The position numbers were made by a program, and so were the translations under genes. Shown piece by piece: positions 1-64,000 of a DNA stretch of 64,000 nucleotides (within the stretch, counting starts at the first letter, position 1; every line of letters begins with the position of its first letter). Origin of the DNA: an uncultured Alphaproteobacteria bacterium (GTDB lineage: Bacteria; Pseudomonadota; Alphaproteobacteria; CBDUZE01). Location: positions 92,960 to 156,959 of the forward strand of contig CBDUZE010000002.1 of the NCBI GenBank assembly GCA_965371625.1, written 5' to 3'. The notes beneath the pieces are model-generated. The model did not search any database. It had not been told where the DNA came from and saw only the letters and a program-made list of their open reading frames with translations.

Positions 1-1629
1 CTCGAGCCGGTGGCGCCCCAGGGCAGCGTGCTCAGGGTGGACCAGGCGCGAAACCTGCTCATCCTGTCGGGCACCGGGCGGGAGCTCGGGAACTTGCTCG
101 AGATGATCGACCTCTTCGACGTCGATTGGCTCGCCGGCACCTCGTTCGCGCTCTATCCCCTCGAAACGGCCGGCGCCAAGGACTTGGTGAGCGAGCTCGA
201 GAACGTTCTCGGCGGCGATGACGGCCCGCTCGGCGGACTCGTGCGGCTCGTCCCCATCGAGCGCATCAACACCGTGCTGGTCATCACGCCGCGCCCGGAA
301 TACCTGGCCGAGGTGGGAAAGTGGATCGAGCGGCTCGACCGCGGTGGCGACAGCGTCCAGCAACGGCTCTACGTCTACTACGTCCAGAATGGGCGCGCCG
401 CCGACCTCGCGGCCATCCTGAACGACATCTTCTCGTTGGCCGAGCCGCGTCGGGAGCAGCCCGTCGAGCTCGCCCCCGGGCTCACCCCCGCCGAGATCAG
501 GGGTCGCGGCGCGCCAGGGTCCGCTCGCACCACCGGGCGGGGGACGCTGAGCCCGGCCCGGCAAATGATCGAGGCGCAACGGGCCGCCACCGCCGAACAG
601 TTCCGACGCCTCGCCGGCGAGCAATCGCCTACCCAAGCCGGCGCCCCCGCGACCACAACGCCCGGGGCCCCGGCCTTGGCCCCGGCGCCGGGGCCGCAGC
701 GCGCGACGGGCGAGGTGGCGACGCCGCAAATCACCAGCGACGTCCGCATAATCGCCGACGAGGCCAACAACGCGCTGGTCATCCTGGCCACGCCCCACGA
801 GTATCGCCAGATCTCGGCGGCGCTCGCCAAGCTCGACATCGTGCCGCTTCAGGTGCTGATCGAGGCCACCATCGCCGAGGTCACGCTCAACGACGAGCTG
901 CGCTATGGGGTGCAGTGGTTCATCCGCGACCTGGAGGGCGTCGACCTCAGCTTGAGCCAGGTGGCCGAGGGCGCCTTGGCCCAGGCCTTTCCCGGCTTCT
1001 CGGCGATCTTCAGCAGCGGCGGCGACCCCCGGGTGGTGCTCAACGCGCTGGCCAGCGTCACCGACGTCAACGTGATCTCGTCGCCCCAGCTCATGGTGTT
1101 GGACAACCAGACGGCGCTTATACAGGTGGGCGATCAGGTGCCGATCGCGATCCAGCAGGCGGTCAGCGTCGGCGATCCGAACGCGCCGATCGTGAACTCG
1201 ATCGAGTTCCGCGATACCGGCGTCATCTTGACGGTGACGCCCAGGGTCAACGCCAGCGGGCTGGTCACCATGGAGATCCAGCAGGAAGTGAGCGACGTCG
1301 CCACCACCACCACCTCGGGCATCGACTCGCCGACCATCCAGCAGCGCCGCATCGAGAGCACCATCGCGGTGCAGAGTGGGGCCACGGTGGTGCTGGGCGG
1401 GCTCATCCGCGACCGCCAGGGGGTGACCAAGAGCGGCGTCCCGCTGCTCCAGAATATCCCCTTCTTGGGCGCGCTGTTCCGCGACACCTTGAGCACCGGC
1501 TTGCGTACCGAGATCCTGGTGCTGATCACTCCGCGAGTGGTGCGGTCGCACCAGGAGGCACGCGATGTCACCGAGGAGCTCAAGCGCCGCTTCCGCGCCC
1601 TCGTTCCGCTCGGCGCGAGGATCGAGTAA
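1..1629 (+). CDS. gspD: Type II secretion system secretin (GspD-like), C-terminal part; 5' end lies outside the window
   Basis: The ORF is open to the window edge in the same frame as 10..1629. The translation has a GspD/PilQ-type secretin C-domain motif (VISSPQLMVLDNQTALIQVGDQVPI...GLVTMEIQQEVS...ILVLITPRVV). Confidence 0.75.
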   Translation, partial: LEPVAPQGSVLRVDQARNLLILSGTGRELGNLLEMIDLFDVDWLAGTSFALYPLETAGAKDLVSELENVLGGDDGPLGGLVRLVPIERINTVLVITPRPEYLAEVGKWIERLDRGGDSVQQRLYVYYVQNGRAADLAAILNDIFSLAEPRREQPVELAPGLTPAEIRGRGAPGSARTTGRGTLSPARQMIEAQRAATAEQFRRLAGEQSPTQAGAPATTTPGAPALAPAPGPQRATGEVATPQITSDVRIIADEANNALVILATPHEYRQISAALAKLDIVPLQVLIEATIAEVTLNDELRYGVQWFIRDLEGVDLSLSQVAEGALAQAFPGFSAIFSSGGDPRVVLNALASVTDVNVISSPQLMVLDNQTALIQVGDQVPIAIQQAVSVGDPNAPIVNSIEFRDTGVILTVTPRVNASGLVTMEIQQEVSDVATTTTSGIDSPTIQQRRIESTIAVQSGATVVLGGLIRDRQGVTKSGVPLLQNIPFLGALFRDTLSTGLRTEILVLITPRVVRSHQEARDVTEELKRRFRALVPLGARIE

Positions 1630-1722
1630 CTTGGCGGTCAGCCGTCAGCGATCAGCCGTCAGCGAGCTGATCGCAGACCGCCGATAGCTGACCGCTGATA
1701 GCTGAATGCTGACCGCTGACCG
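1630..1722. repeat. Intergenic hairpin-rich repeat patch: tandem 'cagccgtcagcga' x2 and 'gctgaccgctga' units forming a ~17-bp imperfect inverted repeat (ggcggtcagccgtcagc / gctgaccgctgaccgcc)
   Basis: Read directly from the sequence between the secretin stop and the gspK-like start. The right arm overlaps the gspK start codon. Confidence 0.6.
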
Positions 1723-2776
1723 CCAACGAGGCCTCGCCCTGATCGCGGTGCTGTGGGGGCTGGTGCTCTTATCGGTGATCGCGATGAGCGTCGTCACCAC
1801 CACCCGCACCGAGGCTCTGCTCGCCCGCAACGTGGCGGAAAACGCCGAGGCCAAGGCGCTGGCGGACGCTGGCGTGGAACGAGCGATTCTCGACCTCCGG
1901 GGGTCGGTGGTCAGGGGCACTCTCGGCGCCCAGCGCGACGACCCGATGAAACCGGGCGAAGGCGCCGCGGCGCTGTCCGGAGGACGCGAGGCGGAAGCGG
2001 AAGGATCGCCGGCCGAGCCTGGTTACGGCGCGGCTGCGGCGCTTCCGCCGGACGGAATGCGGGTGGACGGCAGCGTCTATTCCTGGCGGGTGCGCGGCGG
2101 CGAGGTCCTGATCAGCGCCCAGGACGAGGGCGGCAAGATCGACCTCAACCGTTCCCCCGACGGCATTATCCGGGGCCTGTTCGCGGCCGTGGGCGTGGCC
2201 GAGGACGAGGCCGCGGCCCTCACCGACAGCATCGTCGACTACCGCGACACCAACAACGCGCGGCGCTTGAACGGGGCCGAGGACTCCGACTATCGCGCCG
2301 CCGGCCGTCAGTACGGCGCCAAGGACCGCCCCTTCGAATCGACCGACGAGCTCCTCCAGGTGCTCGGCATGACGACCGAGGTCTATGAGCTGGTGGCCCC
2401 GGCGCTGACCGTCCATTCGCGGCGCCGCCGGGTCAACCGGGACACCGCGCCGCCCCTTGTGCTCGCGGCCCTGCTCGGCCTCGATGTCGAGGAGCTGACG
2501 GCGCGCGAGGCCGAGGAGCCGGCGGTCGAGGAAGCGCTCTCCTCCGGCCGCTCCCTGCCACAGCTGCGCCCCAGTGCCACCGGCCTGGCGCGCTCGCGTA
2601 TCGGCGTCTTCACGATACGCGCCGAGGCCCGCGCCAACAGCGGCGCGGTGTTCGTGCGCGAGGCGGTGATCAACCTCAAGGGCGACCCCGGACATCTCTA
2701 CCGCGTGCTCGAGTGGCGACGGGGGCGCCTGCGGGCGCCCGGCGGCGGGGCGGGCCCGGAGGGCGAGGGAGGTTAA
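1706..2776 (+). CDS. gspK: Type II secretion minor pseudopilin GspK-like protein
   Basis: N-terminus RGLALIAVLWGLVLLSVIAMSVV, followed by a periplasmic domain with SGAVFVREAVINL, is the typical GspK architecture. The gene sits directly after the secretin gene on the same strand. Confidence 0.65.
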   Translation: MLTADRQRGLALIAVLWGLVLLSVIAMSVVTTTRTEALLARNVAENAEAKALADAGVERAILDLRGSVVRGTLGAQRDDPMKPGEGAAALSGGREAEAEGSPAEPGYGAAAALPPDGMRVDGSVYSWRVRGGEVLISAQDEGGKIDLNRSPDGIIRGLFAAVGVAEDEAAALTDSIVDYRDTNNARRLNGAEDSDYRAAGRQYGAKDRPFESTDELLQVLGMTTEVYELVAPALTVHSRRRRVNRDTAPPLVLAALLGLDVEELTAREAEEPAVEEALSSGRSLPQLRPSATGLARSRIGVFTIRAEARANSGAVFVREAVINLKGDPGHLYRVLEWRRGRLRAPGGGAGPEGEGG

Positions 2777-2952
2777 GGGCCGGTGGGGCGACGGGGCGTG
2801 ATCGGAGACCGCTACCGAGGAAGCGAACAGCGGCGACCCTCAGGGCTCGGCTGGCAGCGAGGCTTTAGCTGCGCACTCATAGGGCACGAGACGCTGCCGC
2901 GGTTAATGACCGCGGGGCCCGAAGGCCCTGCGGCAAGGTCATCAATGCGGGA

Positions 2953-4641
2953 TTATTCATTTTCAGGGATGATACGAATCTCATCCCCCCTACCATTTTC
3001 GGTGCCGTCCACAGTCTCAGACTTGAGCACGGTATCCGGTTCACCATCCTCGATCAAGAATTCGGCCCTTTCCGCCTCGCACACTGAATTGAAAAGCTCA
3101 TCAACATTGAGGTTCTCTTCTTCGCACAGTGCGACAAATTGCGGGCTCGGCAGGCCCTCGAATATAGTCTCGATTTCAGTTCCGTCTAAATTTGCACGCT
3201 GAATCCGGCCTTCGTCGGAATCCGCCCAGTACATTTTGCCGGCAGATAGGTCGAGGGCAATCCCGACGGGGCTCGTTAACCCTGTTGTGACAAGATCGTC
3301 AATGCGTCCAGTACCATCTAGATTAGCTCTCTGAACCTTCTGATTACCGCCATCGACCCAGTACATCTTGCCGCCAACGGGATCGAGGGCGATTCCACGA
3401 GGACTGCCGAGTCCAGTGACAAGTTCCTGGACTCCAGAGCCATTGAGGTTCGCTCGCTGTATCCGACGCGCAAATTCTTCAGTCCAATATATCTTGCCAT
3501 TAACATTATCCAGGGCGATTCCTACCGGAGAATCGAGTTCGGTCACTATTTCCTCAACTGGCCCTGTTCCGTCGACATCAATTCGCTGGACATTTCCTGT
3601 ACTGGCATCGACCCAATATACGTGCCGACCTGCCGGGTCTACCGTGAGCCCGACGGGAGAAACCAGCCCAGTTGTCACCAGGTCCGTAACCTCTGAACCA
3701 TCGAGATTGGAGCGTTGCACCTTTTGCGTGAGATTATCGACCCAGTAGATCTTGCCCCCCGCAGAATCGATAGCGATCCCGCGTGGCGATCCCAATCCGC
3801 TTATCATCAGGTCCTCGACATCCATCTCGTCGGGATTGGCACGCTGGATCGTGGCGTCAATTGCGTCGGTCCAATACAATTTCTTGGGAAAGGATTCGGC
3901 CAGTTCCCCCGATTGCGAGCCGATAGACGCCGCGGTCCCCGGCGAAGACGATCGTGTTCCTGATACCCTTGGCGCGCCACCCCGCCTGGACGCCCCGCGC
4001 TCAAGATCGACGTTCGGGCTCGACGCCTTGCTCCCGCGTAGCGTCCGATCGCCCTCCGTCGCACGCACCCCAGCGACAACCGAGCTCTCGCGGTCTTCGG
4101 CGCCTGACTCCGGGATCCGCACGTCAATGGTGCCCCTTGTAGCTCCCGGCGGAGAGAGGGTCGCGTCGGTTGGTGGTGACCAGGCACCGCCGGTCGCCGA
4201 ATACACGGTCACCCGTGCCGGGTGCTTTGTTTGCCCCTTCCACGACCAGACAATCAGATAGTTTGTGTCACGCAGCAGGCGCCGAAGACCGTCTTCGAGG
4301 GACAGTCCGACAAAGGCGGCGGTCACCGTCACATCCGCGCCAGAACCCTTGAAGTGAAACCGGATCGCGGCCTGACGGGCGATCGCCTCCATGACCTCGC
4401 GAAGTGTCGCCGCCCTCAGCGAGACGGTCAGCCTTCCGTCGCTGAGTGTCACGATCGATCGCGCCGCGTTCCGCGCCTCGTCCGTCGCCTCAACCGCCGG
4501 CACATGGAGAGATCGGCGCTCCTCCTCCTGGGTTACTTGCGCCGACCCAGCGGCAGCCGACAACAGCACGCTCGCCGCGAGGATGAAGAAACGCCAACTC
4601 TGGAATAAGGTGCGTCGGGCCATGAGCCTACTGGGGCTCAC
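2953..4641 (-). CDS. Secreted six-bladed YWTD (LDL-receptor class B) beta-propeller protein with an STN/FecR-C-like N-terminal domain
   Basis: Signal peptide MARRTLFQSWRFFILAASVLLSAAAGSAQ. Six ~43-aa repeats follow (KLYWTD, KIYWVD, HVYWVD, KIYWTE, KMYWVD, KMYWAD), each ending in a ...RANLDG... motif. The coding region has markedly lower GC than its flanks. Confidence 0.7.
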   Translation of the reverse strand: MSPSRLMARRTLFQSWRFFILAASVLLSAAAGSAQVTQEEERRSLHVPAVEATDEARNAARSIVTLSDGRLTVSLRAATLREVMEAIARQAAIRFHFKGSGADVTVTAAFVGLSLEDGLRRLLRDTNYLIVWSWKGQTKHPARVTVYSATGGAWSPPTDATLSPPGATRGTIDVRIPESGAEDRESSVVAGVRATEGDRTLRGSKASSPNVDLERGASRRGGAPRVSGTRSSSPGTAASIGSQSGELAESFPKKLYWTDAIDATIQRANPDEMDVEDLMISGLGSPRGIAIDSAGGKIYWVDNLTQKVQRSNLDGSEVTDLVTTGLVSPVGLTVDPAGRHVYWVDASTGNVQRIDVDGTGPVEEIVTELDSPVGIALDNVNGKIYWTEEFARRIQRANLNGSGVQELVTGLGSPRGIALDPVGGKMYWVDGGNQKVQRANLDGTGRIDDLVTTGLTSPVGIALDLSAGKMYWADSDEGRIQRANLDGTEIETIFEGLPSPQFVALCEEENLNVDELFNSVCEAERAEFLIEDGEPDTVLKSETVDGTENGRGDEIRIIPENE

Positions 4642-4650
4642 CTAACCATT

Positions 4651-4690
4651 GGACACCATACTTAATTCGGGAGAAATGAGTATGGTGTCC
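4651..4690. repeat. Perfect 12-bp inverted repeat (ggacaccatact / agtatggtgtcc) with a 16-nt loop, in the 5' leader of the YWTD gene
   Basis: Read directly from the sequence, 10–50 nt upstream of the minus-strand start codon at 4641. Confidence 0.6.
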
Positions 4691-4742
4691 CCTTAGTTCC
4701 GCAGGCACAGGCTGGACCGCCTCAGCCTCGATCTCCAGGCTC

Positions 4743-4922
4743 TTAAGGCGTGGGCATTGGGATATTTGGACCGAGTTCATCTGCAATCGGGTTGCCCACT
4801 GCCTCCTGAATCGTGGAGTAGTCTCCGGGCACGTTAATCGTCGCCGCCAGCGTCGGCGATGATGTAAGAGCTACGCCGATCGCCGCCGCGGCGCCCATCA
4901 GTGTCGCTAGTTTTCTTGTCTT
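4743..4922 (-). pseudogene. N-terminal fragment (signal peptide + ~25 aa) of a beta-helix protein paralog
   Basis: ...KLATLMGAAAAIGVALTSSPTLAATINVPGDYSTIQEAVGN... parallels the N-terminus of the 5625..6725 protein (MKRLAVLAGATLLAG...NYATIQGAVNG). It stops after ~60 codons, and the same conserved upstream element precedes it. Confidence 0.45.
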
Positions 4923-4924
4923 GA

Positions 4925-5128
4925 ACCTCCCTATTGTTCGGGTTTCGAAAACCGGGTTGCGCGAAGACCGCCCGCGCCCCGGGCGTAGTCTCGGGCGGCG
5001 ACAGCGGTGTACCGAGCCCTCGATGGCGGGAACAAACCCCGCCTCGGACTCGCGCCAGACCGCGCCGCGCCGCCCAGTTGTCAATACTCAAGCACGATCG
5101 ACGGGATGGTGCATCCCCCGAATGGAGT
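4925..5128. repeat. Copy A of a duplicated ~210-bp non-coding leader/divergent-promoter element (about 75–80% identical to copy B at 6726..6960)
   Basis: Alignable by eye to 6726–6960, including the shared block gtctcgggcggcga...aaaccccgcctcgg...cccccgaatggagta. Confidence 0.6.
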
Positions 5129-5404
5129 ATGGTGGTAGCTTTTCGCGCATGTGGTTCGAGCAGCGCAGCGGTCGACGGTCGGCTCGACGCGGCGGCGCGC
5201 TCGCGCATCCTCCGCCGCGTGATCGCTTTGGAAGCGGAGCCGCGGCCGCCAGGGGCAGGCAAACCGGCCGGCGCGGAAGGGTTCTGGCGCATCCGCGCAG
5301 GCGACTATCGGATCGTGTACACGATCGACGACGCGAACCGCCTCGTCCTCGTGGTCGCCGTCGGCCACCGCCGCGAGGTCTATCGGAGGAAGCCGGGAAG
5401 TTGA
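5129..5404 (+). CDS. RelE/ParE-family type II toxin-like protein with no obvious cognate antitoxin gene
   Basis: C-terminal RelE/ParE signature ...RILRRVIALEAEPRPPGAGKPAGAEGFWRIRAGDYRIVYTIDDANRLVLVVAVGHRREVY. The N-terminus is degenerate, and no RelB/ParD-like small ORF lies upstream. Confidence 0.55.
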   Translation: MVVAFRACGSSSAAVDGRLDAAARSRILRRVIALEAEPRPPGAGKPAGAEGFWRIRAGDYRIVYTIDDANRLVLVVAVGHRREVYRRKPGS

Positions 5405-5624
5405 GCGATCCGCACGTCAGGCGCTCCGCGATTCCGGGTCAACTCGATCGGAGCCCGGCCCCCGGCGCGGCGGAGAAGACAAACGGGGCCAGAGAGAACT
5501 CAGGAGAACTGTCTCTGTATCTCTGGCCCCGTCACTCGCTACTTCCGGAAATAAGTACACTGTCCTAAGTAAACTGTCCCCGGAATTTCTGAATTTCCCC
5601 GCAATTCCATTCCGAAAGTGACCC

Positions 5625-6725
5625 TCAGTCGATCACGTTGGCGTGCACCTTAGCATTGTCATCGGAGCCCGTAATAATATCATCCGTGCAGTTTATCGTG
5701 TTGTGGATCACTTTATTGTTGTTGGCGCCCGAACCAATCCACACGCCTTCATTATCTCCACCATTGCAGGAAAGCGTGTTGTTGGTTACCTTGTTGTTCT
5801 CGGCAGTGGCAGGATTTGGCCCCCAGTAACCCGCCCGAGCGTCGATGGCTACAGCCGTTGAACTACCCGTCACCGTGTTCCGGATGACTCTGTTGCCATT
5901 GGAACCGGGTGCAGCGTAGCCATAGGCTGCAATGAACACGCCGACCTCGTTATCAGTGAGAGTGTTTCTTTGAATCATCACATCGTCAGTCTCGAAAACG
6001 AGGATGCCGGTGGCGCTCCAATCGACACCTGGAAACCAGTTACCGGTAACTTCGTTTCTCTTAACGCCCGCCGTCGCACCACGGCTCACCTGGATGCCGT
6101 TTTGGGCAACAAACGGAGTCGGGCCAGCTCCCTCGGTCACGTTCTCCGAGATGGTTGCGTCCGAACCGGCATTATCGACGACGATACCGCCCTTGTAATA
6201 GCCGACAATCTCGTTGTTGGTAATCGTTGCCGTGCCCACGGCGCTCCAGAAGGCGCGCCCAACCCAGATCCCCTGGACAAACCCGTCGATCTCGTTGCCG
6301 TCAACCGTGGCATCACCGTTGCCACTCACATAGATGCCTATCGCGCCGCCCGTGGTCGGCCCGGTGATTGTGAAATCCCGAATGCTGACCCCGGTGGCTC
6401 CGGCGACATGGACGACAGCTTCGGGCGAGGCCATCGATAGGGGAGCGTCGATAATCGCCAACAGGGGCGTGACCGACATCAAGCTGAGATCATCGGTTGC
6501 CACTGTAACCTGTTCTGTGTACGTGCCGGGACAGACCAAAATGGTGTCGTCAGGGCTCGCGCCATTGACCGCGCCCTGGATAGTGGCGTAGTTGGGAGCG
6601 ACGTCACACGGGGCATCCTCTAGGCTTCCGTCGTTCACAAACCACGTTGTTTGGGCCAGCGCCTGCCCCCCTCCAAGAATTCCAGCGAGCAGGGTAGCGC
6701 CTGCCAATACTGCAAGTCTCTTCAT
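5625..6725 (-). CDS. Secreted right-handed parallel beta-helix repeat protein (pectate-lyase-like fold)
   Basis: Start chosen at the internal ATG, which has AGGAGG 6 nt upstream (caggaggtaactATG). It has signal peptide MKRLAVLAGATLLAGILGGGQALAQ and multiple N-rich beta-helix repeats (NNKVTNNTLSCNGG.., NNKVIHNTINC). The coding region is low-GC. Confidence 0.7.
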   Translation of the reverse strand: MKRLAVLAGATLLAGILGGGQALAQTTWFVNDGSLEDAPCDVAPNYATIQGAVNGASPDDTILVCPGTYTEQVTVATDDLSLMSVTPLLAIIDAPLSMASPEAVVHVAGATGVSIRDFTITGPTTGGAIGIYVSGNGDATVDGNEIDGFVQGIWVGRAFWSAVGTATITNNEIVGYYKGGIVVDNAGSDATISENVTEGAGPTPFVAQNGIQVSRGATAGVKRNEVTGNWFPGVDWSATGILVFETDDVMIQRNTLTDNEVGVFIAAYGYAAPGSNGNRVIRNTVTGSSTAVAIDARAGYWGPNPATAENNKVTNNTLSCNGGDNEGVWIGSGANNNKVIHNTINCTDDIITGSDDNAKVHANVID

Positions 6726-6960
6726 AGTTACCTCCTGTCTGTTTTGCGCCCCAGAGCCCCTTGCAGGGCGTCGTGCGCCCACGTCCCCGGGGGATTGTCT
6801 CGGGCGGCGAAGACGGCCTCGTGGGCCCCTCGACGGCGGGTGCAAACCCCGCCTCGGGCTCGCGCGAGACCGCGATGCGCCGCCGAGTTGGAGCGACTCA
6901 AGCACGCGCAATGGGTTGGCGCGTCCCCCGAATGGAGTACGGCGGTATGAATTCGCGTAG
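6726..6960. repeat. Copy B of the duplicated leader element, with a degenerate relE-like start region following at ~6950–7040
   Basis: Alignable to 4925–5128. Downstream sequence (atgaattcgcgtaggaggttcgag...) parallels the relE-like 5' end of copy A but is disrupted. Confidence 0.55.
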
Positions 6961-7043
6961 GAGGTTCGAGGGCCGGGGCGGTCAGGGGTGGGCAATCAGC
7001 GGTCAGCTCGATCGCGGCCGAGGGCTGAGAACGCGCGCCCTCC

Positions 7044-7742
7044 TCACGCCCTGACGGCGGCGGGGCCGCAGAGCACCAGGCTCACCAGCTCCGCCTGCCG
7101 GTGGGTATCGGTCTTCGAGTAGATGCGCCTCAGGTGGGTGCGGACGGTTTCCCTGGTGATCCCCAGCCCGTCGGCGACGTGGTCCAGGCTGCGGCCCCGC
7201 GCCAGCGCCTCCACCAGGCGCGCCTCGGCCGCGGTGAGGCCGTAGAGGCCGACCAGGGCGTCTTGCCTGAGCTCGGGCTGGCGCTCCGGGTCGCTGACGA
7301 AGACGGCCGCGGTGGCCCCGCCGTCCGCGGCCCCGTGGCCATCGCCGAGCAACGGCATCACCAGCACCGAGAGCGGCGTTCCGGGCGAGAGCCGGGAGAG
7401 GGTCATCGCGCCATGCTCGCCAAGCTTTTCGCCGTCGCCGGCCCGGGCCGCCTCGCCGATCAGCCTCCTTAGCTCGGGCGTCTCCTGGTCCGAAGCCGCG
7501 CGCAGGCGGCCGCAGGCCACGGCGATGCCGTCGTCCTGGCCCAGGATCTCCTTCGCCGCGAGGTTCATGAAGCGCGGCCGGCCGCGCGCGTCGACCACGA
7601 TGACACCGATGGGAAAGCAGTCGAGAATCTTGGCGTCCGGGTTCCGATCCGGCCCCGGCCCGGCGGACGATCGCCGCCGCCGCGGTTCGCCCGCGCGGTG
7701 AGCCGCGCCAGCGCCGCGCGCCGTGTTGGATTTCTCGTCCAT
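7044..7742 (-). CDS. LuxR-family transcriptional regulator with an N-terminal PAS-like sensor domain
   Basis: C-terminal helix-turn-helix LTAAEARLVEALARGRSLDHVADGLGITRETVRTHLRRIYSKT. Start chosen at the ATG preceded by GGGAGGGGG (MDEKSNT...). The longer ORF-track start is unsupported. Confidence 0.7.
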   Translation of the reverse strand: MDEKSNTARGAGAAHRAGEPRRRRSSAGPGPDRNPDAKILDCFPIGVIVVDARGRPRFMNLAAKEILGQDDGIAVACGRLRAASDQETPELRRLIGEAARAGDGEKLGEHGAMTLSRLSPGTPLSVLVMPLLGDGHGAADGGATAAVFVSDPERQPELRQDALVGLYGLTAAEARLVEALARGRSLDHVADGLGITRETVRTHLRRIYSKTDTHRQAELVSLVLCGPAAVRA

Positions 7743-7899
7743 CCCGGCAACCCCCTCCCTGCTCTTCCGGGCGCCTGCCGCACGGCGCACCCCAGGGCTT
7801 CTTTTTGGCGGCGGCGCCCGCGCCCCATTTGGACCTATCCGCGCGTCCAGGTCGCCGGCCGGGCACCGCACCCCGCCACTTAACCGGGAATACTACTCC

Positions 7900-8010
7900 T
7901 TGGCGACGGCATACGCATCATCCATCTGGATGAAAACTCGCGAAAAAATCTTTGAATTATTATATTTATCAATCAGAATAATGCGGTGGCCCACTTGCGA
8001 TAGGCGGGGA
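7900..8010. promoter_or_regulatory. AT-rich tract (aaaaaatctttgaattattatatttatcaatcagaataatg) upstream of the luxR-family gene
   Basis: A sharp AT-rich island in GC-rich DNA, 150–250 bp upstream of the minus-strand regulator start. Its promoter/operator role is inferred only. Confidence 0.3.
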
Positions 8011-8244
8011 GGCGACCACTCGCCAACCGACCCGCGAGGCGACGGTGGCGGCCGGTGGCGGCCGGTTGTACCCCGTCGCCGCCCGCCGAATCCAGGCCGG
8101 CGCGGGATTCACAATCCTTGATTGAGATCAATTCGTCAGGCGCGATCCCGACCGAGGCGGGCGGGTCGTGATGGGCGAAATCTCAAGACAACGGGGTAAG
8201 AGCCGAAGGGGTCCCCGCGGCCGAGGCCCCCTTGAGCCGCGGCC

Positions 8245-9207
8245 TCAAGCCTCGGCGTCGGGGGAAGCGGCGGCCGGCCGGGTGCGGTCCCTGAGATGCC
8301 CGAGCCAGCTCTGGGCCTCGATGAAGACCCGCGTCACCTCGGGGTAGGCCGCCTTGATGCGCCGCTCGAGCGCCGAGATCGCGGCCTCGACGTCGTTGGC
8401 CGACAGCTCGTCGGTAAAATCGAGGCTCAGGTTCACGAGCACGTCCGCGGGCCCGAGGTGCATGGTCAGGAGCTCGTTGAGCCGGGCGATCGCCGGTTCC
8501 TCGGAGATTATGCGCTCGATTCCGCCAACCACCCTTGGGCTCGCCGCCTCGCCGACGAGCAGGCTCTTGCTTTCGTACGCGAGCAGGGCGGCGATGGTGG
8601 CGAGAATGAGACCGATCAGGATCGAGGCCACGCCGTCGAGCTCCGGCGCGTCCAGCGCCTGCGCAGCGGCGATGCCGACAAAGGCCACCACCAGTCCGAG
8701 AAGGGCGGCGCTGTCCTCGAACAAGACCGTGAACACGGTCGGGTCCTTGCTGCTTCGGAGCGCCGCCAGGAAGCCCTGGCCGGCCCTGGCCTTGTCGAAC
8801 TCCTTGAAGGCGATCCACCAGGCGCCGGCCTCGAAGACCATGGCAATGGCGAGCACGACGTAGTTCACCGAGGGGTCGCTCGAGCGATGGGGATGCAGAA
8901 CCCCGGTCACGCCCTCGTAGATCGAGAGCCCGGCGCCGATGGCGAAGATGAGGATGGCGACCACGAAGGTCCAGAAGTAGACCTCCATGCCGTAACCAAA
9001 GGGATGGCTTTGGTCCGCGGGGCGCGCCGCGCGCTTGATGCCGTGGAGCAACAGCAGCTGGTTGCCGGTGTCGACGACCGAATGAATGGCCTCGCTCAGC
9101 ATGGCCGAACTGCCGGTCATCGCGGCGGCCGCGAACTTGGTGATGGCGATCAGCGAATTGCCGACGAGCGCCGCGATTATCACCTTGGTCGAGGACTGGG
9201 TGGCCAT
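8245..9207 (-). CDS. Cation diffusion facilitator (CDF) family divalent-metal efflux transporter
   Basis: Start at the internal ATG (MATQSSTKVIIAALVGNSLIAITKFAAAAMTGSSAMLSEAIHSVVD...) gives ~320 aa with six TM helices and a CDF C-terminal domain. The upstream part of the ORF-track frame is Arg/Pro-rich junk. Confidence 0.75.
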   Translation of the reverse strand: MATQSSTKVIIAALVGNSLIAITKFAAAAMTGSSAMLSEAIHSVVDTGNQLLLLHGIKRAARPADQSHPFGYGMEVYFWTFVVAILIFAIGAGLSIYEGVTGVLHPHRSSDPSVNYVVLAIAMVFEAGAWWIAFKEFDKARAGQGFLAALRSSKDPTVFTVLFEDSAALLGLVVAFVGIAAAQALDAPELDGVASILIGLILATIAALLAYESKSLLVGEAASPRVVGGIERIISEEPAIARLNELLTMHLGPADVLVNLSLDFTDELSANDVEAAISALERRIKAAYPEVTRVFIEAQSWLGHLRDRTRPAAASPDAEA

Positions 9208-9481
9208 CCTGGTGCCGTAGCTTGACGCCGAAGCGTCGGTTTTACAAATCGGATCTGCGCGCCCGGCCGGGCATCCACGCCGCGGCCGGGGAGGGGAGGG
9301 ATCGCGCGGGTATGGACCACGGTGGCCCGCTGGCCGGGCATCCCCGCGGGGCACGAAGGGCGAGCGCGGTTCGAGCCGGGGACTGTCTCGCCGCGTTTGT
9401 CGACTTGGAATACGAGGGCCTGAGCTCTTGTCCCCGGCCCGACCCGCGAGCGCTCGGTACCGAGGCCGAGGCCGAGGCCGA

Positions 9482-9991
9482 CTAGGCGATGCCCGTGTCC
9501 GCCGTGTCGACCCGTTTGCTGTTGTAGGTCCCGTAAACGTAACCGGTCTCGGTGGCGGCGTTCGAGCGCACCGGCATGAAGATGCTTCGGTAACGGATTT
9601 CGCCGCCCTCCGCGGGCGTGTACGAGCCCTCGACCTGGATTGGCTGGGACTCGGCTCGCGCCCGGCCGCAGGCCGCGCACAGCTCCTTTCTGATCGGGCG
9701 CGGCGCGACCTCCCAAAGGGTCTGTGCGACGGGCGCCGCCAGGAACTGCGATTCGGCGCCATAACCGCAGAGAATGAACACGCTCAAGCGAGGGTCGGGA
9801 TCCTCCTTGAGGAGAAAGCTGTAGCGCCCGCTTTCGCGTTCCTTGGAGGGGTCGAAATCACCCAGGGTGGGAATTCCGTCCTTGCCGCGCGCGCCTTCCC
9901 ATAGCGCTAGGGCGCGCGACGTGGCGCGGCGATCATCGAGCGGATTGGGATTAGGCGAATCTCGATCGATTTCGTCGGTCTCGCGGCGCAT
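9482..9991 (-). CDS. Hypothetical protein
   Basis: Clean 169-aa ORF in an otherwise gene-free interval. No family recognised. Confidence 0.4.
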   Translation of the reverse strand: MRRETDEIDRDSPNPNPLDDRRATSRALALWEGARGKDGIPTLGDFDPSKERESGRYSFLLKEDPDPRLSVFILCGYGAESQFLAAPVAQTLWEVAPRPIRKELCAACGRARAESQPIQVEGSYTPAEGGEIRYRSIFMPVRSNAATETGYVYGTYNSKRVDTADTGIA

Positions 9992-10442
9992 ACCCTCCCT
10001 CGCGGCGAGGATTGTTGGGCTTAGGGGCTATCGTCCTGGCGACGATCCCCGATGCGCGCCGCCGCCGACCCTACCTGAATATATCCTGACATCCCTATCG
10101 AGCGGGGGATGTGGCATAGATCACACCTTGGTGAATAACCGCACGCACCCCGCCCCCGGGAGCCGGCTGTTATCGCGATTATCGCTCGCATCAGAGTCTC
10201 ACACAACCCCGACAATCAATCGCGGAACCCGCCCGTGAATGGATCGGGATGACGACGGACGGGTCGGTGAACTCTTCCCCGACGACCTGAGGTCGAAGCC
10301 GCCGAGCCCCTTGCGACCAAGGCCTGGAGATCGCGGCGTTGCCGGCCAAGCGCCGCCATGATACCGGTGTCCTGGGCTTGGCAAGGGCGGTGACCACGCC
10401 CGCCTGTCCTGGTGGCGTCGGCCGCGCGTTGGGGAGATTGAG

Positions 10443-11348
10443 ATGGCAGCGGAGATTAGCGTCGGTTTCATCGGTCTGGGGGTGATGGGAGCGCCGATGT
10501 GTCGAAACCTCGCGCGCAAGCTCGACGGCGAGGTCGTCGGCTACGACGTGGTGCCCGAGCCCCTTGCCGCGCTCGCCGCCGATGGCGTCCGCGCCGCGGC
10601 ATCCGTGGCGGAGCTCGTGGAGCGCGCCGACATCGTCTTCCTGTCGCTGCCGGGCGACCCGGAGGTCCGCGAGGTCTGCCTTGGGCGCGGCGGAATCTCG
10701 AGCCACTGCCATGCGGGACAAACCGTGGTTGACTGCAGCACCACCACCGTGGCGCTGAGCCAGGAGCTCAGCACCGCCTTCGCCGACGCGCGCGTGTCCT
10801 TCGCCGACGCCCCGGTGGCGCGGACACGGGAGGCGGCGGAGCGGGGCACCCTCAGCGTCATGGTGGGCGGGGCGCCGGAGATTCTCGGGCGCATCCGTCC
10901 CTACCTCGATTGCTTCGCCACCGAGGTCACCCACTGCGGCGGAGTGGGCAGCGGTCAGGCGGTCAAGCTACTCAACAACATGGTGCTGTTTCAGACCGTC
11001 AACGCGCTGGCGGAGGCGCTCACGGTGGCTCGCCGAGCGGGGCTCGACGGGCGGCTCTTGTTCGAGACCCTGGCCAAGGGCTCCGCCGACAGCTTCGCGC
11101 TTCGCAATCACGGCATGAAGGCGCTGCTGCCCGAGCGCTTCCCGGAGCGCTCGTTCTCCACCCGCTATGCCATGAAGGACCTTTCGTGCGCGCTGGCGCT
11201 GGGGCAAGCGCACGGGGTCAGGCTCGAGGGCGCCGCCCTGGTCATGCGCCGCTTCGAAGAGAGCCTGAATCAGGGCCACGGCGATGTATACTTTCCCGCC
11301 CTGATCAAGGTCGTCGAATCGAAGATCGGGTCGGGCGCCGGGGGCTGA
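10443..11348 (+). CDS. NAD(P)-dependent oxidoreductase, 3-hydroxyisobutyrate dehydrogenase (HIBADH/tartronate semialdehyde reductase) family
   Basis: N-terminal Rossmann motif VGFIGLGVMGAPMCRNLA. The length (301 aa) and overall pattern fit the HIBADH family. Confidence 0.8.
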   Translation: MAAEISVGFIGLGVMGAPMCRNLARKLDGEVVGYDVVPEPLAALAADGVRAAASVAELVERADIVFLSLPGDPEVREVCLGRGGISSHCHAGQTVVDCSTTTVALSQELSTAFADARVSFADAPVARTREAAERGTLSVMVGGAPEILGRIRPYLDCFATEVTHCGGVGSGQAVKLLNNMVLFQTVNALAEALTVARRAGLDGRLLFETLAKGSADSFALRNHGMKALLPERFPERSFSTRYAMKDLSCALALGQAHGVRLEGAALVMRRFEESLNQGHGDVYFPALIKVVESKIGSGAGG

Positions 11349-11397
11349 CGCCGTAGCGCCGGCCGGGTCCCGCCCTTCCCATGGAGCAAGCCCGCCG

Positions 11398-12897
11398 ATG
11401 AGCGCTTCAGACGCTTATGACGTGGTCGTGGTCGGGGCCGGTAACGCCGGCCTCTGCGCGGCGCTCGCGGCGCGCCAGCGGGGCGCCCGCGTGCTGGTGC
11501 TGGAATGCGCGCCCGAGGAGCAACGCGGCGGCAACAGCCGCTTCACCGCCGGCGCCATGCGCGTCGCCTACGAGGGCATCGAGGATCTCCTCGAGTTGAT
11601 GCCGGACCTGAGCGAGGCCGAGCGTGAGAGGACCGACTTCGGCTCCTACGGCGAGCAACGTTTCTTCGACGACATCGCCCGACTGAGCGAATTTCGCGCC
11701 GACCCCGACCTGGCCGACATCCTGGTGCGCCACAGCCTCGAGACGCTTGGCTGGATGCGGCAGAACGGGGTCCGCTTCGCGCCCATGTACGGCCGCCAGG
11801 CCTTCGAGGTCGACGGCAGGTTCACCTTCTGGGGGGGGCTCGCGGTGGAGGTCTCGGGCGGCGGTCCGGGGCTCGTGGAAGCCCTGTTCGAGGCGGCGCG
11901 AGCGCAAGGCGTCGAGCTCTGGTACCGGGCCCGGGCGCTCGGCCTGGTGCCGCGAGACGGTGGCATCGGCGGGGTCACGGTGCGCGTCGGCGAGGCCACC
12001 ACCGAGATCGCCGCCGGGGCGGTGGTGCTCGCCGCCGGCGGCTTCGAGGCCAATGCCGAATGGCGCACCCGCTACCTGGGACCGGGCTGGGACCTGGCCA
12101 AGGTCCGGGGTTCGCGCTTCAACATGGGGGACGGCATCCGCATGGCGCTCGAGGTCGGCGCCCTTCCTTGCGGCAACTGGTCGGGCTGTCACGCCGTGGC
12201 CTGGGACCGCAACGCGCCCGAGTTCGGCGACCTCGCGGTCGGCGACGGATTCCAAAAGCACAGCTATCCCTTCGGCGTCATGGTCAACGCCCTGGGCCGC
12301 CGTTTCCTCGACGAGGGCGCCGATTTCCGCAACTACACCTATGCCAAGTACGGCCGCGTCATTCTCGAGCAGCCGGGTCAATTCGCGTGGCAGATCTTCG
12401 ACGCCAAGGTCCTCCACCTGTTGCGCGACGAATACCGCATTCGCCAGGTCTCGAAGGTCAAGGCCGCGAGCCTCGAAGAGCTGGCGGCCCAGCTCGAGGG
12501 CGTCGACGGCGCGGCGTTCCTGGCCGAGATCGAGAGCTTCAACGCCGCCGTCGACGACGGCCCGAGCTTCAATCCCAACCTCAAGGACGGCCGCCGCACC
12601 CGGGGCCTGGCCATCGACAAGTCCAACTGGGCCAACGCCATCGACGAGCCCCCGTTCGCGGCCTATGCCGTAACCTGCGGCATCACCTTCACCTTCGGCG
12701 GCCTCAGGATCGACACGGGCGGCGGCGTCATGGGGCGGGACGGCACCCCGATCGCCAACCTGTTCGCGGCCGGGGAGCTGGTCGGCGGCCTGTTCTACTT
12801 CAACTACCCGGGCGGCACCGGGCTCACCGCGGGCGCCGTGTTCGGCCGCCGCGCCGGCGCCGCGGCCTGCGCCGCCGCCCTGGGCGCGGGCGCGTAG
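11398..12897 (+). CDS. FAD-dependent oxidoreductase, tricarballylate dehydrogenase TcuA-like (fumarate reductase/succinate dehydrogenase flavoprotein superfamily)
   Basis: N-terminus YDVVVVGAGNAGLCAALAARQRGARVLVLECAPEEQRGGNSRFTAGAMR closely parallels TcuA. Length is 499 aa. Confidence 0.7.
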   Translation: MSASDAYDVVVVGAGNAGLCAALAARQRGARVLVLECAPEEQRGGNSRFTAGAMRVAYEGIEDLLELMPDLSEAERERTDFGSYGEQRFFDDIARLSEFRADPDLADILVRHSLETLGWMRQNGVRFAPMYGRQAFEVDGRFTFWGGLAVEVSGGGPGLVEALFEAARAQGVELWYRARALGLVPRDGGIGGVTVRVGEATTEIAAGAVVLAAGGFEANAEWRTRYLGPGWDLAKVRGSRFNMGDGIRMALEVGALPCGNWSGCHAVAWDRNAPEFGDLAVGDGFQKHSYPFGVMVNALGRRFLDEGADFRNYTYAKYGRVILEQPGQFAWQIFDAKVLHLLRDEYRIRQVSKVKAASLEELAAQLEGVDGAAFLAEIESFNAAVDDGPSFNPNLKDGRRTRGLAIDKSNWANAIDEPPFAAYAVTCGITFTFGGLRIDTGGGVMGRDGTPIANLFAAGELVGGLFYFNYPGGTGLTAGAVFGRRAGAAACAAALGAGA

Positions 12898-13119
12898 GGC
12901 CTCATTGCGAATCCGATGCCGCCGCGCCGGCGACGGGCACGAGGCGTCGGTGGTACGGGCGGCGGCGAAGTTGGGGTAAGCTTGCGGTCGATGTGGCGTT
13001 CCGGATGGCCCCAATCGACCGTCGTGGCGAGCGGCGGCGGCGAACCGGCCCAACTGGCGCTGCCTATTCCGCTCGTGACGATCCAGGGGGACCGATCACC
13101 GGCAAGAACGAGGCTGACC

Positions 13120-13401
13120 ATGTACCGTACCAGCGACGTAATAAGGCCCAAGACCAAGATTGCGGTTGAGCTCCGCAAGACCGACGGCTCCGTTCTCGAA
13201 GGTCACGTCTACGTGGCCGGATCGGAGCGCATCCTCGACGTCTTGAACAGCACCGCGCCGTTCCTCCCGATCGAGGTCAAGAGCGGCAAGGTTTTGCTCG
13301 TCAACAAGAACTCGATCAACGTCGTCGAGCCTTTCGACGAGGATTGGATGGAAGGCGAACCCATCGCCCAGACCACGTTCCAGCCCGGCGCCCGGTCATG
13401 A
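13120..13401 (+). CDS. Small hypothetical protein (93 aa)
   Basis: Internal ATG with GAGG 8 nt upstream. The upstream part of the ORF-track frame is Arg/Gly junk. Confidence 0.4.
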   Translation: MYRTSDVIRPKTKIAVELRKTDGSVLEGHVYVAGSERILDVLNSTAPFLPIEVKSGKVLLVNKNSINVVEPFDEDWMEGEPIAQTTFQPGARS

Positions 13402-13515
13402 ACGGATGACCCTTTCCGTGAGCGCGGCGCGCGCCATGCCGCGGCCCCGGTCCCGGCCCGGGCGCGCCGGGGCGCCTCGGGCCGCGCCGGCGGAGTCGGG
13501 GCACGACCGCGGACC

Positions 13516-14247
13516 ATGAGACGGCATGTTCTCCTGCTGGGAGTGCTAGCCGCGCTGGTGGTGGCGGCGCCCGAGGGACGCGGCGACGCGTACGACGAGG
13601 CCCGCGACCGGCTGCTGCGGGAGATCGAGCGCGATGCCGTCGCCACCTTGAGCTGGACCGGGCGCCGAGGCTTCACCGCGGCCACCATGCGGGCACTGCG
13701 CCAAGTGCCGCGGCACCTCTTCGTGCCGCGATTGCTCGAGTCACGCGCCTACGACAATCGGCCGCTCCCCATCGGCCACGGCCAGACCATCTCGCAGCCC
13801 TACATCGTTGCGCTGATGACCGATATCCTGGGGCTCGAGGAGGCGGCGCGGGTGCTCGAGGTGGGCACCGGCTCGGGCTATCAGGCGGCCGTGCTCGCCG
13901 CGCTCGGGGCAAAAGTCCACAGCATCGAGATCATCGAGCCCCTGGCGCTCGAGGCCAAGCGGCGCCTCGCCACACTGGGCTACGACAACGTCACCGTGCG
14001 CCAGGGCGACGGCTACTACGGCTGGGAGGAGGCGGCGCCGTTCGACGCCATCATCGTCACCGCCGCCGCGAGCCACATCCCCCCGCCGCTGGTGAAACAG
14101 CTCAAGCCCGGCGCCCGCATGGTGATCCCGGTGGGCGCCCGCTTCCTCACCCAATGGCTGGTGGTGGTGGAGAAGGACGACGCGGGCAAGGTCACCACCA
14201 GGCAGATTCTGCCCGTGAGATTCGTGCCGCTGACCGGGCAACACTGA
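13516..14247 (+). CDS. pcm: Protein-L-isoaspartate O-methyltransferase
   Basis: Motifs HGQTISQPYIVALMTD and LEVGTGSGYQAAVLA. N-terminal signal-like segment present. Confidence 0.85.
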   Translation: MRRHVLLLGVLAALVVAAPEGRGDAYDEARDRLLREIERDAVATLSWTGRRGFTAATMRALRQVPRHLFVPRLLESRAYDNRPLPIGHGQTISQPYIVALMTDILGLEEAARVLEVGTGSGYQAAVLAALGAKVHSIEIIEPLALEAKRRLATLGYDNVTVRQGDGYYGWEEAAPFDAIIVTAAASHIPPPLVKQLKPGARMVIPVGARFLTQWLVVVEKDDAGKVTTRQILPVRFVPLTGQH

Positions 14248-14250
14248 GCG

Positions 14251-16689
14251 ATGCCGCTGGTGCTGGCGATCTCGGTGCTCTCGGCCGCGGTCGTCGGTTA
14301 CGAAATCCTCTTAATGCGGTTGTTCTCGGTCATCCAGTGGCACCACTTCGCCTACATGATCATCAGCTTGGCGCTCTTGGGCTACGGCGCCAGCGGTACG
14401 CTGCTCGCCTTCGTCCGCGACTGGGCGAGCGCGCGCTTCACCACCGTCTTCGCCGCCGGCGCGATACTCTTCGGCATCTCGGCGGTGGCCGCCTTCGCGC
14501 TGGCCCAGCGCACCCCCTTCAACCCCCTCGAGGTGGTCTGGGACCCACGCCAGTTCCTCTATCTCCTGGTCCTTTACGTGCTGTTGGCGGTGCCCTTCCT
14601 CTGTGCCGCGTTCCCCATCGGCCTCAGCTACTACCGTTATGGCGAGCGCATCGGCGCGCTTTATCGTGCCGACCTGGTGGGCGCCGGCAGCGGCGCCGGG
14701 ATCGTCATCCTGATGCTCTTCGTGCTGAGCCCCGAGCGCGCGCTCGAGCTCCTGGGGGCGCTGGGCTTCGTCGCCGGTGCCCTGGTCAGTCTCGAACGGC
14801 GGCGCGGCCTGCCCCTGGCACTGGCACTGATCGCGGCCGGCGTCCTCTCGCCTTACCTGTGGCCCGATTGGGCCGTGGCCTTTCGCCTTTCGCCCTACAA
14901 GGCACTGAGCCAGGCCTTGCAGGTGCCGGGAGCGCGGGTGGTGGCGGAGCGCTCGAGCCCGTTGGGCGTGCTCACCGTGGTGAGGAGCCCGATCATCCCG
15001 TTTCGCCACGCCCCCGGGCTGAGCCTGATGAACCAAGCGGAGGTGCCGCCTCAGATCGCCGTTTTCAGCGACGGCGAATCACTGACCGCGATCACGCGCA
15101 GCGAGGGCGGGCGCGAGGATGAAGCGCGCGAGTCGCTCGGCTATCTCGACTTCCAGACCGCGGCGCTGCCCTATCACCTGCTCGAGCACCCCCGGGTGCT
15201 GGTGCTCGGAGCGGGGGCCGGCGCCGACGTTCTGCTCGCCCGCTTTCACCATGCCGACACGATCGACGCCGTCGAGCTCAATCCCCAGATCGTGGCCCTG
15301 GTACGCGACGATTTCGCGGACTTCGCCGGGCACCTCTACCAATCGCCCGGGCTCCGCGTGACGGTGGCCGAGGCGCGCCGCTTCGTCACCGCGAGCCGCG
15401 AGGCCTACGACCTCATCCAGATCTCGCTGCTCGACTCCTTCGCCGCCTCGGTGGCCGGGCTCTATGCGCTCAACGAGAGCACGCTCTACACCGTCGAGGC
15501 CTTCGAGAGCTATCTCCGGCGGCTCGCGCCCGGCGGCTTCCTGGCCATCACCCGCTGGCTCAAGGTGCCGCCCCGCGACAGCCTCAAGCTGGTGGCGACC
15601 GCGGGCGCGGCGCTGGCGCGCCAGGGCGTGGCCGAGCCGGCGCGGCAGATCGCGCTCATCCGCGGCTGGAACACCTTCACGCTGCTGGTCAAGAACGGCG
15701 CCTTGAGCGACGCCGAGGTGGCGGCGGTGCGGGCGTTCGCCGCCGCCCGCGCCTTCGACCTCGCCCATCTGCCGGGGCTCTCGGAGCACGAGGCCAACCG
15801 CTACAACCTGCTCGCCGAGCCCTACTTCCACGCCGGCGCCCGGGCCTTGCTGGGGGCCGACGCCCGGGCCTTCGTGCGCGACTACAAGTTCGACGTCGCG
15901 CCGGCCACCGACGACCGCCCCTATTTCTTCCACTTCTTCAAGTGGCGGCTGCTGCCCGAACTGGTGGCCCTGGGCCCGGCCGCAGCCCCGCCGCTCCTGG
16001 AGCTGGGATATCTCGTGCTGGTGGTGACACTGGTGCAGGCGGCGCTCGTCGGCGCGGTCCTGATCGTACTGCCGCTCGGCGTCCTGAGGCGCGCGGGCTC
16101 GGGGCCCGGGGCCGGGCCGCGCCTGGCACAGGTGTTTCTCTACTTCGGCGCCCTGGGCCTCGCCTTCCTGTTCATCGAGATTGCCTTCATCCAGCGTTTC
16201 GTTCTGTTCCTGGGCCACCCGCTCTACGCCGTGGCCGTGGTGCTCGCCGCCTTCCTGGTGTTCGCCGGAGTCGGCAGCGGTCTCTCGCCCCGCCTCAGGC
16301 GGAGCGCCGGCGCGCGAGCCACCCCGCTCGCGGTGGCGGCCATCGTTCTCCTCGCCCTGCTCTACATCGTGCTGCTGCCTCCGCTCTTCGATTGGCTTGG
16401 GCCGCTCCCCATCGCCGTCCGGATCCCGGCCTCGCTGGCGCTGATCGCCCCGCTCGCCCTGGCCATGGGCCTGCCCTTTCCGCTCGGCCTCAGGCGCTTG
16501 GCGGAGGCGGCCCCTCATCTCGTCCCCTGGGCCTGGGCCGTCAACGGCTGCGCCTCGGTGCTCGCCGCCGTCCTCGCCACCCTGCTCGCCATCCAGTTCG
16601 GCTTCACCGTGGTGGTGGTGGTGGCGCTGGCGCTCTATCTGCTGGCGGCCGCCGTCTCCACCGGTCGCCGCTTCGCCCCGGCCGGCTAG
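14251..16689 (+). CDS. Large polytopic membrane protein with an embedded spermidine-synthase-like methyltransferase-fold domain
   Basis: Many TM segments flank a soluble domain with VLVLGAGAGADV...DAVELNPQIV...DLIQISLLDSF (spermine/spermidine synthase-like). Confidence 0.6.
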   Translation: MPLVLAISVLSAAVVGYEILLMRLFSVIQWHHFAYMIISLALLGYGASGTLLAFVRDWASARFTTVFAAGAILFGISAVAAFALAQRTPFNPLEVVWDPRQFLYLLVLYVLLAVPFLCAAFPIGLSYYRYGERIGALYRADLVGAGSGAGIVILMLFVLSPERALELLGALGFVAGALVSLERRRGLPLALALIAAGVLSPYLWPDWAVAFRLSPYKALSQALQVPGARVVAERSSPLGVLTVVRSPIIPFRHAPGLSLMNQAEVPPQIAVFSDGESLTAITRSEGGREDEARESLGYLDFQTAALPYHLLEHPRVLVLGAGAGADVLLARFHHADTIDAVELNPQIVALVRDDFADFAGHLYQSPGLRVTVAEARRFVTASREAYDLIQISLLDSFAASVAGLYALNESTLYTVEAFESYLRRLAPGGFLAITRWLKVPPRDSLKLVATAGAALARQGVAEPARQIALIRGWNTFTLLVKNGALSDAEVAAVRAFAAARAFDLAHLPGLSEHEANRYNLLAEPYFHAGARALLGADARAFVRDYKFDVAPATDDRPYFFHFFKWRLLPELVALGPAAAPPLLELGYLVLVVTLVQAALVGAVLIVLPLGVLRRAGSGPGAGPRLAQVFLYFGALGLAFLFIEIAFIQRFVLFLGHPLYAVAVVLAAFLVFAGVGSGLSPRLRRSAGARATPLAVAAIVLLALLYIVLLPPLFDWLGPLPIAVRIPASLALIAPLALAMGLPFPLGLRRLAEAAPHLVPWAWAVNGCASVLAAVLATLLAIQFGFTVVVVVALALYLLAAAVSTGRRFAPAG

Positions 16690-16838
16690 AGCAATTCCAG
16701 GTCACCTGGAATCGCTCTTGATTCTTTTCGCTCACGGCAGCGGACCCAAGGGTCCGCACCTGCGCGGGCGCGCCGGAGGACCGGCGGGCCGCAGTCGCGG
16801 CCTGAGAGCGGTTCCAATTGACCTTGAACCGCTCTAGC
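16686..16838. repeat. ~150-bp hairpin-rich intergenic repeat element, copy 1 (RIME/REP/MITE-like): two terminal ~14-bp stem-loops flanking a GC-rich core that contains a gcggaccc-aa-gggtccgc hairpin
   Basis: Read directly from the sequence. A near-identical inverted copy lies at 51017–51172. Confidence 0.75.
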
Positions 16839-16978
16839 CCGGCGGCAGGCTTCCTGCCTGCGGGTGCCTTGGTAGATCGCATCGTGGTCGGGTAAGCTCG
16901 ATTTCCCGGTCCGCCGGGGGCCGGCGGCGCTGTGCTATCGCCGCTTCGGGCCCACACCGTCGCCTCGAGGAGAGCCCG

Positions 16979-17452
16979 ATGATCCGCCTTGCCGTGCTGC
17001 TCTTGCTATTGCCAAGCGCCGCCTTGGCCGACGCCGTCGGCTCGGCGCGGGTGATCGACGGCGAGACCATCGAGGTAGCGGGCCAGCGCTTCCGCCTCTA
17101 CGGCATCGACGCGCCCGAGCCCGGGCAGTCCTGCGAACTTCGCGCCAAGACCATCCGTTGCGGCTACATCGCCAAGACCGCGCTCATGGACTTGACCGCG
17201 GGGGCCACGGTGTCGTGCGCGCCCCGCGCAGAGGCCGCGGGCGGAATCGCCGTGGCGACCTGCCTCGCCGATGGCTTCGATCTCTCGCGCAACATGGTGC
17301 ACACCGGTTGGGCGCTCGCCGACCGCGGCGTCACCACGCGATACGTCGCCACCGAGGACAAGGCCCGAGCAGCCAAGCGCGGCCTGTGGCGGGGCCGCTT
17401 CGTGCCGCCCTGGGAGTGGCGGCGCGGCAAGCGGCTGGCGACGGAGCAGTGA
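16979..17452 (+). CDS. Secreted thermonuclease (staphylococcal nuclease-like) family protein
   Basis: Signal peptide, then VIDGETIEVAGQRFRLYGIDAPE...WRGRFVPPWEWRR, which is SNase-like. Confidence 0.75.
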   Translation: MIRLAVLLLLLPSAALADAVGSARVIDGETIEVAGQRFRLYGIDAPEPGQSCELRAKTIRCGYIAKTALMDLTAGATVSCAPRAEAAGGIAVATCLADGFDLSRNMVHTGWALADRGVTTRYVATEDKARAAKRGLWRGRFVPPWEWRRGKRLATEQ

Positions 17453-17506
17453 GGGCGGCTCGAACCCCTTGCTCGCCGCGCCCGCGAAGGGCCGGATCGG
17501 GTGAGT

Positions 17507-18958
17507 TCAGCGCGCCTCGCTCGCGGCCCTGGCCCGGGCCATGATCTCGTCCGGGTCCAGCACCCGGCCGCCCTTGACCACGCGATGAATGCGTCGCGTG
17601 TTGCGAATGTCGGCCAGGGGATCGGCATCGAGGATCACCATGTCCGCGAGCTTGCCCGGCGCGAGGGTGCCGAGGTCGCCGGCGCGGCCCATGACCCGGG
17701 ACCCGCCCCGGGTCGCGGCCACCAGCACCGCCGCGGGCGTGAGGCCGGCCACCACCATCAGCTCGAGCTCGCGGTGCAGCGCCGGGCCGTGCAGGGTGCC
17801 GATGTTGCCGGCGTCGGAGCCGGCGGCGACGGTGATCCCGCGCGCCCACACCCGCGCCAGGTTGGCGCCGACCACCGGGTCGAGCGGCGGGTCGAGCGGC
17901 GGGTCGAGCGGCGGCGGCGAGCGCGGGCGCAGCCACGACGGCAGCAGACGGCGAGACAGGGTCTCGAGGTCGCGAAAGCTGGCGATCGCCTCGGGATCGC
18001 CCAGACGGCGTTCGATGTCGCTCAAACGGAGGTCGAGGCCAAGCACCTCGCGATAGCCCTCCTTGACCACGATGGTGGTGGTGTAGACCACGTCGCGCGC
18101 CTTCATCAGCGCCAGCAGCCGGTCGTCGACGGGGCCGTCGTCGATGCTGTGCGCGAGCACGTCGACGCCGGCCTCGATCATCGCGCGGGCGACCCGACGC
18201 TGGGTGGCATGCGCCACCACGCGCACGCCGCCGGCGTGGCTTTCCGCCACCGCGGCCCGCACCCAGGCGATCTCCGGCCCGAGCTCCCGAGCCGGAAAGA
18301 CGAACCAGATCTTGATCAGGTCGGGGTCATGGACGAGCTGGCGTCGGACCTCGGCGCGGGCCTCATCGGGGGTGGCGATCCTGACGATCGGCGGGTCGGC
18401 GGCCGCCAAAGCGGGCGGCGCGTAGGTCGCCAGCAGCGGCCCCGCCACCGCCACCCGCGGCGCCAGCGGCGTGCGGGCGGCACGAGCCCTCACCTCGAAG
18501 TTCCACAGCGGTCCGCCGACGTCGACCACCGCGGTGACCCCGCTGGCGAGATAGCGGGCCAGGGTGAGCTCGATCCGCGCCTTGACCCCGGCCACCTCTT
18601 CGGCATAGGGCCGGTGAGCGCGCAGGTCGATGATATCGGGACGGGTGTAGGCGCCGCCCGACTGAAAGAAATGGATGTGGGCGTCGACGAGACCGGGAAT
18701 GATCCACTTGCCGCCCACCTCGACGATGCGGGCCCGGGCCGGAAGCTCGAGCGCCCGGCCGCGGGCCACGGCGACGATGCGCTCGCCCTCCACCAGCACC
18801 GTGGCCTCGGGGAGCGGCGCGGCGCCACTGCCGTCGATCACCGTGGCGCCGACGAAGGCGATAACCTCGCCCTCGGCGCGGGCCCCGGAAACGGCCAGCA
18901 GGATCAGGGCGGCCGCCGCGAGCAGCGGCCGCCCATGCCCGATCCGGTTACGCTGCAT
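17507..18958 (-). CDS. Secreted amidohydrolase-family metal-dependent hydrolase
   Basis: Signal peptide. Motifs IPGLVDAHIHF and HAT...D. It contains an in-frame (PPLD)x3 repeat. Confidence 0.7.
   Translation of the reverse strand: MQRNRIGHGRPLLAAAALILLAVSGARAEGEVIAFVGATVIDGSGAAPLPEATVLVEGERIVAVARGRALELPARARIVEVGGKWIIPGLVDAHIHFFQSGGAYTRPDIIDLRAHRPYAEEVAGVKARIELTLARYLASGVTAVVDVGGPLWNFEVRARAARTPLAPRVAVAGPLLATYAPPALAAADPPIVRIATPDEARAEVRRQLVHDPDLIKIWFVFPARELGPEIAWVRAAVAESHAGGVRVVAHATQRRVARAMIEAGVDVLAHSIDDGPVDDRLLALMKARDVVYTTTIVVKEGYREVLGLDLRLSDIERRLGDPEAIASFRDLETLSRRLLPSWLRPRSPPPLDPPLDPPLDPVVGANLARVWARGITVAAGSDAGNIGTLHGPALHRELELMVVAGLTPAAVLVAATRGGSRVMGRAGDLGTLAPGKLADMVILDADPLADIRNTRRIHRVVKGGRVLDPDEIMARARAASEAR
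17878..17913. repeat. 12-bp tandem repeat (gggtcgagcggc) x3 inside the amidohydrolase CDS, encoding PPLDPPLDPPLD
   Basis: Read directly from the sequence. Confidence 0.7.
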
Positions 18959-19066
18959 GACCTCGTCCCGGTCCCGACCCTCGCGCGGCCCGAAGGCCTA
19001 CTCTAGCGCCGAACGTGAGACCGCGGGCAGAGCTTTGTGTTGTTGGCGGCCGCTTGGGATGCGCTG

Positions 19067-19894
19067 TTAGGTGATCTTCTCGCGCAGCGCGACGAGCAAT
19101 CCCTCGATGTTGCCGCCGGCGCTCTGGATGATCGAGGCGAACTCGGAGCGTTGGGTAATCGCCATGCTCACGCCGCTGACGACCACGTCGATGATGCGGT
19201 ATCCGGTGGCCGACCCGCTCACCAGCCAATTCACTTCCACCGGCGGCATGCCGGGGCGGGGGCGGTGGATGAGGCTCTTGACGATGACGATGTTGCGCCG
19301 GCTGGGCAGGGCGCCGGTAATTGCCAAGCTCTCGCCCGAGTACTTGGCGATCCGGCTGATGTAGACCGAGACGATCAAGGCCTCGAACAGGCGCCGATAC
19401 TCCACCTGCTGCGCCGCCGTCGCCCGTCGCCAATGGCGGCCCAACACGATGCGGCTGATGGTATCGACATCGAATCCCTGCACCAGGACGGCGCGCAGGA
19501 CCAGGACCCGTTGCTCGGGCGTCAGCGAACGATCGCTCATCGTGGCGATGGTGCGGTCGCTCAAGGCCTTGACGAAGCGCACGGCGCCTTGGATCGATAC
19601 CTTCCCAGCGCTCGGCGCGATGCTGCCGAGTCGCCAGGCCTCGGCGTCCTCGGCGATGTAGGCCGAGGGCTGCCTGGCGCCGGCGTCGACCGCCGCGATC
19701 CTGGCCGCGCTCTCATCCGCTAGCGAGCTCGCGCAGCCCGCCAGCAGCACCGCCATTGAGGCCAGCACGTGGAAGCCAAGCCGTGACCCTGCCCGACCGC
19801 GACCGCCTGTCGGCTGACTCGTCCGATCGCGGCGCGACGCCCGATCTAACCCGAGATTTTGGGCATTCTTACCCCAACGCAGAATCATCTTCAT
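19067..19894 (-). CDS. MlaC/Ttg2D-family periplasmic lipid-binding protein (start uncertain)
   Basis: C-terminal region ...YSGESLAITGALPSRRNIVIVKSLIHRPRPGMPPVEVNWLVSGSATGYRIIDVVVSGVSMAITQRSEF is typical of the MlaC/toluene-tolerance family. The N-terminal boundary is unclear (MKMILRW... vs MAVLLAGC...). Confidence 0.55.
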   Translation of the reverse strand: MKMILRWGKNAQNLGLDRASRRDRTSQPTGGRGRAGSRLGFHVLASMAVLLAGCASSLADESAARIAAVDAGARQPSAYIAEDAEAWRLGSIAPSAGKVSIQGAVRFVKALSDRTIATMSDRSLTPEQRVLVLRAVLVQGFDVDTISRIVLGRHWRRATAAQQVEYRRLFEALIVSVYISRIAKYSGESLAITGALPSRRNIVIVKSLIHRPRPGMPPVEVNWLVSGSATGYRIIDVVVSGVSMAITQRSEFASIIQSAGGNIEGLLVALREKIT

Positions 19895-20008
19895 CGTTGA
19901 ACACCCCAGCCGTCCAAGAATGACAGCATTAACCGGCACGCCTTAAGGACGCGTTAATCGCCCCGCTCGCCGAGGCGCCGGCCGATCGCCGGGCGACTGG
20001 CCCGAGCG

Positions 20009-20383
20009 CTATTCGTCGCAGGGAAAGGCTTCGCTCAACGCCGCCGTCACGGCGGTCGCCGCCGCTTGGTCCAGGGTCTCGGAATGACGTCGTGCCCAGT
20101 CGGCGAAGAGAAGGCGCATCTCTTCGTTGTTCAAGGTCCCGCCCGGGAGGCAGAAGCGGGCGCGCGCGTCGTCGGTCTTCGCCACCAAGGCATGGGTGTC
20201 GCCGACCCCATTGAGGAAGCCGTAACACAGCACCAGCGCGAGCGCGGTGGGCATATCGCCCTCGGCGTCCGCCGGGTGATGGTCGCAATACCGCGCCAGG
20301 TCCGCGGCGTCGTGAATTTCCTGCGCCGAGGCCGCCGGAATGAGTCCGGCGAGTACCGCGGCTATGCCTGCAAGTCGCTTCAT
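20009..20383 (-). CDS. Small secreted hypothetical protein (Cys-containing, ~124 aa)
   Basis: Internal Met start gives signal peptide MKRLAGIAAVLAGLIPAASAQE. Four Cys are present. Confidence 0.45.
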   Translation of the reverse strand: MKRLAGIAAVLAGLIPAASAQEIHDAADLARYCDHHPADAEGDMPTALALVLCYGFLNGVGDTHALVAKTDDARARFCLPGGTLNNEEMRLLFADWARRHSETLDQAAATAVTAALSEAFPCDE

Positions 20384-20514
20384 GGGAGCTGCCCCAGACG
20401 GCGCAAGAATCAGTGGATATCGTAGAGCGCCCGGGAGGCGCGGGCAATCCAACAGCGCGCGCCGACGGCGATGGCTGCCAATCCCGCGGATCGCGGAGAT
20501 CGGTCATCATCCGA

Positions 20515-20703
20515 TCAGGCCTGGACGTAGTCGCGCTCGGCCGGATCGTCGTGCCGCACCCACTTGTAGAGCAAGCGACGGGGATCGCGGACGCGCCCGC
20601 ACTTCACGCACTCGACGACGCCGTAACCGCGCAGGGCGAAAATCGTGTGACCGCAACTACATTCGACGTCGAAACCCGTCGGGTTCTCTTCGGTGATCTT
20701 CAT
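20515..20703 (-). CDS. Small zinc-ribbon protein (62 aa)
   Basis: CSCGH...CVKCGR four-cysteine motif. A compact ORF. Confidence 0.4.
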   Translation of the reverse strand: MKITEENPTGFDVECSCGHTIFALRGYGVVECVKCGRVRDPRRLLYKWVRHDDPAERDYVQA

Positions 20704-20992
20704 GACAGGCCTCCAGGCTTTGAGCGGCGGGCCGTAAACTGCCGCATGGCGTCTTCTACGACCTCAAAGATGGCACGAGAAGGGCCGGGAGCCAGTGACC
20801 AACGTCACAGGGGGAGACGTTCTTGGCGGTGCGGTGTGACAAGGTCGGCACGAAAACGGAAAATTAACCAACCACACGTATCGTCGCAGCCACTTCGGTC
20901 GGGGTTGACCTTTAGATGGTCGTGGCCAAGCCGGCGGCGACTCGCCGGGCGCTGAGGCCGGCGGTTGGGGCCCAACGAGACAGAGTGCCGGA

Positions 20993-22135
20993 ATGGAGAC
21001 AAGCGGCGTCCAATACCTGGAGAGCCTGGCCAAGCTGGCGGAGGAGCGATCGCCCGAAAAACGTCGGGTCCTGCTCGAGCGCATCTCGGATCTGTTCATC
21101 GCCTCGGGGCAGGAGGTGAGCGACGACGAATCGGCGCTCATGGGCGACATTCTCAATCGGCTGGTCCACGACGTGGAGATGACGGTGAGACGCACCCTCG
21201 CCGAACGTCTGGCCGACCTCGACAAAGCGCCGCGCGAATTGATCACCACCCTGGCCAATGACGAAATCGATGTCGCCGCGCCAATCCTGTTGAGTAGCGG
21301 CGTGCTCCAGGACAGCGACCTCATCGAGATCGTCAGACACCGCACCAAGGAGCACTTGATGGTGGTGGCCCGGCGCGACGCCATCAACGAGCCGGTGAGC
21401 GACGCCTTGGTGGACAACGGTGACGAGGACGTCATCGAGACCCTGCTCTATAACCATAACGCGATGATCTCGCGCCGCGCGATCAGCTATCTCGCCACCG
21501 AGTCGCAGCGGGTGGATCGCTTCCAGAAGCCGTTGCTGACCCGCCCCGACCTGCCGGCCAACCTCGCTTACGAGATGTTCGATTGGGTGTCCGCCGCCTT
21601 ACGCCAGCACATCCTCAGCAGCTACGACATCGACGAGACGCTGGTCGACGGTGTGCTCGAGGAAACGAAAAGGACGGCGTTGGACGATGACGACCTCGGC
21701 GCCGCGAGCAACGAGGCGATGAAACTGGTCCAGCGGCTCGAAAAGGCCGGGATGCTGACGGAAAGCTTTCTTGTGCAGACGCTCCGGGACGGACGGATCG
21801 GCGTCTTCATATCCGCGCTGGCCACCAAGAGCGGCATCGACCTCCAGACCGCCCGGCGCATCTTCTTCGACCGCGGCGAGGAGGGGCTGGCCATTATCTG
21901 CAAGGCCAGCGGCTTCGATCGCTCGACCTTCGCCTCGCTCACCCTGCTGCGGCGGAAAAGCGCCGAGCAAAGCGGACCCATGGCGCCCACGGTGCTGGAG
22001 AAGTTGATGAGCATGTACGACACCATCACCGCGCGCAACGCGCGGCGCGTTCTGCGCTTCTGGAACATCCGACAGCACGAGATCGGGACCCCGCCGGCCC
22101 AGGGTAGCGGCGCGGCGGTTGCGACAAGCATGTAA
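20993..22135 (+). CDS. DUF2336-family protein (HEAT-like repeats), copy 1
   Basis: 380-aa protein identical to the copy at 22577..23719. Repeat-rich helical motifs (ILLSSGVLQDSDLIEIVRHRTKEHLMVVARRD...) recall the alphaproteobacterial DUF2336 family. Confidence 0.6.
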   Translation: METSGVQYLESLAKLAEERSPEKRRVLLERISDLFIASGQEVSDDESALMGDILNRLVHDVEMTVRRTLAERLADLDKAPRELITTLANDEIDVAAPILLSSGVLQDSDLIEIVRHRTKEHLMVVARRDAINEPVSDALVDNGDEDVIETLLYNHNAMISRRAISYLATESQRVDRFQKPLLTRPDLPANLAYEMFDWVSAALRQHILSSYDIDETLVDGVLEETKRTALDDDDLGAASNEAMKLVQRLEKAGMLTESFLVQTLRDGRIGVFISALATKSGIDLQTARRIFFDRGEEGLAIICKASGFDRSTFASLTLLRRKSAEQSGPMAPTVLEKLMSMYDTITARNARRVLRFWNIRQHEIGTPPAQGSGAAVATSM

Positions 22136-22199
22136 CGGCGGATCGATCCCGGGTGCCGGCGGGCCCGGAGACACCGGCATAGCGGCGGAGAGCGAGATC

Positions 22200-22384
22200 G
22201 TGCGCAGGTGTATTTCAGCTTCGGATACCAACGGGACCTTCATCGGGTCAACAAGATCCGCCAGCTGCCGTAAATCATTGCCGGCGCGGCGGCGGGATTT
22301 TAGAGCGCCAAGATTTGGCAGGAGGCAAAGCGCAACGGCGATGGGGCGGTCCGTGGCCTCATCAACGACGCCCTCAGTGGCACC
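22200..22384 (+). pseudogene. Degenerate 5' fragment of the TIR-like gene (1-bp deletion, in-frame TAA)
   Basis: Alignable to 23784–23968 but carries cagg-tgta (1-bp deletion), ctgccgTAAatc and ~10% substitutions. Confidence 0.55.
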
Positions 22385-23968
22385 AACGTCACAGGGGGAG
22401 ACGTTCTTGGCGGTGCGGTGTGACGAGGTCGGCACGAAAACGGAAAATTAACCAACCACACGTATCGTCGCAGCCACTTCGGTCGGGGTTGACCTTTAGA
22501 TGGTCGTGGCCAAGCCGGCGGCGACTCGCCGGGCGCTGAGGCCGGCGGTTGGGGCCCAACGAGACAGAGTGCCGGAATGGAGACAAGCGGCGTCCAATAC
22601 CTGGAGAGCCTGGCCAAGCTGGCGGAGGAGCGATCGCCCGAAAAACGTCGGGTCCTGCTCGAGCGCATCTCGGATCTGTTCATCGCCTCGGGGCAGGAGG
22701 TGAGCGACGACGAATCGGCGCTCATGGGCGACATTCTCAATCGGCTGGTCCACGACGTGGAGATGACGGTGAGACGCACCCTCGCCGAACGTCTGGCCGA
22801 CCTCGACAAAGCGCCGCGCGAATTGATCACCACCCTGGCCAATGACGAAATCGATGTCGCCGCGCCAATCCTGTTGAGTAGCGGCGTGCTCCAGGACAGC
22901 GACCTCATCGAGATCGTCAGACACCGCACCAAGGAGCACTTGATGGTGGTGGCCCGGCGCGACGCCATCAACGAGCCGGTGAGCGACGCCTTGGTGGACA
23001 ACGGTGACGAGGACGTCATCGAGACCCTGCTCTATAACCATAACGCGATGATCTCGCGCCGCGCGATCAGCTATCTCGCCACCGAGTCGCAGCGGGTGGA
23101 TCGCTTCCAGAAGCCGTTGCTGACCCGCCCCGACCTGCCGGCCAACCTCGCTTACGAGATGTTCGATTGGGTGTCCGCCGCCTTACGCCAGCACATCCTC
23201 AGCAGCTACGACATCGACGAGACGCTGGTCGACGGTGTGCTCGAGGAAACGAAAAGGACGGCGTTGGACGATGACGACCTCGGCGCCGCGAGCAACGAGG
23301 CGATGAAACTGGTCCAGCGGCTCGAAAAGGCCGGGATGCTGACGGAAAGCTTTCTTGTGCAGACGCTCCGGGACGGACGGATCGGCGTCTTCATATCCGC
23401 GCTGGCCACCAAGAGCGGCATCGACCTCCAGACCGCCCGGCGCATCTTCTTCGACCGCGGCGAGGAGGGGCTGGCCATTATCTGCAAGGCCAGCGGCTTC
23501 GATCGCTCGACCTTCGCCTCGCTCACCCTGCTGCGGCGGAAAAGCGCCGAGCAAAGCGGACCCATGGCGCCCACGGTGCTGGAGAAGTTGATGAGCATGT
23601 ACGACACCATCACCGCGCGCAACGCGCGGCGCGTTCTGCGCTTCTGGAACATCCGACAGCACGAGATCGGGACCCCGCCGGCCCAGGGTAGCGGCGCGGC
23701 GGTTGCGACAAGCATGTAACGGCGGATCGATCCCGGGTGCCGGCGGCACCGGAGACAGCGGCAAAGCTTCGGAGAGTGAGATCGTGCGCAGGGTGTACTT
23801 CAGCTTCGACTACCGATGGGACCTTCATCGGGTCAACAAGATCCGCCAGCTGCCGCAAATCATTGCCGGCGCGGCGGCGGGATTTCAGAGCGCCAAGATT
23901 TGGCAGGAGGCAAAGCGCAACGGCGACGGAGCGGTCCATGGCCTCATCAACGACGCCCTCAGTGGCAC
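22385..23968 (+). repeat. Tandem direct repeat unit 2 (1,584 bp)
   Basis: See unit 1. Confidence 0.85.
22577..23719 (+). CDS. DUF2336-family protein, copy 2
   Basis: Identical translation to copy 1. Confidence 0.6.
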   Translation: METSGVQYLESLAKLAEERSPEKRRVLLERISDLFIASGQEVSDDESALMGDILNRLVHDVEMTVRRTLAERLADLDKAPRELITTLANDEIDVAAPILLSSGVLQDSDLIEIVRHRTKEHLMVVARRDAINEPVSDALVDNGDEDVIETLLYNHNAMISRRAISYLATESQRVDRFQKPLLTRPDLPANLAYEMFDWVSAALRQHILSSYDIDETLVDGVLEETKRTALDDDDLGAASNEAMKLVQRLEKAGMLTESFLVQTLRDGRIGVFISALATKSGIDLQTARRIFFDRGEEGLAIICKASGFDRSTFASLTLLRRKSAEQSGPMAPTVLEKLMSMYDTITARNARRVLRFWNIRQHEIGTPPAQGSGAAVATSM

Positions 23969-24278
23969 CAGCGTCACCGTGGTCTGCGTCGGCCACACGA
24001 CCGCCCATCGCAAGTACATCGTTTACGAGCTTGAACGGTCGTTCGAGCGCGGTAACGGACTGGTGGGGATCACCATCAACCACCTGAGCGATGGACAGGG
24101 GAAGTCCGACCCCGAGGCCTCGATTCCCCCGCTGCTCACGATCTCGGAAGCAGGCATCTACAAGTACAGCAACAAGCGGGATCTGGTGAATTGGATCGAG
24201 CAGGCGGCGGAAGCCGCCGCGCGAGAGCGCCAGCACGATTATCAGCATCAGCTCGTGATCCAGGGCAGCCCGGCCTAA
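23784..24278 (+). CDS. TIR-like domain protein (DUF1863/ThsB-like), GTG start
   Basis: N-terminal RRVYFSFDYRWDLHRVNKIRQ... matches the '(K/R)VF(F/I)SFxY' opening of TIR-like DUF1863 domains. GGAGAG 7 nt upstream of the GTG. Length ~165 aa. Confidence 0.5.
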   Translation: MRRVYFSFDYRWDLHRVNKIRQLPQIIAGAAAGFQSAKIWQEAKRNGDGAVHGLINDALSGTSVTVVCVGHTTAHRKYIVYELERSFERGNGLVGITINHLSDGQGKSDPEASIPPLLTISEAGIYKYSNKRDLVNWIEQAAEAAARERQHDYQHQLVIQGSPA

Positions 24279-24305
24279 GAGAGCGCGATGCGAGCGCTGC
24301 CCCGC

Positions 24306-24995
24306 TCAGGGCGTGAAAGAAACCTCGGTCGGCAGCTCCACCCCCTCGAGCGCGACCACGCGGGCCGGCGCGCCATCCAAGCCCTCAAGTTTGAGCGGCA
24401 GGGCGAAGATCACGCAGCGCGGGCGCGAGATCGCCGCCAGATTGCGCACGTACTCGACGTTGCAGATGTCGTGGCCCAGGAGGCGGTGGTGAACGCTGCA
24501 ATCCTCGGCGCGAAAGCCCGGCTGGCGGACCACGTACTCCTCGGAGAAGTCATAGACCACGGCCTTGACGCCGCGCTCGACCAGCCAGTCGGCGCCCTCC
24601 ACCGTGAGGTAGGGGCCCTCGCGCCAGAACCTCTCGGTACCCCAGCAGGCATCGCTCCAGCCGGTGCGCAGGACGGCGATATCACCTCGTTTGGTGTGAC
24701 GGCCGCGGTCCTCGAGCGTGTCGCCGGCGATGCCGGCCTCGGGGCCGTGATCGCTGAGCTCAATCACCGCCGCCGGCCCCACCAGCTTGGCCAGCGGCAC
24801 CGCGTCGATCGCGGCGCCGCCGGCGATGAAGTGGCTGGGCGCGTCCACGTGGGTGCCGTAATGGCAGAACATGCTGAAGGTCGAGCCCGCCCAGCCCGCC
24901 TCGTCGAGGCGATACGGGGTTTCGAACGCCACCTCCAGGCCCATGCGGCCGTCGCCGTGGCGAATGGCTATCGAAAGGTCGATGAGGTCGGCCAT
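24306..24995 (-). CDS. Cyclase-family protein (kynurenine formamidase-like)
   Basis: HYGTHVDAPSHF motif and length (229 aa) are typical of the PF04199 cyclase family. Confidence 0.75.
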   Translation of the reverse strand: MADLIDLSIAIRHGDGRMGLEVAFETPYRLDEAGWAGSTFSMFCHYGTHVDAPSHFIAGGAAIDAVPLAKLVGPAAVIELSDHGPEAGIAGDTLEDRGRHTKRGDIAVLRTGWSDACWGTERFWREGPYLTVEGADWLVERGVKAVVYDFSEEYVVRQPGFRAEDCSVHHRLLGHDICNVEYVRNLAAISRPRCVIFALPLKLEGLDGAPARVVALEGVELPTEVSFTP

Positions 24996-25054
24996 GTCAG
25001 GGGCTCCCGGGACCGGACGGTAGGCCGCGAAGGCGCGCCGCCGCCGCGCGAGAT

Positions 25055-25128
25055 TGGCTGGGGCGGCAGGAATCGAACCTGCGATCGCGGGACCAAAACC
25101 CGCTGCCTTACCACTTGGCTACGCCCCA
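25055..25128 (-). tRNA. tRNA-Gln (anticodon TTG)
   Basis: Minus-strand sequence TGGGGCGTAGCCAAGTGGTAAGGCAGCGGGTTTTGGTCCCGCGATCGCAGGTTCGATTCCTGCCGCCCCAGCCA folds as a cloverleaf. Acceptor UGGGGCG/CGCCCCA, anticodon stem GCGGG/CCCGC with loop UUUUGGU giving anticodon UUG, T-arm GGTTCGATTCC, encoded CCA. Confidence 0.9.
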
Positions 25129-25242
25129 GCGGAGGGCGGCGCGTGGACCATAAGCAGAACTCATCGGCGCTTCAACATCGCCCGACCACGGCGCGCCGGT
25201 GAGGTGCCCGATTTGGGCCTCCGTCTCGGCGCCGCTCCGGCG

Positions 25243-26256
25243 TCAGGCGATGGTGCGTGTTTGCTGGGCGAAGATCCTGTGGCTCGCGCCGACCACAACG
25301 GCGTAGTAGCTCAGCGTCAGCAGCACCCAAAGGAGGGTCTGCTGGGGCCACGCCAGGGCCATCAGATTGGGCAGCGCCACCATCGCCAGGTAGACCGGCA
25401 AGGCCCGGCGCCAGGGCATCAGCCGCTCGAGAATGTGGTGCAGGTGGTCGCGGTCCGAGGTGAACGGCGAGCGGCCGCGCAACACCCGGGTTGCCATCAG
25501 GCGCAGACAATCCACCACCGGCACCAGGAACCAGAGCGCCACGATGTCGGCGGGCAAGGTCGCGAAGTTGACCTGATAGCAATAGATCGCCAGGAGACCG
25601 ACGGCGATGCTCAGCGAGTAGGTCCCGGAATCACCCAGGAACAGGCGCCCCGTCAGGTTGAAGACGAAACCGATGGCAAGCGTAATGGCGAGTACGGCGA
25701 GCAGGGGATAGAGGTGCCCCGGCGCGTAAGCGAACAACAACATGGTCCACACCAACGACAGCCCGAGCACCAGCCCGTTCTTGCCGTCCGCCATGTTGAC
25801 CGCGTTCTGCAGCCCCACCAGGCAGAGCAAGGTGAAGATCGGCCCCACCCAGCCGTCGAGGAACAGGGCCCGAGGCAGGAAGCTGAACTTCAGGAACGAG
25901 ATCTCGAAGGCGGGGACCGAAAGGATCACTACCAGTCCCAGGGTGAAGGACGCCGCCAGCCGCCATACCGGTCGAATGTGCTTGCGGTCGTCGACGAAGC
26001 CGAGCCCCAGAAACGCCGCTAGCGCCACCAACAAGGTGACGTAAAAGGGTCCGAACTCGGTGGTGGCGGCCTGGATCGCGGCCATCGCGCAGACCGAGAC
26101 CATGATCGCCAGCCCGCCGACCAACGGAGTCGGGCGATCGTGGGTCTTGCGCTGGCCGTCGGGCAGGTCGACGACGCGCAGCCAGCCGCCCACCGGGGTC
26201 GCGAACGCACACACCAGGAGCGTGAACGCGCCCAGCCCCAAATAAGCCGCAATCAT
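25243..26256 (-). CDS. Glycosyltransferase family 4 polyprenyl-phosphate N-acetylhexosamine-1-phosphate transferase (WecA/WbpL-like initiating enzyme)
   Basis: Polytopic. Motifs VDDRKHI and NAVNMADGKNGLVLGL (MraY/WecA signature). The ORF-track first codon is TTG, so the internal ATG (MIAAYLG...) was used. Confidence 0.75.
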   Translation of the reverse strand: MIAAYLGLGAFTLLVCAFATPVGGWLRVVDLPDGQRKTHDRPTPLVGGLAIMVSVCAMAAIQAATTEFGPFYVTLLVALAAFLGLGFVDDRKHIRPVWRLAASFTLGLVVILSVPAFEISFLKFSFLPRALFLDGWVGPIFTLLCLVGLQNAVNMADGKNGLVLGLSLVWTMLLFAYAPGHLYPLLAVLAITLAIGFVFNLTGRLFLGDSGTYSLSIAVGLLAIYCYQVNFATLPADIVALWFLVPVVDCLRLMATRVLRGRSPFTSDRDHLHHILERLMPWRRALPVYLAMVALPNLMALAWPQQTLLWVLLTLSYYAVVVGASHRIFAQQTRTIA

Positions 26257-26356
26257 TTGGAATTGCAGTCCAGTCCCAACCCGGTCGGCATCGGACGCCA
26301 ACGGCGATGCCTTGTCAAGGCCAATGATCGCCCGAATCCGGCGCGATTCGGGGCGC

Positions 26357-28192
26357 TCAGTCGGGCTCGAAGGCCGCGCGATAGTCGCGCTTCAGCTTGG
26401 GATCCTGGTGGTCTTTCTCGAGCAGGCAGTTGCCGGCGATCAGCACCTCGACCTCGGTGCCCATGAAGCAGCGAAAAGCGTCCTCGGGCGTGCACACGAT
26501 GGGCTCGCCGCGCACGTTGAAGCTGGTGTTGACGAGCACCGGGCAGCCGGTGCGCGCCTTGAAGGCGCTGATCAGGGCGTGGAAGCGCGGGTTGGTCGGC
26601 TGGTGCACGGTCTGCACCCGGGCCGAGTGGTCGACATGGGTGACCGCCGGGATCTCCGAGCGCGGCAGCTTGAGCTGCTCGATGCCGAAGAGCTCGGCGT
26701 CGGCGGCGCCGGTCTCGCGCCAGCGCTTCTTGGCGACGTCCGCCACCAGCAGCATGTAAGGGCTGTCGCCATCGAGCTCGAACCATTCGGCGACGTCCTC
26801 GCGCAGCACCGCCGGCGCAAAGGGGCGGAACGATTCCCGGTACTTGACCTTGAGGTTCAGCACCGACTGCATGGTCGGCGAGCGGGCATCGCCGAGGATC
26901 GAGCGCGCGCCCAGCGCCCGCGGCCCGAACTCCATGCGCCCCTGGAACCAGCCCACGGCCTTCTGATCGACGAGCGCCTGGGCGCCGGCCTCGATGAGGC
27001 CCTCGTCGTCGAGCACGGTGAAGTTGGCGCCCGCTTCGCCGAGCCGGCGCTCGATTTCGGCCTGATCGAACGAGGGCCCGAGATAAGCGCCCTTCATGGC
27101 GTCGAGACCCGGTGTCGGGGTCCGCCCCTGGTCCTGAAACAAGTGATAGGCGCAAAGCGCCGCCCCCAGCGCCCCACCGGCATCGCCCGCCGCCGGCTGG
27201 ATCCACAGCCCCGCGAAGCGGCCCTCCCTTTGCACCTTGCCATTGGCCACGCAGTTGAGCGCCACGCCGCCGGCAAGGCACAGGTTGCGCGAGCCGGTCT
27301 CGGCCGAGAGCGCGCGGGTGAGGCGCAGCACCACCTCCTCGGTGACCGCCTGGATCGAGGCCGCGAGGTCCATGTGGCGCTGCGTCAGCGGCTCGCCGGG
27401 AGCGCGCGGCGGGCCCCCGAAGAGGCCATCGAAGCGGCCGTTGGTCATGCTCAGGCCGGTGCAGTAGTCGAAGTAGGCGAGGTCGAGCCGGAACGAGCCG
27501 TCGGCCTTGAGATCCATGAGGTTGTCGAGGATCGCCTGGCTGTAGCGGGGTTCGCCATAGGGCGCCAGCCCCATGACCTTGTATTCGCCGGAGTTGACCT
27601 TGAACCCGGTGTAATAGGTGAAGGCCGAGTACAAGAGCCCGAGGGAATGGGGAAAATGGATCTCGCGCAGCATCTCGAGCCGATTGCCCCGGCCCCAGCC
27701 GACCGAGGTGGTGGCCCATTCCCCGACTCCGTCCATGGTGAGGACCACCGCCTCCTCGAAGGGCGAGGGGAAGAAGGCGCTGGCGGCGTGGCTCTGGTGG
27801 TGCTCGGCGAACAGCAACCGGCCCGCCCAATCGAAATCGGGAGCGTAACGCTCGAGCTTGCCACGCAGCAGGCTCTTCTGAAAGAGCTTCTCCTTGAGCC
27901 ACAGCGGCAGCGCCATGCGGAACGAGGTGAAGCCCCTGGGCGCGAACGCCAGATAGGTCTCGAGCAAGCGCTCGAACTTGAGGAACGGCTTGTCGTAGAA
28001 GGCCACGAAGTCGATCTCGTCGAGGCCCAGACCGGCCTCCTCGAGGCAGTATTCGATGGCCCTCTCGGGGTAGCGCGAATCGTGCTTCTTGCGACTGAAG
28101 CGCTCTTCCTGGACGGCGGCGACGATCTCGCCGTCCGCGATCAGGGCCGCGGCGCTGTCGTGGTAGAAGGCCGAGACCCCGAGGATGCGCAA
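26357..28192 (-). CDS. Carbamoyltransferase (NodU/CmcH/SxtI family)
   Basis: TTG start giving LRILGVSAFYHDSAAALIADGEIVAAVQEERFSRKKHD..., the canonical carbamoyltransferase N-terminus. Length 612 aa. Confidence 0.8.
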   Translation of the reverse strand: MRILGVSAFYHDSAAALIADGEIVAAVQEERFSRKKHDSRYPERAIEYCLEEAGLGLDEIDFVAFYDKPFLKFERLLETYLAFAPRGFTSFRMALPLWLKEKLFQKSLLRGKLERYAPDFDWAGRLLFAEHHQSHAASAFFPSPFEEAVVLTMDGVGEWATTSVGWGRGNRLEMLREIHFPHSLGLLYSAFTYYTGFKVNSGEYKVMGLAPYGEPRYSQAILDNLMDLKADGSFRLDLAYFDYCTGLSMTNGRFDGLFGGPPRAPGEPLTQRHMDLAASIQAVTEEVVLRLTRALSAETGSRNLCLAGGVALNCVANGKVQREGRFAGLWIQPAAGDAGGALGAALCAYHLFQDQGRTPTPGLDAMKGAYLGPSFDQAEIERRLGEAGANFTVLDDEGLIEAGAQALVDQKAVGWFQGRMEFGPRALGARSILGDARSPTMQSVLNLKVKYRESFRPFAPAVLREDVAEWFELDGDSPYMLLVADVAKKRWRETGAADAELFGIEQLKLPRSEIPAVTHVDHSARVQTVHQPTNPRFHALISAFKARTGCPVLVNTSFNVRGEPIVCTPEDAFRCFMGTEVEVLIAGNCLLEKDHQDPKLKRDYRAAFEPD

Positions 28193-28206
28193 AGCCGTCC
28201 CAAGCC

Positions 28207-28356
28207 TCAGAAGATGGTGTAGATGAAGGGCGCCACGGCGCTCCCCTGGGCCAGCACCAGGAGCCCGCCAAAGATCAGCATCACCAGGAGGACCGGCATC
28301 AGCCAGTACTTCTTGCGCACCCTCAAGAACAGCCACAGCTCGGCGAGAAAGGACAC
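28207..28356 (-). CDS. SxtK-like/DUF5989 small membrane protein (49 aa, GTG start)
   Basis: (M)SFLAELWLFLRVRKKYWLMPVLLVMLIFGGLLVLAQGSAVAPFIYTIF matches the conserved small partner of carbamoyltransferases. Confidence 0.6.
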   Translation of the reverse strand: MSFLAELWLFLRVRKKYWLMPVLLVMLIFGGLLVLAQGSAVAPFIYTIF

Positions 28357-28367
28357 CGGCCCGCTCC

Positions 28368-28790
28368 TCAGAACTGGTGACGCATGCTCTCGGGCGCCGG
28401 ACCCGGCGGGCGGCGCTCGATCCAATAGCTCTCGGCCTCGGGCTCGAACCGCCGCCTCAAGGGGTCCTTGCCGAGGAGCCGCATCACCAGGGCCGTCGGC
28501 GTCACCGCGAGGTAGAAGATGACGGCCATGACCAGGGGGTTGGTGAGGCGGTGGAGAACGAGGCCCAACCTCGCCCAGGCGCGGTTCAAGGGCGCCAGCA
28601 CGCGGGGCCGCGCCAGCGCCGCCACCAGGAAGAGCGCCGCCAGCAGGCCCAGCCACCAGCGCGGCGGCGCGCCGTCGAGCAGCGGCCACAGCGCCAGCCC
28701 GCCGAGGACGACGGCGAAAACCAGGCCGAAGGACCGTTCCGAAGATGCTTTCGTCTCGTCTCGTCCGCTGAAGTCTTCGTGCGCGCTCAA
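28368..28790 (-). CDS. SxtJ-like small membrane protein (TTG start)
   Basis: ...SSERSFGLVFAVVLGGLALWPLLDG... two-TM pattern typical of SxtJ-family proteins found beside carbamoyltransferases. GAGG upstream of the TTG. Confidence 0.55.
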   Translation of the reverse strand: MSAHEDFSGRDETKASSERSFGLVFAVVLGGLALWPLLDGAPPRWWLGLLAALFLVAALARPRVLAPLNRAWARLGLVLHRLTNPLVMAVIFYLAVTPTALVMRLLGKDPLRRRFEPEAESYWIERRPPGPAPESMRHQF

Positions 28791-28974
28791 GGTATTGACC
28801 TCGCCAGCCCGGGCAAGCCCGCCACTGGGGGCCTTCCTTAGCCCCTCGCGGCGGCGATTACAACGCCACCATGGCGCGCCGGCCGGGCGACGCGGCGAGC
28901 GCCGGAGCGGCGCCACGCTCCCGCGCCTCGTCCAGCGGCTCGGGCCAAGCGCCTGAACGCGGTTCCATCTTCCT

Positions 28975-29004
28975 CCGGCCCCGGCCCCGGCCCCGGCCCC
29001 GGCG
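28975..29004. repeat. Hexanucleotide repeat (CCGGCC)4–5; minus strand reads (GGGGCC)n
   Basis: Read directly from the sequence: ccggccccggccccggccccggccccggcg. It sits in the intergenic leader between the phoD-like stop and the sxtJ-like start. Confidence 0.8.
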
Positions 29005-29007
29005 CCG

Positions 29008-30675
29008 TCACCAGGGCGCCAAGTCCAAGCGCGCCAGCATCTGCCGCTTGGCGCCGGAGGCCGTCTTTTCCTCGATCAGCTCGCCCTTGGTGTCGAAGGC
29101 CCTGACCGTCACGGCGTGGTTCGCCTTGTCGACGTCGATGCGGCAATAGTTGTCCTTCTGGGTGAAGTTCCAGGCCCGGTAATTCATCTCGACGCCGCCC
29201 GAGAGCGAAAACGGATCGCTCTGCCCGGGTTTCCGTGAATCGTGGACGTAGTGCGAGGGCTCGCCGTCGGCGAACCAGAAGGGCCAATAGAAGGCCGACG
29301 AGGTGATCGCGAACGCCTTGATCGCGGCGGCCGCGTCGGAGCCGGAAAAATCCATCTCGGCCACGTTGGAGCAGTGGATGTCGCCGGAGACGAAGACGAC
29401 ATTCTGAATTTCCTGCTCGACGATGCGGTCCAGGAGCGCCTTGCGGGTTTGCGGGAAGCCCGGCCAGGAGTCGGTCTGTTCCATTCGCTTGGGGCTCGAT
29501 CCGGCCCGCGCCAGCATCGGGTTCGGCACGAAGACGCTCGACGAGACGATGAACTTGGGAACGTTGCCGCTCTCGTTCTGCTCGGTCTCGAGCCAGGCCA
29601 GCAAATGGTCGAGCTGATTCGGCTCGTCGGAGTCCAGCGAGGGACGGCCGAGCAAGTGATTGTCGTCGAGGCTGTCCTCGATATCGTCCATGTATCGCTG
29701 GGTGCGGGTATCGAGGACGAAGAACGGATAGCCGTCGCAATCGAAACGGCAGAACAGCCGGTTGTCGAAATCTCGCGGACCGTGGCTCCACTGGTAGCTC
29801 ATGTAGGCGCCGATCGCGAGGTTGAAGAGCCGCCGTTTTTCGCTCTTGCGGATGCGGTCCTGGCTCCAGTTGTCCTCGATCTCGTGGTCGTCGAGGATCA
29901 TGTAGGTGGGCACCAAGCGCAAAAGCTTGCGCATGTTGGTGGAGCCGAAGGCCTTTAGGTAGCGGTCCTGGAACTCTTCGTAGGTGTCGGCGAGTCCGAT
30001 TGGGATATGCCGATTGAGCATGTCGGCGTAGATCTGATCGCCGACCATGAGCACGAAGCTCACCGGCATGCCGTCGACCTCGGCCCGGACCTCCTCCCTG
30101 AGCGGGCGGAAGATCTGGTCGGCCTGCTTGACCTTCCATAGCAGGCCGGGATAGCGGCACGAGCCGACGATGAAGCTCAGTTGGTCGAGCGGTGCTTCGG
30201 CGGCGACCCGGAAGGTGCGCAACACCGCCTCCGATTTCTTGGCCGGCAAGTTCTCGAGTTCCTGGCGCCAGATCTCCGGGCTCGGCAAGCGGTCGACCAG
30301 ATCGTCACTCTCGACGATCTCGTCGTCGCTGAAGGGGTCGTCGATGGTCAACGTACCGATGCGCACGTGATACTTGGAATCCGCATCGAGCGGGTAGACC
30401 TCGCCGCGCTCGCCGAGACCGCGCTCTTGGCCCAGGTCGAACGACCCGGTGCGATCGTATTCGCGGCGCAACCGGAAATAGAACACCGGCGGCTCCGCGA
30501 TCTCGGCGTCATTCTTCTTCAGCACCGTGAGGACGCCGACGGTGCGGCGTTCGGACGACAGGCTCGCGCCCTCGTCTCCCGGATCGCCGGCGCGGATCCA
30601 GAGCCGGCAGGAGTTGGTCGTGGTGTGTCCTATGATTGGGCCCAGCCCGGGCGCACGTAAACTGCTCATGTTCAC
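29008..30675 (-). CDS. PhoD-like phosphatase (alkaline phosphatase D family metallophosphatase)
   Basis: Motifs FIVGSCRYPG, GDQIYAD, LDDHEIEDNW. GGGAGGTG RBS 5 nt before the ATG. Confidence 0.75.
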   Translation of the reverse strand: MNMSSLRAPGLGPIIGHTTTNSCRLWIRAGDPGDEGASLSSERRTVGVLTVLKKNDAEIAEPPVFYFRLRREYDRTGSFDLGQERGLGERGEVYPLDADSKYHVRIGTLTIDDPFSDDEIVESDDLVDRLPSPEIWRQELENLPAKKSEAVLRTFRVAAEAPLDQLSFIVGSCRYPGLLWKVKQADQIFRPLREEVRAEVDGMPVSFVLMVGDQIYADMLNRHIPIGLADTYEEFQDRYLKAFGSTNMRKLLRLVPTYMILDDHEIEDNWSQDRIRKSEKRRLFNLAIGAYMSYQWSHGPRDFDNRLFCRFDCDGYPFFVLDTRTQRYMDDIEDSLDDNHLLGRPSLDSDEPNQLDHLLAWLETEQNESGNVPKFIVSSSVFVPNPMLARAGSSPKRMEQTDSWPGFPQTRKALLDRIVEQEIQNVVFVSGDIHCSNVAEMDFSGSDAAAAIKAFAITSSAFYWPFWFADGEPSHYVHDSRKPGQSDPFSLSGGVEMNYRAWNFTQKDNYCRIDVDKANHAVTVRAFDTKGELIEEKTASGAKRQMLARLDLAPW

Positions 30676-30873
30676 CTCCCAACCATCATTGGCCCTCGGT
30701 CGACTTTCAGCGATCGGTTCTCGAGCGGGCGTTGATGGTTGTGAGACTCTACAAGAAATTCTCTTGGCGAGTCTTGCGAATTATTCCGCTGGTGGCGCGA
30801 TGGAAGGCGCCAAGCAATTGGTTCGGGGTGCAACCCAATCCTGACCCTTGGGCGCGGCCGCGATTGGCTCGAC

Positions 30874-31419
30874 TCAGGGTGCCGAGGGGCGCAGGGGGAG
30901 CACCAGGTAGCGGCACTCGGCGGTGTTGTCGATCACCCCGACCTCGACCTCGGGCGCCAACTCGGTGCCGAACTCGGCGAGCACGCCGCGCGGCTCGAAC
31001 ACCACGTGGTGGACCTCGGGCGTGTTCTCGAGCACCACGATCTTGGGGCCGGCGGTGTCGATGCCGAGCTCCGCCGCGGCGGCGTAGACGTCGTCCACCA
31101 GCGCGTCCCGCGCCGGGCCCTGGTAGGCGGGCCAGATGCGCTCCTGCTCGAACTGCACGTGGTAGACCGGCGGCTCGGGCAGACCGTCCTTGCCGAAGGC
31201 GTGCTGCTCGGCGTTGCGGTACCAGAACAGCACCCGGGCGAGGCGCGCGCGCACCTCGGCGAGCTTGGCCGCGATCTCGTCGATGTTGAAGATCTTGCGG
31301 CCGGGGTCGAAAAGGAGCTGCATCATGGCGTCGATGCGGCGCCCTGAGAGCGAGAGCCGATGCTCGCTCTGGTCGATGGGGCCGGCCTCGAGGCCGCCGA
31401 CGTCGTGGATCGCGCGCAT
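30874..31419 (-). CDS. Nitrile-hydratase-beta-subunit-like protein (N-terminal MRAIHDVGG motif)
   Basis: Internal ATG with AAGGAG 5 nt upstream. MRAIHDVGGLEAGPID resembles the NHase beta N-terminus. No alpha subunit is nearby. Confidence 0.45.
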   Translation of the reverse strand: MRAIHDVGGLEAGPIDQSEHRLSLSGRRIDAMMQLLFDPGRKIFNIDEIAAKLAEVRARLARVLFWYRNAEQHAFGKDGLPEPPVYHVQFEQERIWPAYQGPARDALVDDVYAAAAELGIDTAGPKIVVLENTPEVHHVVFEPRGVLAEFGTELAPEVEVGVIDNTAECRYLVLPLRPSAP

Positions 31420-31558
31420 GCTCCTTGCTCGCTCCTCTGACCGCGACAAACCAGACGCTGGCCCGGCCGCGCTCAAGCCTGGGCGGCCGTGGCGCCGAAT
31501 TTGACCTTGGTATGGGTTCGCCATCGGCTATGCTGCGGCGCGGGGCGAGTCCGGGACG

Positions 31559-32143
31559 ATGGACCTGAAGACTTTTTACGATGCCGAGTTCGCCGAGCAC
31601 GAGGCGGTGCTGCGCGCCACCCTCGAGGCGGTGCGGGCGCCTTTCGCGCGGCTCTTGGAGATTTGCGCCGAGGCGATCCGCGCGGGCCACAAGATCGTCC
31701 TCTTCGGCAACGGCGGCAGCGCCGCGGACGCCCAGCACCTGGCCACCGAGCTCACCGTGCGCTACCGCAGCGAGCGCCCGGCGATCGCCGCCCTGGCGCT
31801 GACCACGGACAGCTCGGCGCTGACCGCGATCGGCAACGACTTCGGCTTCGAGCGGATTTTCGCGCGCCAGCTCGAGGCCCTCGGCAAGGCGGGCGACGTG
31901 GCCCTCGCCATCACCACCTCGGGGGCCAGCGAGAACGTCATCCTGGGCCTCGAGAGCGCCCGCGGGCTGGGGCTGGTTGCGGCCGCACTCGCCGGCCATG
32001 ACGGCGGCCGGCTGGTGGGCCTCGCCGATCCGCTCTTGATCGTGCCGTCCAGGACCACCGCGCGCATCCAGGAGATGCACATCCTCCTGGGCCAGATGCT
32101 GTGCGCGGCGCTGGAGATCGAGCTCGGGCTGGTCGAGGGTTGA
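31559..32143 (+). CDS. gmhA: D-sedoheptulose-7-phosphate isomerase (SIS domain)
   Basis: IVLFGNGGSAADAQHLATEL ... ITTSGASENV are SIS/GmhA signatures. Length 194 aa. Confidence 0.85.
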   Translation: MDLKTFYDAEFAEHEAVLRATLEAVRAPFARLLEICAEAIRAGHKIVLFGNGGSAADAQHLATELTVRYRSERPAIAALALTTDSSALTAIGNDFGFERIFARQLEALGKAGDVALAITTSGASENVILGLESARGLGLVAAALAGHDGGRLVGLADPLLIVPSRTTARIQEMHILLGQMLCAALEIELGLVEG

Positions 32144-32357
32144 GGCGGGGGCGGGGCAGAGCGCCGCGCGCCGCTTGACCGCGGGCGTGGGCGGCGTTAG
32201 GTTTCCGCCATCGGCCCCGGCCGACCATTCCCGAAATCTAGCCTGGCGGGGAAGCGTCGCTTCACCCGAAGTGCGGAGCTTGGCAAGCGCCCGCGTCTGA
32301 TTTTTCGCGCGTTGGAGCGCGGCGGGCGGGCGCAAAGCCCCGGGACGAGAGCACGAC

Positions 32358-33380
32358 ATGGAGCTATTCGGCAAAGATTTGGATCACGAGATCGCCCTCG
32401 TTGCCGAGATCGGCGTCAACCACGAGGGCGACGTCGAGAAGGCCTCAGAGCTGGTGCGCCTGGCTTCGGAGTCCGGGGCCGACGCGGTCAAGTTCCAAAG
32501 CTTCACCCCGGCGCGCTACGCCTCGGCCTCGGATCGGGCGCGGCTCGCCCGCGTCACCGGCTTCGCCCTCGACGAGGCGGCGCACCGGCGGCTGGCGGCG
32601 GAGGCGGCGAAGCTCGGCGTGGTGTTCTTCTCGACCGCGGTCTCCGAGGACCTGGTCCCGCTCCTGGCCGAGATGTGCCCGGCGATCAAGATCGCCAGCG
32701 GCGACCTCGACTTCGAGCCGGTGATCCGCGCCGCGGCGGCGACCGGCAAGCCGCTGATCATCTCCACCGGACTCGGCACCCTCGACGAGGTCGACCAGGC
32801 GGTGGATTGGGTGCGCGACGAGGTCGGCGCGGCGGCGCTGCCCGAGCGCCTGGTGCTGCTGCAGTGCGTGAGCGCCTACCCGACACCCGTCGAGGAGGCC
32901 AACGTGCTCGCCGTGCCCTTGCTCGCCGAGCGCTACGGCGTCCCGGTCGGCTTCTCCAACCACGTGCTTGGGCCCGAGGCCTGCTACGCGGCGATCGCCC
33001 ACGGCGCCAGCCTGATCGAGGCCCATTTCACCGACGCCAAGGCGGGGCGCTCGTTCCGCGACCACGAGCTCAGCTTCGAGCCCCAGGAGTTCGCGACGCT
33101 GGCCGCGGCCGCGCCCAGGATCCGCGCCGCTCTGGGGAGCGGCGCCAAGGAGCGCCAGCCGAGCGAGAGCGCTATCCTGGCAGCGGTGCGCAAGGGCGTG
33201 GTGGCGGCGCGCGACCTCCCGGCCGGACACGAGCTCGCGGCCAAAGACCTGATGTACGCACGCCCGGCGACCGAGTTCGCGGCCCATGAGCTCCCCACCC
33301 TGGTGGGGCGGCGGCTGGTGGCGGCGGTGGCCACGGGCGAGCTCATCGCCCGCGACAACGTGGCAGGGGTCAAGTCTTGA
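32358..33380 (+). CDS. neuB: NeuB-family nonulosonic acid (sialic/legionaminic/pseudaminic acid-type) synthase with a C-terminal SAF domain
   Basis: HEIALVAEIGVNHEGD...AVKFQSF...FFSTAV... TIM-barrel motifs plus an SAF-like C-terminus. Confidence 0.8.
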   Translation: MELFGKDLDHEIALVAEIGVNHEGDVEKASELVRLASESGADAVKFQSFTPARYASASDRARLARVTGFALDEAAHRRLAAEAAKLGVVFFSTAVSEDLVPLLAEMCPAIKIASGDLDFEPVIRAAAATGKPLIISTGLGTLDEVDQAVDWVRDEVGAAALPERLVLLQCVSAYPTPVEEANVLAVPLLAERYGVPVGFSNHVLGPEACYAAIAHGASLIEAHFTDAKAGRSFRDHELSFEPQEFATLAAAAPRIRAALGSGAKERQPSESAILAAVRKGVVAARDLPAGHELAAKDLMYARPATEFAAHELPTLVGRRLVAAVATGELIARDNVAGVKS

Positions 33381-33448
33381 CATTTATCATTTTCCGGAGG
33401 TCGCGGCCGGTGGCGGAGGTAAAATGATAAATGTCAAGACTTGACCCC
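33366..33448. repeat. Perfect 28-bp AT-rich inverted repeat (ggggtcaagtcttgacatttatcatttt / aaaatgataaatgtcaagacttgacccc) around a 27-nt GC-rich loop
   Basis: Read directly from the sequence. The left arm overlaps the neuB stop codon and the right arm ends 13 nt before the asnB-like start. Confidence 0.85.
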
Positions 33449-33460
33449 TAAAGACTAAAG

Positions 33461-35314
33461 ATGTGCGGCATCGCTGGATCGTTGGGGCCTGTGGCGCCGG
33501 CGCCCGAGCGCGTCGAGGCCACGCTCGGCCTGATGCGGAACCGCGGCCCCGATGCCTCGGGCACCTGGAGCGGCCGGCTGGGCCAGTCGACGCTCACGCT
33601 CCTGCACACCCGCCTCTCGATCATCGACCTCGACCCCCGCGCCGACCAGCCCTTCGAATCGGGCGACGTGGTGATCGTCCACAACGGCGAGATCTACAAT
33701 TATCTCGAGCTCAGGGCCGAGCTCGAGGGGCTGGGCCACCGCTTCCGTACTTCGTCGGACACCGAGGTCATCGTCGAGGCCTACCGTCGCTGGGGCGAGG
33801 CCTGCGTCGAGCGCTTCGAGGGCATGTGGGCGTTCGCGCTGCTCGACCGTCGCGCCGGCCGGCTGATCTTGAGCCGCGACCGCTTCGGCGAGAAGCCGCT
33901 CTACTGGATGCGCTCGGGCGGCACCCTCTACTTCGGCTCCGAGGTCAAGTTCCTGGCCGGCTTGAGCGGCGCGGCGCCGGTGGTCGACGTCCAGCACCTG
34001 AGGCGCTATCTGGTCAACGGCTACAAGGCGCTCTACAAGCAGCCGGCCAGCTTCCTGGTGGGCGTCTCGGAGCTTCCCCCGGCCTCCTCCGCCACCCTCA
34101 CCGGCGCCGATGAGCCGGCTCCCCGGCGCTACTGGCAACTCGCCTACGAGCCCCGCGACATGACCATGGAGGAGGCCATCGCGGGCACCCGCGAGCGCCT
34201 TTACCGGGCGCTCGAGATCCGCCTCAGGGCCGACGTGCCGGTTGCCTTCTGTCTCAGCGGCGGCATCGATTCGAGCGCCCTGGCCTCGATCGCCACCAAG
34301 CACTTCGGCCAGCGCATCCACGCCTTCTCGATCATCGATTCGGATGAGCGCTACGACGAATCGGCCAACATCGAGGCCACGGTCGCCGACCTCGGCTGCG
34401 ACCACCACGTGACCCGGACCAGTACCGAGGGCTTCTTCGAGCGCATGGCGGAGCTCGTCACCTATCACGACGCCCCGGTGGCGACGATCTCCTATTACGT
34501 CCACGCCTTCCTGTCCGAGGAGATCCAGGCGCAGGGCTTCAAGGTGGCGCTCTCAGGCGGCGGCGCCGACGAGCTCTTCACCGGCTACTACGATCACTAC
34601 GGCTTCTGGCTCGCCGAGATGCACGGCTGCGAGGACTTCCCCGCGCTCCTCGACGACTGGCGCCGAAGCTACGGCGTCTTCGTCCAGAACCCCCTCCTCC
34701 AGGACCCGCTCGCCTTTCACCGTGACCCCGGCCAGCGTGGACATATCTACCTCAACCGCGAGCTCTTCGCCTCCTTGCTCAGCGAGCCCTTCGACGAGGA
34801 ATTCACCGAGACCGCCTACTGCTCGAGCCTGTTGCGCAACCGCATGCTCAACGAGCTCCACCACGAGGCGGTGCCGGTGATCCTTCACGAGGACGACCTC
34901 AACTCGATGCGCTATTCGGTGGAGAACCGCTCGCCCTACCTCGATCGGAATCTGGCCGAGTTCCTGTACTCGGTCCCCAGCGAGCACCTGATCAATGACG
35001 GCTATGCCAAGTGGTTGCTACGCGCCGTGGCCAAGGGCGTGGTCAACGACCAGGTGCGCCTCGACCGGCGCAAGCGCGGCTTCAACACCTCGATCGACTC
35101 GCTCATCGACCGCGCCGACCCCGAGACCCGCGAGCGCCTCTTGGCGCCCAGTCCGATCTTCGATCTGGTCAAGCGCGAGGCCCTCGAATCGTTCCTCGAC
35201 CGCGACATGACCGACAACAGCTTGTCCAAGTTCCTGTTCTCCTTCGTCTCGGCCAAGCTGTTCCTGGAATCGGACCTGGTCGCCGGCGCGCGTCCGGCGC
35301 GCGACGCGGCATGA
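33461..35314 (+). CDS. Asparagine synthetase (glutamine-hydrolysing) family amidotransferase (WbuX/PseA-like candidate)
   Basis: N-terminal MCGIAG nucleophile and an SGGIDSS PP-loop. Length 617 aa. Confidence 0.8.
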   Translation: MCGIAGSLGPVAPAPERVEATLGLMRNRGPDASGTWSGRLGQSTLTLLHTRLSIIDLDPRADQPFESGDVVIVHNGEIYNYLELRAELEGLGHRFRTSSDTEVIVEAYRRWGEACVERFEGMWAFALLDRRAGRLILSRDRFGEKPLYWMRSGGTLYFGSEVKFLAGLSGAAPVVDVQHLRRYLVNGYKALYKQPASFLVGVSELPPASSATLTGADEPAPRRYWQLAYEPRDMTMEEAIAGTRERLYRALEIRLRADVPVAFCLSGGIDSSALASIATKHFGQRIHAFSIIDSDERYDESANIEATVADLGCDHHVTRTSTEGFFERMAELVTYHDAPVATISYYVHAFLSEEIQAQGFKVALSGGGADELFTGYYDHYGFWLAEMHGCEDFPALLDDWRRSYGVFVQNPLLQDPLAFHRDPGQRGHIYLNRELFASLLSEPFDEEFTETAYCSSLLRNRMLNELHHEAVPVILHEDDLNSMRYSVENRSPYLDRNLAEFLYSVPSEHLINDGYAKWLLRAVAKGVVNDQVRLDRRKRGFNTSIDSLIDRADPETRERLLAPSPIFDLVKREALESFLDRDMTDNSLSKFLFSFVSAKLFLESDLVAGARPARDAA

Positions 35315-35931
35315 GCCTGGTCGGCATCATCGACTACGGCCTCGGCAACCTGCGCTCGGTGGCCGGCGCGGTGGCCAAGGTCGGCTTCGAGCCGGTGATC
35401 AGCGCCGAGGCGGAGACCCTGTGGCGCTGCTCGAAGCTGATCCTGCCCGGCGTCGGCGCCTTCGGCGACGGCATGAGGAACCTGGAGCAGAGGGGGCTGG
35501 TGGCGCCGCTCACCGAGATGGTGACGGAGGGCGGCAAGCCGGTGCTCGGCATCTGTCTCGGCTCCCAGCTCTTGACCCGCTCGAGCGAGGAGTTCGGGGA
35601 GCACCAGGGCCTGGGCTGGATCGCCGCCCGGGTACGGCAGTTCAAGCCCGCGGACCTTGAGCTCCGGGTGCCGCACGTGGGCTGGAACGACCTCATCCAG
35701 GTGCGCCCCAGCGTGCTCTTCGAGGAGGTGCCCGAGACGGCGCTGTTCTACTACGTGCACAGCTACTTCATCGAGGCTGAGTCCCAGGACATCGTCGTCG
35801 GCGAATGCGACTACGGCGCCCGCTTCGCCGCCGCGCTCGAGTGCGGCAATATCTATGCTACCCAGTTTCACCCCGAGAAGAGCCAGCGTCACGGGCTCAC
35901 CCTGCTCGAGAACTTCCTGTCGAGGACCTGA
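35311..35931 (+). CDS. Imidazole glycerol phosphate synthase HisH-like glutamine amidotransferase paralog
   Basis: IIDYGLGNLRSV...GVGAFG...H..E triad pattern. ATGA overlap with the upstream stop. Confidence 0.8.
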   Translation: MSLVGIIDYGLGNLRSVAGAVAKVGFEPVISAEAETLWRCSKLILPGVGAFGDGMRNLEQRGLVAPLTEMVTEGGKPVLGICLGSQLLTRSSEEFGEHQGLGWIAARVRQFKPADLELRVPHVGWNDLIQVRPSVLFEEVPETALFYYVHSYFIEAESQDIVVGECDYGARFAAALECGNIYATQFHPEKSQRHGLTLLENFLSRT

Positions 35932-35935
35932 GGCG

Positions 35936-36682
35936 ATGCTGAGGAAGCGCCTGGTCACGGTGCTGACGTTCTCGGACGGGGTGCTGTTCCGGACCAAGCT
36001 GTTCACGCCCGACTACCGCTATACCCTCAACTTCGTCGACGCCTGGTCGGTGGACGAGATCGTGGTCCTCGACGTGACCCGCCCCGGCCAGGGCCGCAAG
36101 GAGAGCTTTTTCGAGGTGATCCCGGAGTTCGCCTCGAAGTGCTTCGTGCCCTTGGCGGCGGGCGGCGGCATTCGCACCGCGGAAGACGTCAAGACCTACC
36201 TCGGCCTCGGCGCCGACAAGGTGGTGGTCAACACCGGCGCCTTGCGAACGCCCGAGCTCATTACCGAGATCGCCGAGTCCTACGGCAGCCAGTGCGTGGT
36301 GCTGTCGATCGACGCCAAGCGCGGCGCCAACGGCGCCTACGAGGTCTACTCGGACTTCGGCGCCAAGCCCTGCGGCCTCGAGCCCGCCGAGTGGGCGGCC
36401 AAGGCCGAGGGCTTGGGCGCCGGCGAGGTCCTGGTCACCTCGATCGAGCGCGACGGATCGTTGCAGGGCTACGACCTCGAGCTCTGCCGCCGGGTCGCGG
36501 ACGCGGTCAGCGTGCCGGTGCTGATCCTGGGCGGCGCCGGGAGCTGGAAGCACTTCGTCGAGGGCTTCAAGGAGGGCGGTGCGGCGGCGGCCTGCACCCA
36601 GAACATCTACCACTTCACCGAGAGCAGCATCCAGAGCGCCAAGGCCTACCTCAAGAATGCCGGCATCGATGTCAGGACCTGA
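35936..36682 (+). CDS. Imidazole glycerol phosphate synthase HisF-like cyclase paralog
   Basis: (beta/alpha)8 HisF pattern ...LDV...VPLAAGGGIRT...VVVNT...ILGGAGS. It sits adjacent to the hisH-like gene. Confidence 0.75.
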   Translation: MLRKRLVTVLTFSDGVLFRTKLFTPDYRYTLNFVDAWSVDEIVVLDVTRPGQGRKESFFEVIPEFASKCFVPLAAGGGIRTAEDVKTYLGLGADKVVVNTGALRTPELITEIAESYGSQCVVLSIDAKRGANGAYEVYSDFGAKPCGLEPAEWAAKAEGLGAGEVLVTSIERDGSLQGYDLELCRRVADAVSVPVLILGGAGSWKHFVEGFKEGGAAAACTQNIYHFTESSIQSAKAYLKNAGIDVRT

Positions 36683-37829
36683 GTCCGGTTCCGCGGCGGC
36701 GGCTGCCGCCTCGGGCGCCACCCGCGTGCGCTATTGCCGGGCCTGCCTGATGCCGGATACCCGGCCGCGCATCGTCTTCGACGAGGCCGGGGTCTGCAAC
36801 GCCTGCCACAACGCGCGCGAGAAGCGGGCGATCGACTGGCAGGCGCGCCGCGCCGAGTTCCTGGCGATCGTCGAGCAATCCCGGGCCGAGGGTCCTTACG
36901 ACTGCATCGTGCCGTGGAGCGGCGGCAAGGATTCGAGCTCCATCGCCCACAAGCTCAAGTTCGAGTTCGGCCTCAACCCGCTGCTGGTCACCTTCTCGCC
37001 GCTGCAGCCCAACGAGGTCGGCGTCCACAACCGCGAAGAGCTCCTCAAGTTGGGCTTCGACCACCTCATGGTGCGGCCCGACCAGCGGGTCAGCCGCGCG
37101 CTGGCGCGGCGCTTCTTCGTCGAGCGCGGCAATCCCAAGGTGCACTGGGACGCCGGCGTCAACGCGGTGCCGGTGCAAGTGGCGGTGAACTATCGCATCC
37201 CGCTGATCTTTTACGCCGAGCACGGCGAAAGCGAGTACGGCGGCCGGGTCTTGAGCGAGGAGCACAAGAAGATCCGCGACCTGGCCGAGGTACTGGAGCA
37301 TCAGATCGGCGATCATCCGCTCAACTGGGTCGACGACCAGGTGGCTGAGAACGATCTCGCGCCCTACGCCTATCCCGAGCCCGACGAGGTCGAGCGGGTG
37401 GGCGTGAAGGCGCTCTATTTCGCTTACTTCTTCAAGTGGAGCATGTTCGAGAATTACCAATACATCAAAGACAAGATGGATTTCCGTACGGTTCCGGCGG
37501 GACGCACGGACGGCACCTTCACCGACTTCGATAGCCTCGACGACAAGATCGACAACCTCTACTACTACATGCAGTTCATCAAGTTCGGCTTTGGCCGCGC
37601 CACCCGCGACGCCAGCCGGATGATCCAGAACGGACATCTGGAGCGCGCCGAGGGGCTCGAGCTGGTGCGCAAGTACGACGATGAGTTCCCCGCCACCTTC
37701 TTCGACGAGAACCTGGACTACCTCGGATTAAGCGAGACCGAGTTCAGGGAAACCGTCGACCTCCACCGCAATAGCGAGATCTGGGAGTTCGCGGGCAACC
37801 AGTGGAAGCTCAGGTTCCCGCCCGAGTGA
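36669..37829 (+). CDS. N-acetyl sugar amidotransferase (WbpG/LPS-biosynthesis PP-loop family)
   Basis: CRACLMPDTRP...GVCNAC zinc ribbon and a PWSGGKDSS PP-loop. Confidence 0.7.
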   Translation: MSGPESGSAAAAAASGATRVRYCRACLMPDTRPRIVFDEAGVCNACHNAREKRAIDWQARRAEFLAIVEQSRAEGPYDCIVPWSGGKDSSSIAHKLKFEFGLNPLLVTFSPLQPNEVGVHNREELLKLGFDHLMVRPDQRVSRALARRFFVERGNPKVHWDAGVNAVPVQVAVNYRIPLIFYAEHGESEYGGRVLSEEHKKIRDLAEVLEHQIGDHPLNWVDDQVAENDLAPYAYPEPDEVERVGVKALYFAYFFKWSMFENYQYIKDKMDFRTVPAGRTDGTFTDFDSLDDKIDNLYYYMQFIKFGFGRATRDASRMIQNGHLERAEGLELVRKYDDEFPATFFDENLDYLGLSETEFRETVDLHRNSEIWEFAGNQWKLRFPPE

Positions 37830-37889
37830 GGTCGGGGCCGGGGCCGGGAACGATGCCCCCGCCCCCAATCCAGCCGAATCACGAAAATC

Positions 37890-38765
37890 ATGAGCGACGA
37901 GGATTTCGCGACCTTCGACTGCGACCTCTGCGGCAGCCCCGACGCCGAGGAGATCGCCGTGGCCCGCAACTACACCGGCGACCAACCCATTCACGTTTGC
38001 AAGGGCTGCGGCTTCGTCTACGTCAGGCGCCGCCGCTCGGCTGCCCGCATCGCTGACGACTGGTCGGACGAGCTCTATGCGAGCAAGTACACCGCTCGCA
38101 TCCCGGCCATCAAGGCGCGCCACGTCTACGTCGCCGAGTTGATCGACACCACCATCGGGTTGAAGGACAAGGCGCTGTGCGACATCGGCGGCGGCGAGGG
38201 CCAGTTCGCCGACATGATCCGCGCGCCCGAGTACGGCGCCCGGGTCTTCGCCATCGAACCCTCGGCCGCAAACTGCGAGCGCATGCGCGACCTCGGCATC
38301 GAGAGTTTCACCGGCACCATCGAGGACTATGTGGCGGCGCCCGAGCATGCCGAGCGCAAGTTCGACATCGTCACCGTCATGTGGACGCTCGAGAACTGCC
38401 AGTCCTGCCGGGGCATGCTGGACGCGGCCTACCGGATCCTCGAGCCGGGCGGACACATCGTGCTGGCGACCGGGAGTCGCATCCTGGTGCCCTTCAAGAA
38501 GCCGCTACGGTACTACCTCGGCCCCAACCCCGCCGACACCCACGCCTTCCGCTTCAGCGCCAACACCTTGAACGGCCTGCTTGCCGTCAGCGGCTTCGAG
38601 GCCGCCCACGTCAACCGCTACATCGATAGCGACATCCTGTGCTTGGTGGCCGCGAGGACCGAGCGCGCCAAGGAGATCGCCTGGGAAGGCGACGACTGGC
38701 GCGAGGTGGTGGACTTCTTCGATCGCTGGGCCCATGAGAGCGAAGCCTATTATGCCGACGCCTAG
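37890..38765 (+). CDS. Class I SAM-dependent methyltransferase with an N-terminal zinc ribbon
   Basis: CDLCGS...CKGCGF, then the DIGGGEGQF SAM motif. Confidence 0.7.
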   Translation: MSDEDFATFDCDLCGSPDAEEIAVARNYTGDQPIHVCKGCGFVYVRRRRSAARIADDWSDELYASKYTARIPAIKARHVYVAELIDTTIGLKDKALCDIGGGEGQFADMIRAPEYGARVFAIEPSAANCERMRDLGIESFTGTIEDYVAAPEHAERKFDIVTVMWTLENCQSCRGMLDAAYRILEPGGHIVLATGSRILVPFKKPLRYYLGPNPADTHAFRFSANTLNGLLAVSGFEAAHVNRYIDSDILCLVAARTERAKEIAWEGDDWREVVDFFDRWAHESEAYYADA

Positions 38766-39543
38766 GGCCGCGCCGGAGGCCGCCACGGCGCCGGCGGCGA
38801 GCGCGGCGGCGGCGCTCCACTGGCGCCCCCAAGCCTTCGACTCGGAGCATCTGGGCGCGCCCGTGGCCAGGCTCACGGTCGAGGGAGTGGAAACCGCCGC
38901 GGCGCTCGAAGGGGCGCTGCCGGGGCTGGTCGAGGCCTGGCGCGAGCGTGGGGTGTGGCTGGTCTCCTGTCGCCTGCCGGCGGAATGGACCGCGGAAGGG
39001 CGGATGCTCGAGGCGGCCGGCTTTCGCGCCATCGAGACCCTGATCACCTACGCTCGCCCGCTGCTCCGGCTGCCCGAGTCCGCGCTTGCCGTTGCGCCGG
39101 CGCGCGCGGCGGATGCCGAGACCTGCATCGAGATCGGCCGCACGGCCTTCCGCTTCGACCGCTATCACGCCGACCCCGAGATCGATAACGGGGGCGCCGA
39201 CGCGCTCAAGGCGGCGTGGGTCAAGAACGCCCTCGGCGGCCGCGCCGACGCCTCCTTGGTGGTGCGCGAGGACGGCGCGGCCAGGGGCTTCGTGCTCTGC
39301 CTGCGGCGCGGCGAGGAAGCCGTCATCGACCTCATCGCCGTGGCGCCCGGGTACTGGGGGCGGGGTTTGGGAAGGGCGCTGGTGGTGGGCGCGCTCGCCC
39401 ACTACGCCGAGGCCGCCCACACCATGCGGGTCTCGACCCAGGTCACCAACCGGGCCTCGACCGCGCTCTACCAGGGGCTGGGCTTTCGCGAGCTCGGGCG
39501 CGCCCGCACCTACCACTGGATAAACCGGGAGGCGCGGCCATGA
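38752..39543 (+). CDS. GNAT-family N-acetyltransferase
   Basis: ...VIDLIAVAPGYWGRGLGRALV... acetyl-CoA binding motif. The start overlaps the upstream stop. Confidence 0.65.
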   Translation: MPTPRAAPEAATAPAASAAAALHWRPQAFDSEHLGAPVARLTVEGVETAAALEGALPGLVEAWRERGVWLVSCRLPAEWTAEGRMLEAAGFRAIETLITYARPLLRLPESALAVAPARAADAETCIEIGRTAFRFDRYHADPEIDNGGADALKAAWVKNALGGRADASLVVREDGAARGFVLCLRRGEEAVIDLIAVAPGYWGRGLGRALVVGALAHYAEAAHTMRVSTQVTNRASTALYQGLGFRELGRARTYHWINREARP

Positions 39544-40541
39544 AGCGGCTGCGTGTCGGCGTCGTCGGCCTGGGGGTCGGCGAGCAGCACGTGATCAGCT
39601 ATCGGGCCCAGCCCGAGGTCGAGGTCGCGGCGATTTGCGACCTCGACCCCGAACGCCTGCGGGCGGTCGGGGAGGCCCACGGCGTCGCCGCCCGTTACGC
39701 CGATTACCGCCGCCTGACCGAGGACCCGGAGCTCGACGCGGTATCGATCTGCTCCTACGACGACGCCCACGCCGAGCACTGCGTCTCGGCCTTCCGTAAC
39801 GGCAAGCACGTGATGGTGGAGAAGCCGGTGGCGCTCGACCGCGACGAGGCCGAGGCGGTGCTGCGGGCGCAGCAGGACTCGAAGCGTATCATCACCTCGA
39901 ACCTGATCCTGCGCCAGAGCCCCCGCTTCAGGGAGGTCAAGCGCATGGCCGAGGCGGGCGAGTTCGGCGACATCGTCTGCATCGAGGGCGACTACATCCA
40001 CCAGATCCTGTGGAAGATCACCGAGGGCTGGCGCGGCAAGATGGCGTTCTACTGCGTCACCTACGGCGGCGGCATTCACCTCATCGACCTGATGCGCTGG
40101 ATCGTCGGCCAGGAGGTCGACGAGGTCTGCGGCATGGGCAACAAGATGCTCAGCGCCGGGAGCGCCTACCGGTTCGAGGACACCATCGCCAACCTGCTGC
40201 GCTTCGCGGGCGGGACGCTCGGCAAGACCCTCACAATCTTCGGGCCGCGGCGGAGCAAGTTCCATTCCCTCAACGTCTACGGCACCAAGAAGACCTTCGT
40301 GAACGACATGCCCGACGGCAAGCTGTTCGACGGCGAGGAGCCGGAGGACGAGCATGTCATGGCCGCGTCCTATCCGGGCATGGAGAAGGGCGACATGATC
40401 CCCGAGTTCATCGCCGCCATCCGCGAGGATCGCGAGCCCGAGGTCGGCGCCCGCGACGTCTTTCGGGTCATGGACGTGTGCTTCGCGGCCTGGGAGTCGG
40501 TGCAATCCGGGCGCACCGTCAAGGTCAGCTATCAGATCTAG
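39540..40541 (+). CDS. Gfo/Idh/MocA-family NAD(P)-dependent sugar oxidoreductase
   Basis: MKRLRVGVVGLGVGEQH... Rossmann N-terminus and EKP motif (VMVEKPVA). ATGA overlap. Confidence 0.75.
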   Translation: MKRLRVGVVGLGVGEQHVISYRAQPEVEVAAICDLDPERLRAVGEAHGVAARYADYRRLTEDPELDAVSICSYDDAHAEHCVSAFRNGKHVMVEKPVALDRDEAEAVLRAQQDSKRIITSNLILRQSPRFREVKRMAEAGEFGDIVCIEGDYIHQILWKITEGWRGKMAFYCVTYGGGIHLIDLMRWIVGQEVDEVCGMGNKMLSAGSAYRFEDTIANLLRFAGGTLGKTLTIFGPRRSKFHSLNVYGTKKTFVNDMPDGKLFDGEEPEDEHVMAASYPGMEKGDMIPEFIAAIREDREPEVGARDVFRVMDVCFAAWESVQSGRTVKVSYQI

Positions 40542-40561
40542 CCGAGGCCGGACTTATCCTC

Positions 40562-41716
40562 GTGAGCAACGATCCCATCCCCTTCGGCCGGCCCATGCTC
40601 GACGCCGAAGAGATCGCGGCCGTGACCCGGGTGCTGTCGGGCCCGACCCTGGTGCATGGGCCGGTGAGCCACGCGTTCGAGCAGCGCTTCGCCGAGCGCA
40701 TCGGCAGCCGACGCGCGGTCAGCGTGTCGTCGTGCACGGCCGGGCTCCACCTCTCGCTCCTTGTCAACGACGTCGGCCCCGGGGACGCGGTCGCGGTGCC
40801 GGCGATGACCCACGTCGCCACCGCCCACGCGGTCGAGTTCTGCGGCGCCCGGCCGCGCTTCGTCGACGTCGAGGCCGACAGCGGCAACATCGATCCGGAG
40901 GACTTGGCCGAGGCCGTAACGCCCGAGCTCAAGGCGATCATGGTGGTGCACTATCTGGGCCTGCCCTGCGACATGGACCGCATCCTGGCGCTAGCTGAGA
41001 AGGCCGGCGCCTTCGTCGTCGAGGACTGCGCCCTCGCCGTCGACGCCACCTACGGCGGGGCCAAGGCCGGGACCCTGGGGCTCACCGGCTGCTTTTCGTT
41101 CTACCCGATCAAGCACATGACCACCGTCGAGGGCGGCATGGTGACCACGGACGACGAGGACGTGGCCGCCGCGATCGCCCAGCGCAAGGCCTTCGGCTAC
41201 GACCGCGCACTGGGCCAGCGCGCCAAGCCCGGCATCTACGACGTCACCGCGCTGGGCTACAACTACCGCATGAGCGAGGTCCAGGCGGCGGTCGGGCTCG
41301 CTCAGCTCGGCAAGCTCGACGCCTTCCAGCGCGCGCGGGCGGAGAACCACCGCATCCTCAAGTCCGCGCTCGCCGAGATCGACGAGATCACCGTGTTCGA
41401 GCCGCTCAAGGGCAAGGCCGTCTCGTCGCATTACTGCCTCAACGCGGTGCTGCCCAGGGACCGCAGCGTCGCGCGCGACGCCGTGGTGGCAAGCTTGAAG
41501 GAGGCGGGCGTCGGCACCAGCGTCCACTACCCGCGGGCGGTGCCCCTGATGACCTATTACCGTGACAAGTACGGCTATCGGGAGGGCCAGTTCCCGGTCG
41601 CGGAATGGCTCGCCGAGCAGACCATCTCGCTGCCGGTGGGGCCGCACCTGAAGGAGGGCGACGCGCTGCGCATCGCCGAGGCCTTCAAGGAAGCGGTGCG
41701 CCGCGCCCGCGCCTGA
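40562..41716 (+). CDS. DegT/DnrJ/EryC1/StrS-family PLP-dependent sugar aminotransferase (GTG start)
   Basis: IPFGRPMLDAEE...FYPIKHMTTVEGG (PLP-lysine region) is the typical family pattern. Confidence 0.8.
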   Translation: MSNDPIPFGRPMLDAEEIAAVTRVLSGPTLVHGPVSHAFEQRFAERIGSRRAVSVSSCTAGLHLSLLVNDVGPGDAVAVPAMTHVATAHAVEFCGARPRFVDVEADSGNIDPEDLAEAVTPELKAIMVVHYLGLPCDMDRILALAEKAGAFVVEDCALAVDATYGGAKAGTLGLTGCFSFYPIKHMTTVEGGMVTTDDEDVAAAIAQRKAFGYDRALGQRAKPGIYDVTALGYNYRMSEVQAAVGLAQLGKLDAFQRARAENHRILKSALAEIDEITVFEPLKGKAVSSHYCLNAVLPRDRSVARDAVVASLKEAGVGTSVHYPRAVPLMTYYRDKYGYREGQFPVAEWLAEQTISLPVGPHLKEGDALRIAEAFKEAVRRARA

Positions 41717-41745
41717 CCCCTGCCCCGTCCCGGAATGAACCGAAC

Positions 41746-42825
41746 ATGAGCGAAATTTCCCTAACCACCATCAAGGAGAAGCTCGGCGGCGAGCGCGTCC
41801 TGCTGGTCGGCGGAGCCGGGTTCATCGGCCACAACCTGGCGCTGGGGCTGCGCGAGATCGGCGTCGAGACCATGGTGGTGGACAACCTCATGATCAACAG
41901 CATCGTCGACAACGTCTACGCCGACCACAAGAACTCGTTTCAGGGCCAGGCCTACCTCAACTTCCTCTTGGACCGCTTCGCCCTCATGCGCGAGGCCGGC
42001 GTCGAGCTGCGCAACGCCGATGCCCGGCTGATGATCGACCTGGCGCGGGTGTTCGACGAGTTTCAGCCGAGCAAGGTGGTGCACCTCGCGGCCATCGCCA
42101 GCGCCGTCGAGGCGCACAAGGATCCGGGCCTGTGCTTCGACCTGCAGCTGCTGACGTTGCGCAACGTGGTGGAGCTCTGCCGCCTCAGCCACGACCAGGT
42201 CAACCAGGTGGTGCTGTTGAGCTCGAGCACCGTCTACGGCGACTTCGAGGGCCCCAGCGTCGACGAGAATACCCACCCGCAGCCGCGCGGCATCTACGCC
42301 AACACCAAGTACATGGCCGAGCGGCTGATCCGCACCTACCACTACCAGCATGGCCTGGGCATCACCATCATCCGGCCCAGCGCGCTCTACGGCGAGCGCT
42401 GCGTGAGCCGCCGCGTGAGCCAGGTGTTCATCGAGAATGCCCTCAATGGGAAACCACTGTTGCTCGAAGGGGGCGGCGACGGCCGTCTCGACTTCACCTA
42501 CATCCGCGACCTGGTGGACGGCATCAACCGCGCGCTGGCGCTCCATGGCGGTCCGGCGAGCTCGGAGACCTTCAACATCACCTACGGCAGCGCGCGCACC
42601 ATCGCCGAGCTCGCCGAGGTGGTCAAAGGCGTGGTCCCCGACGTCGCCCTCGAGGAGCGGCCGCGCTCCGAGGAGAAGCCGATTCGCGGCACGCTGTCCA
42701 CCGTGCGGGCCGAGCAGGAGCTCGGCTTCAAGGCGCAATGGCCGCTCGAGATCGGCTACCGGACCTATTGTGAGTGGTATGCCGAGCAATGGGAACGCGC
42801 GGCCAGGGAGCTGAGCCGAAATTGA
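41746..42825 (+). CDS. NAD-dependent sugar-nucleotide epimerase/dehydratase (SDR family)
   Basis: VLLVGGAGFIGHNL glycine motif and a YANTK catalytic Y-x3-K. Confidence 0.8.
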   Translation: MSEISLTTIKEKLGGERVLLVGGAGFIGHNLALGLREIGVETMVVDNLMINSIVDNVYADHKNSFQGQAYLNFLLDRFALMREAGVELRNADARLMIDLARVFDEFQPSKVVHLAAIASAVEAHKDPGLCFDLQLLTLRNVVELCRLSHDQVNQVVLLSSSTVYGDFEGPSVDENTHPQPRGIYANTKYMAERLIRTYHYQHGLGITIIRPSALYGERCVSRRVSQVFIENALNGKPLLLEGGGDGRLDFTYIRDLVDGINRALALHGGPASSETFNITYGSARTIAELAEVVKGVVPDVALEERPRSEEKPIRGTLSTVRAEQELGFKAQWPLEIGYRTYCEWYAEQWERAARELSRN

Positions 42826-43556
42826 GCGATTGTGCGCTGGTCGTCTTTGCGCGCCACGATTCGCGGCGCCTCCCCGGCAAGGTGCTGATGGATATCGGCG
42901 GACGGGCGATGCTCGGTCGCGTGATCGACCGGCTGCGGTTGGTGCGGGGAGGTGGCCCGATCGTGGTCGCCACCAGCGCACGGGCGCTCGACGACCCCGT
43001 CGCCGCTTACGCCGAGAGCGAGGACGTCGGCGCCTTCCGCGGCGCGGCGGAGAACGTCGCCGCGCGCGCGCTGGCTTGCGCCGAAGCCAACGGCTTCACC
43101 TGCTTCGTGCGCATTTCGGGCGACAGCCCGTTTATCGATCCCGAGATCGTGGCGCGGCTGATCGAGCGCCACCTGACGCTCGACCTCGACCTCGCCACCA
43201 ACGTCTGGCCCAGGAGCTTTCCCGCCGGCGCCAGCGCCGAGGTGATCTCGACGCAGGCGATGCGGCGGGCGTGCGCCGAGATGGACGACGACGAGGAGAG
43301 CGAGCACGTGACCCGCTACTTCTACCGCCACCCGGACGCCTTCCGCATCTTCAACTTGAGCGCCCCTGACGACCGCTACGCGGGCGTGCGTCTCGCGGTC
43401 GACGACGGGGACGACCTCGAGCGCGCCACCTGGATCGCCGAGCGCCTCGAGGACCCGGCCGAGGCGGCCCAGCTCGACGATATCGTGGCCCTGGCCCGCG
43501 CCTGGCAGCGGGGCCGCGGGCCCGCGGCCGGCGCGGCCAAGGCGCGGCGGGCCTGA
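42822..43556 (+). CDS. Cytidylyltransferase-family protein (CMP-nonulosonate synthetase/SpsF-like), TTG start overlapping the upstream stop
   Basis: ALVVFARHDSRRLPGKVL (nucleotidyltransferase N-motif) and the length fit. Start call uncertain. Confidence 0.6.
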   Translation: MSDCALVVFARHDSRRLPGKVLMDIGGRAMLGRVIDRLRLVRGGGPIVVATSARALDDPVAAYAESEDVGAFRGAAENVAARALACAEANGFTCFVRISGDSPFIDPEIVARLIERHLTLDLDLATNVWPRSFPAGASAEVISTQAMRRACAEMDDDEESEHVTRYFYRHPDAFRIFNLSAPDDRYAGVRLAVDDGDDLERATWIAERLEDPAEAAQLDDIVALARAWQRGRGPAAGAAKARRA

Positions 43557-43568
43557 GCGGAAAGCGGC

Positions 43569-44615
43569 ATGATCAGGTACGGAAAATCGAACGCGGAGTA
43601 CATGCGCCTGAAGTCCGTGTTCTACGACCCCGAGCAGAACCGCCGCTGGGCCGAGCTGGCCGAGAGGGTGTCGGGCATGTACCGCGAGCAGCCGCGCCGC
43701 GAGGCCTGCGTGGCCTGCGAGAAGGCGCTGGGCGAGCCGCTGTTCACGCTGCGCGGCGTCGACTACTGCGTCTGCGAGCGCTGCGGTCACTTGAACGGCG
43801 TGTTCGAGGATACCCTCGAGTTCGCCGAGTACCTCTACAAGGAGAGCGCCGAGGGCCAGACGCTCGACGTCTACGCCGACCAGGACCTCGAGGCCTACCG
43901 CCATCGGGTCGCCTCGATCTACCTGCCCAAGGCCGAGTTCATGTGCGACGCCATCCGCGACGACGGCACCGATCCCGGGTCGCTCAGCTTCGCCGACCTG
44001 GGCGCGGGCTCGGGGCACTTCGTCATGGCCATGCGCCAGTGCGGGCTCGACAACGCCATCGGCTACGACGCCACCCTGGAGCTCGTCGAGCAGACCAACC
44101 GCATGCACGGCGCCGAGATCCTCAGGCACAACGAGATCGACGAGCTCAACCGCATTGCCGCCGGCGCCGAGGTCGACGTCATCACCATGATCTTCGCCCT
44201 GGAGCACGTCAGGGGCCTGCGCGAGTTCCTCGGCGCCGTGCGCTCGAACCCGCGGGTGCGGTACTTCTTCTTCGCCGTCCCGGTGTTCAACCCCAGCGTC
44301 TTCCTCGAGGTGGTGACGCCCGAGGTGATGCCGCGGATCCTCGGTCTCGGCCACACCCATCTGTTCACCGACCGCTCGCTCGAGCTCCTGTGCCGGGAGT
44401 TCAAGCTCAAGCGCAGCGCCGAGTGGTGGTTCGGGGCCAACGCCTTCGACCTGCACCGCACGATCTCGGTCCAGCTCCAGGCGCTTGCCGCGAGTCCGGG
44501 GGCGCCCGAGGTGTGGAACGAGATGATGCTGCCGATGATCGACGCGCTGCAGCTGGTGTTCGATCATCAGAAGCTCTCGTCGGAGATCCACCTGTTGACC
44601 TCGATCGAGCGCTGA
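43569..44615 (+). CDS. Class I SAM-dependent methyltransferase with an N-terminal Cys4 zinc-ribbon
   Basis: CVACEK...CVCERCGH, then DLGAGSGHF. Confidence 0.65.
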   Translation: MIRYGKSNAEYMRLKSVFYDPEQNRRWAELAERVSGMYREQPRREACVACEKALGEPLFTLRGVDYCVCERCGHLNGVFEDTLEFAEYLYKESAEGQTLDVYADQDLEAYRHRVASIYLPKAEFMCDAIRDDGTDPGSLSFADLGAGSGHFVMAMRQCGLDNAIGYDATLELVEQTNRMHGAEILRHNEIDELNRIAAGAEVDVITMIFALEHVRGLREFLGAVRSNPRVRYFFFAVPVFNPSVFLEVVTPEVMPRILGLGHTHLFTDRSLELLCREFKLKRSAEWWFGANAFDLHRTISVQLQALAASPGAPEVWNEMMLPMIDALQLVFDHQKLSSEIHLLTSIER

Positions 44616-44655
44616 ACACTCCGCGCCAGCGTGATCTCGATACGACAGCGCTAAA

Positions 44656-45954
44656 TTGATGAATGATCTCGCCATCCTCGGCGGCACGCCGGTGCTCGAG
44701 GCCGAGCTGCCGCGTTACCGCTCCATGGGACAGGCCGAGCTCGACGCCGTGGTCGAGGTCATGGAGTCGGACTGCCTGTCCGGGTTCTACGGCAGCCCCG
44801 GTCCCGAGTTCCTGGGCGGCGCCAAGGTGCGGGCCTTCGAGAAGGCCTGGAGCGAAAGATTCGGCGTGCGCCACGCGGTGTCGGTGAATTCGGCCACCTC
44901 GGGCCTGTTCGCGGCCATGGGCGCCATCGGCATCGGCCCCGGCGACGAGGTCATCCTGCCGCCCTGGACCATGTCGGCCACGGCCATGGCGCCGCTCGTC
45001 TACGGCGGGCTGCCGGTCTTCGCCGACGTCGAGGCAGACACCTTCTGTCTCGATCCCCAGGCGGTGCGGGCCGAGATCACGCCCCGGACCAAGGCCATCC
45101 TAGTGGTCAACCTGTTCGGGCATCCGGCACGGCTCGAGGAGCTGCGCCTGATCGCCGAAGCGCACGGGCTGTGGCTGGTCGAGGACAACGCCCAGGCGCC
45201 GCTCGCCTCGGAGCACGGCCGGGCCGCCGGCACCGTCGGCCACATCGGCGTCTTCAGCTTCAACTTCCACAAGCACATCCACACCGGCGAGGGCGGCATG
45301 TGCGTCACCGAGGACGACCGGCTGGCCGAGCGCCTGAGGCTGATCCGCAACCACGGCGAAAACGCGGTCGAGGCGGGGGGGGGCGACGAGCTCGTCAACA
45401 TGGTCGGCTTCAACTTCCGTCTCACCGAGCTCAGCGCCGCCGTGGGCCTGGCACAGCTCGCCGACATCGACCGCCACGTGGGCCGCCGCGAGCGCGTGGC
45501 CGAGGCGCTCACGGCCGGACTCGATGGGCTCGATGGGCTGCGCGCGCCGATGGTGCGCGAGGGCTGCCGGCACAACTACTATTGCTGGTGCGTGCGCTAC
45601 GACGAAGCGGCGATGGGCTTGAGCCGGGACGCCTTCTGTAGGGCCCTCGCCGCCGAGGGCTTTCCCTTGGGCGTCGGTTACGTGCGCCCGCTCTACCTGC
45701 TGCCGCTGTTTCAGGAGCGCATCGCCATCGGCGCCGAGGGCTTCCCCTTCAGCCTCAGCAACCGGACCTACGCCAAGGGCCTGTGCCCGGTGGCGGAACG
45801 ATTGCACGAGAAGGAGGCCTTCCTGTTCGAGCCCTGCGCCTGGTCGCTCGACGAGCGCCACACCGAGCTCCTGGTCGAGGCCCTGCGCAAGGTGCACGGG
45901 CGGGCCGGCGAGCTCGCGGCCCTCGAGCGACAAGGCGAGGCGGCGTCGGCCTGA
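44656..45954 (+). CDS. DegT/DnrJ/EryC1/StrS-family sugar aminotransferase (second copy)
   Basis: Family pattern including FSFNFHKHIHTGEGG (PLP-lysine region). Confidence 0.8.
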   Translation: MMNDLAILGGTPVLEAELPRYRSMGQAELDAVVEVMESDCLSGFYGSPGPEFLGGAKVRAFEKAWSERFGVRHAVSVNSATSGLFAAMGAIGIGPGDEVILPPWTMSATAMAPLVYGGLPVFADVEADTFCLDPQAVRAEITPRTKAILVVNLFGHPARLEELRLIAEAHGLWLVEDNAQAPLASEHGRAAGTVGHIGVFSFNFHKHIHTGEGGMCVTEDDRLAERLRLIRNHGENAVEAGGGDELVNMVGFNFRLTELSAAVGLAQLADIDRHVGRRERVAEALTAGLDGLDGLRAPMVREGCRHNYYCWCVRYDEAAMGLSRDAFCRALAAEGFPLGVGYVRPLYLLPLFQERIAIGAEGFPFSLSNRTYAKGLCPVAERLHEKEAFLFEPCAWSLDERHTELLVEALRKVHGRAGELAALERQGEAASA

Positions 45955-45956
45955 GC

Positions 45957-46697
45957 ATGCCCCGCGTGGTCGCTAGCATCGAGGCTCGCATGGCCTCGTC
46001 GCGGCTGCCCGGCAAGATCCTGTCGGACATCAACGGCGCGCCCTCGCTGACACGGCTGGTGCGTCGGCTCAGGCGCTGCCGGCGGCTCGACGGCATCGTG
46101 CTCGCCACCACCACCGCGTCGAGCGACGACGCCACCGCGGCCTGGGCCGAGGCGGAGGGCGTCACCTGCTACCGCGGCAGCGTCGACGACGTGCTCGAGC
46201 GGGTGGTCGAGGCGCAGCGCAGCATGGAGTCCGAGATCGTGGTCGAGGTCGGTGGCGACACGCCCCTGCTCGACCCGGGCATCATCGACATGGCGATCGA
46301 GACCTTTCTCATCAACGACTGCGACGTGGTCAGCAACACCTGGAAGCTCACGTTCCCGCAAGGGGTGGACGCGCAGGTGTTCCGGCTCGGCGCGCTCGAG
46401 GAGGTGGCGCGGGCCTGCGACGACGCGGCGGTGCGGGAGCACGTCTCGCTTTACTTCTACGAGCACCCCGAGCGCTACCGCATCCTCAACCTGGTGGCGC
46501 CGCCCCGCTGGCGCGCCCCGGAGCTTCGCTTCCAGCTCGACTACGCCGAGGACCAGAGCTTCATCAACCGCGTCTATGCCCTGCTCGAGCCCGAGCACGG
46601 GGACGACTTCGGGGTCGAGGAGATCCTGGCGTTGCTGCGCCGCCAGCCGGCGCTGGCGGAGATCAATCGGCACTGCGAGGAGCGCGCGCCGAGATGA
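45957..46697 (+). CDS. Cytidylyltransferase-family protein (second NeuA/SpsF-like paralog)
   Basis: Internal ATG (MPRVVASIEARMASSRLPGKIL), the canonical N-motif. Confidence 0.65.
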   Translation: MPRVVASIEARMASSRLPGKILSDINGAPSLTRLVRRLRRCRRLDGIVLATTTASSDDATAAWAEAEGVTCYRGSVDDVLERVVEAQRSMESEIVVEVGGDTPLLDPGIIDMAIETFLINDCDVVSNTWKLTFPQGVDAQVFRLGALEEVARACDDAAVREHVSLYFYEHPERYRILNLVAPPRWRAPELRFQLDYAEDQSFINRVYALLEPEHGDDFGVEEILALLRRQPALAEINRHCEERAPR

Positions 46698-47722
46698 CCC
46701 CGCGGCCGCTCCGCACCGCGCTCATCGGCTTCGGCATGGCGGCCGACGGCTTCGGCGCCGACCCCCTGATGGCCCGGCACTTCAGCTACGCGAGCCACGC
46801 CCAGGTGCTGGCCGCGCACCCGGCCTTCGCCTGGCAGGCCGTGGTCGACCGCTCCGAGGAAGCCCGCGAACGCGCCCGGACCAAGTGGTCTATCGGCCAC
46901 CTGGCGGAGACGCCCGAGGCGCTGTGCCAGAGCTTCGACCCCGAGGTCGCGGTGATCGCGACGCCGCCCCGGGGCCGCCGCGAGATCGTCGAGCGGCTGC
47001 CAAACCTCAAGGCGGTGGTGGTGGAGAAGCCGCTCGGCACCTCGCTGCCTGAGGCGCGGGCCTTCCTCGACCACTGCCGCGCCCGCGGCATCCTGGTCCA
47101 GGTCAACTACTGGCGCCGCGCCGTCCCCGGCTTCCGTGAGCTGGCCGACGGCGGGCTGGTCGAGCTGATAGGCCGGCCGCAAGCGGTGTTCGCCACCTAT
47201 GGCAACGGCCTCCTCAACAACGGCTCGCACCTGGTCGACTTCGTGCGCATGCTGCTGGGCGAGGTGGTGTCGGCCGAGACGATCGGGGGAGCGGTTGCGG
47301 CCGCCGCGGCTTCGGCTGAGGGCGACGCCGAGGTCCCCTTCACGCTTGGGCTCGCGGACGGCGCCGTGGTGATGGCCCAGCCCCTCGACTTCCGGCATTA
47401 CCGCGAGGTCAGCCTCGACATCTGGGGTCGGGCCGGACGCCTGGCGCTGATGCAGGAGTCGCTTTCGGTGCTGCACTACCCGCTCGGCGACAACCGGGGG
47501 CTCGCCGCCGAGCGCGAGGTGGCGTCCGACCGGCCGCGCCGCATCCCGTGCCCGGTGGATCGGGCGTTCTACGAGATCTACGACAACCTGTGGGCCGCAA
47601 TCCAGGGCACGGCGCCGCTCCTGAGCCCGGGCGACTCGGCCCTCGCCAGCGAGACCGTGGTGCACGGTCTGCTGGGCCAGGCGGCGAGCGACGGACCCGC
47701 GCTCGCCCGCGCCGGAGGCTGA
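46694..47722 (+). CDS. Gfo/Idh/MocA-family oxidoreductase (second copy)
   Basis: LRTALIGFGMAADGF Rossmann N-terminus and VVVEKPLG motif. Confidence 0.7.
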   Translation: MTPRPLRTALIGFGMAADGFGADPLMARHFSYASHAQVLAAHPAFAWQAVVDRSEEARERARTKWSIGHLAETPEALCQSFDPEVAVIATPPRGRREIVERLPNLKAVVVEKPLGTSLPEARAFLDHCRARGILVQVNYWRRAVPGFRELADGGLVELIGRPQAVFATYGNGLLNNGSHLVDFVRMLLGEVVSAETIGGAVAAAAASAEGDAEVPFTLGLADGAVVMAQPLDFRHYREVSLDIWGRAGRLALMQESLSVLHYPLGDNRGLAAEREVASDRPRRIPCPVDRAFYEIYDNLWAAIQGTAPLLSPGDSALASETVVHGLLGQAASDGPALARAGG

Positions 47723-47735
47723 GCGGAGAGCCGGC

Positions 47736-48887
47736 ATGTCGTCCGCGACCGACGTTCTCATCTTCGTCGAGGATCCCGGCGCCGCAAACTACGTGGCGCC
47801 CCTGCCGGCGGCGCTCGGCGCGCGGGGCCTTCGGTGCCGGCTGGTGGCGGGCGGCGCCGGCGCGCAGGTGCTCACGCGAGAGGGGACGGCGTTCGATCCT
47901 TACGACGGCGGCAGTGCCGAGGCGATGCTCGCGGCCACCAACCCCCGGCTGCTGGTGGCCGGAACGGCCGAGGCCGCCGATGCCACGGGCCTCGCGCTCA
48001 TCGGAGGGGCGCGGGCGAGGGGAATCGTCACCGCCGGCGTGGTCGACAGCCCGGCCAATCCGGAATTTCGCTTCCGCGGTCACGGGCAGGCGCCGCTCGC
48101 CCACGCGCCCGAGTGGATCCTGGTGCCCGACGGCGAGACGCGCGCGGCGTTCGTCTCCCTCGGGGCGCCCGAGAATCGCGTGGTGGCTTGTGGCCACCCC
48201 GCGTACGACGCGGTCCGAGAGGGGCGCGCCACCCTCGAGGCAAGGGGCCGCGACGCGGTGCGGCGCTCGCTGTGGCCGGAAGCGCCCAGCGGCGCGCCCG
48301 TGGTGGTCTTCCTGGCCGAGATCTCGGGCGGTCCCGACCCCGCCCTCTATCGCCGCGGCCCTGACTACACGCTCGAGGGCACGAGCCGCAACGATGGCCG
48401 CACCGAGATCGTGCTCGAGGAGTTTCTCCACGCAATCGCGGGATTCAATCCCCGCCCACATCTGATCTTGAGACTTCATCCGAAGAACACGGCCCGGGAG
48501 TTCGACGCCTACCGCGCGGACCTCGATCGGATGAGCCAAGCGGACCCCATCGACGAGGTGATCTTCGCCGCCGACCTGGTGGTCGGAATGACTTCCGAGC
48601 CAATGCTGCGGGCGGTGCTGCTGGGCCGGCCCACCCTCTCGATCCTGCCGCGCGAGGTCGAGCGCGAGTGGCTGCACACAATCGTCGCCGGCATCACGCC
48701 TTGCGCGACCTCGCGCGAGGCCGTGCGCCGGGAGCTCGCCCGAGCGCTGGGCGCGCCGGAGCTCGAGCCTGGCCTGGTCGAGCGCTGGCTCCCGGCCGGC
48801 GCCACGGCGCGCGTGGCCGACCTGCTCGAGGGCCTGTTGCGCGACCGCGAGCGCTCGGCGGAACGGCGCCGTGCGGGCGCGCTCTGA
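47736..48887 (+). CDS. Hypothetical GT-B-fold-like protein, possibly a UDP-sugar 2-epimerase/hydrolase (NeuC/PseG-like)
   Basis: Only a weak resemblance of the C-terminal DLVVGMTSEPMLRAVLLGRPTLSI segment to epimerase/GT-B motifs. Placement within the nonulosonate cluster is the main support. Confidence 0.35.
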   Translation: MSSATDVLIFVEDPGAANYVAPLPAALGARGLRCRLVAGGAGAQVLTREGTAFDPYDGGSAEAMLAATNPRLLVAGTAEAADATGLALIGGARARGIVTAGVVDSPANPEFRFRGHGQAPLAHAPEWILVPDGETRAAFVSLGAPENRVVACGHPAYDAVREGRATLEARGRDAVRRSLWPEAPSGAPVVVFLAEISGGPDPALYRRGPDYTLEGTSRNDGRTEIVLEEFLHAIAGFNPRPHLILRLHPKNTAREFDAYRADLDRMSQADPIDEVIFAADLVVGMTSEPMLRAVLLGRPTLSILPREVEREWLHTIVAGITPCATSREAVRRELARALGAPELEPGLVERWLPAGATARVADLLEGLLRDRERSAERRRAGAL

Positions 48888-48891
48888 GGCC

Positions 48892-49470
48892 ATGGCGACG
48901 CCGCCTGAGCTCGAGTGCGAGCGCCTGCGCCTGGTGCCCTTCGCCGAGCAGCACCTGAGCGAACGCTACGTGGGCTGGCTCAACGATCCAGAGGTGGTGC
49001 GGTTCAGCGAGCAGCGCCATCGCCAGCACAGCCTCGAGTCGTGCCGCGCCTATTGGCGCTCCTTCGAGGACGCGCCCAACCTGTTCTGGGCCATCGTCGC
49101 CCGCGACCCCGGGCTCGGCCATATCGGCAATCTGAGCGTCTATGTCGACCCCCCCAATCGGCTCGCCGACGTCACCATCCTGATCGGCGAGAAGCGGGCC
49201 TGGAAGCGGGGCCTGGGGTCCGAGGCCTGGTCGGCGGTGTGCGACTACCTGTTGGCGGCGGGCGGCATGCGCAAGGTCTCGGCCGGCACGCTGGCCGAGA
49301 ACGCGGGCATGCTCGGCATCATGCGCCGCGCCGGCATGGTCGAGGACGGCCGGCGGCGGCGCCACTACCTGTTGGAGGATCGCGAGGTCGACGTGGTCCA
49401 CCTCGCCCTGTTCCGGAGCGTCCCGCGAGGGCATCGCCTTGCGCCCGACCTTGAGAAAGCCCGCACATGA
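48892..49470 (+). CDS. GNAT-family N-acetyltransferase (RimL-like)
   Basis: ...GNLSVYVDPPNRLADVTILIGEKRAWKRGLGSEAW... GNAT core. Confidence 0.6.
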   Translation: MATPPELECERLRLVPFAEQHLSERYVGWLNDPEVVRFSEQRHRQHSLESCRAYWRSFEDAPNLFWAIVARDPGLGHIGNLSVYVDPPNRLADVTILIGEKRAWKRGLGSEAWSAVCDYLLAAGGMRKVSAGTLAENAGMLGIMRRAGMVEDGRRRRHYLLEDREVDVVHLALFRSVPRGHRLAPDLEKART

Positions 49471-50963
49471 CCAGTCCCGACCCTCTCGCCTCAATAGGCT
49501 TTCGCTCGGGCATTCACTACCGCTATCTCCTCGGTGACGTGGCCGCTTTGCTCAAGCAGCGGCACGGCAGTGCCATCCACGTATTTTGCGCGACGCCGCA
49601 GGACGCGAAACATTACAGGGATCTCAACCAGGACGGGCGGTTCGACTCGATCACCGTCGAGGTCATTCCGCACCGGGTCGATCTCGAGACCGACCTCGAT
49701 CGCGAGGTCGTCGTCGCCGAATCCGAGGCCTGGGAGGAACGGCTCGGCATAACCATGAATTCACTGATAATGGGGAACCGCCACCTGGGACGAAGCTACT
49801 CGTTGGGTGGCTTTTATAATCCTCGCTCGCGCTTCTCAGAGAACGTGAATTACATCCAGGCGCTCCATGGCTTCAACAAGACATTGGAATTCTGGGAACG
49901 CCATGTATCCGAAAAGAAAATTTCACTCGCTCTTAATACCAGCAAGGAGCTCGCGGTAATCTGTCGGTTGCTCGGGGCTCTTCAGCGATCCCTGTCGTCA
50001 TCGGGCTACGAGGGCTATCATTTCTGGGGCGAAAACGAGTACTTCGAGAATCCGACGTTTGAAAAAGCCTACCATTTGGCGACGGGCTCGGAAACAGCTG
50101 AGATCGATAAACCCTATGTGCAGGCCATGGCGACCAGGAGTAGGGCCCTGGAAATGGCCACTGCCTTCTCGCTTGTGCGGGATCTGGCACGATACGCGGC
50201 ACAACACGCGTACGGCAGGATTCGACGTTACGACAAGGCAAAGGAACACATACTGTGGCAAGTCGTGAAGTGGCGCTCGAAGATCTATCTTGACTTCAAG
50301 GGTCTGGCCTCCCGGCAGAGTGTCACGCTTGAGGAGCTCGGCGAGTCACCGTTCGTTTTCTACCCCTTGCATGAGGAGCCGGAGACCACGCTCACCGTGG
50401 GCTCGCCGGAGTACTTCAACCAGATGCAAGCGATCGCCACCCTGGCACGGGACCTGCCGGCGGGGGTGCTGCTGGCGGTCAAGGAAACGCCGTACGGAGT
50501 GGGTCGCCGGCCCGATAACTTTTACGATCAGATCACCGAGTTCAAGAACGTGGTTTGGCTCGACATGCCCGAATTGGGCCCCAACGTGGTACGAAAAGCC
50601 GCCGCCGTCGCCACCATCGCGGGGACCGCGGGGTTCGAAGCGGCTGTTTTGGGCAAACCGGTGATCAGCTTCGGGCGCCACAACAGCTACAACTTTCTTC
50701 CTCACGTTTTCGTTGTTCAATCCGAGGATGAGCTAGCGGCACATTTGCGGGCGGCGCTTTCCGAGGGCTTCGACGGCAAGCGGGCCAAAGCCGACGGCGC
50801 CCGATTCCTCGAGGCGGTGGTCACCGAGTCCTGCGACCTTTTCGGATACGATTACATCAACGTCCGCGATTACGAGCAAGAGACGGTCGAAAACGCCTAT
50901 GGCGGCCTGTTGAGAAGCCTGTCGATCGAACGCCGAGACGAAAGCTTGAGACAAGTTGGTTAG
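49467..50963 (+). CDS. Capsule polysaccharide biosynthesis protein (KpsS/KpsC/LpsZ-like, PF05159-type)
   Basis: FVFYPLHEEPETTL...LAVKETPYG resembles the Capsule_synth family. The gene has visibly lower GC than its neighbours. Confidence 0.5.
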   Translation: MTSPDPLASIGFRSGIHYRYLLGDVAALLKQRHGSAIHVFCATPQDAKHYRDLNQDGRFDSITVEVIPHRVDLETDLDREVVVAESEAWEERLGITMNSLIMGNRHLGRSYSLGGFYNPRSRFSENVNYIQALHGFNKTLEFWERHVSEKKISLALNTSKELAVICRLLGALQRSLSSSGYEGYHFWGENEYFENPTFEKAYHLATGSETAEIDKPYVQAMATRSRALEMATAFSLVRDLARYAAQHAYGRIRRYDKAKEHILWQVVKWRSKIYLDFKGLASRQSVTLEELGESPFVFYPLHEEPETTLTVGSPEYFNQMQAIATLARDLPAGVLLAVKETPYGVGRRPDNFYDQITEFKNVVWLDMPELGPNVVRKAAAVATIAGTAGFEAAVLGKPVISFGRHNSYNFLPHVFVVQSEDELAAHLRAALSEGFDGKRAKADGARFLEAVVTESCDLFGYDYINVRDYEQETVENAYGGLLRSLSIERRDESLRQVG

Positions 50964-51016
50964 TATGGCGTCCCGAGCCGGCGAAGGGTGCGGGAGCTCG
51001 GCATGGGCCGCATGGG

Positions 51017-51172
51017 CTCTAGAGCGAGTCCAGGTCAATTGGAATCGCTCTCAGGCCGCGACTGCGGCCCGCCGGTCGTCCGGCGCGCCCGCGCAGGCGC
51101 GGACCCTCGGGTCCGCTGCCGTGAGCGAAAAGAACCTAGGGCGGTTCCGAGCAATGCGGAACCGCTCTAGGC
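51017..51172. repeat. ~150-bp hairpin-rich repeat element, copy 2 (inverted relative to copy 1 at 16686..16838)
   Basis: The reverse complement aligns to copy 1 with a near-identical ~100-bp core. The terminal stems carry compensatory changes. Confidence 0.75.
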
Positions 51173-52516
51173 GGCCGCGGGCACCACGATGGGCACCGAC
51201 TCAGGGCACACGGTCGCCGCCAGACCCAGCAAGGTGTAGTCGCCGTAACGCGGCGCCACCAGCTGCAGGCCGAAGGGCAACCCATGGGGCCCCGTGAACA
51301 AGGGTAGGCTAAGGCTCGGCGCCCCCGCCAGGGTCCAGATCAGAGCCGAATCGTCCGCTTCGACACCCTCGCTCCATTTCGGCGCTTCGCCGGCGACCGA
51401 AAGCGTGATCAAGGCGTCGAAGCCGTCCATTACCTCATGGAGCTGGCCCTCGATCGCACGCTGGCGCGCGGTCGCCGCGAGATACTCATCGGGCGTGATC
51501 CGCGCCCCTTCGTCGGTGATCTGGCGGAAGATGTCGCTGACCTTGTCGGGTTGCTGAAGTTCTTTCTCGAAGTAGTAGGAAAGCTGCTTGTGATAAATCG
51601 TGCGCAAGGTCTGGTGGGCGTCGGCGAAAAGTTGTCGAAGGTCGAGCTCCTCGACGCTGACGTCCGCACGGTTGGCCAACTGATTGGCGAACTCGACGAC
51701 CCCGTCGCGGGCATAAGCTTTGGCGCCGTCCCAAGTCGGCGGCAGCCCCAGTGCCACCTTCCAGCCCTGCGATCCCTCGCGCTTTGCCGCCGCGCGCGCG
51801 AGTCCGCGCTTCATCATCGGATAGTCGCGGCCCCGTACGCGCAGGGCCTCGAGCATCAGTCGGACATCGGCGATGCTCCGCGCGAGAAAGCCAATGGTGT
51901 CGAGCGTGTCCACGGTCTTCAGCACGCCGGTGCGTGGGATCAGTCCGAACGACGGTTTGAAGCCGACGACACCGCAATAGCTTGCCGGGCGGATGATCGA
52001 TCCCGCCGTCTGGGTCGCCAACGCCACCGGGACCATGCCGCAGGCCACCGCCACCGCTGAGCCAGTCGACGAGGTGCCGGGGATGCGATCCCGGTCACGT
52101 GGATTGCGAGTCGATCCCGGCGCGTGGGTGGCGAACTCCGCCGTGACGGTCTTGCCCACCATCACCGCGCCCAACAGCTTGGCGCGGGAGATGACTCGGG
52201 CGTCGTTCCCGGGGGTGAAACCGCGCCACAGGTCGCTGCCCATGGCGGTCGGCATGGCGCTGGTATTGAAGCAATCCTTGACCGCCACAGGTACGCCGGC
52301 GAGCAAAGGTTCGGGGCGGACTTTCGCCCACTCCACGCCATCCCGGTCGCGGGCAGCGTCGCGGGCAAGGGCGTGGTCGAGAAAGGCCCAGGCCCGAGCC
52401 TCGTCCTCGATGGCGGCGATGCGCGCCAGGCAGGCCTCCATCCACGCGCTCGGTTCGAGTTCGCCGGCCCTGACCCGGGCGGCACCTTCCGTAGCGGTTA
52501 GCGATACGAGGTCCAT
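51167..52516 (-). CDS. Amidase (amidase-signature family)
   Basis: GGSSTGSAVAVA...GSIIRPAS amidase-signature-like region. Start at the internal ATG (MDLVSLT...). Confidence 0.75.
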   Translation of the reverse strand: MDLVSLTATEGAARVRAGELEPSAWMEACLARIAAIEDEARAWAFLDHALARDAARDRDGVEWAKVRPEPLLAGVPVAVKDCFNTSAMPTAMGSDLWRGFTPGNDARVISRAKLLGAVMVGKTVTAEFATHAPGSTRNPRDRDRIPGTSSTGSAVAVACGMVPVALATQTAGSIIRPASYCGVVGFKPSFGLIPRTGVLKTVDTLDTIGFLARSIADVRLMLEALRVRGRDYPMMKRGLARAAAKREGSQGWKVALGLPPTWDGAKAYARDGVVEFANQLANRADVSVEELDLRQLFADAHQTLRTIYHKQLSYYFEKELQQPDKVSDIFRQITDEGARITPDEYLAATARQRAIEGQLHEVMDGFDALITLSVAGEAPKWSEGVEADDSALIWTLAGAPSLSLPLFTGPHGLPFGLQLVAPRYGDYTLLGLAATVCPESVPIVVPAAA

Positions 52517-52553
52517 CGGCGACTCCGCGGTAACCGCCGCGCGGTCGGGCGTG

Positions 52554-53720
52554 TTACGTCGCGCCGTCACGAGCCGCCTTGCGCCGGGCCGCATCCTCGA
52601 GCGCCGCCTGAATTTCCTCTCGCGTCAGCGCCCCGAGCGCCTCCCGGTGACCGTCCATGATGGCGAAGAACTCGTCCCGCGTGTAGCCCGCGCTCTCGAG
52701 GTAGTAGTCCAGGATCCCGGGCTCCACCGAGTCGGTCTCGCGCACCAGCTCGTAGCCCTCCTCGAGGGTCATCAGGCCGGCGCGGACGTCAAGCGCCATG
52801 TGGTCGGTGCCACGCCCGTAGCCGCGCTTGAGGAACTTGGTGAAGTCGTGGACGCCCGGCATGCGGCACTCGACGCTCTTGTAGCACTTGTAGGTGCCCT
52901 CGACGGTGTCCTCTTGCCAGCCGTAACGGTCGCGCAGGAACTCCATCTGCCGCTCGCCGTCCCAGAAGATGTAGTTGCCGAGGTGGAGGCCGAAGAAGCC
53001 GCTCTCCTTTATCTCCTCCTTGCTCGGCACCTTGAACGGCGCCAGGTCGCGCTCCGGCAGGTAGTCGCAGGCGAACTCCTCGGGGTAGTAGAACGCGGAG
53101 ACCTTGGTGAAGTAGTCCTGGTCGTACTCGACGATGTTCTCGTAGTCGGCGGTGGCCGAGGCCTCGGCCGCGGACTCGCCGTATACCATCAGCGGGATCT
53201 TGAACCTCACCGCCGCCTGCACCGGAAAGGAGCCGACGCCAGCGTGGCAGTGCCAGCACGAATCGCCGATCATCTCGAGCGAGCGCCGGGCGCAGCGGTT
53301 CACCAGGCCGCGGCTGGGCGTGAACATGACGTGGTCGACGTCGAAGGTCTCGAGACACCACTGCAGGTTCTTGCGCCCGGTGTCGGAGAACCAGTTGTGG
53401 CTGAAGGTGCAGGCCAGCGGCTTCATGTCGTAGACCTCGGTCATGAGGTAGAGCTGGAAGGCGCTGTCCTTGCCGCCGCTGATCGGCACGATGCAGTCGT
53501 AGTCGGAGCCGTCGCGGCGGCGAAAGCGATCGAGAATGGCGCGCAGCTCCTTGTCCTTCTCGCGCCAGTTTATGTGCATCTTCTGCTCCGACGCCCGGCA
53601 CGCTACACAGACGCCCAGTTCGTCGTACTTGGCCTCAGGCTCGGTGCTCGGCATGCCGCACCGGATGCAGTAATGGAGGCTCGAGAACATTGGTGATTTC
53701 GGGTCCGGGTTGTACGCCAT
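52554..53720 (-). CDS. N-acetyl sugar amidotransferase (WbpG-like PP-loop family), second paralog
   Basis: CIRCGMP...GVCVAC zinc ribbon and an ISGGKDSAFQ PP-loop. Confidence 0.7.
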   Translation of the reverse strand: MAYNPDPKSPMFSSLHYCIRCGMPSTEPEAKYDELGVCVACRASEQKMHINWREKDKELRAILDRFRRRDGSDYDCIVPISGGKDSAFQLYLMTEVYDMKPLACTFSHNWFSDTGRKNLQWCLETFDVDHVMFTPSRGLVNRCARRSLEMIGDSCWHCHAGVGSFPVQAAVRFKIPLMVYGESAAEASATADYENIVEYDQDYFTKVSAFYYPEEFACDYLPERDLAPFKVPSKEEIKESGFFGLHLGNYIFWDGERQMEFLRDRYGWQEDTVEGTYKCYKSVECRMPGVHDFTKFLKRGYGRGTDHMALDVRAGLMTLEEGYELVRETDSVEPGILDYYLESAGYTRDEFFAIMDGHREALGALTREEIQAALEDAARRKAARDGAT

Positions 53721-53934
53721 CCGTCGGCCTCAGCGTTGCATGTTGCACGAAACCTGCCGGCCCGGGCTTGACCACTCGGGTTGAGTTTCGGCCTCCCGCT
53801 GACCGCAGGCGGCGACCCGACTCAGGCGACCTAGCCGCATCGCTACCGGTTAGCGCGTTCCCGAGAGAATGTCAATTTGCCCGGTTTTGGGCGCCCGGCG
53901 TTGAAGCGAGCCCCCGCACGGAGAGCGCATACAC

Positions 53935-55722
53935 GTGCTAACGAAGATATTCAGTCTGCTCACCAGACCTTTGCAGCTCGAGGCCCTGGCGGTGCTCGTG
54001 GCGAGCCTGGTCATGGCCGCCGTCGAGGTCGTCGGCGTGGGCTCGATCTTCTGGTTCATCAAGCTGGTCGCCGAGCCGACGATCATCCAAGAGAACCAGT
54101 GGCTGGCCCGAGTCTACCGCGACTACGGCTTCTCGGACACCAAGGAGTTCCTGATCGTCGGTGGGCTCGCGTTGCTCGCAATCATACTGTTCCGAAACGC
54201 GTTTGCCGCCTTTGCGCTCTGGCTGCGCACCCATTTCGTCAACGTCGCCAACCTGGCGATCTCGAATCGCTTGCTCGGCAGCTATTTGCGTCGGCCCTAT
54301 GCCTACTTCCTCGCCACCAACAGCGCGCGCTTGAGCAACAACGTCCTGGTCGAGGTCTCGAACGTCGTCAACGGCGTCATCATGCCGACCGCGACCCTGG
54401 TCTCCGACGGCGCCGTGGCCATTGCAATGCTGGCGCTCCTGGTGTGGCACGACCCGCTGCTCGCAACCTCGGTCACCATGGTGATGGGAGTCTTGTTCGC
54501 GACGATCTATCTCCTGGTGCGATCTCGCCTCGGCCACATGGGCGCACTACGCAAGCGCGCCAACGACGGGCGTTTCAAGGCCACGAACGAGGCCTTCGCC
54601 GGCATCAAGGAGGTGAAGTTCCTGGGGCGGGAGCAGTACTTCGAGGAGGGCTACGCCTATTGGCATCGTATCTTCGCCCGGCTTCACGTGGTCAGTGCCT
54701 TGATCAACCAGCTGCCGAGGTTCGGGATCGAGGCCCTGGCCTTCGGCGGCATGATGGTGATCCTGGTCTACACCATCGCGCAGACCGACAGGGTTTCCGA
54801 GACCGTGGGCGTGCTGGCCCTTTACGGGGCCGCGGCCTATCGCCTGATGCCGTCGCTCAACCGCATTTTGAGCGCGCTCACCTCGATGCGCTTCAACCAG
54901 GCCGTGGTGGACATCATCTGCGCCGATATCGAGGAAGGCGAACGGGTCGCCGTCGCACGCGCGGATCGGGTCGAGCCGCTGCCGTTCGAGCGCGAGATCC
55001 GTCTGCGCGACGTGAGCTTCAAGTACCCGAGCGGCGACCGGGAGGTGCTGAGTTCGTTCTCGCTGTGCATTCCGCGCAACCTCTCGGTCGGCCTGGTGGG
55101 ACCCACCGGCGCCGGCAAATCCACCGTGGTGGACGTCATCCTCGGCCTGCTCTATCCGAGCCAGGGGACGTTGGAGGTCGACGGTCGGCCGGTGACGCCG
55201 GCGACTCTTGCGAGCTGGCAGGCCAGCGTCAGTTACGTGCCGCAGCACATCTTCCTCACCGACGACACCGTGTTGCGCAATATCGCCTTCGGGATGCCCG
55301 ACCACGAGATCGATCGCGAGGCGGCGATCGAGGCCGCGAAGCTCGCGCACATCCACGACGTCATCGTGGGCGAGCTTCCCGACGGCTACGACACCACTCT
55401 CGGCGAGCGTGGGGTCCGGCTGAGCGGCGGACAGCGCCAGCGCATCGGCATCGCGCGCGCGCTCTACCGCCGGCCCAAGCTCCTGGTGATGGACGAGGCC
55501 ACCAGCGCGCTCGACGGCATCACCGAGGCGGTGATCAGCGAGGCGGTCGCCGACCTCGCCGGTAACATGGCCATGATCATCATCGCCCACCGGCTCAGCA
55601 CGGTGCGCCAATGCGACGTGCTCTACCTCATGGAGGGCGGGCGCATCGTCGCTGAAGGAACCTTCGACGAGCTGATGAGCACCAACACCACCTTCCGCGC
55701 CATGGCCCGTCAGGTCAGCTAG
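53935..55722 (+). CDS. ABC exporter, fused permease + ATPase (MsbA/PglK-like lipid-linked glycan flippase candidate)
   Basis: Six N-terminal TM segments. Walker A GPTGAGKST, signature LSGGQRQRIGIARAL, Walker B LLVMDEATS. Confidence 0.85.
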   Translation: MLTKIFSLLTRPLQLEALAVLVASLVMAAVEVVGVGSIFWFIKLVAEPTIIQENQWLARVYRDYGFSDTKEFLIVGGLALLAIILFRNAFAAFALWLRTHFVNVANLAISNRLLGSYLRRPYAYFLATNSARLSNNVLVEVSNVVNGVIMPTATLVSDGAVAIAMLALLVWHDPLLATSVTMVMGVLFATIYLLVRSRLGHMGALRKRANDGRFKATNEAFAGIKEVKFLGREQYFEEGYAYWHRIFARLHVVSALINQLPRFGIEALAFGGMMVILVYTIAQTDRVSETVGVLALYGAAAYRLMPSLNRILSALTSMRFNQAVVDIICADIEEGERVAVARADRVEPLPFEREIRLRDVSFKYPSGDREVLSSFSLCIPRNLSVGLVGPTGAGKSTVVDVILGLLYPSQGTLEVDGRPVTPATLASWQASVSYVPQHIFLTDDTVLRNIAFGMPDHEIDREAAIEAAKLAHIHDVIVGELPDGYDTTLGERGVRLSGGQRQRIGIARALYRRPKLLVMDEATSALDGITEAVISEAVADLAGNMAMIIIAHRLSTVRQCDVLYLMEGGRIVAEGTFDELMSTNTTFRAMARQVS

Positions 55723-55726
55723 CCCA

Positions 55727-56797
55727 GTGTCGACATCCTCGCCACCGTTTCGGGAACCGGATCTCTCGAGCTTGCCGACGTTGTGCCCAGAAGCGTTGGA
55801 GCGGCTGGTCTACCTCGTCGGTCCGGCGCGCGGGGGCACCTCGATCATCAACGAGGCGATCGGCATCCACCCTGAGGTTCTAGGGCTGCCGAACATGAGC
55901 CATTTCGTGAACAACGTCTGGAACCACCGCGCCAAGGTGAGCGCCAAATTGTTCCGGACCATCTTTCGGTTTCCGCGGTACTTCGAGCTGCCGGAGCTCC
56001 TCGAGACGCTGTCGGCGGAGCAGGCGGAAATGCTGGCCCGACACGTGGTGCGGACCGTCAACGCCCGGCACAAGGACTTCCGCCGGCTTTACCAGCTCTA
56101 TCCGCTGCTCTATGCAATGACGGCGGCGAACCGGAAGGATCCGGCGCGCATCGTCTGCTGGCACGACAAGAGCAACGACTGGCGCAATATTCGGCCGGTG
56201 GCCCGGTATCTTCCCGAAGCGCGCTTCGTCTTCGTGACCCGCGACCCGCGCGGATCGACCGCCTCGTATGCCGATCGCATGACGAAGAAGACGGTTCGCG
56301 ACGTTACGGCCGGTAGGAACGTCCACGACGTGATCGACGGGGCCGTGTACTGGCGGATCATGATGGAGCAATTCCGGAGCTTCGCCCGAAGGCGGCCGGG
56401 CCGCTCCCTCTTGGTGCGTTTCGAGGACTTCATGCAGAAGCCCGAGTCGACCTTGAACCGTATCTTCGAGTTCGCTCTCGGCAGCCCGTTGCCGGACGAG
56501 GTCGTGCGCCAAGGCCTGGCGCGCCTCGGCGGCGGCGCCACCAACGACCCCAACGAGCTCTACCGCGGCATCAGCAGCGCACCGCTCGAGCGCTGGAAAG
56601 ACCACTTGAGCGAGGACGAGGTCGCCCTGATCGCGGCCATCGCCGGCGACACTGCGCGCAAGCTCGGTTACCCGATCGAGCCGGCGGCGTCGGCGACCAC
56701 CATCCTGCGGGTGGCCCGGCGGTTGAGCGGCGTGCGGCGCAAGACGATGTTCGGCGCCAAGATGCTCTACGCCAATGCCGTGCCCTTCATCGCTTGA
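55727..56797 (+). CDS. Sulfotransferase-family protein
   Basis: GPARGGTS PAPS-binding 5'-PSB-like loop and the overall sulfotransferase pattern (RDPR...). Confidence 0.6.
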   Translation: MSTSSPPFREPDLSSLPTLCPEALERLVYLVGPARGGTSIINEAIGIHPEVLGLPNMSHFVNNVWNHRAKVSAKLFRTIFRFPRYFELPELLETLSAEQAEMLARHVVRTVNARHKDFRRLYQLYPLLYAMTAANRKDPARIVCWHDKSNDWRNIRPVARYLPEARFVFVTRDPRGSTASYADRMTKKTVRDVTAGRNVHDVIDGAVYWRIMMEQFRSFARRRPGRSLLVRFEDFMQKPESTLNRIFEFALGSPLPDEVVRQGLARLGGGATNDPNELYRGISSAPLERWKDHLSEDEVALIAAIAGDTARKLGYPIEPAASATTILRVARRLSGVRRKTMFGAKMLYANAVPFIA

Positions 56798-56856
56798 ACG
56801 TCGACCAGCCTCGCCGCTCACCCGGCGCCTGGAACAATGAGGTTTGAAGCGGCCCG

Positions 56857-57756
56857 ATGACCGCGCTGCCCTGCATTCACATCGGTTATCCCAAAGCGGC
56901 CAGCAAGACGCTGCAAAACGGGCTCTTCGAGCCCCACTCGCAGATCGAGTGCGTCGGCAAGCCCTTCAAGAGCGAGAAAATCGAGCACTGGCTGGCCTCG
57001 ATCCACGCTCAGGACACGATCGAGTTCGATCCCGAGGCGTGCCGACAAGGGTACGAGGCCATCATTGCGCCGCTCATGTCCGGCACCAAGCCCCTGGTCG
57101 TCACGTTCGAGCTCTTCACATTGCCCAATCACGCCGACCGCGGTGTCGTCGCCCAGAGGCTCCGCGATCTCTTTGGCGAGGCCAAGATCATCGTCAACAT
57201 CCGCAGTCAGCCGGACTACTTGCAGTCGATGTACAGGTTCCAGTGGGGCCGGGCCAAGCATTCCTACTCGTTCCAGGAATACCTTGACGAGTACTGGGAC
57301 AACCGCGCCAACGGTTTCGTCTTCCACCTCGACTACTACAAGCTGATCAACGTCTACGCACGTCTCTTCGGGCGGCGGAACATCGGCGTCTTCCTGTTCG
57401 AGGAGTTGGCCCGCGATGCGGAGGGCTACGCCCGGAGGATGTGCGACTTCATCGGCGTCGACGCCGAGGAGGGCGTCCGGCACCTCGCCGGCAGGCACGA
57501 CAACCGGGGCCCGAGCGCGGCGCTCTCGGCCTACACCCGCATTCGCAAGTTGGTGCTGCCACAGGTACGCGTAAGACGGTTCGTGCCCGCGAACATCGCC
57601 GACGGCTTCAAGGAGCTTCTCAACAGGGGCCCCCGAGCGAACGTGAGAGCCTCGGCGGCTCAGCTCGAAGCGGTGGGGGCCCGTTTTCGCGACAGCAACC
57701 AGCGTCTGGCCCGCGAGTACGCCTTGCCACTCGAGGACTACGGATATCCCCTGTGA
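56857..57756 (+). CDS. Sulfotransferase-family protein
   Basis: IHIGYPKAASKTLQ 5'-PSB-like motif and a 3'-PB-like RSQPDY region. Confidence 0.55.
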   Translation: MTALPCIHIGYPKAASKTLQNGLFEPHSQIECVGKPFKSEKIEHWLASIHAQDTIEFDPEACRQGYEAIIAPLMSGTKPLVVTFELFTLPNHADRGVVAQRLRDLFGEAKIIVNIRSQPDYLQSMYRFQWGRAKHSYSFQEYLDEYWDNRANGFVFHLDYYKLINVYARLFGRRNIGVFLFEELARDAEGYARRMCDFIGVDAEEGVRHLAGRHDNRGPSAALSAYTRIRKLVLPQVRVRRFVPANIADGFKELLNRGPRANVRASAAQLEAVGARFRDSNQRLAREYALPLEDYGYPL

Positions 57757-57890
57757 GGCGCGGTCGGAGCCCTGCCGCCCAATCCCGCCGGCACCCCCCG
57801 GCGGCGGCGCGCCTGCCTGTTCGCGGAGACGGCCGATGCCGCCACGCAGCGCTCACCGGGTGTCTGATGCATCGCGGCTAATTCGCCACC

Positions 57891-59402
57891 ATGCTTTTCA
57901 ACTCGTTCGAGTTTATCCTGGTGTTCCTGCCGATCGTGCTGATCGGCGCGTACCTTCTGCTGCGCTCCGGCAGGGTGTCTACCACCATGGGCTGGGTGGT
58001 GGTGTGCTCGCTCGCCTTCTATGCCTATTGGAACCCGGCCCATATCTGGGTGATTACCTCGTCGCTGCTGATCAACTTCGGCCTGGGCAGCAGCATCTCG
58101 CGCCACTGGGAGCGGGCGGGCACGAAGCGATTGCTGCTGTTCGTTGGCGTCGCCTTCAACCTGCTGCTGTTGGGCTATTTCAAGTACCTCGGCTTCTTCG
58201 AGAACGTCTTCACGGTCCAGGAGGCCACCGATTTCACCAGCTTCATCGTCAGCCGGGCCCTGCCCATCGGCATATCCTTTTATACCTTCCAGCAGATCGC
58301 CTTCCTGGTCGACTGCTACCGCGGCTACCGCTGGACCTACAACCTCGTCGAATATGCCTTCTTCGTCACCTTCTTCCCGCAACTGATCGCCGGCCCGATC
58401 GTCCACCACGCCGAGGTCATTCCGCAGGCCAGGCGCATTGCCGAGCGGGTGCTGGGTTCGAACTATGCGGTGCGCTACTTGGCCCCGGGTCTCATCGCGT
58501 TCACGCTCGGTCTCGGGAAGAAGGTCGTGCTGGCGGACACCTTCGGCGGCTTCGCCGACAAGGCCTTCGGGGCCGCGCTCGCGGGACCGGTGAGCTTCCT
58601 CGAGGCCTGGGGTGGGGCCAGCGCCTATGCGTTTCAGATTTACTTCGACTTCTCCGGCTACTCCGACATGGCGATCGGTCTCGGCCTCTTTTTCGGAATT
58701 CGGCTTCCGGCCAATTTCTTGTCACCTTACAAAGGGAGATCCATCATCGATTTTTGGCGTCGCTGGCACATCACGCTGTCGCGCTTTCTGCGCCACTACC
58801 TCTACATCCCACTGGGCGGGAATCGTAAGGGCCCGGCTCGGCGCTACGTCAACCTGCTGGCGACGATGATACTCGGTGGATTCTGGCACGGCGCCAACTG
58901 GACCTTCATCCTCTGGGGGATGATCCACGGCGTCCTGCTCGCCCTGAACCACGGGCTGCGCAAGTTCTGGTCGTGGCGTCCTCCGGTGGCGCTGGGAATA
59001 GCCGCCACCTTCATCTTGGTGGTCTTCGCCTGGGTGCCGTTCCGGGCCGACAACCTGGAGGTGACCTGGAACTTCTACACGGCCATGGTGGGCACGCACG
59101 GCATCGCGGTGCCTGGACGCTACGAGGCCGTGATCACCCTGCTGGGGCCGCTTGCCAGGTGGCTCAACGTCCATACCGGCGTGGTCGCGAATCTGGGCGG
59201 CCTGCAACAGGTCGCCTGGACCGCGGTCGGGGCGATCATCGTGTTCGTTTTGCCCAACACCATGTGGCTCATGGATCGCCGGCGCTGGCGCTGGCTGCTC
59301 ACGAGCCGGTCGGTGCCGGCGTGGGGCGGCTTCGTCCTGGCGTTGTCTCTGGCGATCATGTTCTTCGGCCGGAACACGACCTTCCTCTATTTCCAGTTCT
59401 AG
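57891..59402 (+). CDS. MBOAT-family membrane-bound O-acyltransferase (AlgI/DltB-like)
   Basis: Polytopic. Conserved FWRRWHITLSRFLRHYLYIPLGG histidine motif. Confidence 0.85.
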   Translation: MLFNSFEFILVFLPIVLIGAYLLLRSGRVSTTMGWVVVCSLAFYAYWNPAHIWVITSSLLINFGLGSSISRHWERAGTKRLLLFVGVAFNLLLLGYFKYLGFFENVFTVQEATDFTSFIVSRALPIGISFYTFQQIAFLVDCYRGYRWTYNLVEYAFFVTFFPQLIAGPIVHHAEVIPQARRIAERVLGSNYAVRYLAPGLIAFTLGLGKKVVLADTFGGFADKAFGAALAGPVSFLEAWGGASAYAFQIYFDFSGYSDMAIGLGLFFGIRLPANFLSPYKGRSIIDFWRRWHITLSRFLRHYLYIPLGGNRKGPARRYVNLLATMILGGFWHGANWTFILWGMIHGVLLALNHGLRKFWSWRPPVALGIAATFILVVFAWVPFRADNLEVTWNFYTAMVGTHGIAVPGRYEAVITLLGPLARWLNVHTGVVANLGGLQQVAWTAVGAIIVFVLPNTMWLMDRRRWRWLLTSRSVPAWGGFVLALSLAIMFFGRNTTFLYFQF

Positions 59403-60602
59403 GTGCCTGCGGTGGTGGCCAAACAGGGACGAAAGGGAGCTTTCCTCGCCAGGTACCTAGCTTCCTTCGTCGTGTCGGGCCTGCTCTTCGTCGCTATCCT
59501 GGTAGTCTTTCTCGCCGCCACGAACGAGCTGTTCGTGTTCAGCCGAGACAACATAGAGACCGACGAGGACCTGTTGTGGGGAGCGGCATTCGGCCAGTCG
59601 CATGACGCCTACAAGCTTGCCAGGGCGCGCTACACGAAGCCGGACCTGTTGATCGTGGGGTCATCGCGCGTGACTCAGTTTCGCGATGTTATGGCCCCCG
59701 GCGCGCGTTTCTACAATGCCGGCCAGGTGAGCGACGCCTTCACCTCGACATTCCGTTTTCTGACCAACCTGTATCAATATCACAAACCTAAAGTGGTTAT
59801 CCTCGGCATAGATCCCTGGTGGTTCGATCCCGGCAGGCAGGACGATTGCGTTGTCGATAGAAGCGTGTGCTTCCGCCAAATCGATTTCGACTACCGAGGC
59901 CTAGTCACGGCAGCGGTGGCGGAGGGTTTCAAGCCAAGAATCCTCCTCGCCACCCTGCGCGGCAAGGTGCGGTTCGAGGAGGACTTTCTCGGCCACAGGC
60001 GTCCCGTCGGGCTGCGCGCCGCCACCACGGGGCAGGGCTTCCGACCCGACGGCAGCGACCAGTTCGCTGCCGTCGTGCTCAATGAATCGTTCTACAGACG
60101 GTGGGACGGTTACGGATATGATGACGGCTTCCGGTTCCACCGCCGTTTGATCGAGAACCACAAGGGTCGCTTCTCCTACACCGGACCTTTGTCGCAACCG
60201 GTCAAAGAGCTGTTCCGTGATATTCTGAGATTCAATCGTCAGAACGATGTAAATACCGTCATCTTCCTACCACCTATCTCTAAGTTGATATACGAAGTAA
60301 TAAACCGCAGCCCCGAACATCGAAAATACATCGCAAGATTTGAAAGAACAGTAGATTTTATTTGTCGGAGCGAGGGTATACCTTTTTTCAATTTCCAAGA
60401 TATTATGACTCTCGAACTTACGGACGAACACTTTTACGACGGTGTCCACGGAGACGAGGTTGTTTATCTAGAAATAATGCGGAAACTTACCGCTAACGTA
60501 CCGGAGCTACAAAGCCTCATCGATGTCGACCAGCTCGAAAGAACCGCAGTTCAAATGCGTTCCGAGAAGAGCCGTTACAATTTCTACACACTCCTCCGTT
60601 GA
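59403..60602 (+). CDS. AlgJ/AlgX/DltD-like accessory protein for MBOAT-dependent O-acylation (N-terminal TM anchor)
   Basis: Translationally coupled to the MBOAT gene. A single N-terminal TM. Assignment rests mainly on gene context. Confidence 0.4.
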   Translation: MPAVVAKQGRKGAFLARYLASFVVSGLLFVAILVVFLAATNELFVFSRDNIETDEDLLWGAAFGQSHDAYKLARARYTKPDLLIVGSSRVTQFRDVMAPGARFYNAGQVSDAFTSTFRFLTNLYQYHKPKVVILGIDPWWFDPGRQDDCVVDRSVCFRQIDFDYRGLVTAAVAEGFKPRILLATLRGKVRFEEDFLGHRRPVGLRAATTGQGFRPDGSDQFAAVVLNESFYRRWDGYGYDDGFRFHRRLIENHKGRFSYTGPLSQPVKELFRDILRFNRQNDVNTVIFLPPISKLIYEVINRSPEHRKYIARFERTVDFICRSEGIPFFNFQDIMTLELTDEHFYDGVHGDEVVYLEIMRKLTANVPELQSLIDVDQLERTAVQMRSEKSRYNFYTLLR

Positions 60603-61123
60603 GGATCGGCCGTCCGGCCGGCGAATCAACTGCCTGACCCGAACTCAGGGCCCCGAGCGAAGCCATGACCCACGTGGGAAGTTTTCCTGGATCGAGATCC
60701 GTCACCGTTATCTCTGGGCCGTTTGAACACAAGCGGACGTGGATAACGGCGGCGATCCGATCGCTCATAACTTGCGCTGCCGTGGCGGTAACCTGAGGGC
60801 GGATATGGCTCGTGCTGGATCGCAATTCGGCAACCCGGACCGTGCGGTCAGTCGCCATCCGGTCGCCAGCTCAAATGCGAAAACAGCGACAGTATCGTGA
60901 TCCCGGGTTGGTATCGCCGCCGCTCTTGCGGTTCCTACGTTTCCTTCGTTGTGGAGCTAAGCCCACGACCATCGAAATCTCTGTGGCGGCCGAGAACTTC
61001 TTGCCGCCATTATGGCCCGTCGTCGACGCTAGATCATCTCGCCCCCTCGGCTCCGGTCGAACCTGACAGGCCGCCATGCGAATACGACATGCGATCGCTC
61101 CTGCCAAGTAAAGCTGTACCCAA

Positions 61124-62092
61124 ATGAACGGCGAAACTTCAGTTTCCGGTAAGTTGAAGTTCATCCGTAGCCGCGACATAATCTATCGTTATGTTCTGCC
61201 ACGCCTTCCCGAGAGCTTCACTGGGTTCGCACGGAATAACCGCGCTTTACGGCAGGTCTTCTATACATTCCTCAAAATCACTCGGGCAAAAGACATAGAC
61301 CGTTCGATAAATCTAGGGACAATACCAAAATCTGGAACGAATTATTTCTTACAGTTTCTTGGGAACTACTTGCTTGTATTATACGAAAATCGAGACCACC
61401 CACTGCTCAATCGGGAGATTCAGAGGATATTCACGAACAATCGGCCTTCAATCATTCGAGGGCATAGAAAATACAAGAAATCTCATCCTGTGTTTTCAAA
61501 GACACCCTACGCAGATCTCTATTATGGTCACGATATAGTGTTCCTAGAGTATGTAAAAGGAAAGACAATAATATTATACAGAAATCCGCTAGATTATTTG
61601 GTTTCTTGGTATTATTACAGATATAAGAAGCGAGGAAGTGACACGACGCTGGAAGAGTGCGTTCGTGATTGGCTTCCACGGTGGATTGATAGGTATTTGA
61701 AGATTAGAGAATTACAGCATAGGCCAAACGTTCTCGTCGTCGCCTACGAGGATCTGGTATCCCAACCTGAACAGGTGTTCTCTGGGATATTGGAATGGTT
61801 AAACATTCCAGTTCGCCGCGATGCAATGAGAAGAGCTCTTGAGTTCGCGAGCATGGATACACTAAGAAGGGAGGAGGTCGAACACGGTCCAATCCAGGGT
61901 CTAGAAAGGTTTGAAGGATCGTTCATTCGATCGGGAAAGATTGGCGACTGGAAGAAAGAGATCGATTCCACGCTCGTGGCGTTGATATCAGAAGAGCTAC
62001 GGAGTCACGGCATTGAGCTCTCCGAATTCATTCTCACGTCGCCGCCCGCCGCCGAGGCTCAGCAGAAGTCGACTCGCGGGAATAACGGATAA
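61124..62092 (+). CDS. Sulfotransferase-family protein (low-GC, likely horizontally acquired)
   Basis: TIPKSGTNYF is the canonical 5'-PSB motif. Codon usage is AT-rich, unlike the neighbouring genes. Confidence 0.65.
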   Translation: MNGETSVSGKLKFIRSRDIIYRYVLPRLPESFTGFARNNRALRQVFYTFLKITRAKDIDRSINLGTIPKSGTNYFLQFLGNYLLVLYENRDHPLLNREIQRIFTNNRPSIIRGHRKYKKSHPVFSKTPYADLYYGHDIVFLEYVKGKTIILYRNPLDYLVSWYYYRYKKRGSDTTLEECVRDWLPRWIDRYLKIRELQHRPNVLVVAYEDLVSQPEQVFSGILEWLNIPVRRDAMRRALEFASMDTLRREEVEHGPIQGLERFEGSFIRSGKIGDWKKEIDSTLVALISEELRSHGIELSEFILTSPPAAEAQQKSTRGNNG

Positions 62093-62136
62093 CAGCGCGC
62101 TTCGGCTGTCATCGGAAAGATGCTTAGGGATTAGCG

Positions 62137-63264
62137 GTGGTGGGTTACAAGGACTGGCTCCGGCACATTGCCTTCGAACGCCAAGCAGACCTGCCCGCAC
62201 CATACCGGCAGGCGGTCTTCGACGAGGGATTGAGAGCGCACGACGAGGTCGTGCGGGCGCGTGGCCTCGAGATTCGGAAAGTCTTGGTTATCGGCGGCGC
62301 GGGCTACATCGGCACGGAGTTGACGAGTCACCTCTTGGACCACGGCTATCTGGTGCGCGCCACGGATGCCTTGCTGTATGACAACCACGTCTGCGTCCTG
62401 CCGTTTCTACGCCGCGCTAGCTACGACTTCATGTACGGTGACCTCGTCGATACCGAATTCAACGCCAAGACTTTAGAGGGAGTCACCGATGTCGTGATTC
62501 TGGCTGGATTGGTCGGCGACCCGATCACCAGGCGATATCCTGAAGCATCCGAAAAAATTAACGCGGAGGGAATAAGGCGTCTGATAGATCAGCTCGATGG
62601 CTGTGGACTCAATAAGGTAATATTCGTTTCTACTTGCTCGAACTACGGGTTCATGTCAAACGATGAGATCGCCGATGAAGACGCCAATCTGAAACCGTTA
62701 TCGCTTTACGCAGAAGCGAAAGTCAAAGCGGAACGACATCTTTTGTCTCTCAAAGGTAAAGTCGACTATCACCCGATCGTTTTGCGGTTCGCGACCGCCT
62801 TTGGACTGTCGCCACGGATGCGCTTCGATCTTACGATCAATGAATTTACCCGGGAAATTTATTATGGAAACGAGCTCTTGGTGTATGACGCGGAGACCTG
62901 GCGACCGTACTGTCATGTAAACGATTTTGCCCTGGTTATCCGGCGCGCCTTGGAGGCGCCTATCGAGCGGGTCAGCTTTGAGATATTCAATGCGGGAGGA
63001 GAGGCAAACAACCTCACAAAGAGAATGGTTGTGGAAACGATCCTGGGTTTTCTGCCAGGTGCGAGTGTACGATATCAAGCGCACGGTGGAGATCCTCGGA
63101 ATTACCGAGTGAATTTCTCGAAGATCAGGAAAATTCTTTACTTCGAGACGACTTACAAGGTGGAAGACGGCGTTCGGGAGCTCATTACCGCGTTGGAACA
63201 GAATTTGTTCCGGCGGGTCGATGAGAACCGCCGCTTCTACGGTAACTACGAGATTGAGTACTGA
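62137..63264 (+). CDS. NAD-dependent epimerase/dehydratase (SDR family); start uncertain (possible GTG at 62251)
   Basis: VLVIGGAGYIGTEL glycine motif and YAEAK (Y-x3-K). Confidence 0.7.
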   Translation: MVGYKDWLRHIAFERQADLPAPYRQAVFDEGLRAHDEVVRARGLEIRKVLVIGGAGYIGTELTSHLLDHGYLVRATDALLYDNHVCVLPFLRRASYDFMYGDLVDTEFNAKTLEGVTDVVILAGLVGDPITRRYPEASEKINAEGIRRLIDQLDGCGLNKVIFVSTCSNYGFMSNDEIADEDANLKPLSLYAEAKVKAERHLLSLKGKVDYHPIVLRFATAFGLSPRMRFDLTINEFTREIYYGNELLVYDAETWRPYCHVNDFALVIRRALEAPIERVSFEIFNAGGEANNLTKRMVVETILGFLPGASVRYQAHGGDPRNYRVNFSKIRKILYFETTYKVEDGVRELITALEQNLFRRVDENRRFYGNYEIEY

Positions 63265-63280
63265 GCGAGAGGCTTGGCGC

Positions 63281-64000
63281 GTGCCAAATGACGCAGTACC
63301 GCCCGCAGGCACCCGGCGACCGTCCTCGCTGTTTCGTCCCGAATCCGTGATCGAAGCTTTGACCGCGATTCTGCCCCGCCCGGCCGCCTTGCACGAGCCG
63401 GAGTTGGCCGGCAACGAGTGGGCCTATGTCAAGGAATGCCTGGATTCGGGCTGGGTGTCGTCGGCGGGGGAGTTCGTCGATCGCTTCGAGGCCGAGCTGG
63501 CCGAGTTCACCGGCGCCGGCCACGCGGTCGCGACCGTGAACGGCACCGCCGCCCTGCACGTCTGTCTCAAGCTGGCGGGGGTCGAGCCGGGAGACGAGGT
63601 CCTGGTTCCCGCGCTCACCTTCGTCGCCACCGCCAACGCGGTGGCGTATTGCCATGCGCTGGCGCATTTCGTCGACAGCGAGGCCCGCACCCTCGGCGTG
63701 GACCCGGCCAAGCTCGACGACTATCTCGGACAGATCGCCGGCTCGGCGGGGTCGGGCTGCGTCAACCGCGCCAGCGGCCGGCGTATCGGGGCGATGGTCT
63801 GCATGCACACCTATGGCCACCCGGTGGATCTCGACCCGCTGGTGGAGGTTTGCCGACGTTTCGGCCTGGTCCTGATCGAGGATGCCGCCGAGTCGCTGGG
63901 CTCCTATTACAAGGGCGCCCACACCGGCAACCATGGGCTGTTGTCGGCGCTCAGCTTCAACGGCAACAAGGTGATCACGACCGGCGGCGGCGGTGCCATC
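63281..64000 (+). CDS. DegT/WecE-type sugar aminotransferase, 5' part (continues past the window end)
   Basis: ...EPELAGNEWAYVKECLDSGWVSSAGEFVDRFE...NGTAALH...LIEDAAESLGS in a frame open to 64000. GTG with GAGAGG upstream. Not in the ORF track because there is no stop in the window. Confidence 0.7.
   Translation, partial: MPNDAVPPAGTRRPSSLFRPESVIEALTAILPRPAALHEPELAGNEWAYVKECLDSGWVSSAGEFVDRFEAELAEFTGAGHAVATVNGTAALHVCLKLAGVEPGDEVLVPALTFVATANAVAYCHALAHFVDSEARTLGVDPAKLDDYLGQIAGSAGSGCVNRASGRRIGAMVCMHTYGHPVDLDPLVEVCRRFGLVLIEDAAESLGSYYKGAHTGNHGLLSALSFNGNKVITTGGGGAI

Follow-up and report, generated by a model that had tools for sequence, protein, structure and literature searches.

A Probable Orphan ThsB-like TIR Gene Beside a Resident DUF2336 Gene in an Uncultured Alphaproteobacterium

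Introduction

When a TIR gene of the Thoeris kind stands directly behind a gene of another family, and keeps this neighbour among its close relatives, do the two form a system, or has the TIR gene simply settled beside a resident of the chromosome? This question is raised by a locus of an uncultured alphaproteobacterium, which we analysed within a window of 64 kb (the whole stretch of DNA considered here). A first-pass annotation, made from the letters of this DNA, had read a DUF2336 gene and the TIR-like gene behind it as a defence-like two-gene module lying in an accessory or defence island. Defence systems are usually recognised by a conserved operon-like architecture, by diverse genomic contexts and by a distribution in distantly related organisms (PMC8565338), and it is against these three features that the pair is examined below.

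A TIR Protein of the ThsB Family

The intact TIR gene (23784..24278, plus strand) has a GTG start, with a GGAGAG motif 8-13 nt upstream, and encodes a protein of 164 aa that begins VRRVYFSFDYRWDLHRVN. Its original assignment to the TIR-like/DUF1863 proteins was correct, as it matches PF08937, now ThsB_TIR (formerly DUF1863), with an E of 1.4e-15 and 58 bits (cut-off 21.2), together with the PADLOC profiles ThsB1 (PDLC00431; E 2.8e-38, residues 1-146) and PDC-M50B (PDLC04688; E 1.5e-32). A profile of the TIR family finds Bacillus cereus ThsB (6LHY/9B7D) at E 8e-39, with the glutamate E82 of the window protein aligned to E85. The AF2 model shows a confident ThsB-like, flavodoxin-like TIR fold (pLDDT 92.5), and its best Foldseek matches are ThsB structures: EcThsB (8WCF; E 5e-10, TM 0.73) and also BcThsB (9B7D/6LHY).

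With ThsB of the type I Thoeris system of Bacillus cereus MSX-D12 (6LHY, 9B7D), the window protein shares the Pfam family, the fold, a similar single-domain size and 37% identity across the TIR core, whereas a large insertion/C-terminal part of BcThsB is missing and a clade-specific C-terminal helix extension is found there instead. E85 of the B. cereus protein is needed for the production of a cADPR isomer, and when ThsB is expressed on its own, NAD+ is not depleted and cells are not killed (PMC10022894). In sets of 42 and of 24 homologues, at least 90% retain the corresponding catalytic glutamate. The core motifs are conserved throughout the clade of the window TIR, and the open reading frame is intact in every lineage examined. 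Moreover, a dN/dS of 0.32-0.37 over a dS of 0.16-1.0 indicates purifying selection. The idea that the C-terminal extension of sister-clade TIRs (P0026, 270 aa) might be PilZ-like was dropped, as there was no Pfam match even at E<=10.

A Duplicated DUF2336 Gene

Two DUF2336 genes of 380 aa, identical in sequence, occur upstream on the plus strand: copy 1 at 20993..22135, and copy 2 at 22577..23719, directly in front of the intact TIR gene. The protein covers the whole of PF10098 (profile positions 1-262 of 262; E 1.1e-68, 232 bits, cut-off 34.6), and its AF2 model (pLDDT 77) is all-alpha with short helix pairs, so that the label of helical-repeat gene given to it at first reading is a fair one. 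Of the DUF2336 proteins, SpbR (CC2323) of Caulobacter crescentus alone has been characterised; it is a polar developmental factor as well as a substrate of RcdA/ClpXP (10.1101/2020.06.12.148478; PMC12700997). Against the NCBIfam model of SpbR (NF052659), the window protein reaches 194.2 bits (E 3.6e-57, residues 12-314), which is far under the equivalog cut-off of 400 bits, and it is therefore a relative within the family and not an SpbR orthologue. A fold search gave no PDB match at E<=1e-3, with weak, non-significant armadillo/HEAT-like matches (the SARM1 ARM domain at rank 24, E 0.24), a sequence-profile search of the PDB returned designed repeat proteins only (E>1e-3), and nothing rose above noise in PADLOC. 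Neither Pfam, nor the AF2 model, nor the fold search revealed any sign of nucleotide binding, enzymatic activity or membrane association by which this protein could act as an effector. Both genes, DUF2336 and TIR, evolve relatively fast (dN/dS 0.26-0.37).

The locus contains a 1584-nt tandem duplication, with units at 20798..22381 and 22382..23982 (plus strand). The first unit comprises a promoter-like region, the DUF2336 gene, a spacer of 64 nt and ~198 nt from the 5' end of the TIR gene, and the second runs on into the intact TIR gene. The junction falls inside the TIR gene, at the imperfect microhomology CAGTG(G)CACCA(A/G)CGTCAC. Compared at an offset of 1584, the sequence has only 1 mismatch over 20798-22162, and at an offset of 1585 identity is 93% up to 22397. 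This repeat confirms that a duplication left an extra, truncated TIR copy, as had been noticed at first reading: a decayed 5' fragment (22200..22397, plus strand), now a pseudogene, which stops at the duplication junction and still matches the TIR profile (E 1e-8). The stub carries a 1-nt deletion after 22208, the in-frame stops Q25* and Q35* and several missense changes, and with the missing base put back it translates as VRRVYFSFGYQRDLHRVNKIRQLP*IIAGAAAGF*SAK... Its differences from the intact copy number 19, with 12 derived in the stub and 7 in the intact copy.

The Locus and Its Flanks

The TIR gene is indeed co-oriented directly behind DUF2336, as first described, starting 64 nt downstream of copy 2, and this order recurs in five other loci (L001, L002, L095, L097 and L098). 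As the gap is this short, and no terminator-like site was found between the two genes, co-transcription is possible. Upstream, three genes lie on the minus strand: an MlaC-family gene (19067..19939; PF05494, E 3.5e-37), also found upstream of DUF2336 in L001 and L095, a gene for a Rap1a-family periplasmic protein (20009..20452; PF18602, E 1.2e-15), also there in L001 and L097, and a 62-aa zinc-ribbon ORF (20515..20703), divergent from DUF2336 and outside the pair. The latter has no family match in Pfam, PADLOC or NCBIfam, is 97% identical in L001 and is absent from L095 and L097. Downstream, a putative cyclase/arylformamidase-like gene (24306..24995, minus strand; PF04199, E 4.2e-28) is convergent with the TIR gene; it is conserved in L001 and L002 only, with other genes in its place in L095 and L097.

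The tRNA-Gln gene (UUG) that had been placed beside the pair is present at 25055..25128 (minus strand; ARAGORN, Rfam), but the cyclase-family gene stands between it and the TIR gene. Its relative position is unchanged in L001 and L002, and it is missing from L095 and L097. We rejected this tRNA gene as an island integration site, since the conserved cyclase gene intervenes, the arrangement is the same in L001 and L002, and the DUF2336-TIR pair occurs without the tRNA in L095 and L097. Nor did the island context itself hold up: the flanks are syntenic in a relative (L001), with which the window shares nine co-linear genes at 70-97% protein identity, and a PADLOC scan of 42 proteins of the 64-kb window gave no other defence gene and no effector. 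Elsewhere in the window, the PADLOC mad2 matches (partial methyltransferase-domain matches), a CARF match covering ~50 residues and a mad3 match that was not traced to a protein were not taken as systems.

How the Pairing Is Distributed

Six loci of one narrow clade, the window included, share the order and orientation of DUF2336 and TIR, with gaps of about 61 to 279 nt. Wherever the pair is present, its DUF2336 has 61% identity or more to that of the window; among other TIR loci the count is 0/92, and among other contexts of DUF2336 it is 0/8. In all informative pair loci, L095 and L097 included, the upstream MlaC/Rap1a block is kept and the downstream flank alone varies; the pairing arose once, and it is still attached to the same upstream genes. 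Two TIRs nested in the same TIR clade (L096 and L103) have no DUF2336 neighbour, and same-clade TIRs are solitary in other housekeeping contexts (L096, L103 and L107). Among the genes syntenic with L001, the TIR is the most divergent (70% vs 73-97%). No DUF2336-TIR fusion was found among the proteins scored with a concatenated query, all matches being of 353-412 aa and with PF10098 only. We found no paper linking DUF2336 with TIR, and DUF2336 is not among the ~29 predicted Thoeris effector types of a systematic survey of TIR partners (10.64898/2025.12.03.692087).

Seen from the TIR side, the picture is that of a family with other partners. Our survey covered 80 genomic loci with TIR homologues at 37-54% identity plus 12 metagenomic loci, and DUF2336 was near the TIR in none of them (0/80 and 0/12). 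A recognised Thoeris-type partner adjoins the TIR in 74 of the 80 genomic loci, the classes being ThsA (SIR2-SLOG; 28 loci), SLOG-cluster3+TIR_2 (24) and PDC-M50A, a small 2-TM protein (23), and the metagenomic loci follow the same pattern. A metagenome scan with an alignment of close-clade TIRs returned 12 distant loci only, all of them Thoeris- or PDC-M50-like or too short, and in the viral contigs scanned there was a single marginal DUF2336 fragment but no relative of the TIR. With its confinement to one clade, no fusion and no island, the pair lends poor support to the defence-like two-gene module first proposed; of the features by which such systems are recognised (PMC8565338), it lacks both the diverse contexts and the distant taxa.

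What the TIR lacks in the window is precisely what its relatives have. Thoeris systems of any type carry an effector gene beside the TIR (ThsA SIR2-SLOG, Macro, SLOG+TIR, DUF2270, SLATT and others), whereas no recognised effector lies in the 64-kb window, and profiles of the three partner classes (ThsA, SLOG+TIR and PDC-M50A) found no match in it at E<=1. Thoeris is also expected among defence genes and to be sporadic or mobile, as type I ThsB is, in contrast to the window TIR, which is inherited vertically in conserved synteny. The window TIR matches the M50B profile of PDC-M50, a PADLOC candidate made of the M50A 2-TM protein and the M50B TIR, and five of the six most similar genomic TIR homologues (52-54% identity; L003-L005, L007 and L008) have a PDC-M50A gene directly upstream of them; however, the M50A gene expected beside the TIR has no match in the window, where the upstream gene is DUF2336. 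PDC-M50, of which we found no discussion in the literature, is possibly related to type V Thoeris (TIR plus the DUF2270 protein ThsF), M50A and DUF2270 being connected by sub-threshold matches only.

From the DUF2336 side, a search of gene neighbourhoods for recurrent TIR partners, as the first-pass annotation had suggested, found other contexts without TIR outside the one narrow clade: relatives at 25-50% identity never have a TIR next door, which is the outcome that the annotation had itself named as counting against its reading. In four lineages a homologous PAS histidine kinase lies immediately downstream, and the PAS-HisKA kinase genes overlap DUF2336 by 4-20 nt. PilZ+HD is found downstream in Bradyrhizobium plasmids, and two DUF2336 contexts have no signalling partner. 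The window DUF2336 is nearest to a kinase-linked paralogue (356 bits to L099a vs 105 bits to L099b). In the DUF2336-PAS histidine kinase operon, for example that of Azospirillum oryzae (HUE56_RS24195/24200), DUF2336 is of the paralogue type closest to the window's and Mla-family genes lie upstream, as in the window; but the kinase follows downstream there, whereas in the window the TIR does, and tblastn (E<=1) found no kinase or kinase remnant in the window or the close-clade loci, either between or after the genes.

Discussion

The most plausible reading of the whole, which we hold with modest confidence, is that of an orphan, probably active ThsB-like TIR that became fixed downstream of a resident DUF2336 gene. 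The starting state would have been a resident chromosomal gene for a helical-repeat protein of the SpbR family, just downstream of which one ancestor would have gained a single-domain ThsB-type TIR gene, and the shared order would then represent vertical synteny in one clade and not a mobile two-gene system. The 1584-nt tandem duplication came later and gave two DUF2336 genes and a decaying 5' TIR stub, and the DUF2336 part of the repeat would since have been homogenised, presumably via gene conversion. Because purifying selection has acted on the TIR and its catalytic glutamate was kept, the protein is most likely still ThsB-like; once activated, it would consume NAD+ and release a cyclic-ADP-ribose-type product, where activity, trigger and product are predictions. 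As the gene is an orphan, lacking any effector paired with its relatives, the responding effector would be encoded elsewhere, presumably beyond the 64 kb of genome in view, or be of an unrecognised kind.

If this reading is true, the locus offers a caution, in that a strong ThsB match with a conserved neighbour does not make a system, and it indicates that TIR genes without partners can be passed on stably in a core-like setting on the chromosome. A further question is what holds an effector-less ThsB under purifying selection over genus- to family-level divergence, since ThsB alone is neither toxic nor NAD+-depleting (PMC10022894) and such an orphan has no obvious selective value.

Among the alternatives, a non-immune signalling pair, in which the TIR replaced the PAS histidine kinase as signalling partner of an SpbR-like scaffold, seems to us distinctly unlikely. 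In that case cell-polarity or envelope regulation would receive a nucleotide signal made by the TIR, or would be reached through the TIR acting as an interaction module. The similarity to the kinase-linked paralogue, the repeated coupling of DUF2336 to signalling genes (PAS-HisKA kinases, PilZ+HD), a kinase that is missing without detectable remnant, the vertical, housekeeping-like inheritance of the TIR and the developmental role of SpbR all agree with such a replacement. However, the DUF2336-TIR gaps are wide when set against the overlapping or tightly spaced kinase and PilZ partners, nested TIRs of the same clade do without DUF2336, fusions are lacking, ThsB-family proteins are not known to act outside immunity, and of the two genes only DUF2336 was doubled by the tandem duplication.

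We regard as very unlikely a new Thoeris-like anti-phage system with DUF2336 as effector or as sensor/regulator of the TIR, for instance as an ARM/HEAT-like inhibitor that would act in trans by analogy with the ARM domain of SARM1. The co-oriented order conserved in six loci, a TIR closely related to validated Thoeris sensors, the fast evolution of both genes and the high diversity of Thoeris effectors, some with domains of unknown function (10.64898/2025.12.03.692087), are what such a system might show. Yet this order stays within one clade and lacks two of the three usual features, diverse contexts and distant taxa, the window is no defence island, DUF2336 is missing from the TIR-partner survey and belongs to a widespread family with other partners, the protein has neither effector-type features nor a PADLOC match above noise, and the SARM1 ARM match is non-significant. 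The idea that the TIR no longer has a function, being left over from a degraded system of the Thoeris or PDC-M50 type and heading for loss, accords with the absence of an effector nearby, with the closest non-clade relatives lying in PDC-M50-type and Thoeris operons, with the decay of the duplicated 5' fragment and with the TIR being the most divergent syntenic gene; but its frame is intact in all lineages examined, its dN/dS stays at 0.32-0.37 even at a dS of about 1, its catalytic glutamate and core motifs persist across the clade, and the stub reveals how fast an unconstrained copy gains stops and frameshifts, all of which makes a remnant highly improbable.

A functional link between DUF2336 and TIR is, in our view, doubtful. 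In its most specific form, which we judge unlikely, a ThsB-type TIR would have been captured in the slot of the PAS kinase as dedicated partner of an SpbR-like DUF2336 scaffold, either for housekeeping, non-immune TIR nucleotide signalling or as a further Thoeris type with an ARM/HEAT-like protein gating the TIR in trans (cf. SARM1). Such a pair would open a first approach to the function of DUF2336 proteins other than SpbR, and it would be a first example of a ThsB-type TIR connected to non-immune signalling or to a partner with helical repeats.

Several observations sit uneasily with the preferred reading of an orphan beside a resident gene. Possible co-transcription of the two genes in the window is one of them, and another is that the TIR holds the slot which, beside the most similar DUF2336 genes elsewhere, belongs to a translationally coupled histidine kinase. 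Moreover, the two genes have stayed adjacent through deep divergence (TIR identities as low as 54%, with dS saturated) and through three changes of the downstream flank (cyclase, a 305-aa gene and POR), which is more persistence than would be expected of a neutral neighbour.

A duplicated DUF2336 gene and a ThsB-like TIR gene

The region at 20993-24278, described in the first-pass annotation as one DUF2336 gene followed by one TIR-like gene, does hold members of both families, but it is a 1584-nt tandem repeat in which the DUF2336 gene occurs twice. In copy 1 of the repeat (20798-22381), a promoter-like region is followed by a DUF2336 gene of 380 aa (20993-22135), a spacer of 64 nt and ~198 nt from the start of the TIR gene; copy 2, which begins at 22382, has the DUF2336 gene again in identical form (22577-23719) and continues into the intact TIR gene (23784-24278). 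As a result of the duplication, the locus has one complete TIR gene and two DUF2336 genes, both of them with a promoter-like site of their own. An imperfect microhomology, CAGTG(G)CACCA(A/G)CGTCAC, marks the junction; it occurs upstream of DUF2336 as well as within the TIR gene, as is typical of a duplication by illegitimate recombination. The truncated extra TIR copy that had been ascribed to a duplication is indeed its product, and has decayed: within its 198 nt, one nucleotide has been lost, and two stop codons and a number of missense changes are present.

Between the repeat copies, only 1 of 1365 positions differs in the promoter region and DUF2336, against 19 of ~235 (~8%) in the spacer and 5′ part of the TIR gene (Fisher p = 1.4e-15). 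Taking the related locus L002 as an outgroup assigns 12 derived changes to the stub and 7 to the intact TIR copy, and therefore the duplication is not of very recent date. Homogenisation of the DUF2336 part must have followed, and its near identity beside a spacer and TIR part with derived changes on both copies points most simply to gene conversion limited to this segment. The one position that differs in the promoter and DUF2336 part (20841, A/G) lies within a -35-like hexamer.

The assignment of a TIR-like, DUF1863-type domain to 23784-24278 holds. The encoded protein, of 164 aa, matches PF08937 ThsB_TIR (E 1.4e-15) and the PADLOC profiles ThsB1 (E 2.8e-38) and PDC-M50B (E 1.5e-32), the latter being the TIR component of the candidate system PDC-M50, and a profile of 42 TIR homologues matches ThsB of Bacillus cereus (BcThsB; 6LHY, 9B7D) at E 8e-39 and EcThsB (8WCF) at E 5e-26. 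Pairwise identity to BcThsB is 37%. Structural modelling and inspection of the catalytic Glu, both proposed at first pass, agree with this assignment: ThsB structures are the best matches of the AF2 model (pLDDT 92.5), and E82 aligns to BcThsB E85, a residue that 90% or more of the family retain and that is needed for the synthesis of the cADPR isomer (PMC10022894). The GTG start at 23784 is favoured over an upstream TTG at 23703, because homologues conserve the N-terminus MRRVYFSF. The protein probably retains enzymatic activity of the ThsB type. The gene is alive, as indicated by dN/dS values of 0.32-0.37 against the orthologues in L002, L001, L095 and L097 (dS rising from 0.16 to ~1.0), in contrast with the decay of the duplicated 5′ stub. 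In the comparison with the closest relative, L002 (298-783), a small sample, dS is higher for the TIR gene (0.16) than for the neighbouring cyclase gene (0.068) or the DUF2336 3′ end (0.037), perhaps through an exchange of alleles or because the TIR gene turns over faster.

The DUF2336 protein matches PF10098 across the whole profile (E 1.1e-68), and its dN/dS against orthologues is 0.26-0.31. The NCBIfam model of SpbR also matches (E 3.6e-57), with 194 bits against a cut-off of 400 bits, and therefore the protein is a family member and not an SpbR orthologue. SpbR, the only DUF2336 protein studied so far, is a polar and developmental factor of Caulobacter that RcdA delivers to ClpXP (10.1101/2020.06.12.148478; PMC12700997). 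For the DUF2336 protein, AF2 predicts an all-alpha fold of short helix pairs (pLDDT 77), with no significant structural neighbours and weak armadillo-like matches only.

Neighbourhoods of the two families

A genome scan for TIR homologues yielded 80 loci (37-54% identity), from Archaea, Bacteroidota, Chloroflexota, Acidobacteriota and many Proteobacteria, and in none of the 80 does a DUF2336 gene occur within 6 kb. Clustering and annotation of all the ORFs neighbouring these TIRs gave three recurrent partners: ThsA (SIR2 plus STALD SLOG; PADLOC ThsA1 E 1.3e-155) in 28 loci, a SLOG-cluster-3 protein together with a 410-aa TIR_2 protein in 24, and a two-TM protein of ~145 aa matching PDC-M50A in 23, so that 74/80 loci carry at least one of them. 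The same pattern is seen in 12 metagenomic loci, and the family is also found on 77 plasmids, annotated Bacillus thsB genes among these. The profiles of the three partners find no match in the 64-kb window at E<=1, and the window TIR is therefore an orphan. A PADLOC scan of 42 other window proteins returned only partial methyltransferase-type and weak CARF matches; the window is therefore not a defence island, contrary to the accessory or defence setting suggested at first pass. The PDC-M50A protein (e.g. L077 5547-5990, L082 5545-5979), which accompanies the closest of these TIR homologues, matches DUF2270 below threshold (E 6.8e-4 and 0.056). A 2025 preprint gives DUF2270 as ThsF, the type V Thoeris effector, and PDC-M50 may therefore, from these matches, be a divergent type V Thoeris.

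On the DUF2336 side, a PAS-HisKA-HATPase kinase gene lies directly downstream in L099-L102 and L112-L117 (44-50% identity) and on the Azospirillum chromids L104 and L110, with either an overlap of 4-20 nt with DUF2336 or a gap of 41 nt. Identity among the kinases is 34-39%, and the window DUF2336 is most similar to this kinase-linked type. Translationally coupled pairs (L099 6001-8855, L102 6001-8564, L104 3983-6453, L110 2483-4941, L112 3001-5722) occur in at least four alphaproteobacterial lineages, and the kinase appears to be the canonical, undescribed partner of this DUF2336 subfamily. The Azospirillum pair follows an Mla lipid-transport cluster. Two Bradyrhizobium plasmids have the order DUF2336-PilZ-HD, in which a distant DUF2336 gene overlaps PilZ and an HD-domain phosphohydrolase follows (L106 3941-6465, L111 2420-4954), which may mean that another DUF2336 subfamily is connected with c-di-GMP. 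Two further Azospirillum loci have no signalling gene downstream. None of these kinase-linked, PilZ-linked or Azospirillum homologues has a TIR beside it, and among them the recurrent TIR partnership that the first-pass annotation proposed to look for is not seen. Neither a kinase nor its remnant is present in the window or the close-clade loci, and a search with concatenated queries found no DUF2336-TIR fusion. A systematic survey of TIR partners listed ~29 effector types, DUF2336 not among them, and expressly left aside standalone TIRs (10.64898/2025.12.03.692087).

Origin and possible role of the pair

TIR homologues at least 54% identical form one clade of ~165-aa proteins with a C-terminal helix extension. 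DUF2336 precedes TIR in the window and in L001 (TIR identity 69%), L002 (89%), L095 (61%) and L097/L098 (54%), and contigs of equal length in the TIR and DUF2336 match tables suggest several further pairs. The DUF2336 proteins of paired loci are 61-92% identical to that of the window and the next homologues at most 50%, and therefore the pairing arose once. Upstream genes are kept (MlaC, Rap1a and a 62-aa zinc-ribbon ORF in L001, MlaC in L095, Rap1a in L097), flanks vary on the downstream side only, and the gap between both genes ranges from ~61 to 279 nt. The window and L001 have nine co-linear genes in common, 70-97% identical, TIR being the most divergent. Two TIRs nested in the clade lack DUF2336 and sit after a DUF3775 gene (L096) or after leuD-leuB (L103), and the sister-clade TIRs (L107/L108) likewise lack it. 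The latter (L107 605-1417, L108 547-1359) are standalone ThsB-like proteins of 270 aa in a YjbQ/GGACT/LysE context, whose C-terminal extension of ~110 aa has no Pfam match.

The nearest relatives of the window TIR are PDC-M50 or Thoeris TIRs, and the gene adds a new member, an orphan, to the ThsB family. In the simplest account, a ThsB-type TIR gene would have lost its effector and become fixed, in a single lineage of alphaproteobacteria, behind a DUF2336 gene already resident there, the adjacency being inherited synteny. We lean, somewhat better than evenly, towards an orphan without a dedicated link to DUF2336. A functional link between both genes, counting its two forms together, seems to us unlikely: a non-immune signalling pair is improbable, and a new type of defence would be a long shot. 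The two-gene defence module proposed at first pass is supported by nothing more than lineage-specific synteny. That the TIR gene is a dead remnant we hold to be very improbable, given its dN/dS beside the decayed stub, and a small share of the probability goes to none of these four readings. ThsB by itself neither depletes NAD+ nor kills (PMC10022894), and maintenance of the TIR therefore implies a responder somewhere, which could be a distal effector beyond the 64-kb window or possibly DUF2336 itself.

Other features of the window

A conserved four-gene block (11398-16689) encodes a FAD-binding protein, an ORF at the DUF6812 position, a PCMT-type methyltransferase and a protein of 812 aa; for the first three, the Pfam assignments are those of the co-linear L001 genes. 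The partial PADLOC mad2 matches of its last two proteins are confined to a methyltransferase-like region. The block is probably not a defence system. Gene flux is seen ~5 kb upstream of the pair (16690-18958 versus L001 3568-4869): L001 has a ParE toxin and HTH pair, absent from the window, between the 812-aa gene and an SNase gene, and the window has a 483-aa ORF (17507-18958, minus strand) with no counterpart in L001 and no match in the PADLOC scan, which may be an amidohydrolase. The stretches 3001-7000 (G+C 0.56-0.63) and 60001-63000 (0.46-0.55), against ~0.68 elsewhere, could be foreign DNA. A large cluster for glycan and nonulosonic-acid biosynthesis occupies 25243-59402, with Glycos_transf_4, carbamoyltransferase, NeuB, cytidylyltransferases, DegT aminotransferase, sulfotransferases and methyltransferases.

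Follow-up and report, generated by a model that had tools for sequence, protein, structure and literature searches.

The DNA stretch analysed here (the window, 64,000 nucleotides) contains a glycan island that begins at a tRNA-Gln gene at 25.1 kb and extends past 64 kb, its right side continuing beyond the end of the window, in the genome of an uncultured, GC-rich host. We lean towards reading this region as a composite island for cell-surface glycans, with CMP-activated 5,7-diamino-type nonulosonic acids (NulOs) at its centre; these would be made by the route outlined below. By family and fold the genes describe a non-canonical NulO route: an SDR protein, two DegT aminotransferases, two GNATs, a 2-epimerase-fold protein, a NeuB-like synthase and two cytidylyltransferases. 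Gene classes were assigned with Pfam and NCBIfam profile searches, which recovered every class named in the original prediction (Table 1).

Table 1. Features of the glycan island, with positions in the window and the evidence for each assignment
Feature	Position	Strand	Evidence
tRNA-Gln(UUG), adjoins left edge of island	25055..25128	-	ARAGORN
WecA-like polyprenyl-phosphate HexNAc-1-P transferase (GT4/MraY family), putative initiator	25243..26301	-	PF00953 80.5 bits
O-carbamoyltransferase, NodU/CmcH/TobZ type	26357..28336	-	PF02543 354.9 bits, PF16861 246.3 bits
SxtJ-like small membrane protein, carbamoyltransferase partner	28368..28916	-	PF19588 33.7 bits (cut-off 24.4)
PhoD-like metallophosphatase	29008..30675	-	PF09423 90.6 bits
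Orphan nitrile-hydratase-alpha-like ORF	30874..31524	-	PF02979 63.8 bits
GmhA-like SIS-domain sugar-phosphate isomerase	31559..32143	+	TIGR00441, PRK13936
Non-canonical NeuB-family nonulosonate synthase	32358..33380	+	PF03102 201.8 bits, SAF domain
AsnB-type glutamine-dependent amidotransferase, predicted carboxamide former	33461..35314	+	TIGR01536 409 bits (cut-off 267)
HisH/WbuY-type glutaminase	35311..35931	+	TIGR01855 225 bits; ATG at 35311
HisF/WbuZ-type glycosyl-amidation protein	35936..36682	+	TIGR03572 (WbuZ) 233 bits
N-acetyl sugar amidotransferase (NASAT) 1 (WbuX/WbpG/PseA family)	36657..37829 (start approximate)	+	TIGR03573 336 bits (cut-off 203)
SAM-dependent methyltransferase 1	37890..38765	+	PF13489, PF08241
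GNAT N-acyltransferase 1 (WecD-like)	38734..39543	+	PF00583; PRK10975 63 bits
Gfo/Idh/MocA sugar dehydrogenase 1	39540..40541	+	PF01408, PF02894
DegT-family aminotransferase 1	40562..41716	+	PF01041 373 bits
SDR epimerase/dehydratase 1	41746..42825	+	PF01370 135.7 bits
CTP_transf_3 cytidylyltransferase 1	42774..43556	+	PF02348 72.4 bits
SAM-dependent methyltransferase 2	43569..44615	+	PF13489
DegT-family aminotransferase 2 (module B)	44656..45954	+	PF01041 296 bits
CTP_transf_3 cytidylyltransferase 2 (module B)	45957..46697	+	PF02348 85.7 bits
Gfo/Idh/MocA oxidoreductase 2 (module B)	46694..47722	+	PF01408
383-aa unannotated family, NDP-sugar 2-epimerase fold (module B)	47736..48887	+	AlphaFold2, Foldseek
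GNAT N-acyltransferase 2 (module B)	48871..49470	+	PF13302 76 bits
GT-B protein, low GC, distant kin of KpsC/KpsS	49467..50963	+	PF05159 21.8 bits (cut-off 20)
Amidase-signature enzyme, gene overlaps NASAT 2 gene	51167..52594	-	PF01425 248 bits
NASAT 2 (WbuX2)	52554..53720	-	TIGR03573 300 bits (cut-off 203)
Fused TMD-NBD ABC exporter, PglK/MsbA type	53935..55722	+	PF00664, PF00005
Sulfotransferase 1	55727..56797	+	PF13469 67.8 bits (cut-off 27)
Sulfotransferase 2	56857..57756	+	PF00685 38 bits (cut-off 22); PAPS-binding motifs
MBOAT membrane O-acyltransferase (DltB/AlgI-like)	57891..59402	+	PF03062 116 bits
Membrane-anchored SGNH/DltD/AlgJ-like MBOAT partner	59403..60602	+	Motifs only
Sulfotransferase 3, AT-rich DNA	61124..62092	+	PF00685 77.7 bits
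SDR epimerase/dehydratase 2, LegB position of flanking Leg operon	62137..63264	+	PF01370 114 bits
LegC-family aminotransferase (third DegT), cut by window end	63281..64000	+	TIGR04181 308.8 bits

Nonulosonate genes

NeuB-like orthologues with 59–70% identity were found in four related loci (L001, L002, L003 and L013), and in all four the gene is followed by AsnB. L001 and L003 keep the order of the whole core operon: sulfotransferase, NeuB-like, AsnB, HisH, HisF and WbuX in the first half, methyltransferases, GNAT, Gfo, DegT, SDR and CTP in the second. In these two loci the gene immediately before the NeuB-like gene encodes a homologue of sulfotransferase 1 (35–41% identity). Most of the order is retained in L013, which also holds orthologues of methyltransferase 1 (60–64% identity, shared with L001) and methyltransferase 2 (63%). 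NusG paralogues typically stand at the head of long polysaccharide operons, and one precedes the core operon in L001 and, judged by position and size, likewise in L003.

The NeuB-like protein scores 260 bits with the NeuB model (cut-off 400) and 199 bits with the PseI model (cut-off 340); its PDB match is NeuB of N. meningitidis (2.8e-36). For cytidylyltransferase 1 the model search returned no PseF match and weak KdsB matches. The NeuB-like protein and both cytidylyltransferases do not reach the equivalog cut-offs for NeuB, PseI, PseF and KdsB, so the route inside the window differs from the standard Leg and Pse pathways. DegT aminotransferase 1 reaches 292 bits with the PseC model (cut-off 423) and SDR 1 only 66 bits with the LegB model (cut-off 475).

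The five genes of module B follow the core. Orthologues of its DegT aminotransferase (65% identity), cytidylyltransferase (65–67%) and oxidoreductase (54–57%) are present in L014 and L015. The 383-aa protein has no Pfam match, and its more than 600 homologues are all unnamed or labelled “hypothetical” by their sources, a few of them with a faint PF02350 match. Its AlphaFold2 model (pLDDT 94.9) was compared with the PDB by Foldseek, where each of the top 50 matches is a UDP-sugar 2-epimerase (E = 5e-14). In addition, the family profile matches a WbpI-type epimerase with the HP motif aligned (E = 0.012). The modelled fold makes this protein a candidate for the missing NeuC/LegG-type step. L014 and L018 also contain module B but have no NeuB inside 10 kb of it, so the module is perhaps not specific to NulO synthesis.

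At the right edge of the window a canonical Leg operon begins, and the LegC-family gene is its first clear member. Its TIGR04181 match covers 206 of 359 model positions; a full-length protein that is 94% identical (P0241) reaches 535 bits (cut-off 420). SDR 2, upstream of it, scores only 53.6 bits with the LegB model, and the same gene order surrounds it in L099. In a metagenome relative with 90–95% identity a canonical Campylobacter-type legionaminic acid operon runs from LegC onward past the point where the window ends. A legionaminic/pseudaminic-acid-type product had been predicted. The assignment as a NulO locus stands, and we prefer a Leg-type to a Pse-type reading because of the LegC-family gene, the 2-epimerase-fold protein in place of PseG, the higher scores with the NeuB than with the PseI model and the full Leg operon downstream in the relative; the in-window route, however, is nonstandard.

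Genes for acetamidino formation and further decoration

The predicted presence of acetamidino-forming enzymes in a NulO glycan locus is borne out by two NASATs over the cut-off together with HisH and HisF. One NASAT is paired with HisH/HisF, the other with the amidase. Both NASATs contain a PP-loop (SGGKDS in copy 1) and the tetracysteine motif, and copy 2 matches the L. pneumophila NASAT in the PDB (8wex, 6e-41). The HisF/WbuZ-type protein also scores 187 bits with the AglZ/HisF2 model. The amidase has malonamidase E2 and GatA as PDB matches. Of 61 related loci, 60 have it directly downstream of the WbuX2 homologue, and NeuB is found near the NASAT-amidase pair in 23 of 35 long loci. We regard the amidase as the putative ammonia donor for NASAT 2.

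AsnB had been counted as a member of the WbuX/Y/Z set. We rejected this placement: WbuX is the NASAT, the real set being WbuX, HisH and HisF, and AsnB (Cys2 at the N-terminus, SGGIDS PP-loop) is a separate carboxylate amidotransferase behind the NeuB-like gene.

All three sulfotransferases exceed their Pfam gathering cut-offs and carry both PAPS-binding motifs (GPARGGTS and RDPRGSTAS in sulfotransferase 1, PKSGTN and RNPLD in sulfotransferase 3), so that reassigning them to unrelated P-loop families fails. The carbamoyltransferase is likewise confirmed by its two Pfam matches; with the NodU model it scores 154 bits, under that model's cut-off. The genes do not support the view that all decorations sit on one molecule or that the NulO is the acceptor of sulfate and carbamoyl groups. 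As a GmhA-like gene lies nearby, the acceptor could instead be a heptose; the LPS core of Pseudomonas aeruginosa contains O-carbamoyl heptose. The GmhA-like protein is below the cut-offs of TIGR00441 (179.9 bits, cut-off 209) and PRK13936 (184.5 bits, cut-off 276), and gene-order comparison showed that its gene is not kept in related loci.

Regarding the predicted MBOAT/AlgJ-like O-acylation pair, the MBOAT protein is identified by PF03062 (152.6 bits with the DltB model, under the cut-off), whereas its AlgJ-like partner is assigned by motifs alone: it has an N-terminal membrane helix with GSS and DGVH motifs, and gave neither a profile match nor a PDB sequence match. In the close relative this pair has been deleted.

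Putative assembly and export genes and the proposed route

The window encodes only two transferases, the WecA-like enzyme (118.7 bits with the WecA model TIGR02380, under the cut-off of 326) and one KpsC-like GT-B protein. A KpsS/C-like capsule protein had been predicted, and the PF05159 match does pass its cut-off, but marginally; about 40% of the protein's homologues share the match. The AlphaFold2 model shows a GT-B fold (pLDDT 87), and in a profile comparison with the PDB KpsC was the only meaningful match (E about 0.1). Overall the link to KpsC is weak, with a TM of about 0.25. From fold and context this protein is a putative CMP-nonulosonate transferase or polymerase. The ABC exporter, whose gene stands directly behind the GT-B gene in L018, scores 302 bits with the PglK and 284 bits with the MsbA model, both under the cut-offs, and is the putative flippase for a lipid-linked glycan. 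With a single non-initiating transferase and no Wzy, Wzx, Wzm/Wzt or ligase within the window, the heavily decorated polymer of the original prediction is not demonstrated.

In the route that we propose, an NDP-HexNAc would undergo dehydration, transamination and N-acylation, and the 2-epimerase-fold protein would release a 2-epimerised free sugar, which the NeuB-like enzyme would join with PEP before CMP activation. NASATs would convert N-acetyl to acetamidino groups with ammonia tunnelled from HisH/HisF or given by the amidase; a methyltransferase might N-methylate the amidine, and AsnB would amidate a carboxylate. The WecA-like enzyme would prime undecaprenyl phosphate and the GT-B protein would attach either a single NulO residue or many. 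Cytoplasmic sulfotransferases and the carbamoyltransferase would then decorate free hydroxyls, the exporter would flip the lipid-linked product, the MBOAT protein and its partner would O-acylate the glycan in the periplasm, and a ligase encoded elsewhere would join it to lipid A-core or another acceptor.

The nearest known system is the poly-legionaminic O-antigen locus of Legionella pneumophila (Sg6/12 cluster), which shares NeuB, cytidylyltransferase, HisF/HisH, WbpG-like, DegT, methyltransferase, oxidoreductase and “capsule polysaccharide biosynthesis protein” genes with the island. Its product is a homopolymer of a 5-acetamidino-7-acetamido NulO. Although the combination of an amidine NulO with sulfate, carbamoyl and acyl enzymes is unusual, the locus varies a known type, and its chemistry is a prediction.

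Base composition and the left arm

Most genes of the locus have a GC3 of 0.86–0.96. Lower values were found for the GT-B gene (0.73), the SGNH-like gene (0.66), the sulfotransferase 3 gene (0.50, overall GC 0.46) and the SDR 2 gene (0.64). The two GC dips named in the original prediction are thus real at the gene level and fall on genes, but the second, placed up to 62.1 kb, extends to ~63.25 kb, as GC3 stays low through the SDR 2 gene. Per-gene GC3 also agrees with the predicted piecemeal origin, parts of the locus having a foreign base composition. The low-GC genes and an O-acylation pair that is present here but missing from the close relative suggest that genes are exchanged in modules and that antigens vary at strain level.

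The genes of the left arm, from the WecA-like to the nitrile-hydratase-like gene, are not conserved alongside the core in other genomes. In the latter ORF the PF02979 match is confined to 40 C-terminal residues. This ORF, the SxtJ-like and PhoD-like genes, the 383-aa 2-epimerase-fold protein and the tRNA-Gln are additions to the features originally listed.

Gene content and base composition

Genes were called from the GC3 frame signal and the products were scanned against Pfam and NCBIfam. All gene classes named in the original prediction were recovered by these profile searches in the places it had assigned to them. In addition we found three left-arm genes that it had not listed: an SxtJ-like membrane protein, a PhoD-like phosphatase and an orphan NHase-alpha-like ORF. 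The window has a GC content of 66 % and genuine genes show a GC3 of about 0.9. The drops in GC that had been taken as signs of piecemeal acquisition fall on genes, with GC3 values of 0.73 for the 498-aa protein, 0.66 for the 399-aa MBOAT partner, 0.50 for the third sulfotransferase (ST3) and 0.64 for SDR2; the remaining genes are at 0.82–0.96. The last gene of the window, a LegC-family aminotransferase, is interrupted at base 64000.

Features of the window discussed in the text (window coordinates; NASAT, N-acetyl sugar amidotransferase)
Feature	Position	Strand	Remark
Secretin gene	10-1629		type II secretion/pilus genes
T2SS-K-like gene	1706-2776		type II secretion/pilus genes
Segment of lower GC	2953-6995	-	GC 55-63 %
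Tandem duplication	20793-23982		period about 1584 bp
Repeat copy 1	20793-22184		99.3 % identical to copy 2
Repeat copy 2	22377-23768		
Repeat copy 3, partial	23792-23982		93 % identical
DUF2336/SpbR-family gene 1	20993-22135		380 aa
DUF2336/SpbR-family gene 2	22577-23719		380 aa
ThsB-like TIR gene	23703-24278	+	191 aa
tRNA-Gln(UUG)	25055-25128	-	left edge of the locus
WecA-like GT4 phosphotransferase	25243-26301	-	left arm
NodU/CmcH-type carbamoyltransferase	26357-28336	-	left arm
NHase-alpha-like ORF	30874-31524	-	216 aa
First plus-strand operon	31559-50963	+	dense packing with frequent overlaps; start: GmhA-like, NeuB-like, AsnB, HisH, HisF/WbuZ, WbuX1; middle: methyltransferase 1, GNAT1, Gfo1, DegT1, SDR1, CTP1; end: methyltransferase 2, DegT2, CTP2, Gfo2, 383-aa protein, GNAT2, 498-aa protein
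WbuX1 (NASAT)	36657-37829	+	
Overlap methyltransferase 1/GNAT1	38734-38765		
Overlap SDR1/CTP1	42774-42825		
383-aa protein	47736-48887	+	
498-aa GT-B protein	49467-50963	+	
Amidase	51167-52594	-	pair with WbuX2
WbuX2 (NASAT)	52554-53720	-	pair with amidase
Overlap WbuX2/amidase	52554-52594		41 nt
Second plus-strand run	53935-window end	+	PglK/MsbA-type ABC exporter, ST1, ST2, MBOAT, 399-aa partner, ST3, SDR2, LegC-family gene
ST1	55727-56797	+	
ST2	56857-57756	+	
399-aa MBOAT partner	59403-60602	+	
ST3	61124-62092	+	

Several genes overlap by as much as 32–52 nt. The long SDR1/CTP1 overlap appears real, since the shorter CTP1 start chosen by the metagenome gene caller would cut off the conserved nucleotide-binding N-terminus. 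Promoter and terminator scans of the window gave counts not above those of shuffled controls and were therefore left out when operon boundaries were set. The tRNA-Gln(UUG) gene lies 115 bp from the WecA-like gene and is a plausible integration site or boundary of the island. Of the NHase-alpha-like ORF only the last 40 residues match nitrile hydratase alpha or NHLP leader models, and neither a beta subunit nor RiPP maturation genes were found near it.

What holds of the original prediction is a mosaic island bearing nonulosonic acid (NulO), acetamidino and sulfotransferase genes, with a legionaminic acid (Leg)-type operon at its right edge, as indicated by LegC and by the corresponding operon of a close relative. 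That all of this builds a single sulfated, carbamoylated and acetamidino-modified polysaccharide is a prediction and not a finding. Features that go beyond it are a non-canonical synthase route, a family with 2-epimerase fold, the linkage of AsnB, a NASAT-amidase pair, the extension of the island past the window and a polymorphism of the MBOAT genes. The locus appears to follow the ordinary modular logic of surface-glycan loci, with roles predicted from the sequence of an uncultured organism. Nonulosonic acids shape the recognition of bacteria by phages, hosts and neighbours.

Predicted nonulosonate synthesis within and beyond the window

For the truncated LegC-family gene the match covers 206 of 359 model positions and reaches 308.8 bits. 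Its full-length homologue P0241 (94 % identical; 535 bits, cut-off 420) is located on L099 (ENA ERZ23486246 scaffold_460), which together with L017 (scaffold_499 of the same sample) belongs to a close metagenome relative. L017 aligns to window 39468-57853 with 95.3 % nucleotide identity and L099 to window 60965-64000 with 90.6 %. LegG, LegI, LegH and LegF are not within the window and follow directly downstream of LegC in L099, where the gene run reads NeuC/LegG (453 bits, cut-off 236), a cytidylyltransferase fragment, NeuB/LegI (471 bits, cut-off 400), a NeuD/LegH acetyltransferase (225 bits, cut-off 161), a PtmE-like CBS-nucleotidyltransferase, a Gfo-like protein, a CMP-transferase, a PtmA-like short-chain dehydrogenase, a third NASAT (373 bits), HisF and HisH. 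Judged by these matches it is the leg/ptm arrangement of Campylobacter. By inference from the relative, the source genome would carry two NulO synthases and the island would reach at least 10 kb past the window. The cytidylyltransferase fragment between LegG and LegI (L099 5027-5392, 121 aa, matching the N-terminal 90 residues of the PseF model) looks like a pseudogene remnant.

The NulO route inside the window is, by its profile scores, non-canonical. The NeuB-like protein matches PF03102 with 201.8 bits and the C-terminal SAF domain PF08666 with 30.4 bits, and a PDB sequence search aligned it to NeuB of N. meningitidis (2.8e-36). It remains under the equivalog cut-offs of both NeuB (TIGR03569, 260 versus 400 bits) and PseI (TIGR03586, 199 versus 340 bits); for comparison, the second synthase of the relative reaches its 471 bits on the NeuB model. 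An exact-sequence look-up of the NeuB-like protein returned no entry, and a scan of the genome collection gave nothing above 70 % identity and only three relatives at 59–70 %. CTP1 and CTP2 match only PF02348 in Pfam, with weak scores on KdsB models and no PseF match. Neither SDR1 (66 bits) nor SDR2 (53.6 bits) is a LegB orthologue by TIGR04180 (cut-off 475). Profile searches of the window detected no NeuC/LegG and no PseF, PseG, PseH or PF02719-type PseB, and the equivalog scores for the pseudaminic acid (Pse) pathway were too low for PseC (292 and 214 bits, cut-off 423) as well as for PseI. Two further routes were considered. Entry of a GmhA-like heptose into the NeuB-like enzyme, giving a ten-carbon acid, was not adopted: none of the related core loci contains the GmhA-like gene. 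C-3 amination by Gfo and DegT before condensation was rejected on chemical grounds, as a C-3 acetamido group would be expected to block closure of the NulO pyranose.

A core of the operon is conserved in related loci. In a Hyphomicrobiales MAG (L001) and a proteobacterial MAG (L003) the order is sulfotransferase, NeuB-like, AsnB, HisH, HisF, WbuX, methyltransferases, GNAT, Gfo, DegT, SDR and CTP, mostly at 47–75 % identity, with the sulfotransferase and the second methyltransferase falling lower; L013 retains the greater part of this gene order. In L001 and L003 the gene immediately 5' of the NeuB-like one encodes this sulfotransferase, which shares 35–41 % identity with ST1. The operon of L001 is preceded by a MarR-type regulator and a NusG paralogue, the latter typical of the head of long polysaccharide operons, and L003 carries two ORFs of matching size at this place. 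In the related loci, conservation with the core does not extend to the left-arm genes, the MBOAT pair or the remaining sulfotransferases.

AsnB is a glutamine-dependent PP-loop amidotransferase (409 bits on TIGR01536). In each of the four relatives whose NeuB-like protein is 59–70 % identical (L001, L002, L003 and L013), its gene lies directly 3' of the NeuB-like one. AsnB-like enzymes form uronamides in O-antigens, and by analogy AsnB may amidate a carboxylate of the product.

The second half of the operon contains DegT2, CTP2, Gfo2, the 383-aa gene and GNAT2, here called module B. The 383-aa protein has no Pfam or NCBIfam match at E <= 0.001 (PF02350 and TIGR03568 included). More than 600 homologues were found in the search, all unnamed or ‘hypothetical’ and a few with a faint PF02350 match, nearly always within a module of DegT, CTP_transf_3, Gfo, the family itself and GNAT. 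PDB searches with the single 383-aa, 498-aa and 399-aa sequences gave nothing useful, and family profiles of the first two gave weak matches only; that of the 383-aa family reached a WbpI-type epimerase at no better than E = 0.012, with a conserved LHPK aligned to the epimerase HP motif. The AlphaFold2 model (pLDDT 94.9) was more informative: in Foldseek all 50 of the 50 best PDB matches were UDP-sugar 2-epimerases, among them the hydrolysing enzymes NeuC and SiaA (E = 5e-14, TM about 0.65). The family alignment contains invariant EDPG, GxSE and RLHP motifs. Based on the modelled fold, the 383-aa protein is a candidate hydrolysing NDP-sugar 2-epimerase for a NeuC/LegG-type step; alternatively, it could be a glycosyltransferase.

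Module B is kept at 50–67 % identity in three unrelated contigs (L014, L015 and L016), and L018 repeats its order minus GNAT2. No NeuB was found within 10 kb of module B in L014 and L018. In L014 (14703-21005) module B adjoins a myo-inositol-1-phosphate synthase and a B12-binding radical SAM enzyme, and in L015 an inositol monophosphatase (2099-2851) lies near it. There are hints, then, that some versions of the module may act on cyclitols or unusual precursors.

These neighbours also bear on the idea that the locus makes a secreted small molecule, aminoglycoside-, aminocyclitol- or nucleoside-like, with carbamoyl and sulfate groups as tailoring and the ABC protein as its exporter. Pairs of Gfo/Idh/MocA and DegT proteins resemble the inosose dehydrogenase and aminotransferase of aminocyclitol synthesis, the best NCBIfam match of Gfo1 is inositol 2-dehydrogenase (120 bits), an amidase and an NHase-like ORF are present, and a carbamoyltransferase, an SxtJ-like protein and sulfotransferases co-occur in saxitoxin clusters too. 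However, the inositol-related neighbours of L014 and L015 are absent from the window, so the aminocyclitol reading of Gfo and DegT carries only a low probability. NeuB, cytidylyltransferases, the WecA-like enzyme, a KpsC-like GT-B protein and NASATs accompanied by HisH/HisF are characteristic of envelope glycans. The canonical Leg operon directly adjoins the region, the L001 operon has a NusG paralogue at its head, and a core scaffold enzyme (sugar-phosphate cyclase, PKS or NRPS) is missing. We consider a small-molecule product very improbable.

Amidotransferases and sulfotransferases

In the original prediction AsnB, together with HisH and HisF, was read as the WbuX/Y/Z set; AsnB does not belong to it but is an enzyme of its own, and WbuX is the NASAT. 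NASATs are defined by a PP-loop SGGxDS and a tetracysteine motif CxxCxn[GN]xCxxC, and the family has been structurally defined on the Legionella enzyme (PMC10607449). The window encodes two, WbuX1 (336 bits) and WbuX2 (300 bits; TIGR03573, cut-off 203), both with the PP-loop SGGKDS and the tetracysteine motif CxxC...GVCxxC; WbuX2 matches the Legionella crystal structure 8wex at 6e-41 in a PDB search. WbuX1 adjoins HisH (225 bits) and HisF as in the classical sets of E. coli O145 (WbuX/WbuY/WbuZ) and P. aeruginosa O5 (WbpG-HisH-HisF). HisH and WbuX1 are above family cut-offs; the best model for HisF is WbuZ, at 233 bits under the cut-off of 299.7. In contrast to the classical sets, WbuX2 has no adjacent HisH/HisF and is instead partnered by an amidase-signature protein. 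The substrate of the NASATs is probably a NulO and not a hexosamine or uronic acid.

To characterize this pair we scanned metagenomes with WbuX2 and obtained 80 loci, 61 of them with enough downstream sequence. An amidase-signature gene is located directly downstream of the WbuX2 homologue on the same strand, usually overlapping it, in 60 of the 61, and HisH/HisF matches occur in only 2 of the 80. Among the 35 loci of at least 10 kb, 23 have a NeuB homologue close by. The amidase of the window retains the amidase signature residues, and among solved structures it is closest to malonamidase E2 and to GatA, which is the tRNA amidotransferase's glutaminase subunit. We infer that in this NASAT clade the amidase, and not WbuY/WbuZ, may be the source of ammonia; another role, e.g. 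sugar deacylation, is an alternative. The literature searched contained no description of a NASAT-amidase pairing, which could explain the ammonia source of PseA/PtmG-type enzymes that occur without HisH/HisF.

Profile searches did not reassign the three ORFs called sulfotransferases to unrelated P-loop families. All three are above the Pfam gathering cut-offs of PF00685/PF13469, with 67.8 bits for ST1 (cut-off 27), 38.0 for ST2 (cut-off 22) and 77.7 for ST3 (cut-off 22). Each also carries both PAPS-binding motifs, one for the 5'-phosphosulfate and one for the 3'-phosphate: GPARGGTS and RDPRGSTAS in ST1, YPKAASKT and IRSQPDYLQS in ST2, PKSGTN and RNPLDYLVS in ST3. On this evidence the original assignment as sulfotransferases stands. 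No NCBIfam sulfotransferase model matches any of the three. The carbamoyltransferase is above the cut-offs of Carbam_trans_N (354.9 bits) and Carbam_trans_C (246.3 bits), with 154 bits on the NodU model against a cut-off of 1000. The MBOAT protein scores 116 bits in Pfam; its 399-aa partner has no profile or PDB match and shows only a membrane helix with GSS and DGVH motifs. The acceptor of sulfate and carbamoyl groups could alternatively be a heptose made via the GmhA-like protein.

Chemical surveys of environmental biofilms report abundant Leg/Pse-type sugars and sulfated glycoconjugates, and according to the authors most of the sulfotransferase genes behind the latter have yet to be identified (PMC10483923). 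Sulfotransferases inside a NulO locus are concrete candidate enzymes for the sulfation of bacterial NulOs or glycans. No NulO locus with sulfotransferases or a carbamoyltransferase was described in the literature searched.

Taken together, the operon could represent an undescribed NulO pathway in which the NeuB-like synthase is combined with an obligately linked AsnB, NASAT with HisH/HisF, methyltransferases, the 2-epimerase-fold family, extra Gfo, DegT, GNAT and CTP proteins and a linked sulfotransferase. Such a pathway would yield a NulO that is amidated (C-1 carboxamide or amino-acid amide) and bears amidino and O-sulfo groups, with a charge pattern unlike that of any known sialic-acid-like sugar. 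The NASAT-amidase pair would at the same time be a new two-component amidotransferase with an amidase-signature glutaminase replacing WbuY/WbuZ. As a joint proposal this is tentative, and we rate it as somewhat improbable in its entirety.

Assembly, export and variation of the locus

The relative described above differs from the window in the O-acylation genes. L099 1-326 corresponds to window 57801-58125 and L099 323-3359 to window 60965-64000; the relative therefore lacks window 58126-60964, comprising nearly all of the MBOAT gene and the whole partner gene. A remnant of 34 MBOAT codons is left, the junction shows CACGA microhomology, and scaffolds 499 and 460 break exactly at the deletion point. 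The absence of the pair indicates that the predicted O-acylation is a variable trait. In Legionella, O-acetylation by lag-1 likewise differs between strains.

This variation is one of several observations that favor a different view of the 39 kb, namely as adjacent, independently acquired cassettes for different glycans, making ‘one heavily decorated polymer’ an over-reading. The cassettes would be a left arm for a heptose/HexNAc glycan (WecA-like, carbamoyltransferase/SxtJ-like, PhoD-like, GmhA-like), the NeuB-like/AsnB/NASAT operon, a sulfotransferase and MBOAT block, and the canonical Leg operon. Left-arm genes are missing in L001, L003 and L013, the 35 long NASAT-amidase loci contain no sulfotransferase, MBOAT or WecA match, the coding strand changes at 31.5, 51 and 53.8 kb, the composition of several genes is foreign, the MBOAT pair is dispensable in the relative, and a second NulO synthase, LegI, probably lies beyond the window in addition to the one inside it. 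On the other hand, sulfation is linked to the NeuB-like pathway by the sulfotransferase gene that immediately precedes the synthase gene in L001 and L003, genes are densely packed with overlaps at 31.6–51.0 and 53.9–60.6 kb, the whole order is kept in the relative at 95 % identity, and carbamoyltransferase homologues again adjoin NeuB in two loci of the WbuX2 scan (L024 and L026). Separate cassettes are a possibility that we regard as serious yet doubtful.

The only transferase candidates in the window are the WecA-like initiator and the 498-aa protein. The model of the latter has a GT-B fold (pLDDT 87), its PF05159 (Capsule_synth) match is marginal (21.8 bits, cut-off 20), and about 40 % of its homologues carry PF05159. 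The only meaningful PDB matches of the family profile are KpsC beta-Kdo transferases (E about 0.1), with the family motif GTAGfEAxxxGKPV aligned to TSQYGFEALLAGKPV of KpsC. Fold searches returned generic GT-B matches with a poor TM of about 0.25, and no donor sugar was therefore assigned from them. The likeness to KpsC/KpsS is thus very distant; the protein is a single domain of about 500 aa, KpsM/T/E/D export genes are not present here, and the donor would be a nonulosonate instead of Kdo. A CMP-ulosonic-acid donor is plausible. In L018 the GT-B gene is directly followed by an ABC exporter of the same type as in the window. Both the 2-epimerase-fold family and this KpsC-like GT-B family of about 500 aa are widespread and unannotated, and the locus provides testable hypotheses for them.

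A Wzm/Wzt ABC-2 exporter, Wzy and a ligase were not found in the window, where the sole transporter is a fused exporter of MsbA/PglK type. H. pylori flips its complete O-antigen with a flippase of this type. We favor a scheme in which the WecA-like enzyme would prime the lipid carrier and the GT-B protein would attach one or many CMP-NulO units; sulfate and carbamoyl groups would be added in the cytoplasm, the PglK/MsbA-type exporter would flip the glycan, and the MBOAT pair would acylate it in the periplasm.

The product may also be a short NulO-capped oligosaccharide and not a polysaccharide. It would be built on undecaprenyl phosphate, flipped by the PglK-like ABC transporter and moved en bloc to a protein (flagellin, pilin or S-layer) or to the lipooligosaccharide core by an oligosaccharyltransferase or ligase encoded elsewhere. 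The small number of transferases, one WecA-like and one GT-B, would fit this, as would the lack of Wzy and Wzm/Wzt in the window. The best NCBIfam match of the exporter is PglK, the lipid-linked oligosaccharide flippase of Campylobacter, but its 302 bits are far under the cut-off of 1000 and the MsbA model scores nearly the same. The Leg operon at the flank has the Campylobacter ptm layout (PtmE-like CBS-nucleotidyltransferase, PtmA-like SDR, PtmG-like NASAT), a type that serves flagellin glycosylation in Campylobacter; however, no Maf, PglB, PglL or flagellar genes were detected in the window or the related loci. Furthermore, a single KpsC-like or polysialyltransferase-like enzyme can polymerise, and the gene content resembles that of a Legionella homopolymer locus. 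A short oligosaccharide is in our view unlikely.

The closest known system is the O-antigen locus of Legionella pneumophila. Export of the Legionella O-antigen is by Wzm/Wzt and its O-acylation by a Lag-1-type acyltransferase, as opposed to the MsbA/PglK-type exporter and the MBOAT with its putative SGNH-like partner encoded here. Shared between the two loci is a mix of NeuB, CMP-transferase, DegT, GNAT/acetyltransferase, HisF/HisH with WbpG-like NASAT, methyltransferase, Gfo-type oxidoreductases and a ‘capsule polysaccharide biosynthesis protein’, the Legionella product being a homopolymer of 5-acetamidino-7-acetamido legionaminic or 4-epi-legionaminic acid. The window has in addition three sulfotransferases, the carbamoyltransferase with its SxtJ-like partner, AsnB, the NASAT-amidase pair, a second, non-canonical synthase route and the unannotated 2-epimerase-fold family. 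In the Sg6/12 cluster of L. pneumophila, which directs a homopolymer of a 5-acetamidino-7-acetamido NulO, the ‘capsule polysaccharide biosynthesis protein’ adjoins NeuB amid cytidylyltransferase, HisF/HisH, WbpG-like, DegT, methyltransferase and oxidoreductase genes (PMC3694923).

The right-edge operon matches the leg/ptm pathway of Campylobacter jejuni/coli, in which PtmG and PtmH yield Leg5Am7Ac and its N-methyl form. An SDR in LegB position and LegC are in the window, whereas most of the matching operon lies beyond it and SDR2 reaches only its 53.6 bits on the LegB model. The NeuB-like route of the window is not orthologous to this pathway, and Maf or flagellar genes are absent nearby. In Campylobacter the methyltransferase PtmH adjoins PtmG, and the methyltransferases of the window similarly adjoin a NASAT. 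Rhizobial NodH/LpsS and NodU offer a further parallel: PAPS-type sulfotransferases and a NodU-family carbamoyltransferase would here, too, act on a bacterial glycan in an alphaproteobacterium-like genome, although NodABC are lacking and the setting is a NulO locus.

Left of the island we noticed a tandem duplication with a third, partial copy. It gives rise to two DUF2336/SpbR-family genes with equal Pfam scores and may have arisen recently or be an artefact of assembly. Between these duplicates and the island, in partial overlap with the third copy, lies a gene for a protein with a ThsB-like TIR domain (PF08937, 57 bits), which may be a stand-alone defence-type gene. Further to the left, after the type II secretion/pilus genes, the segment of lower GC encodes a 562-aa beta-propeller (LDL-receptor class B/NHL repeats) and a 456-aa right-handed beta-helix (NosD-like) protein, which may be secreted glycan-active proteins.
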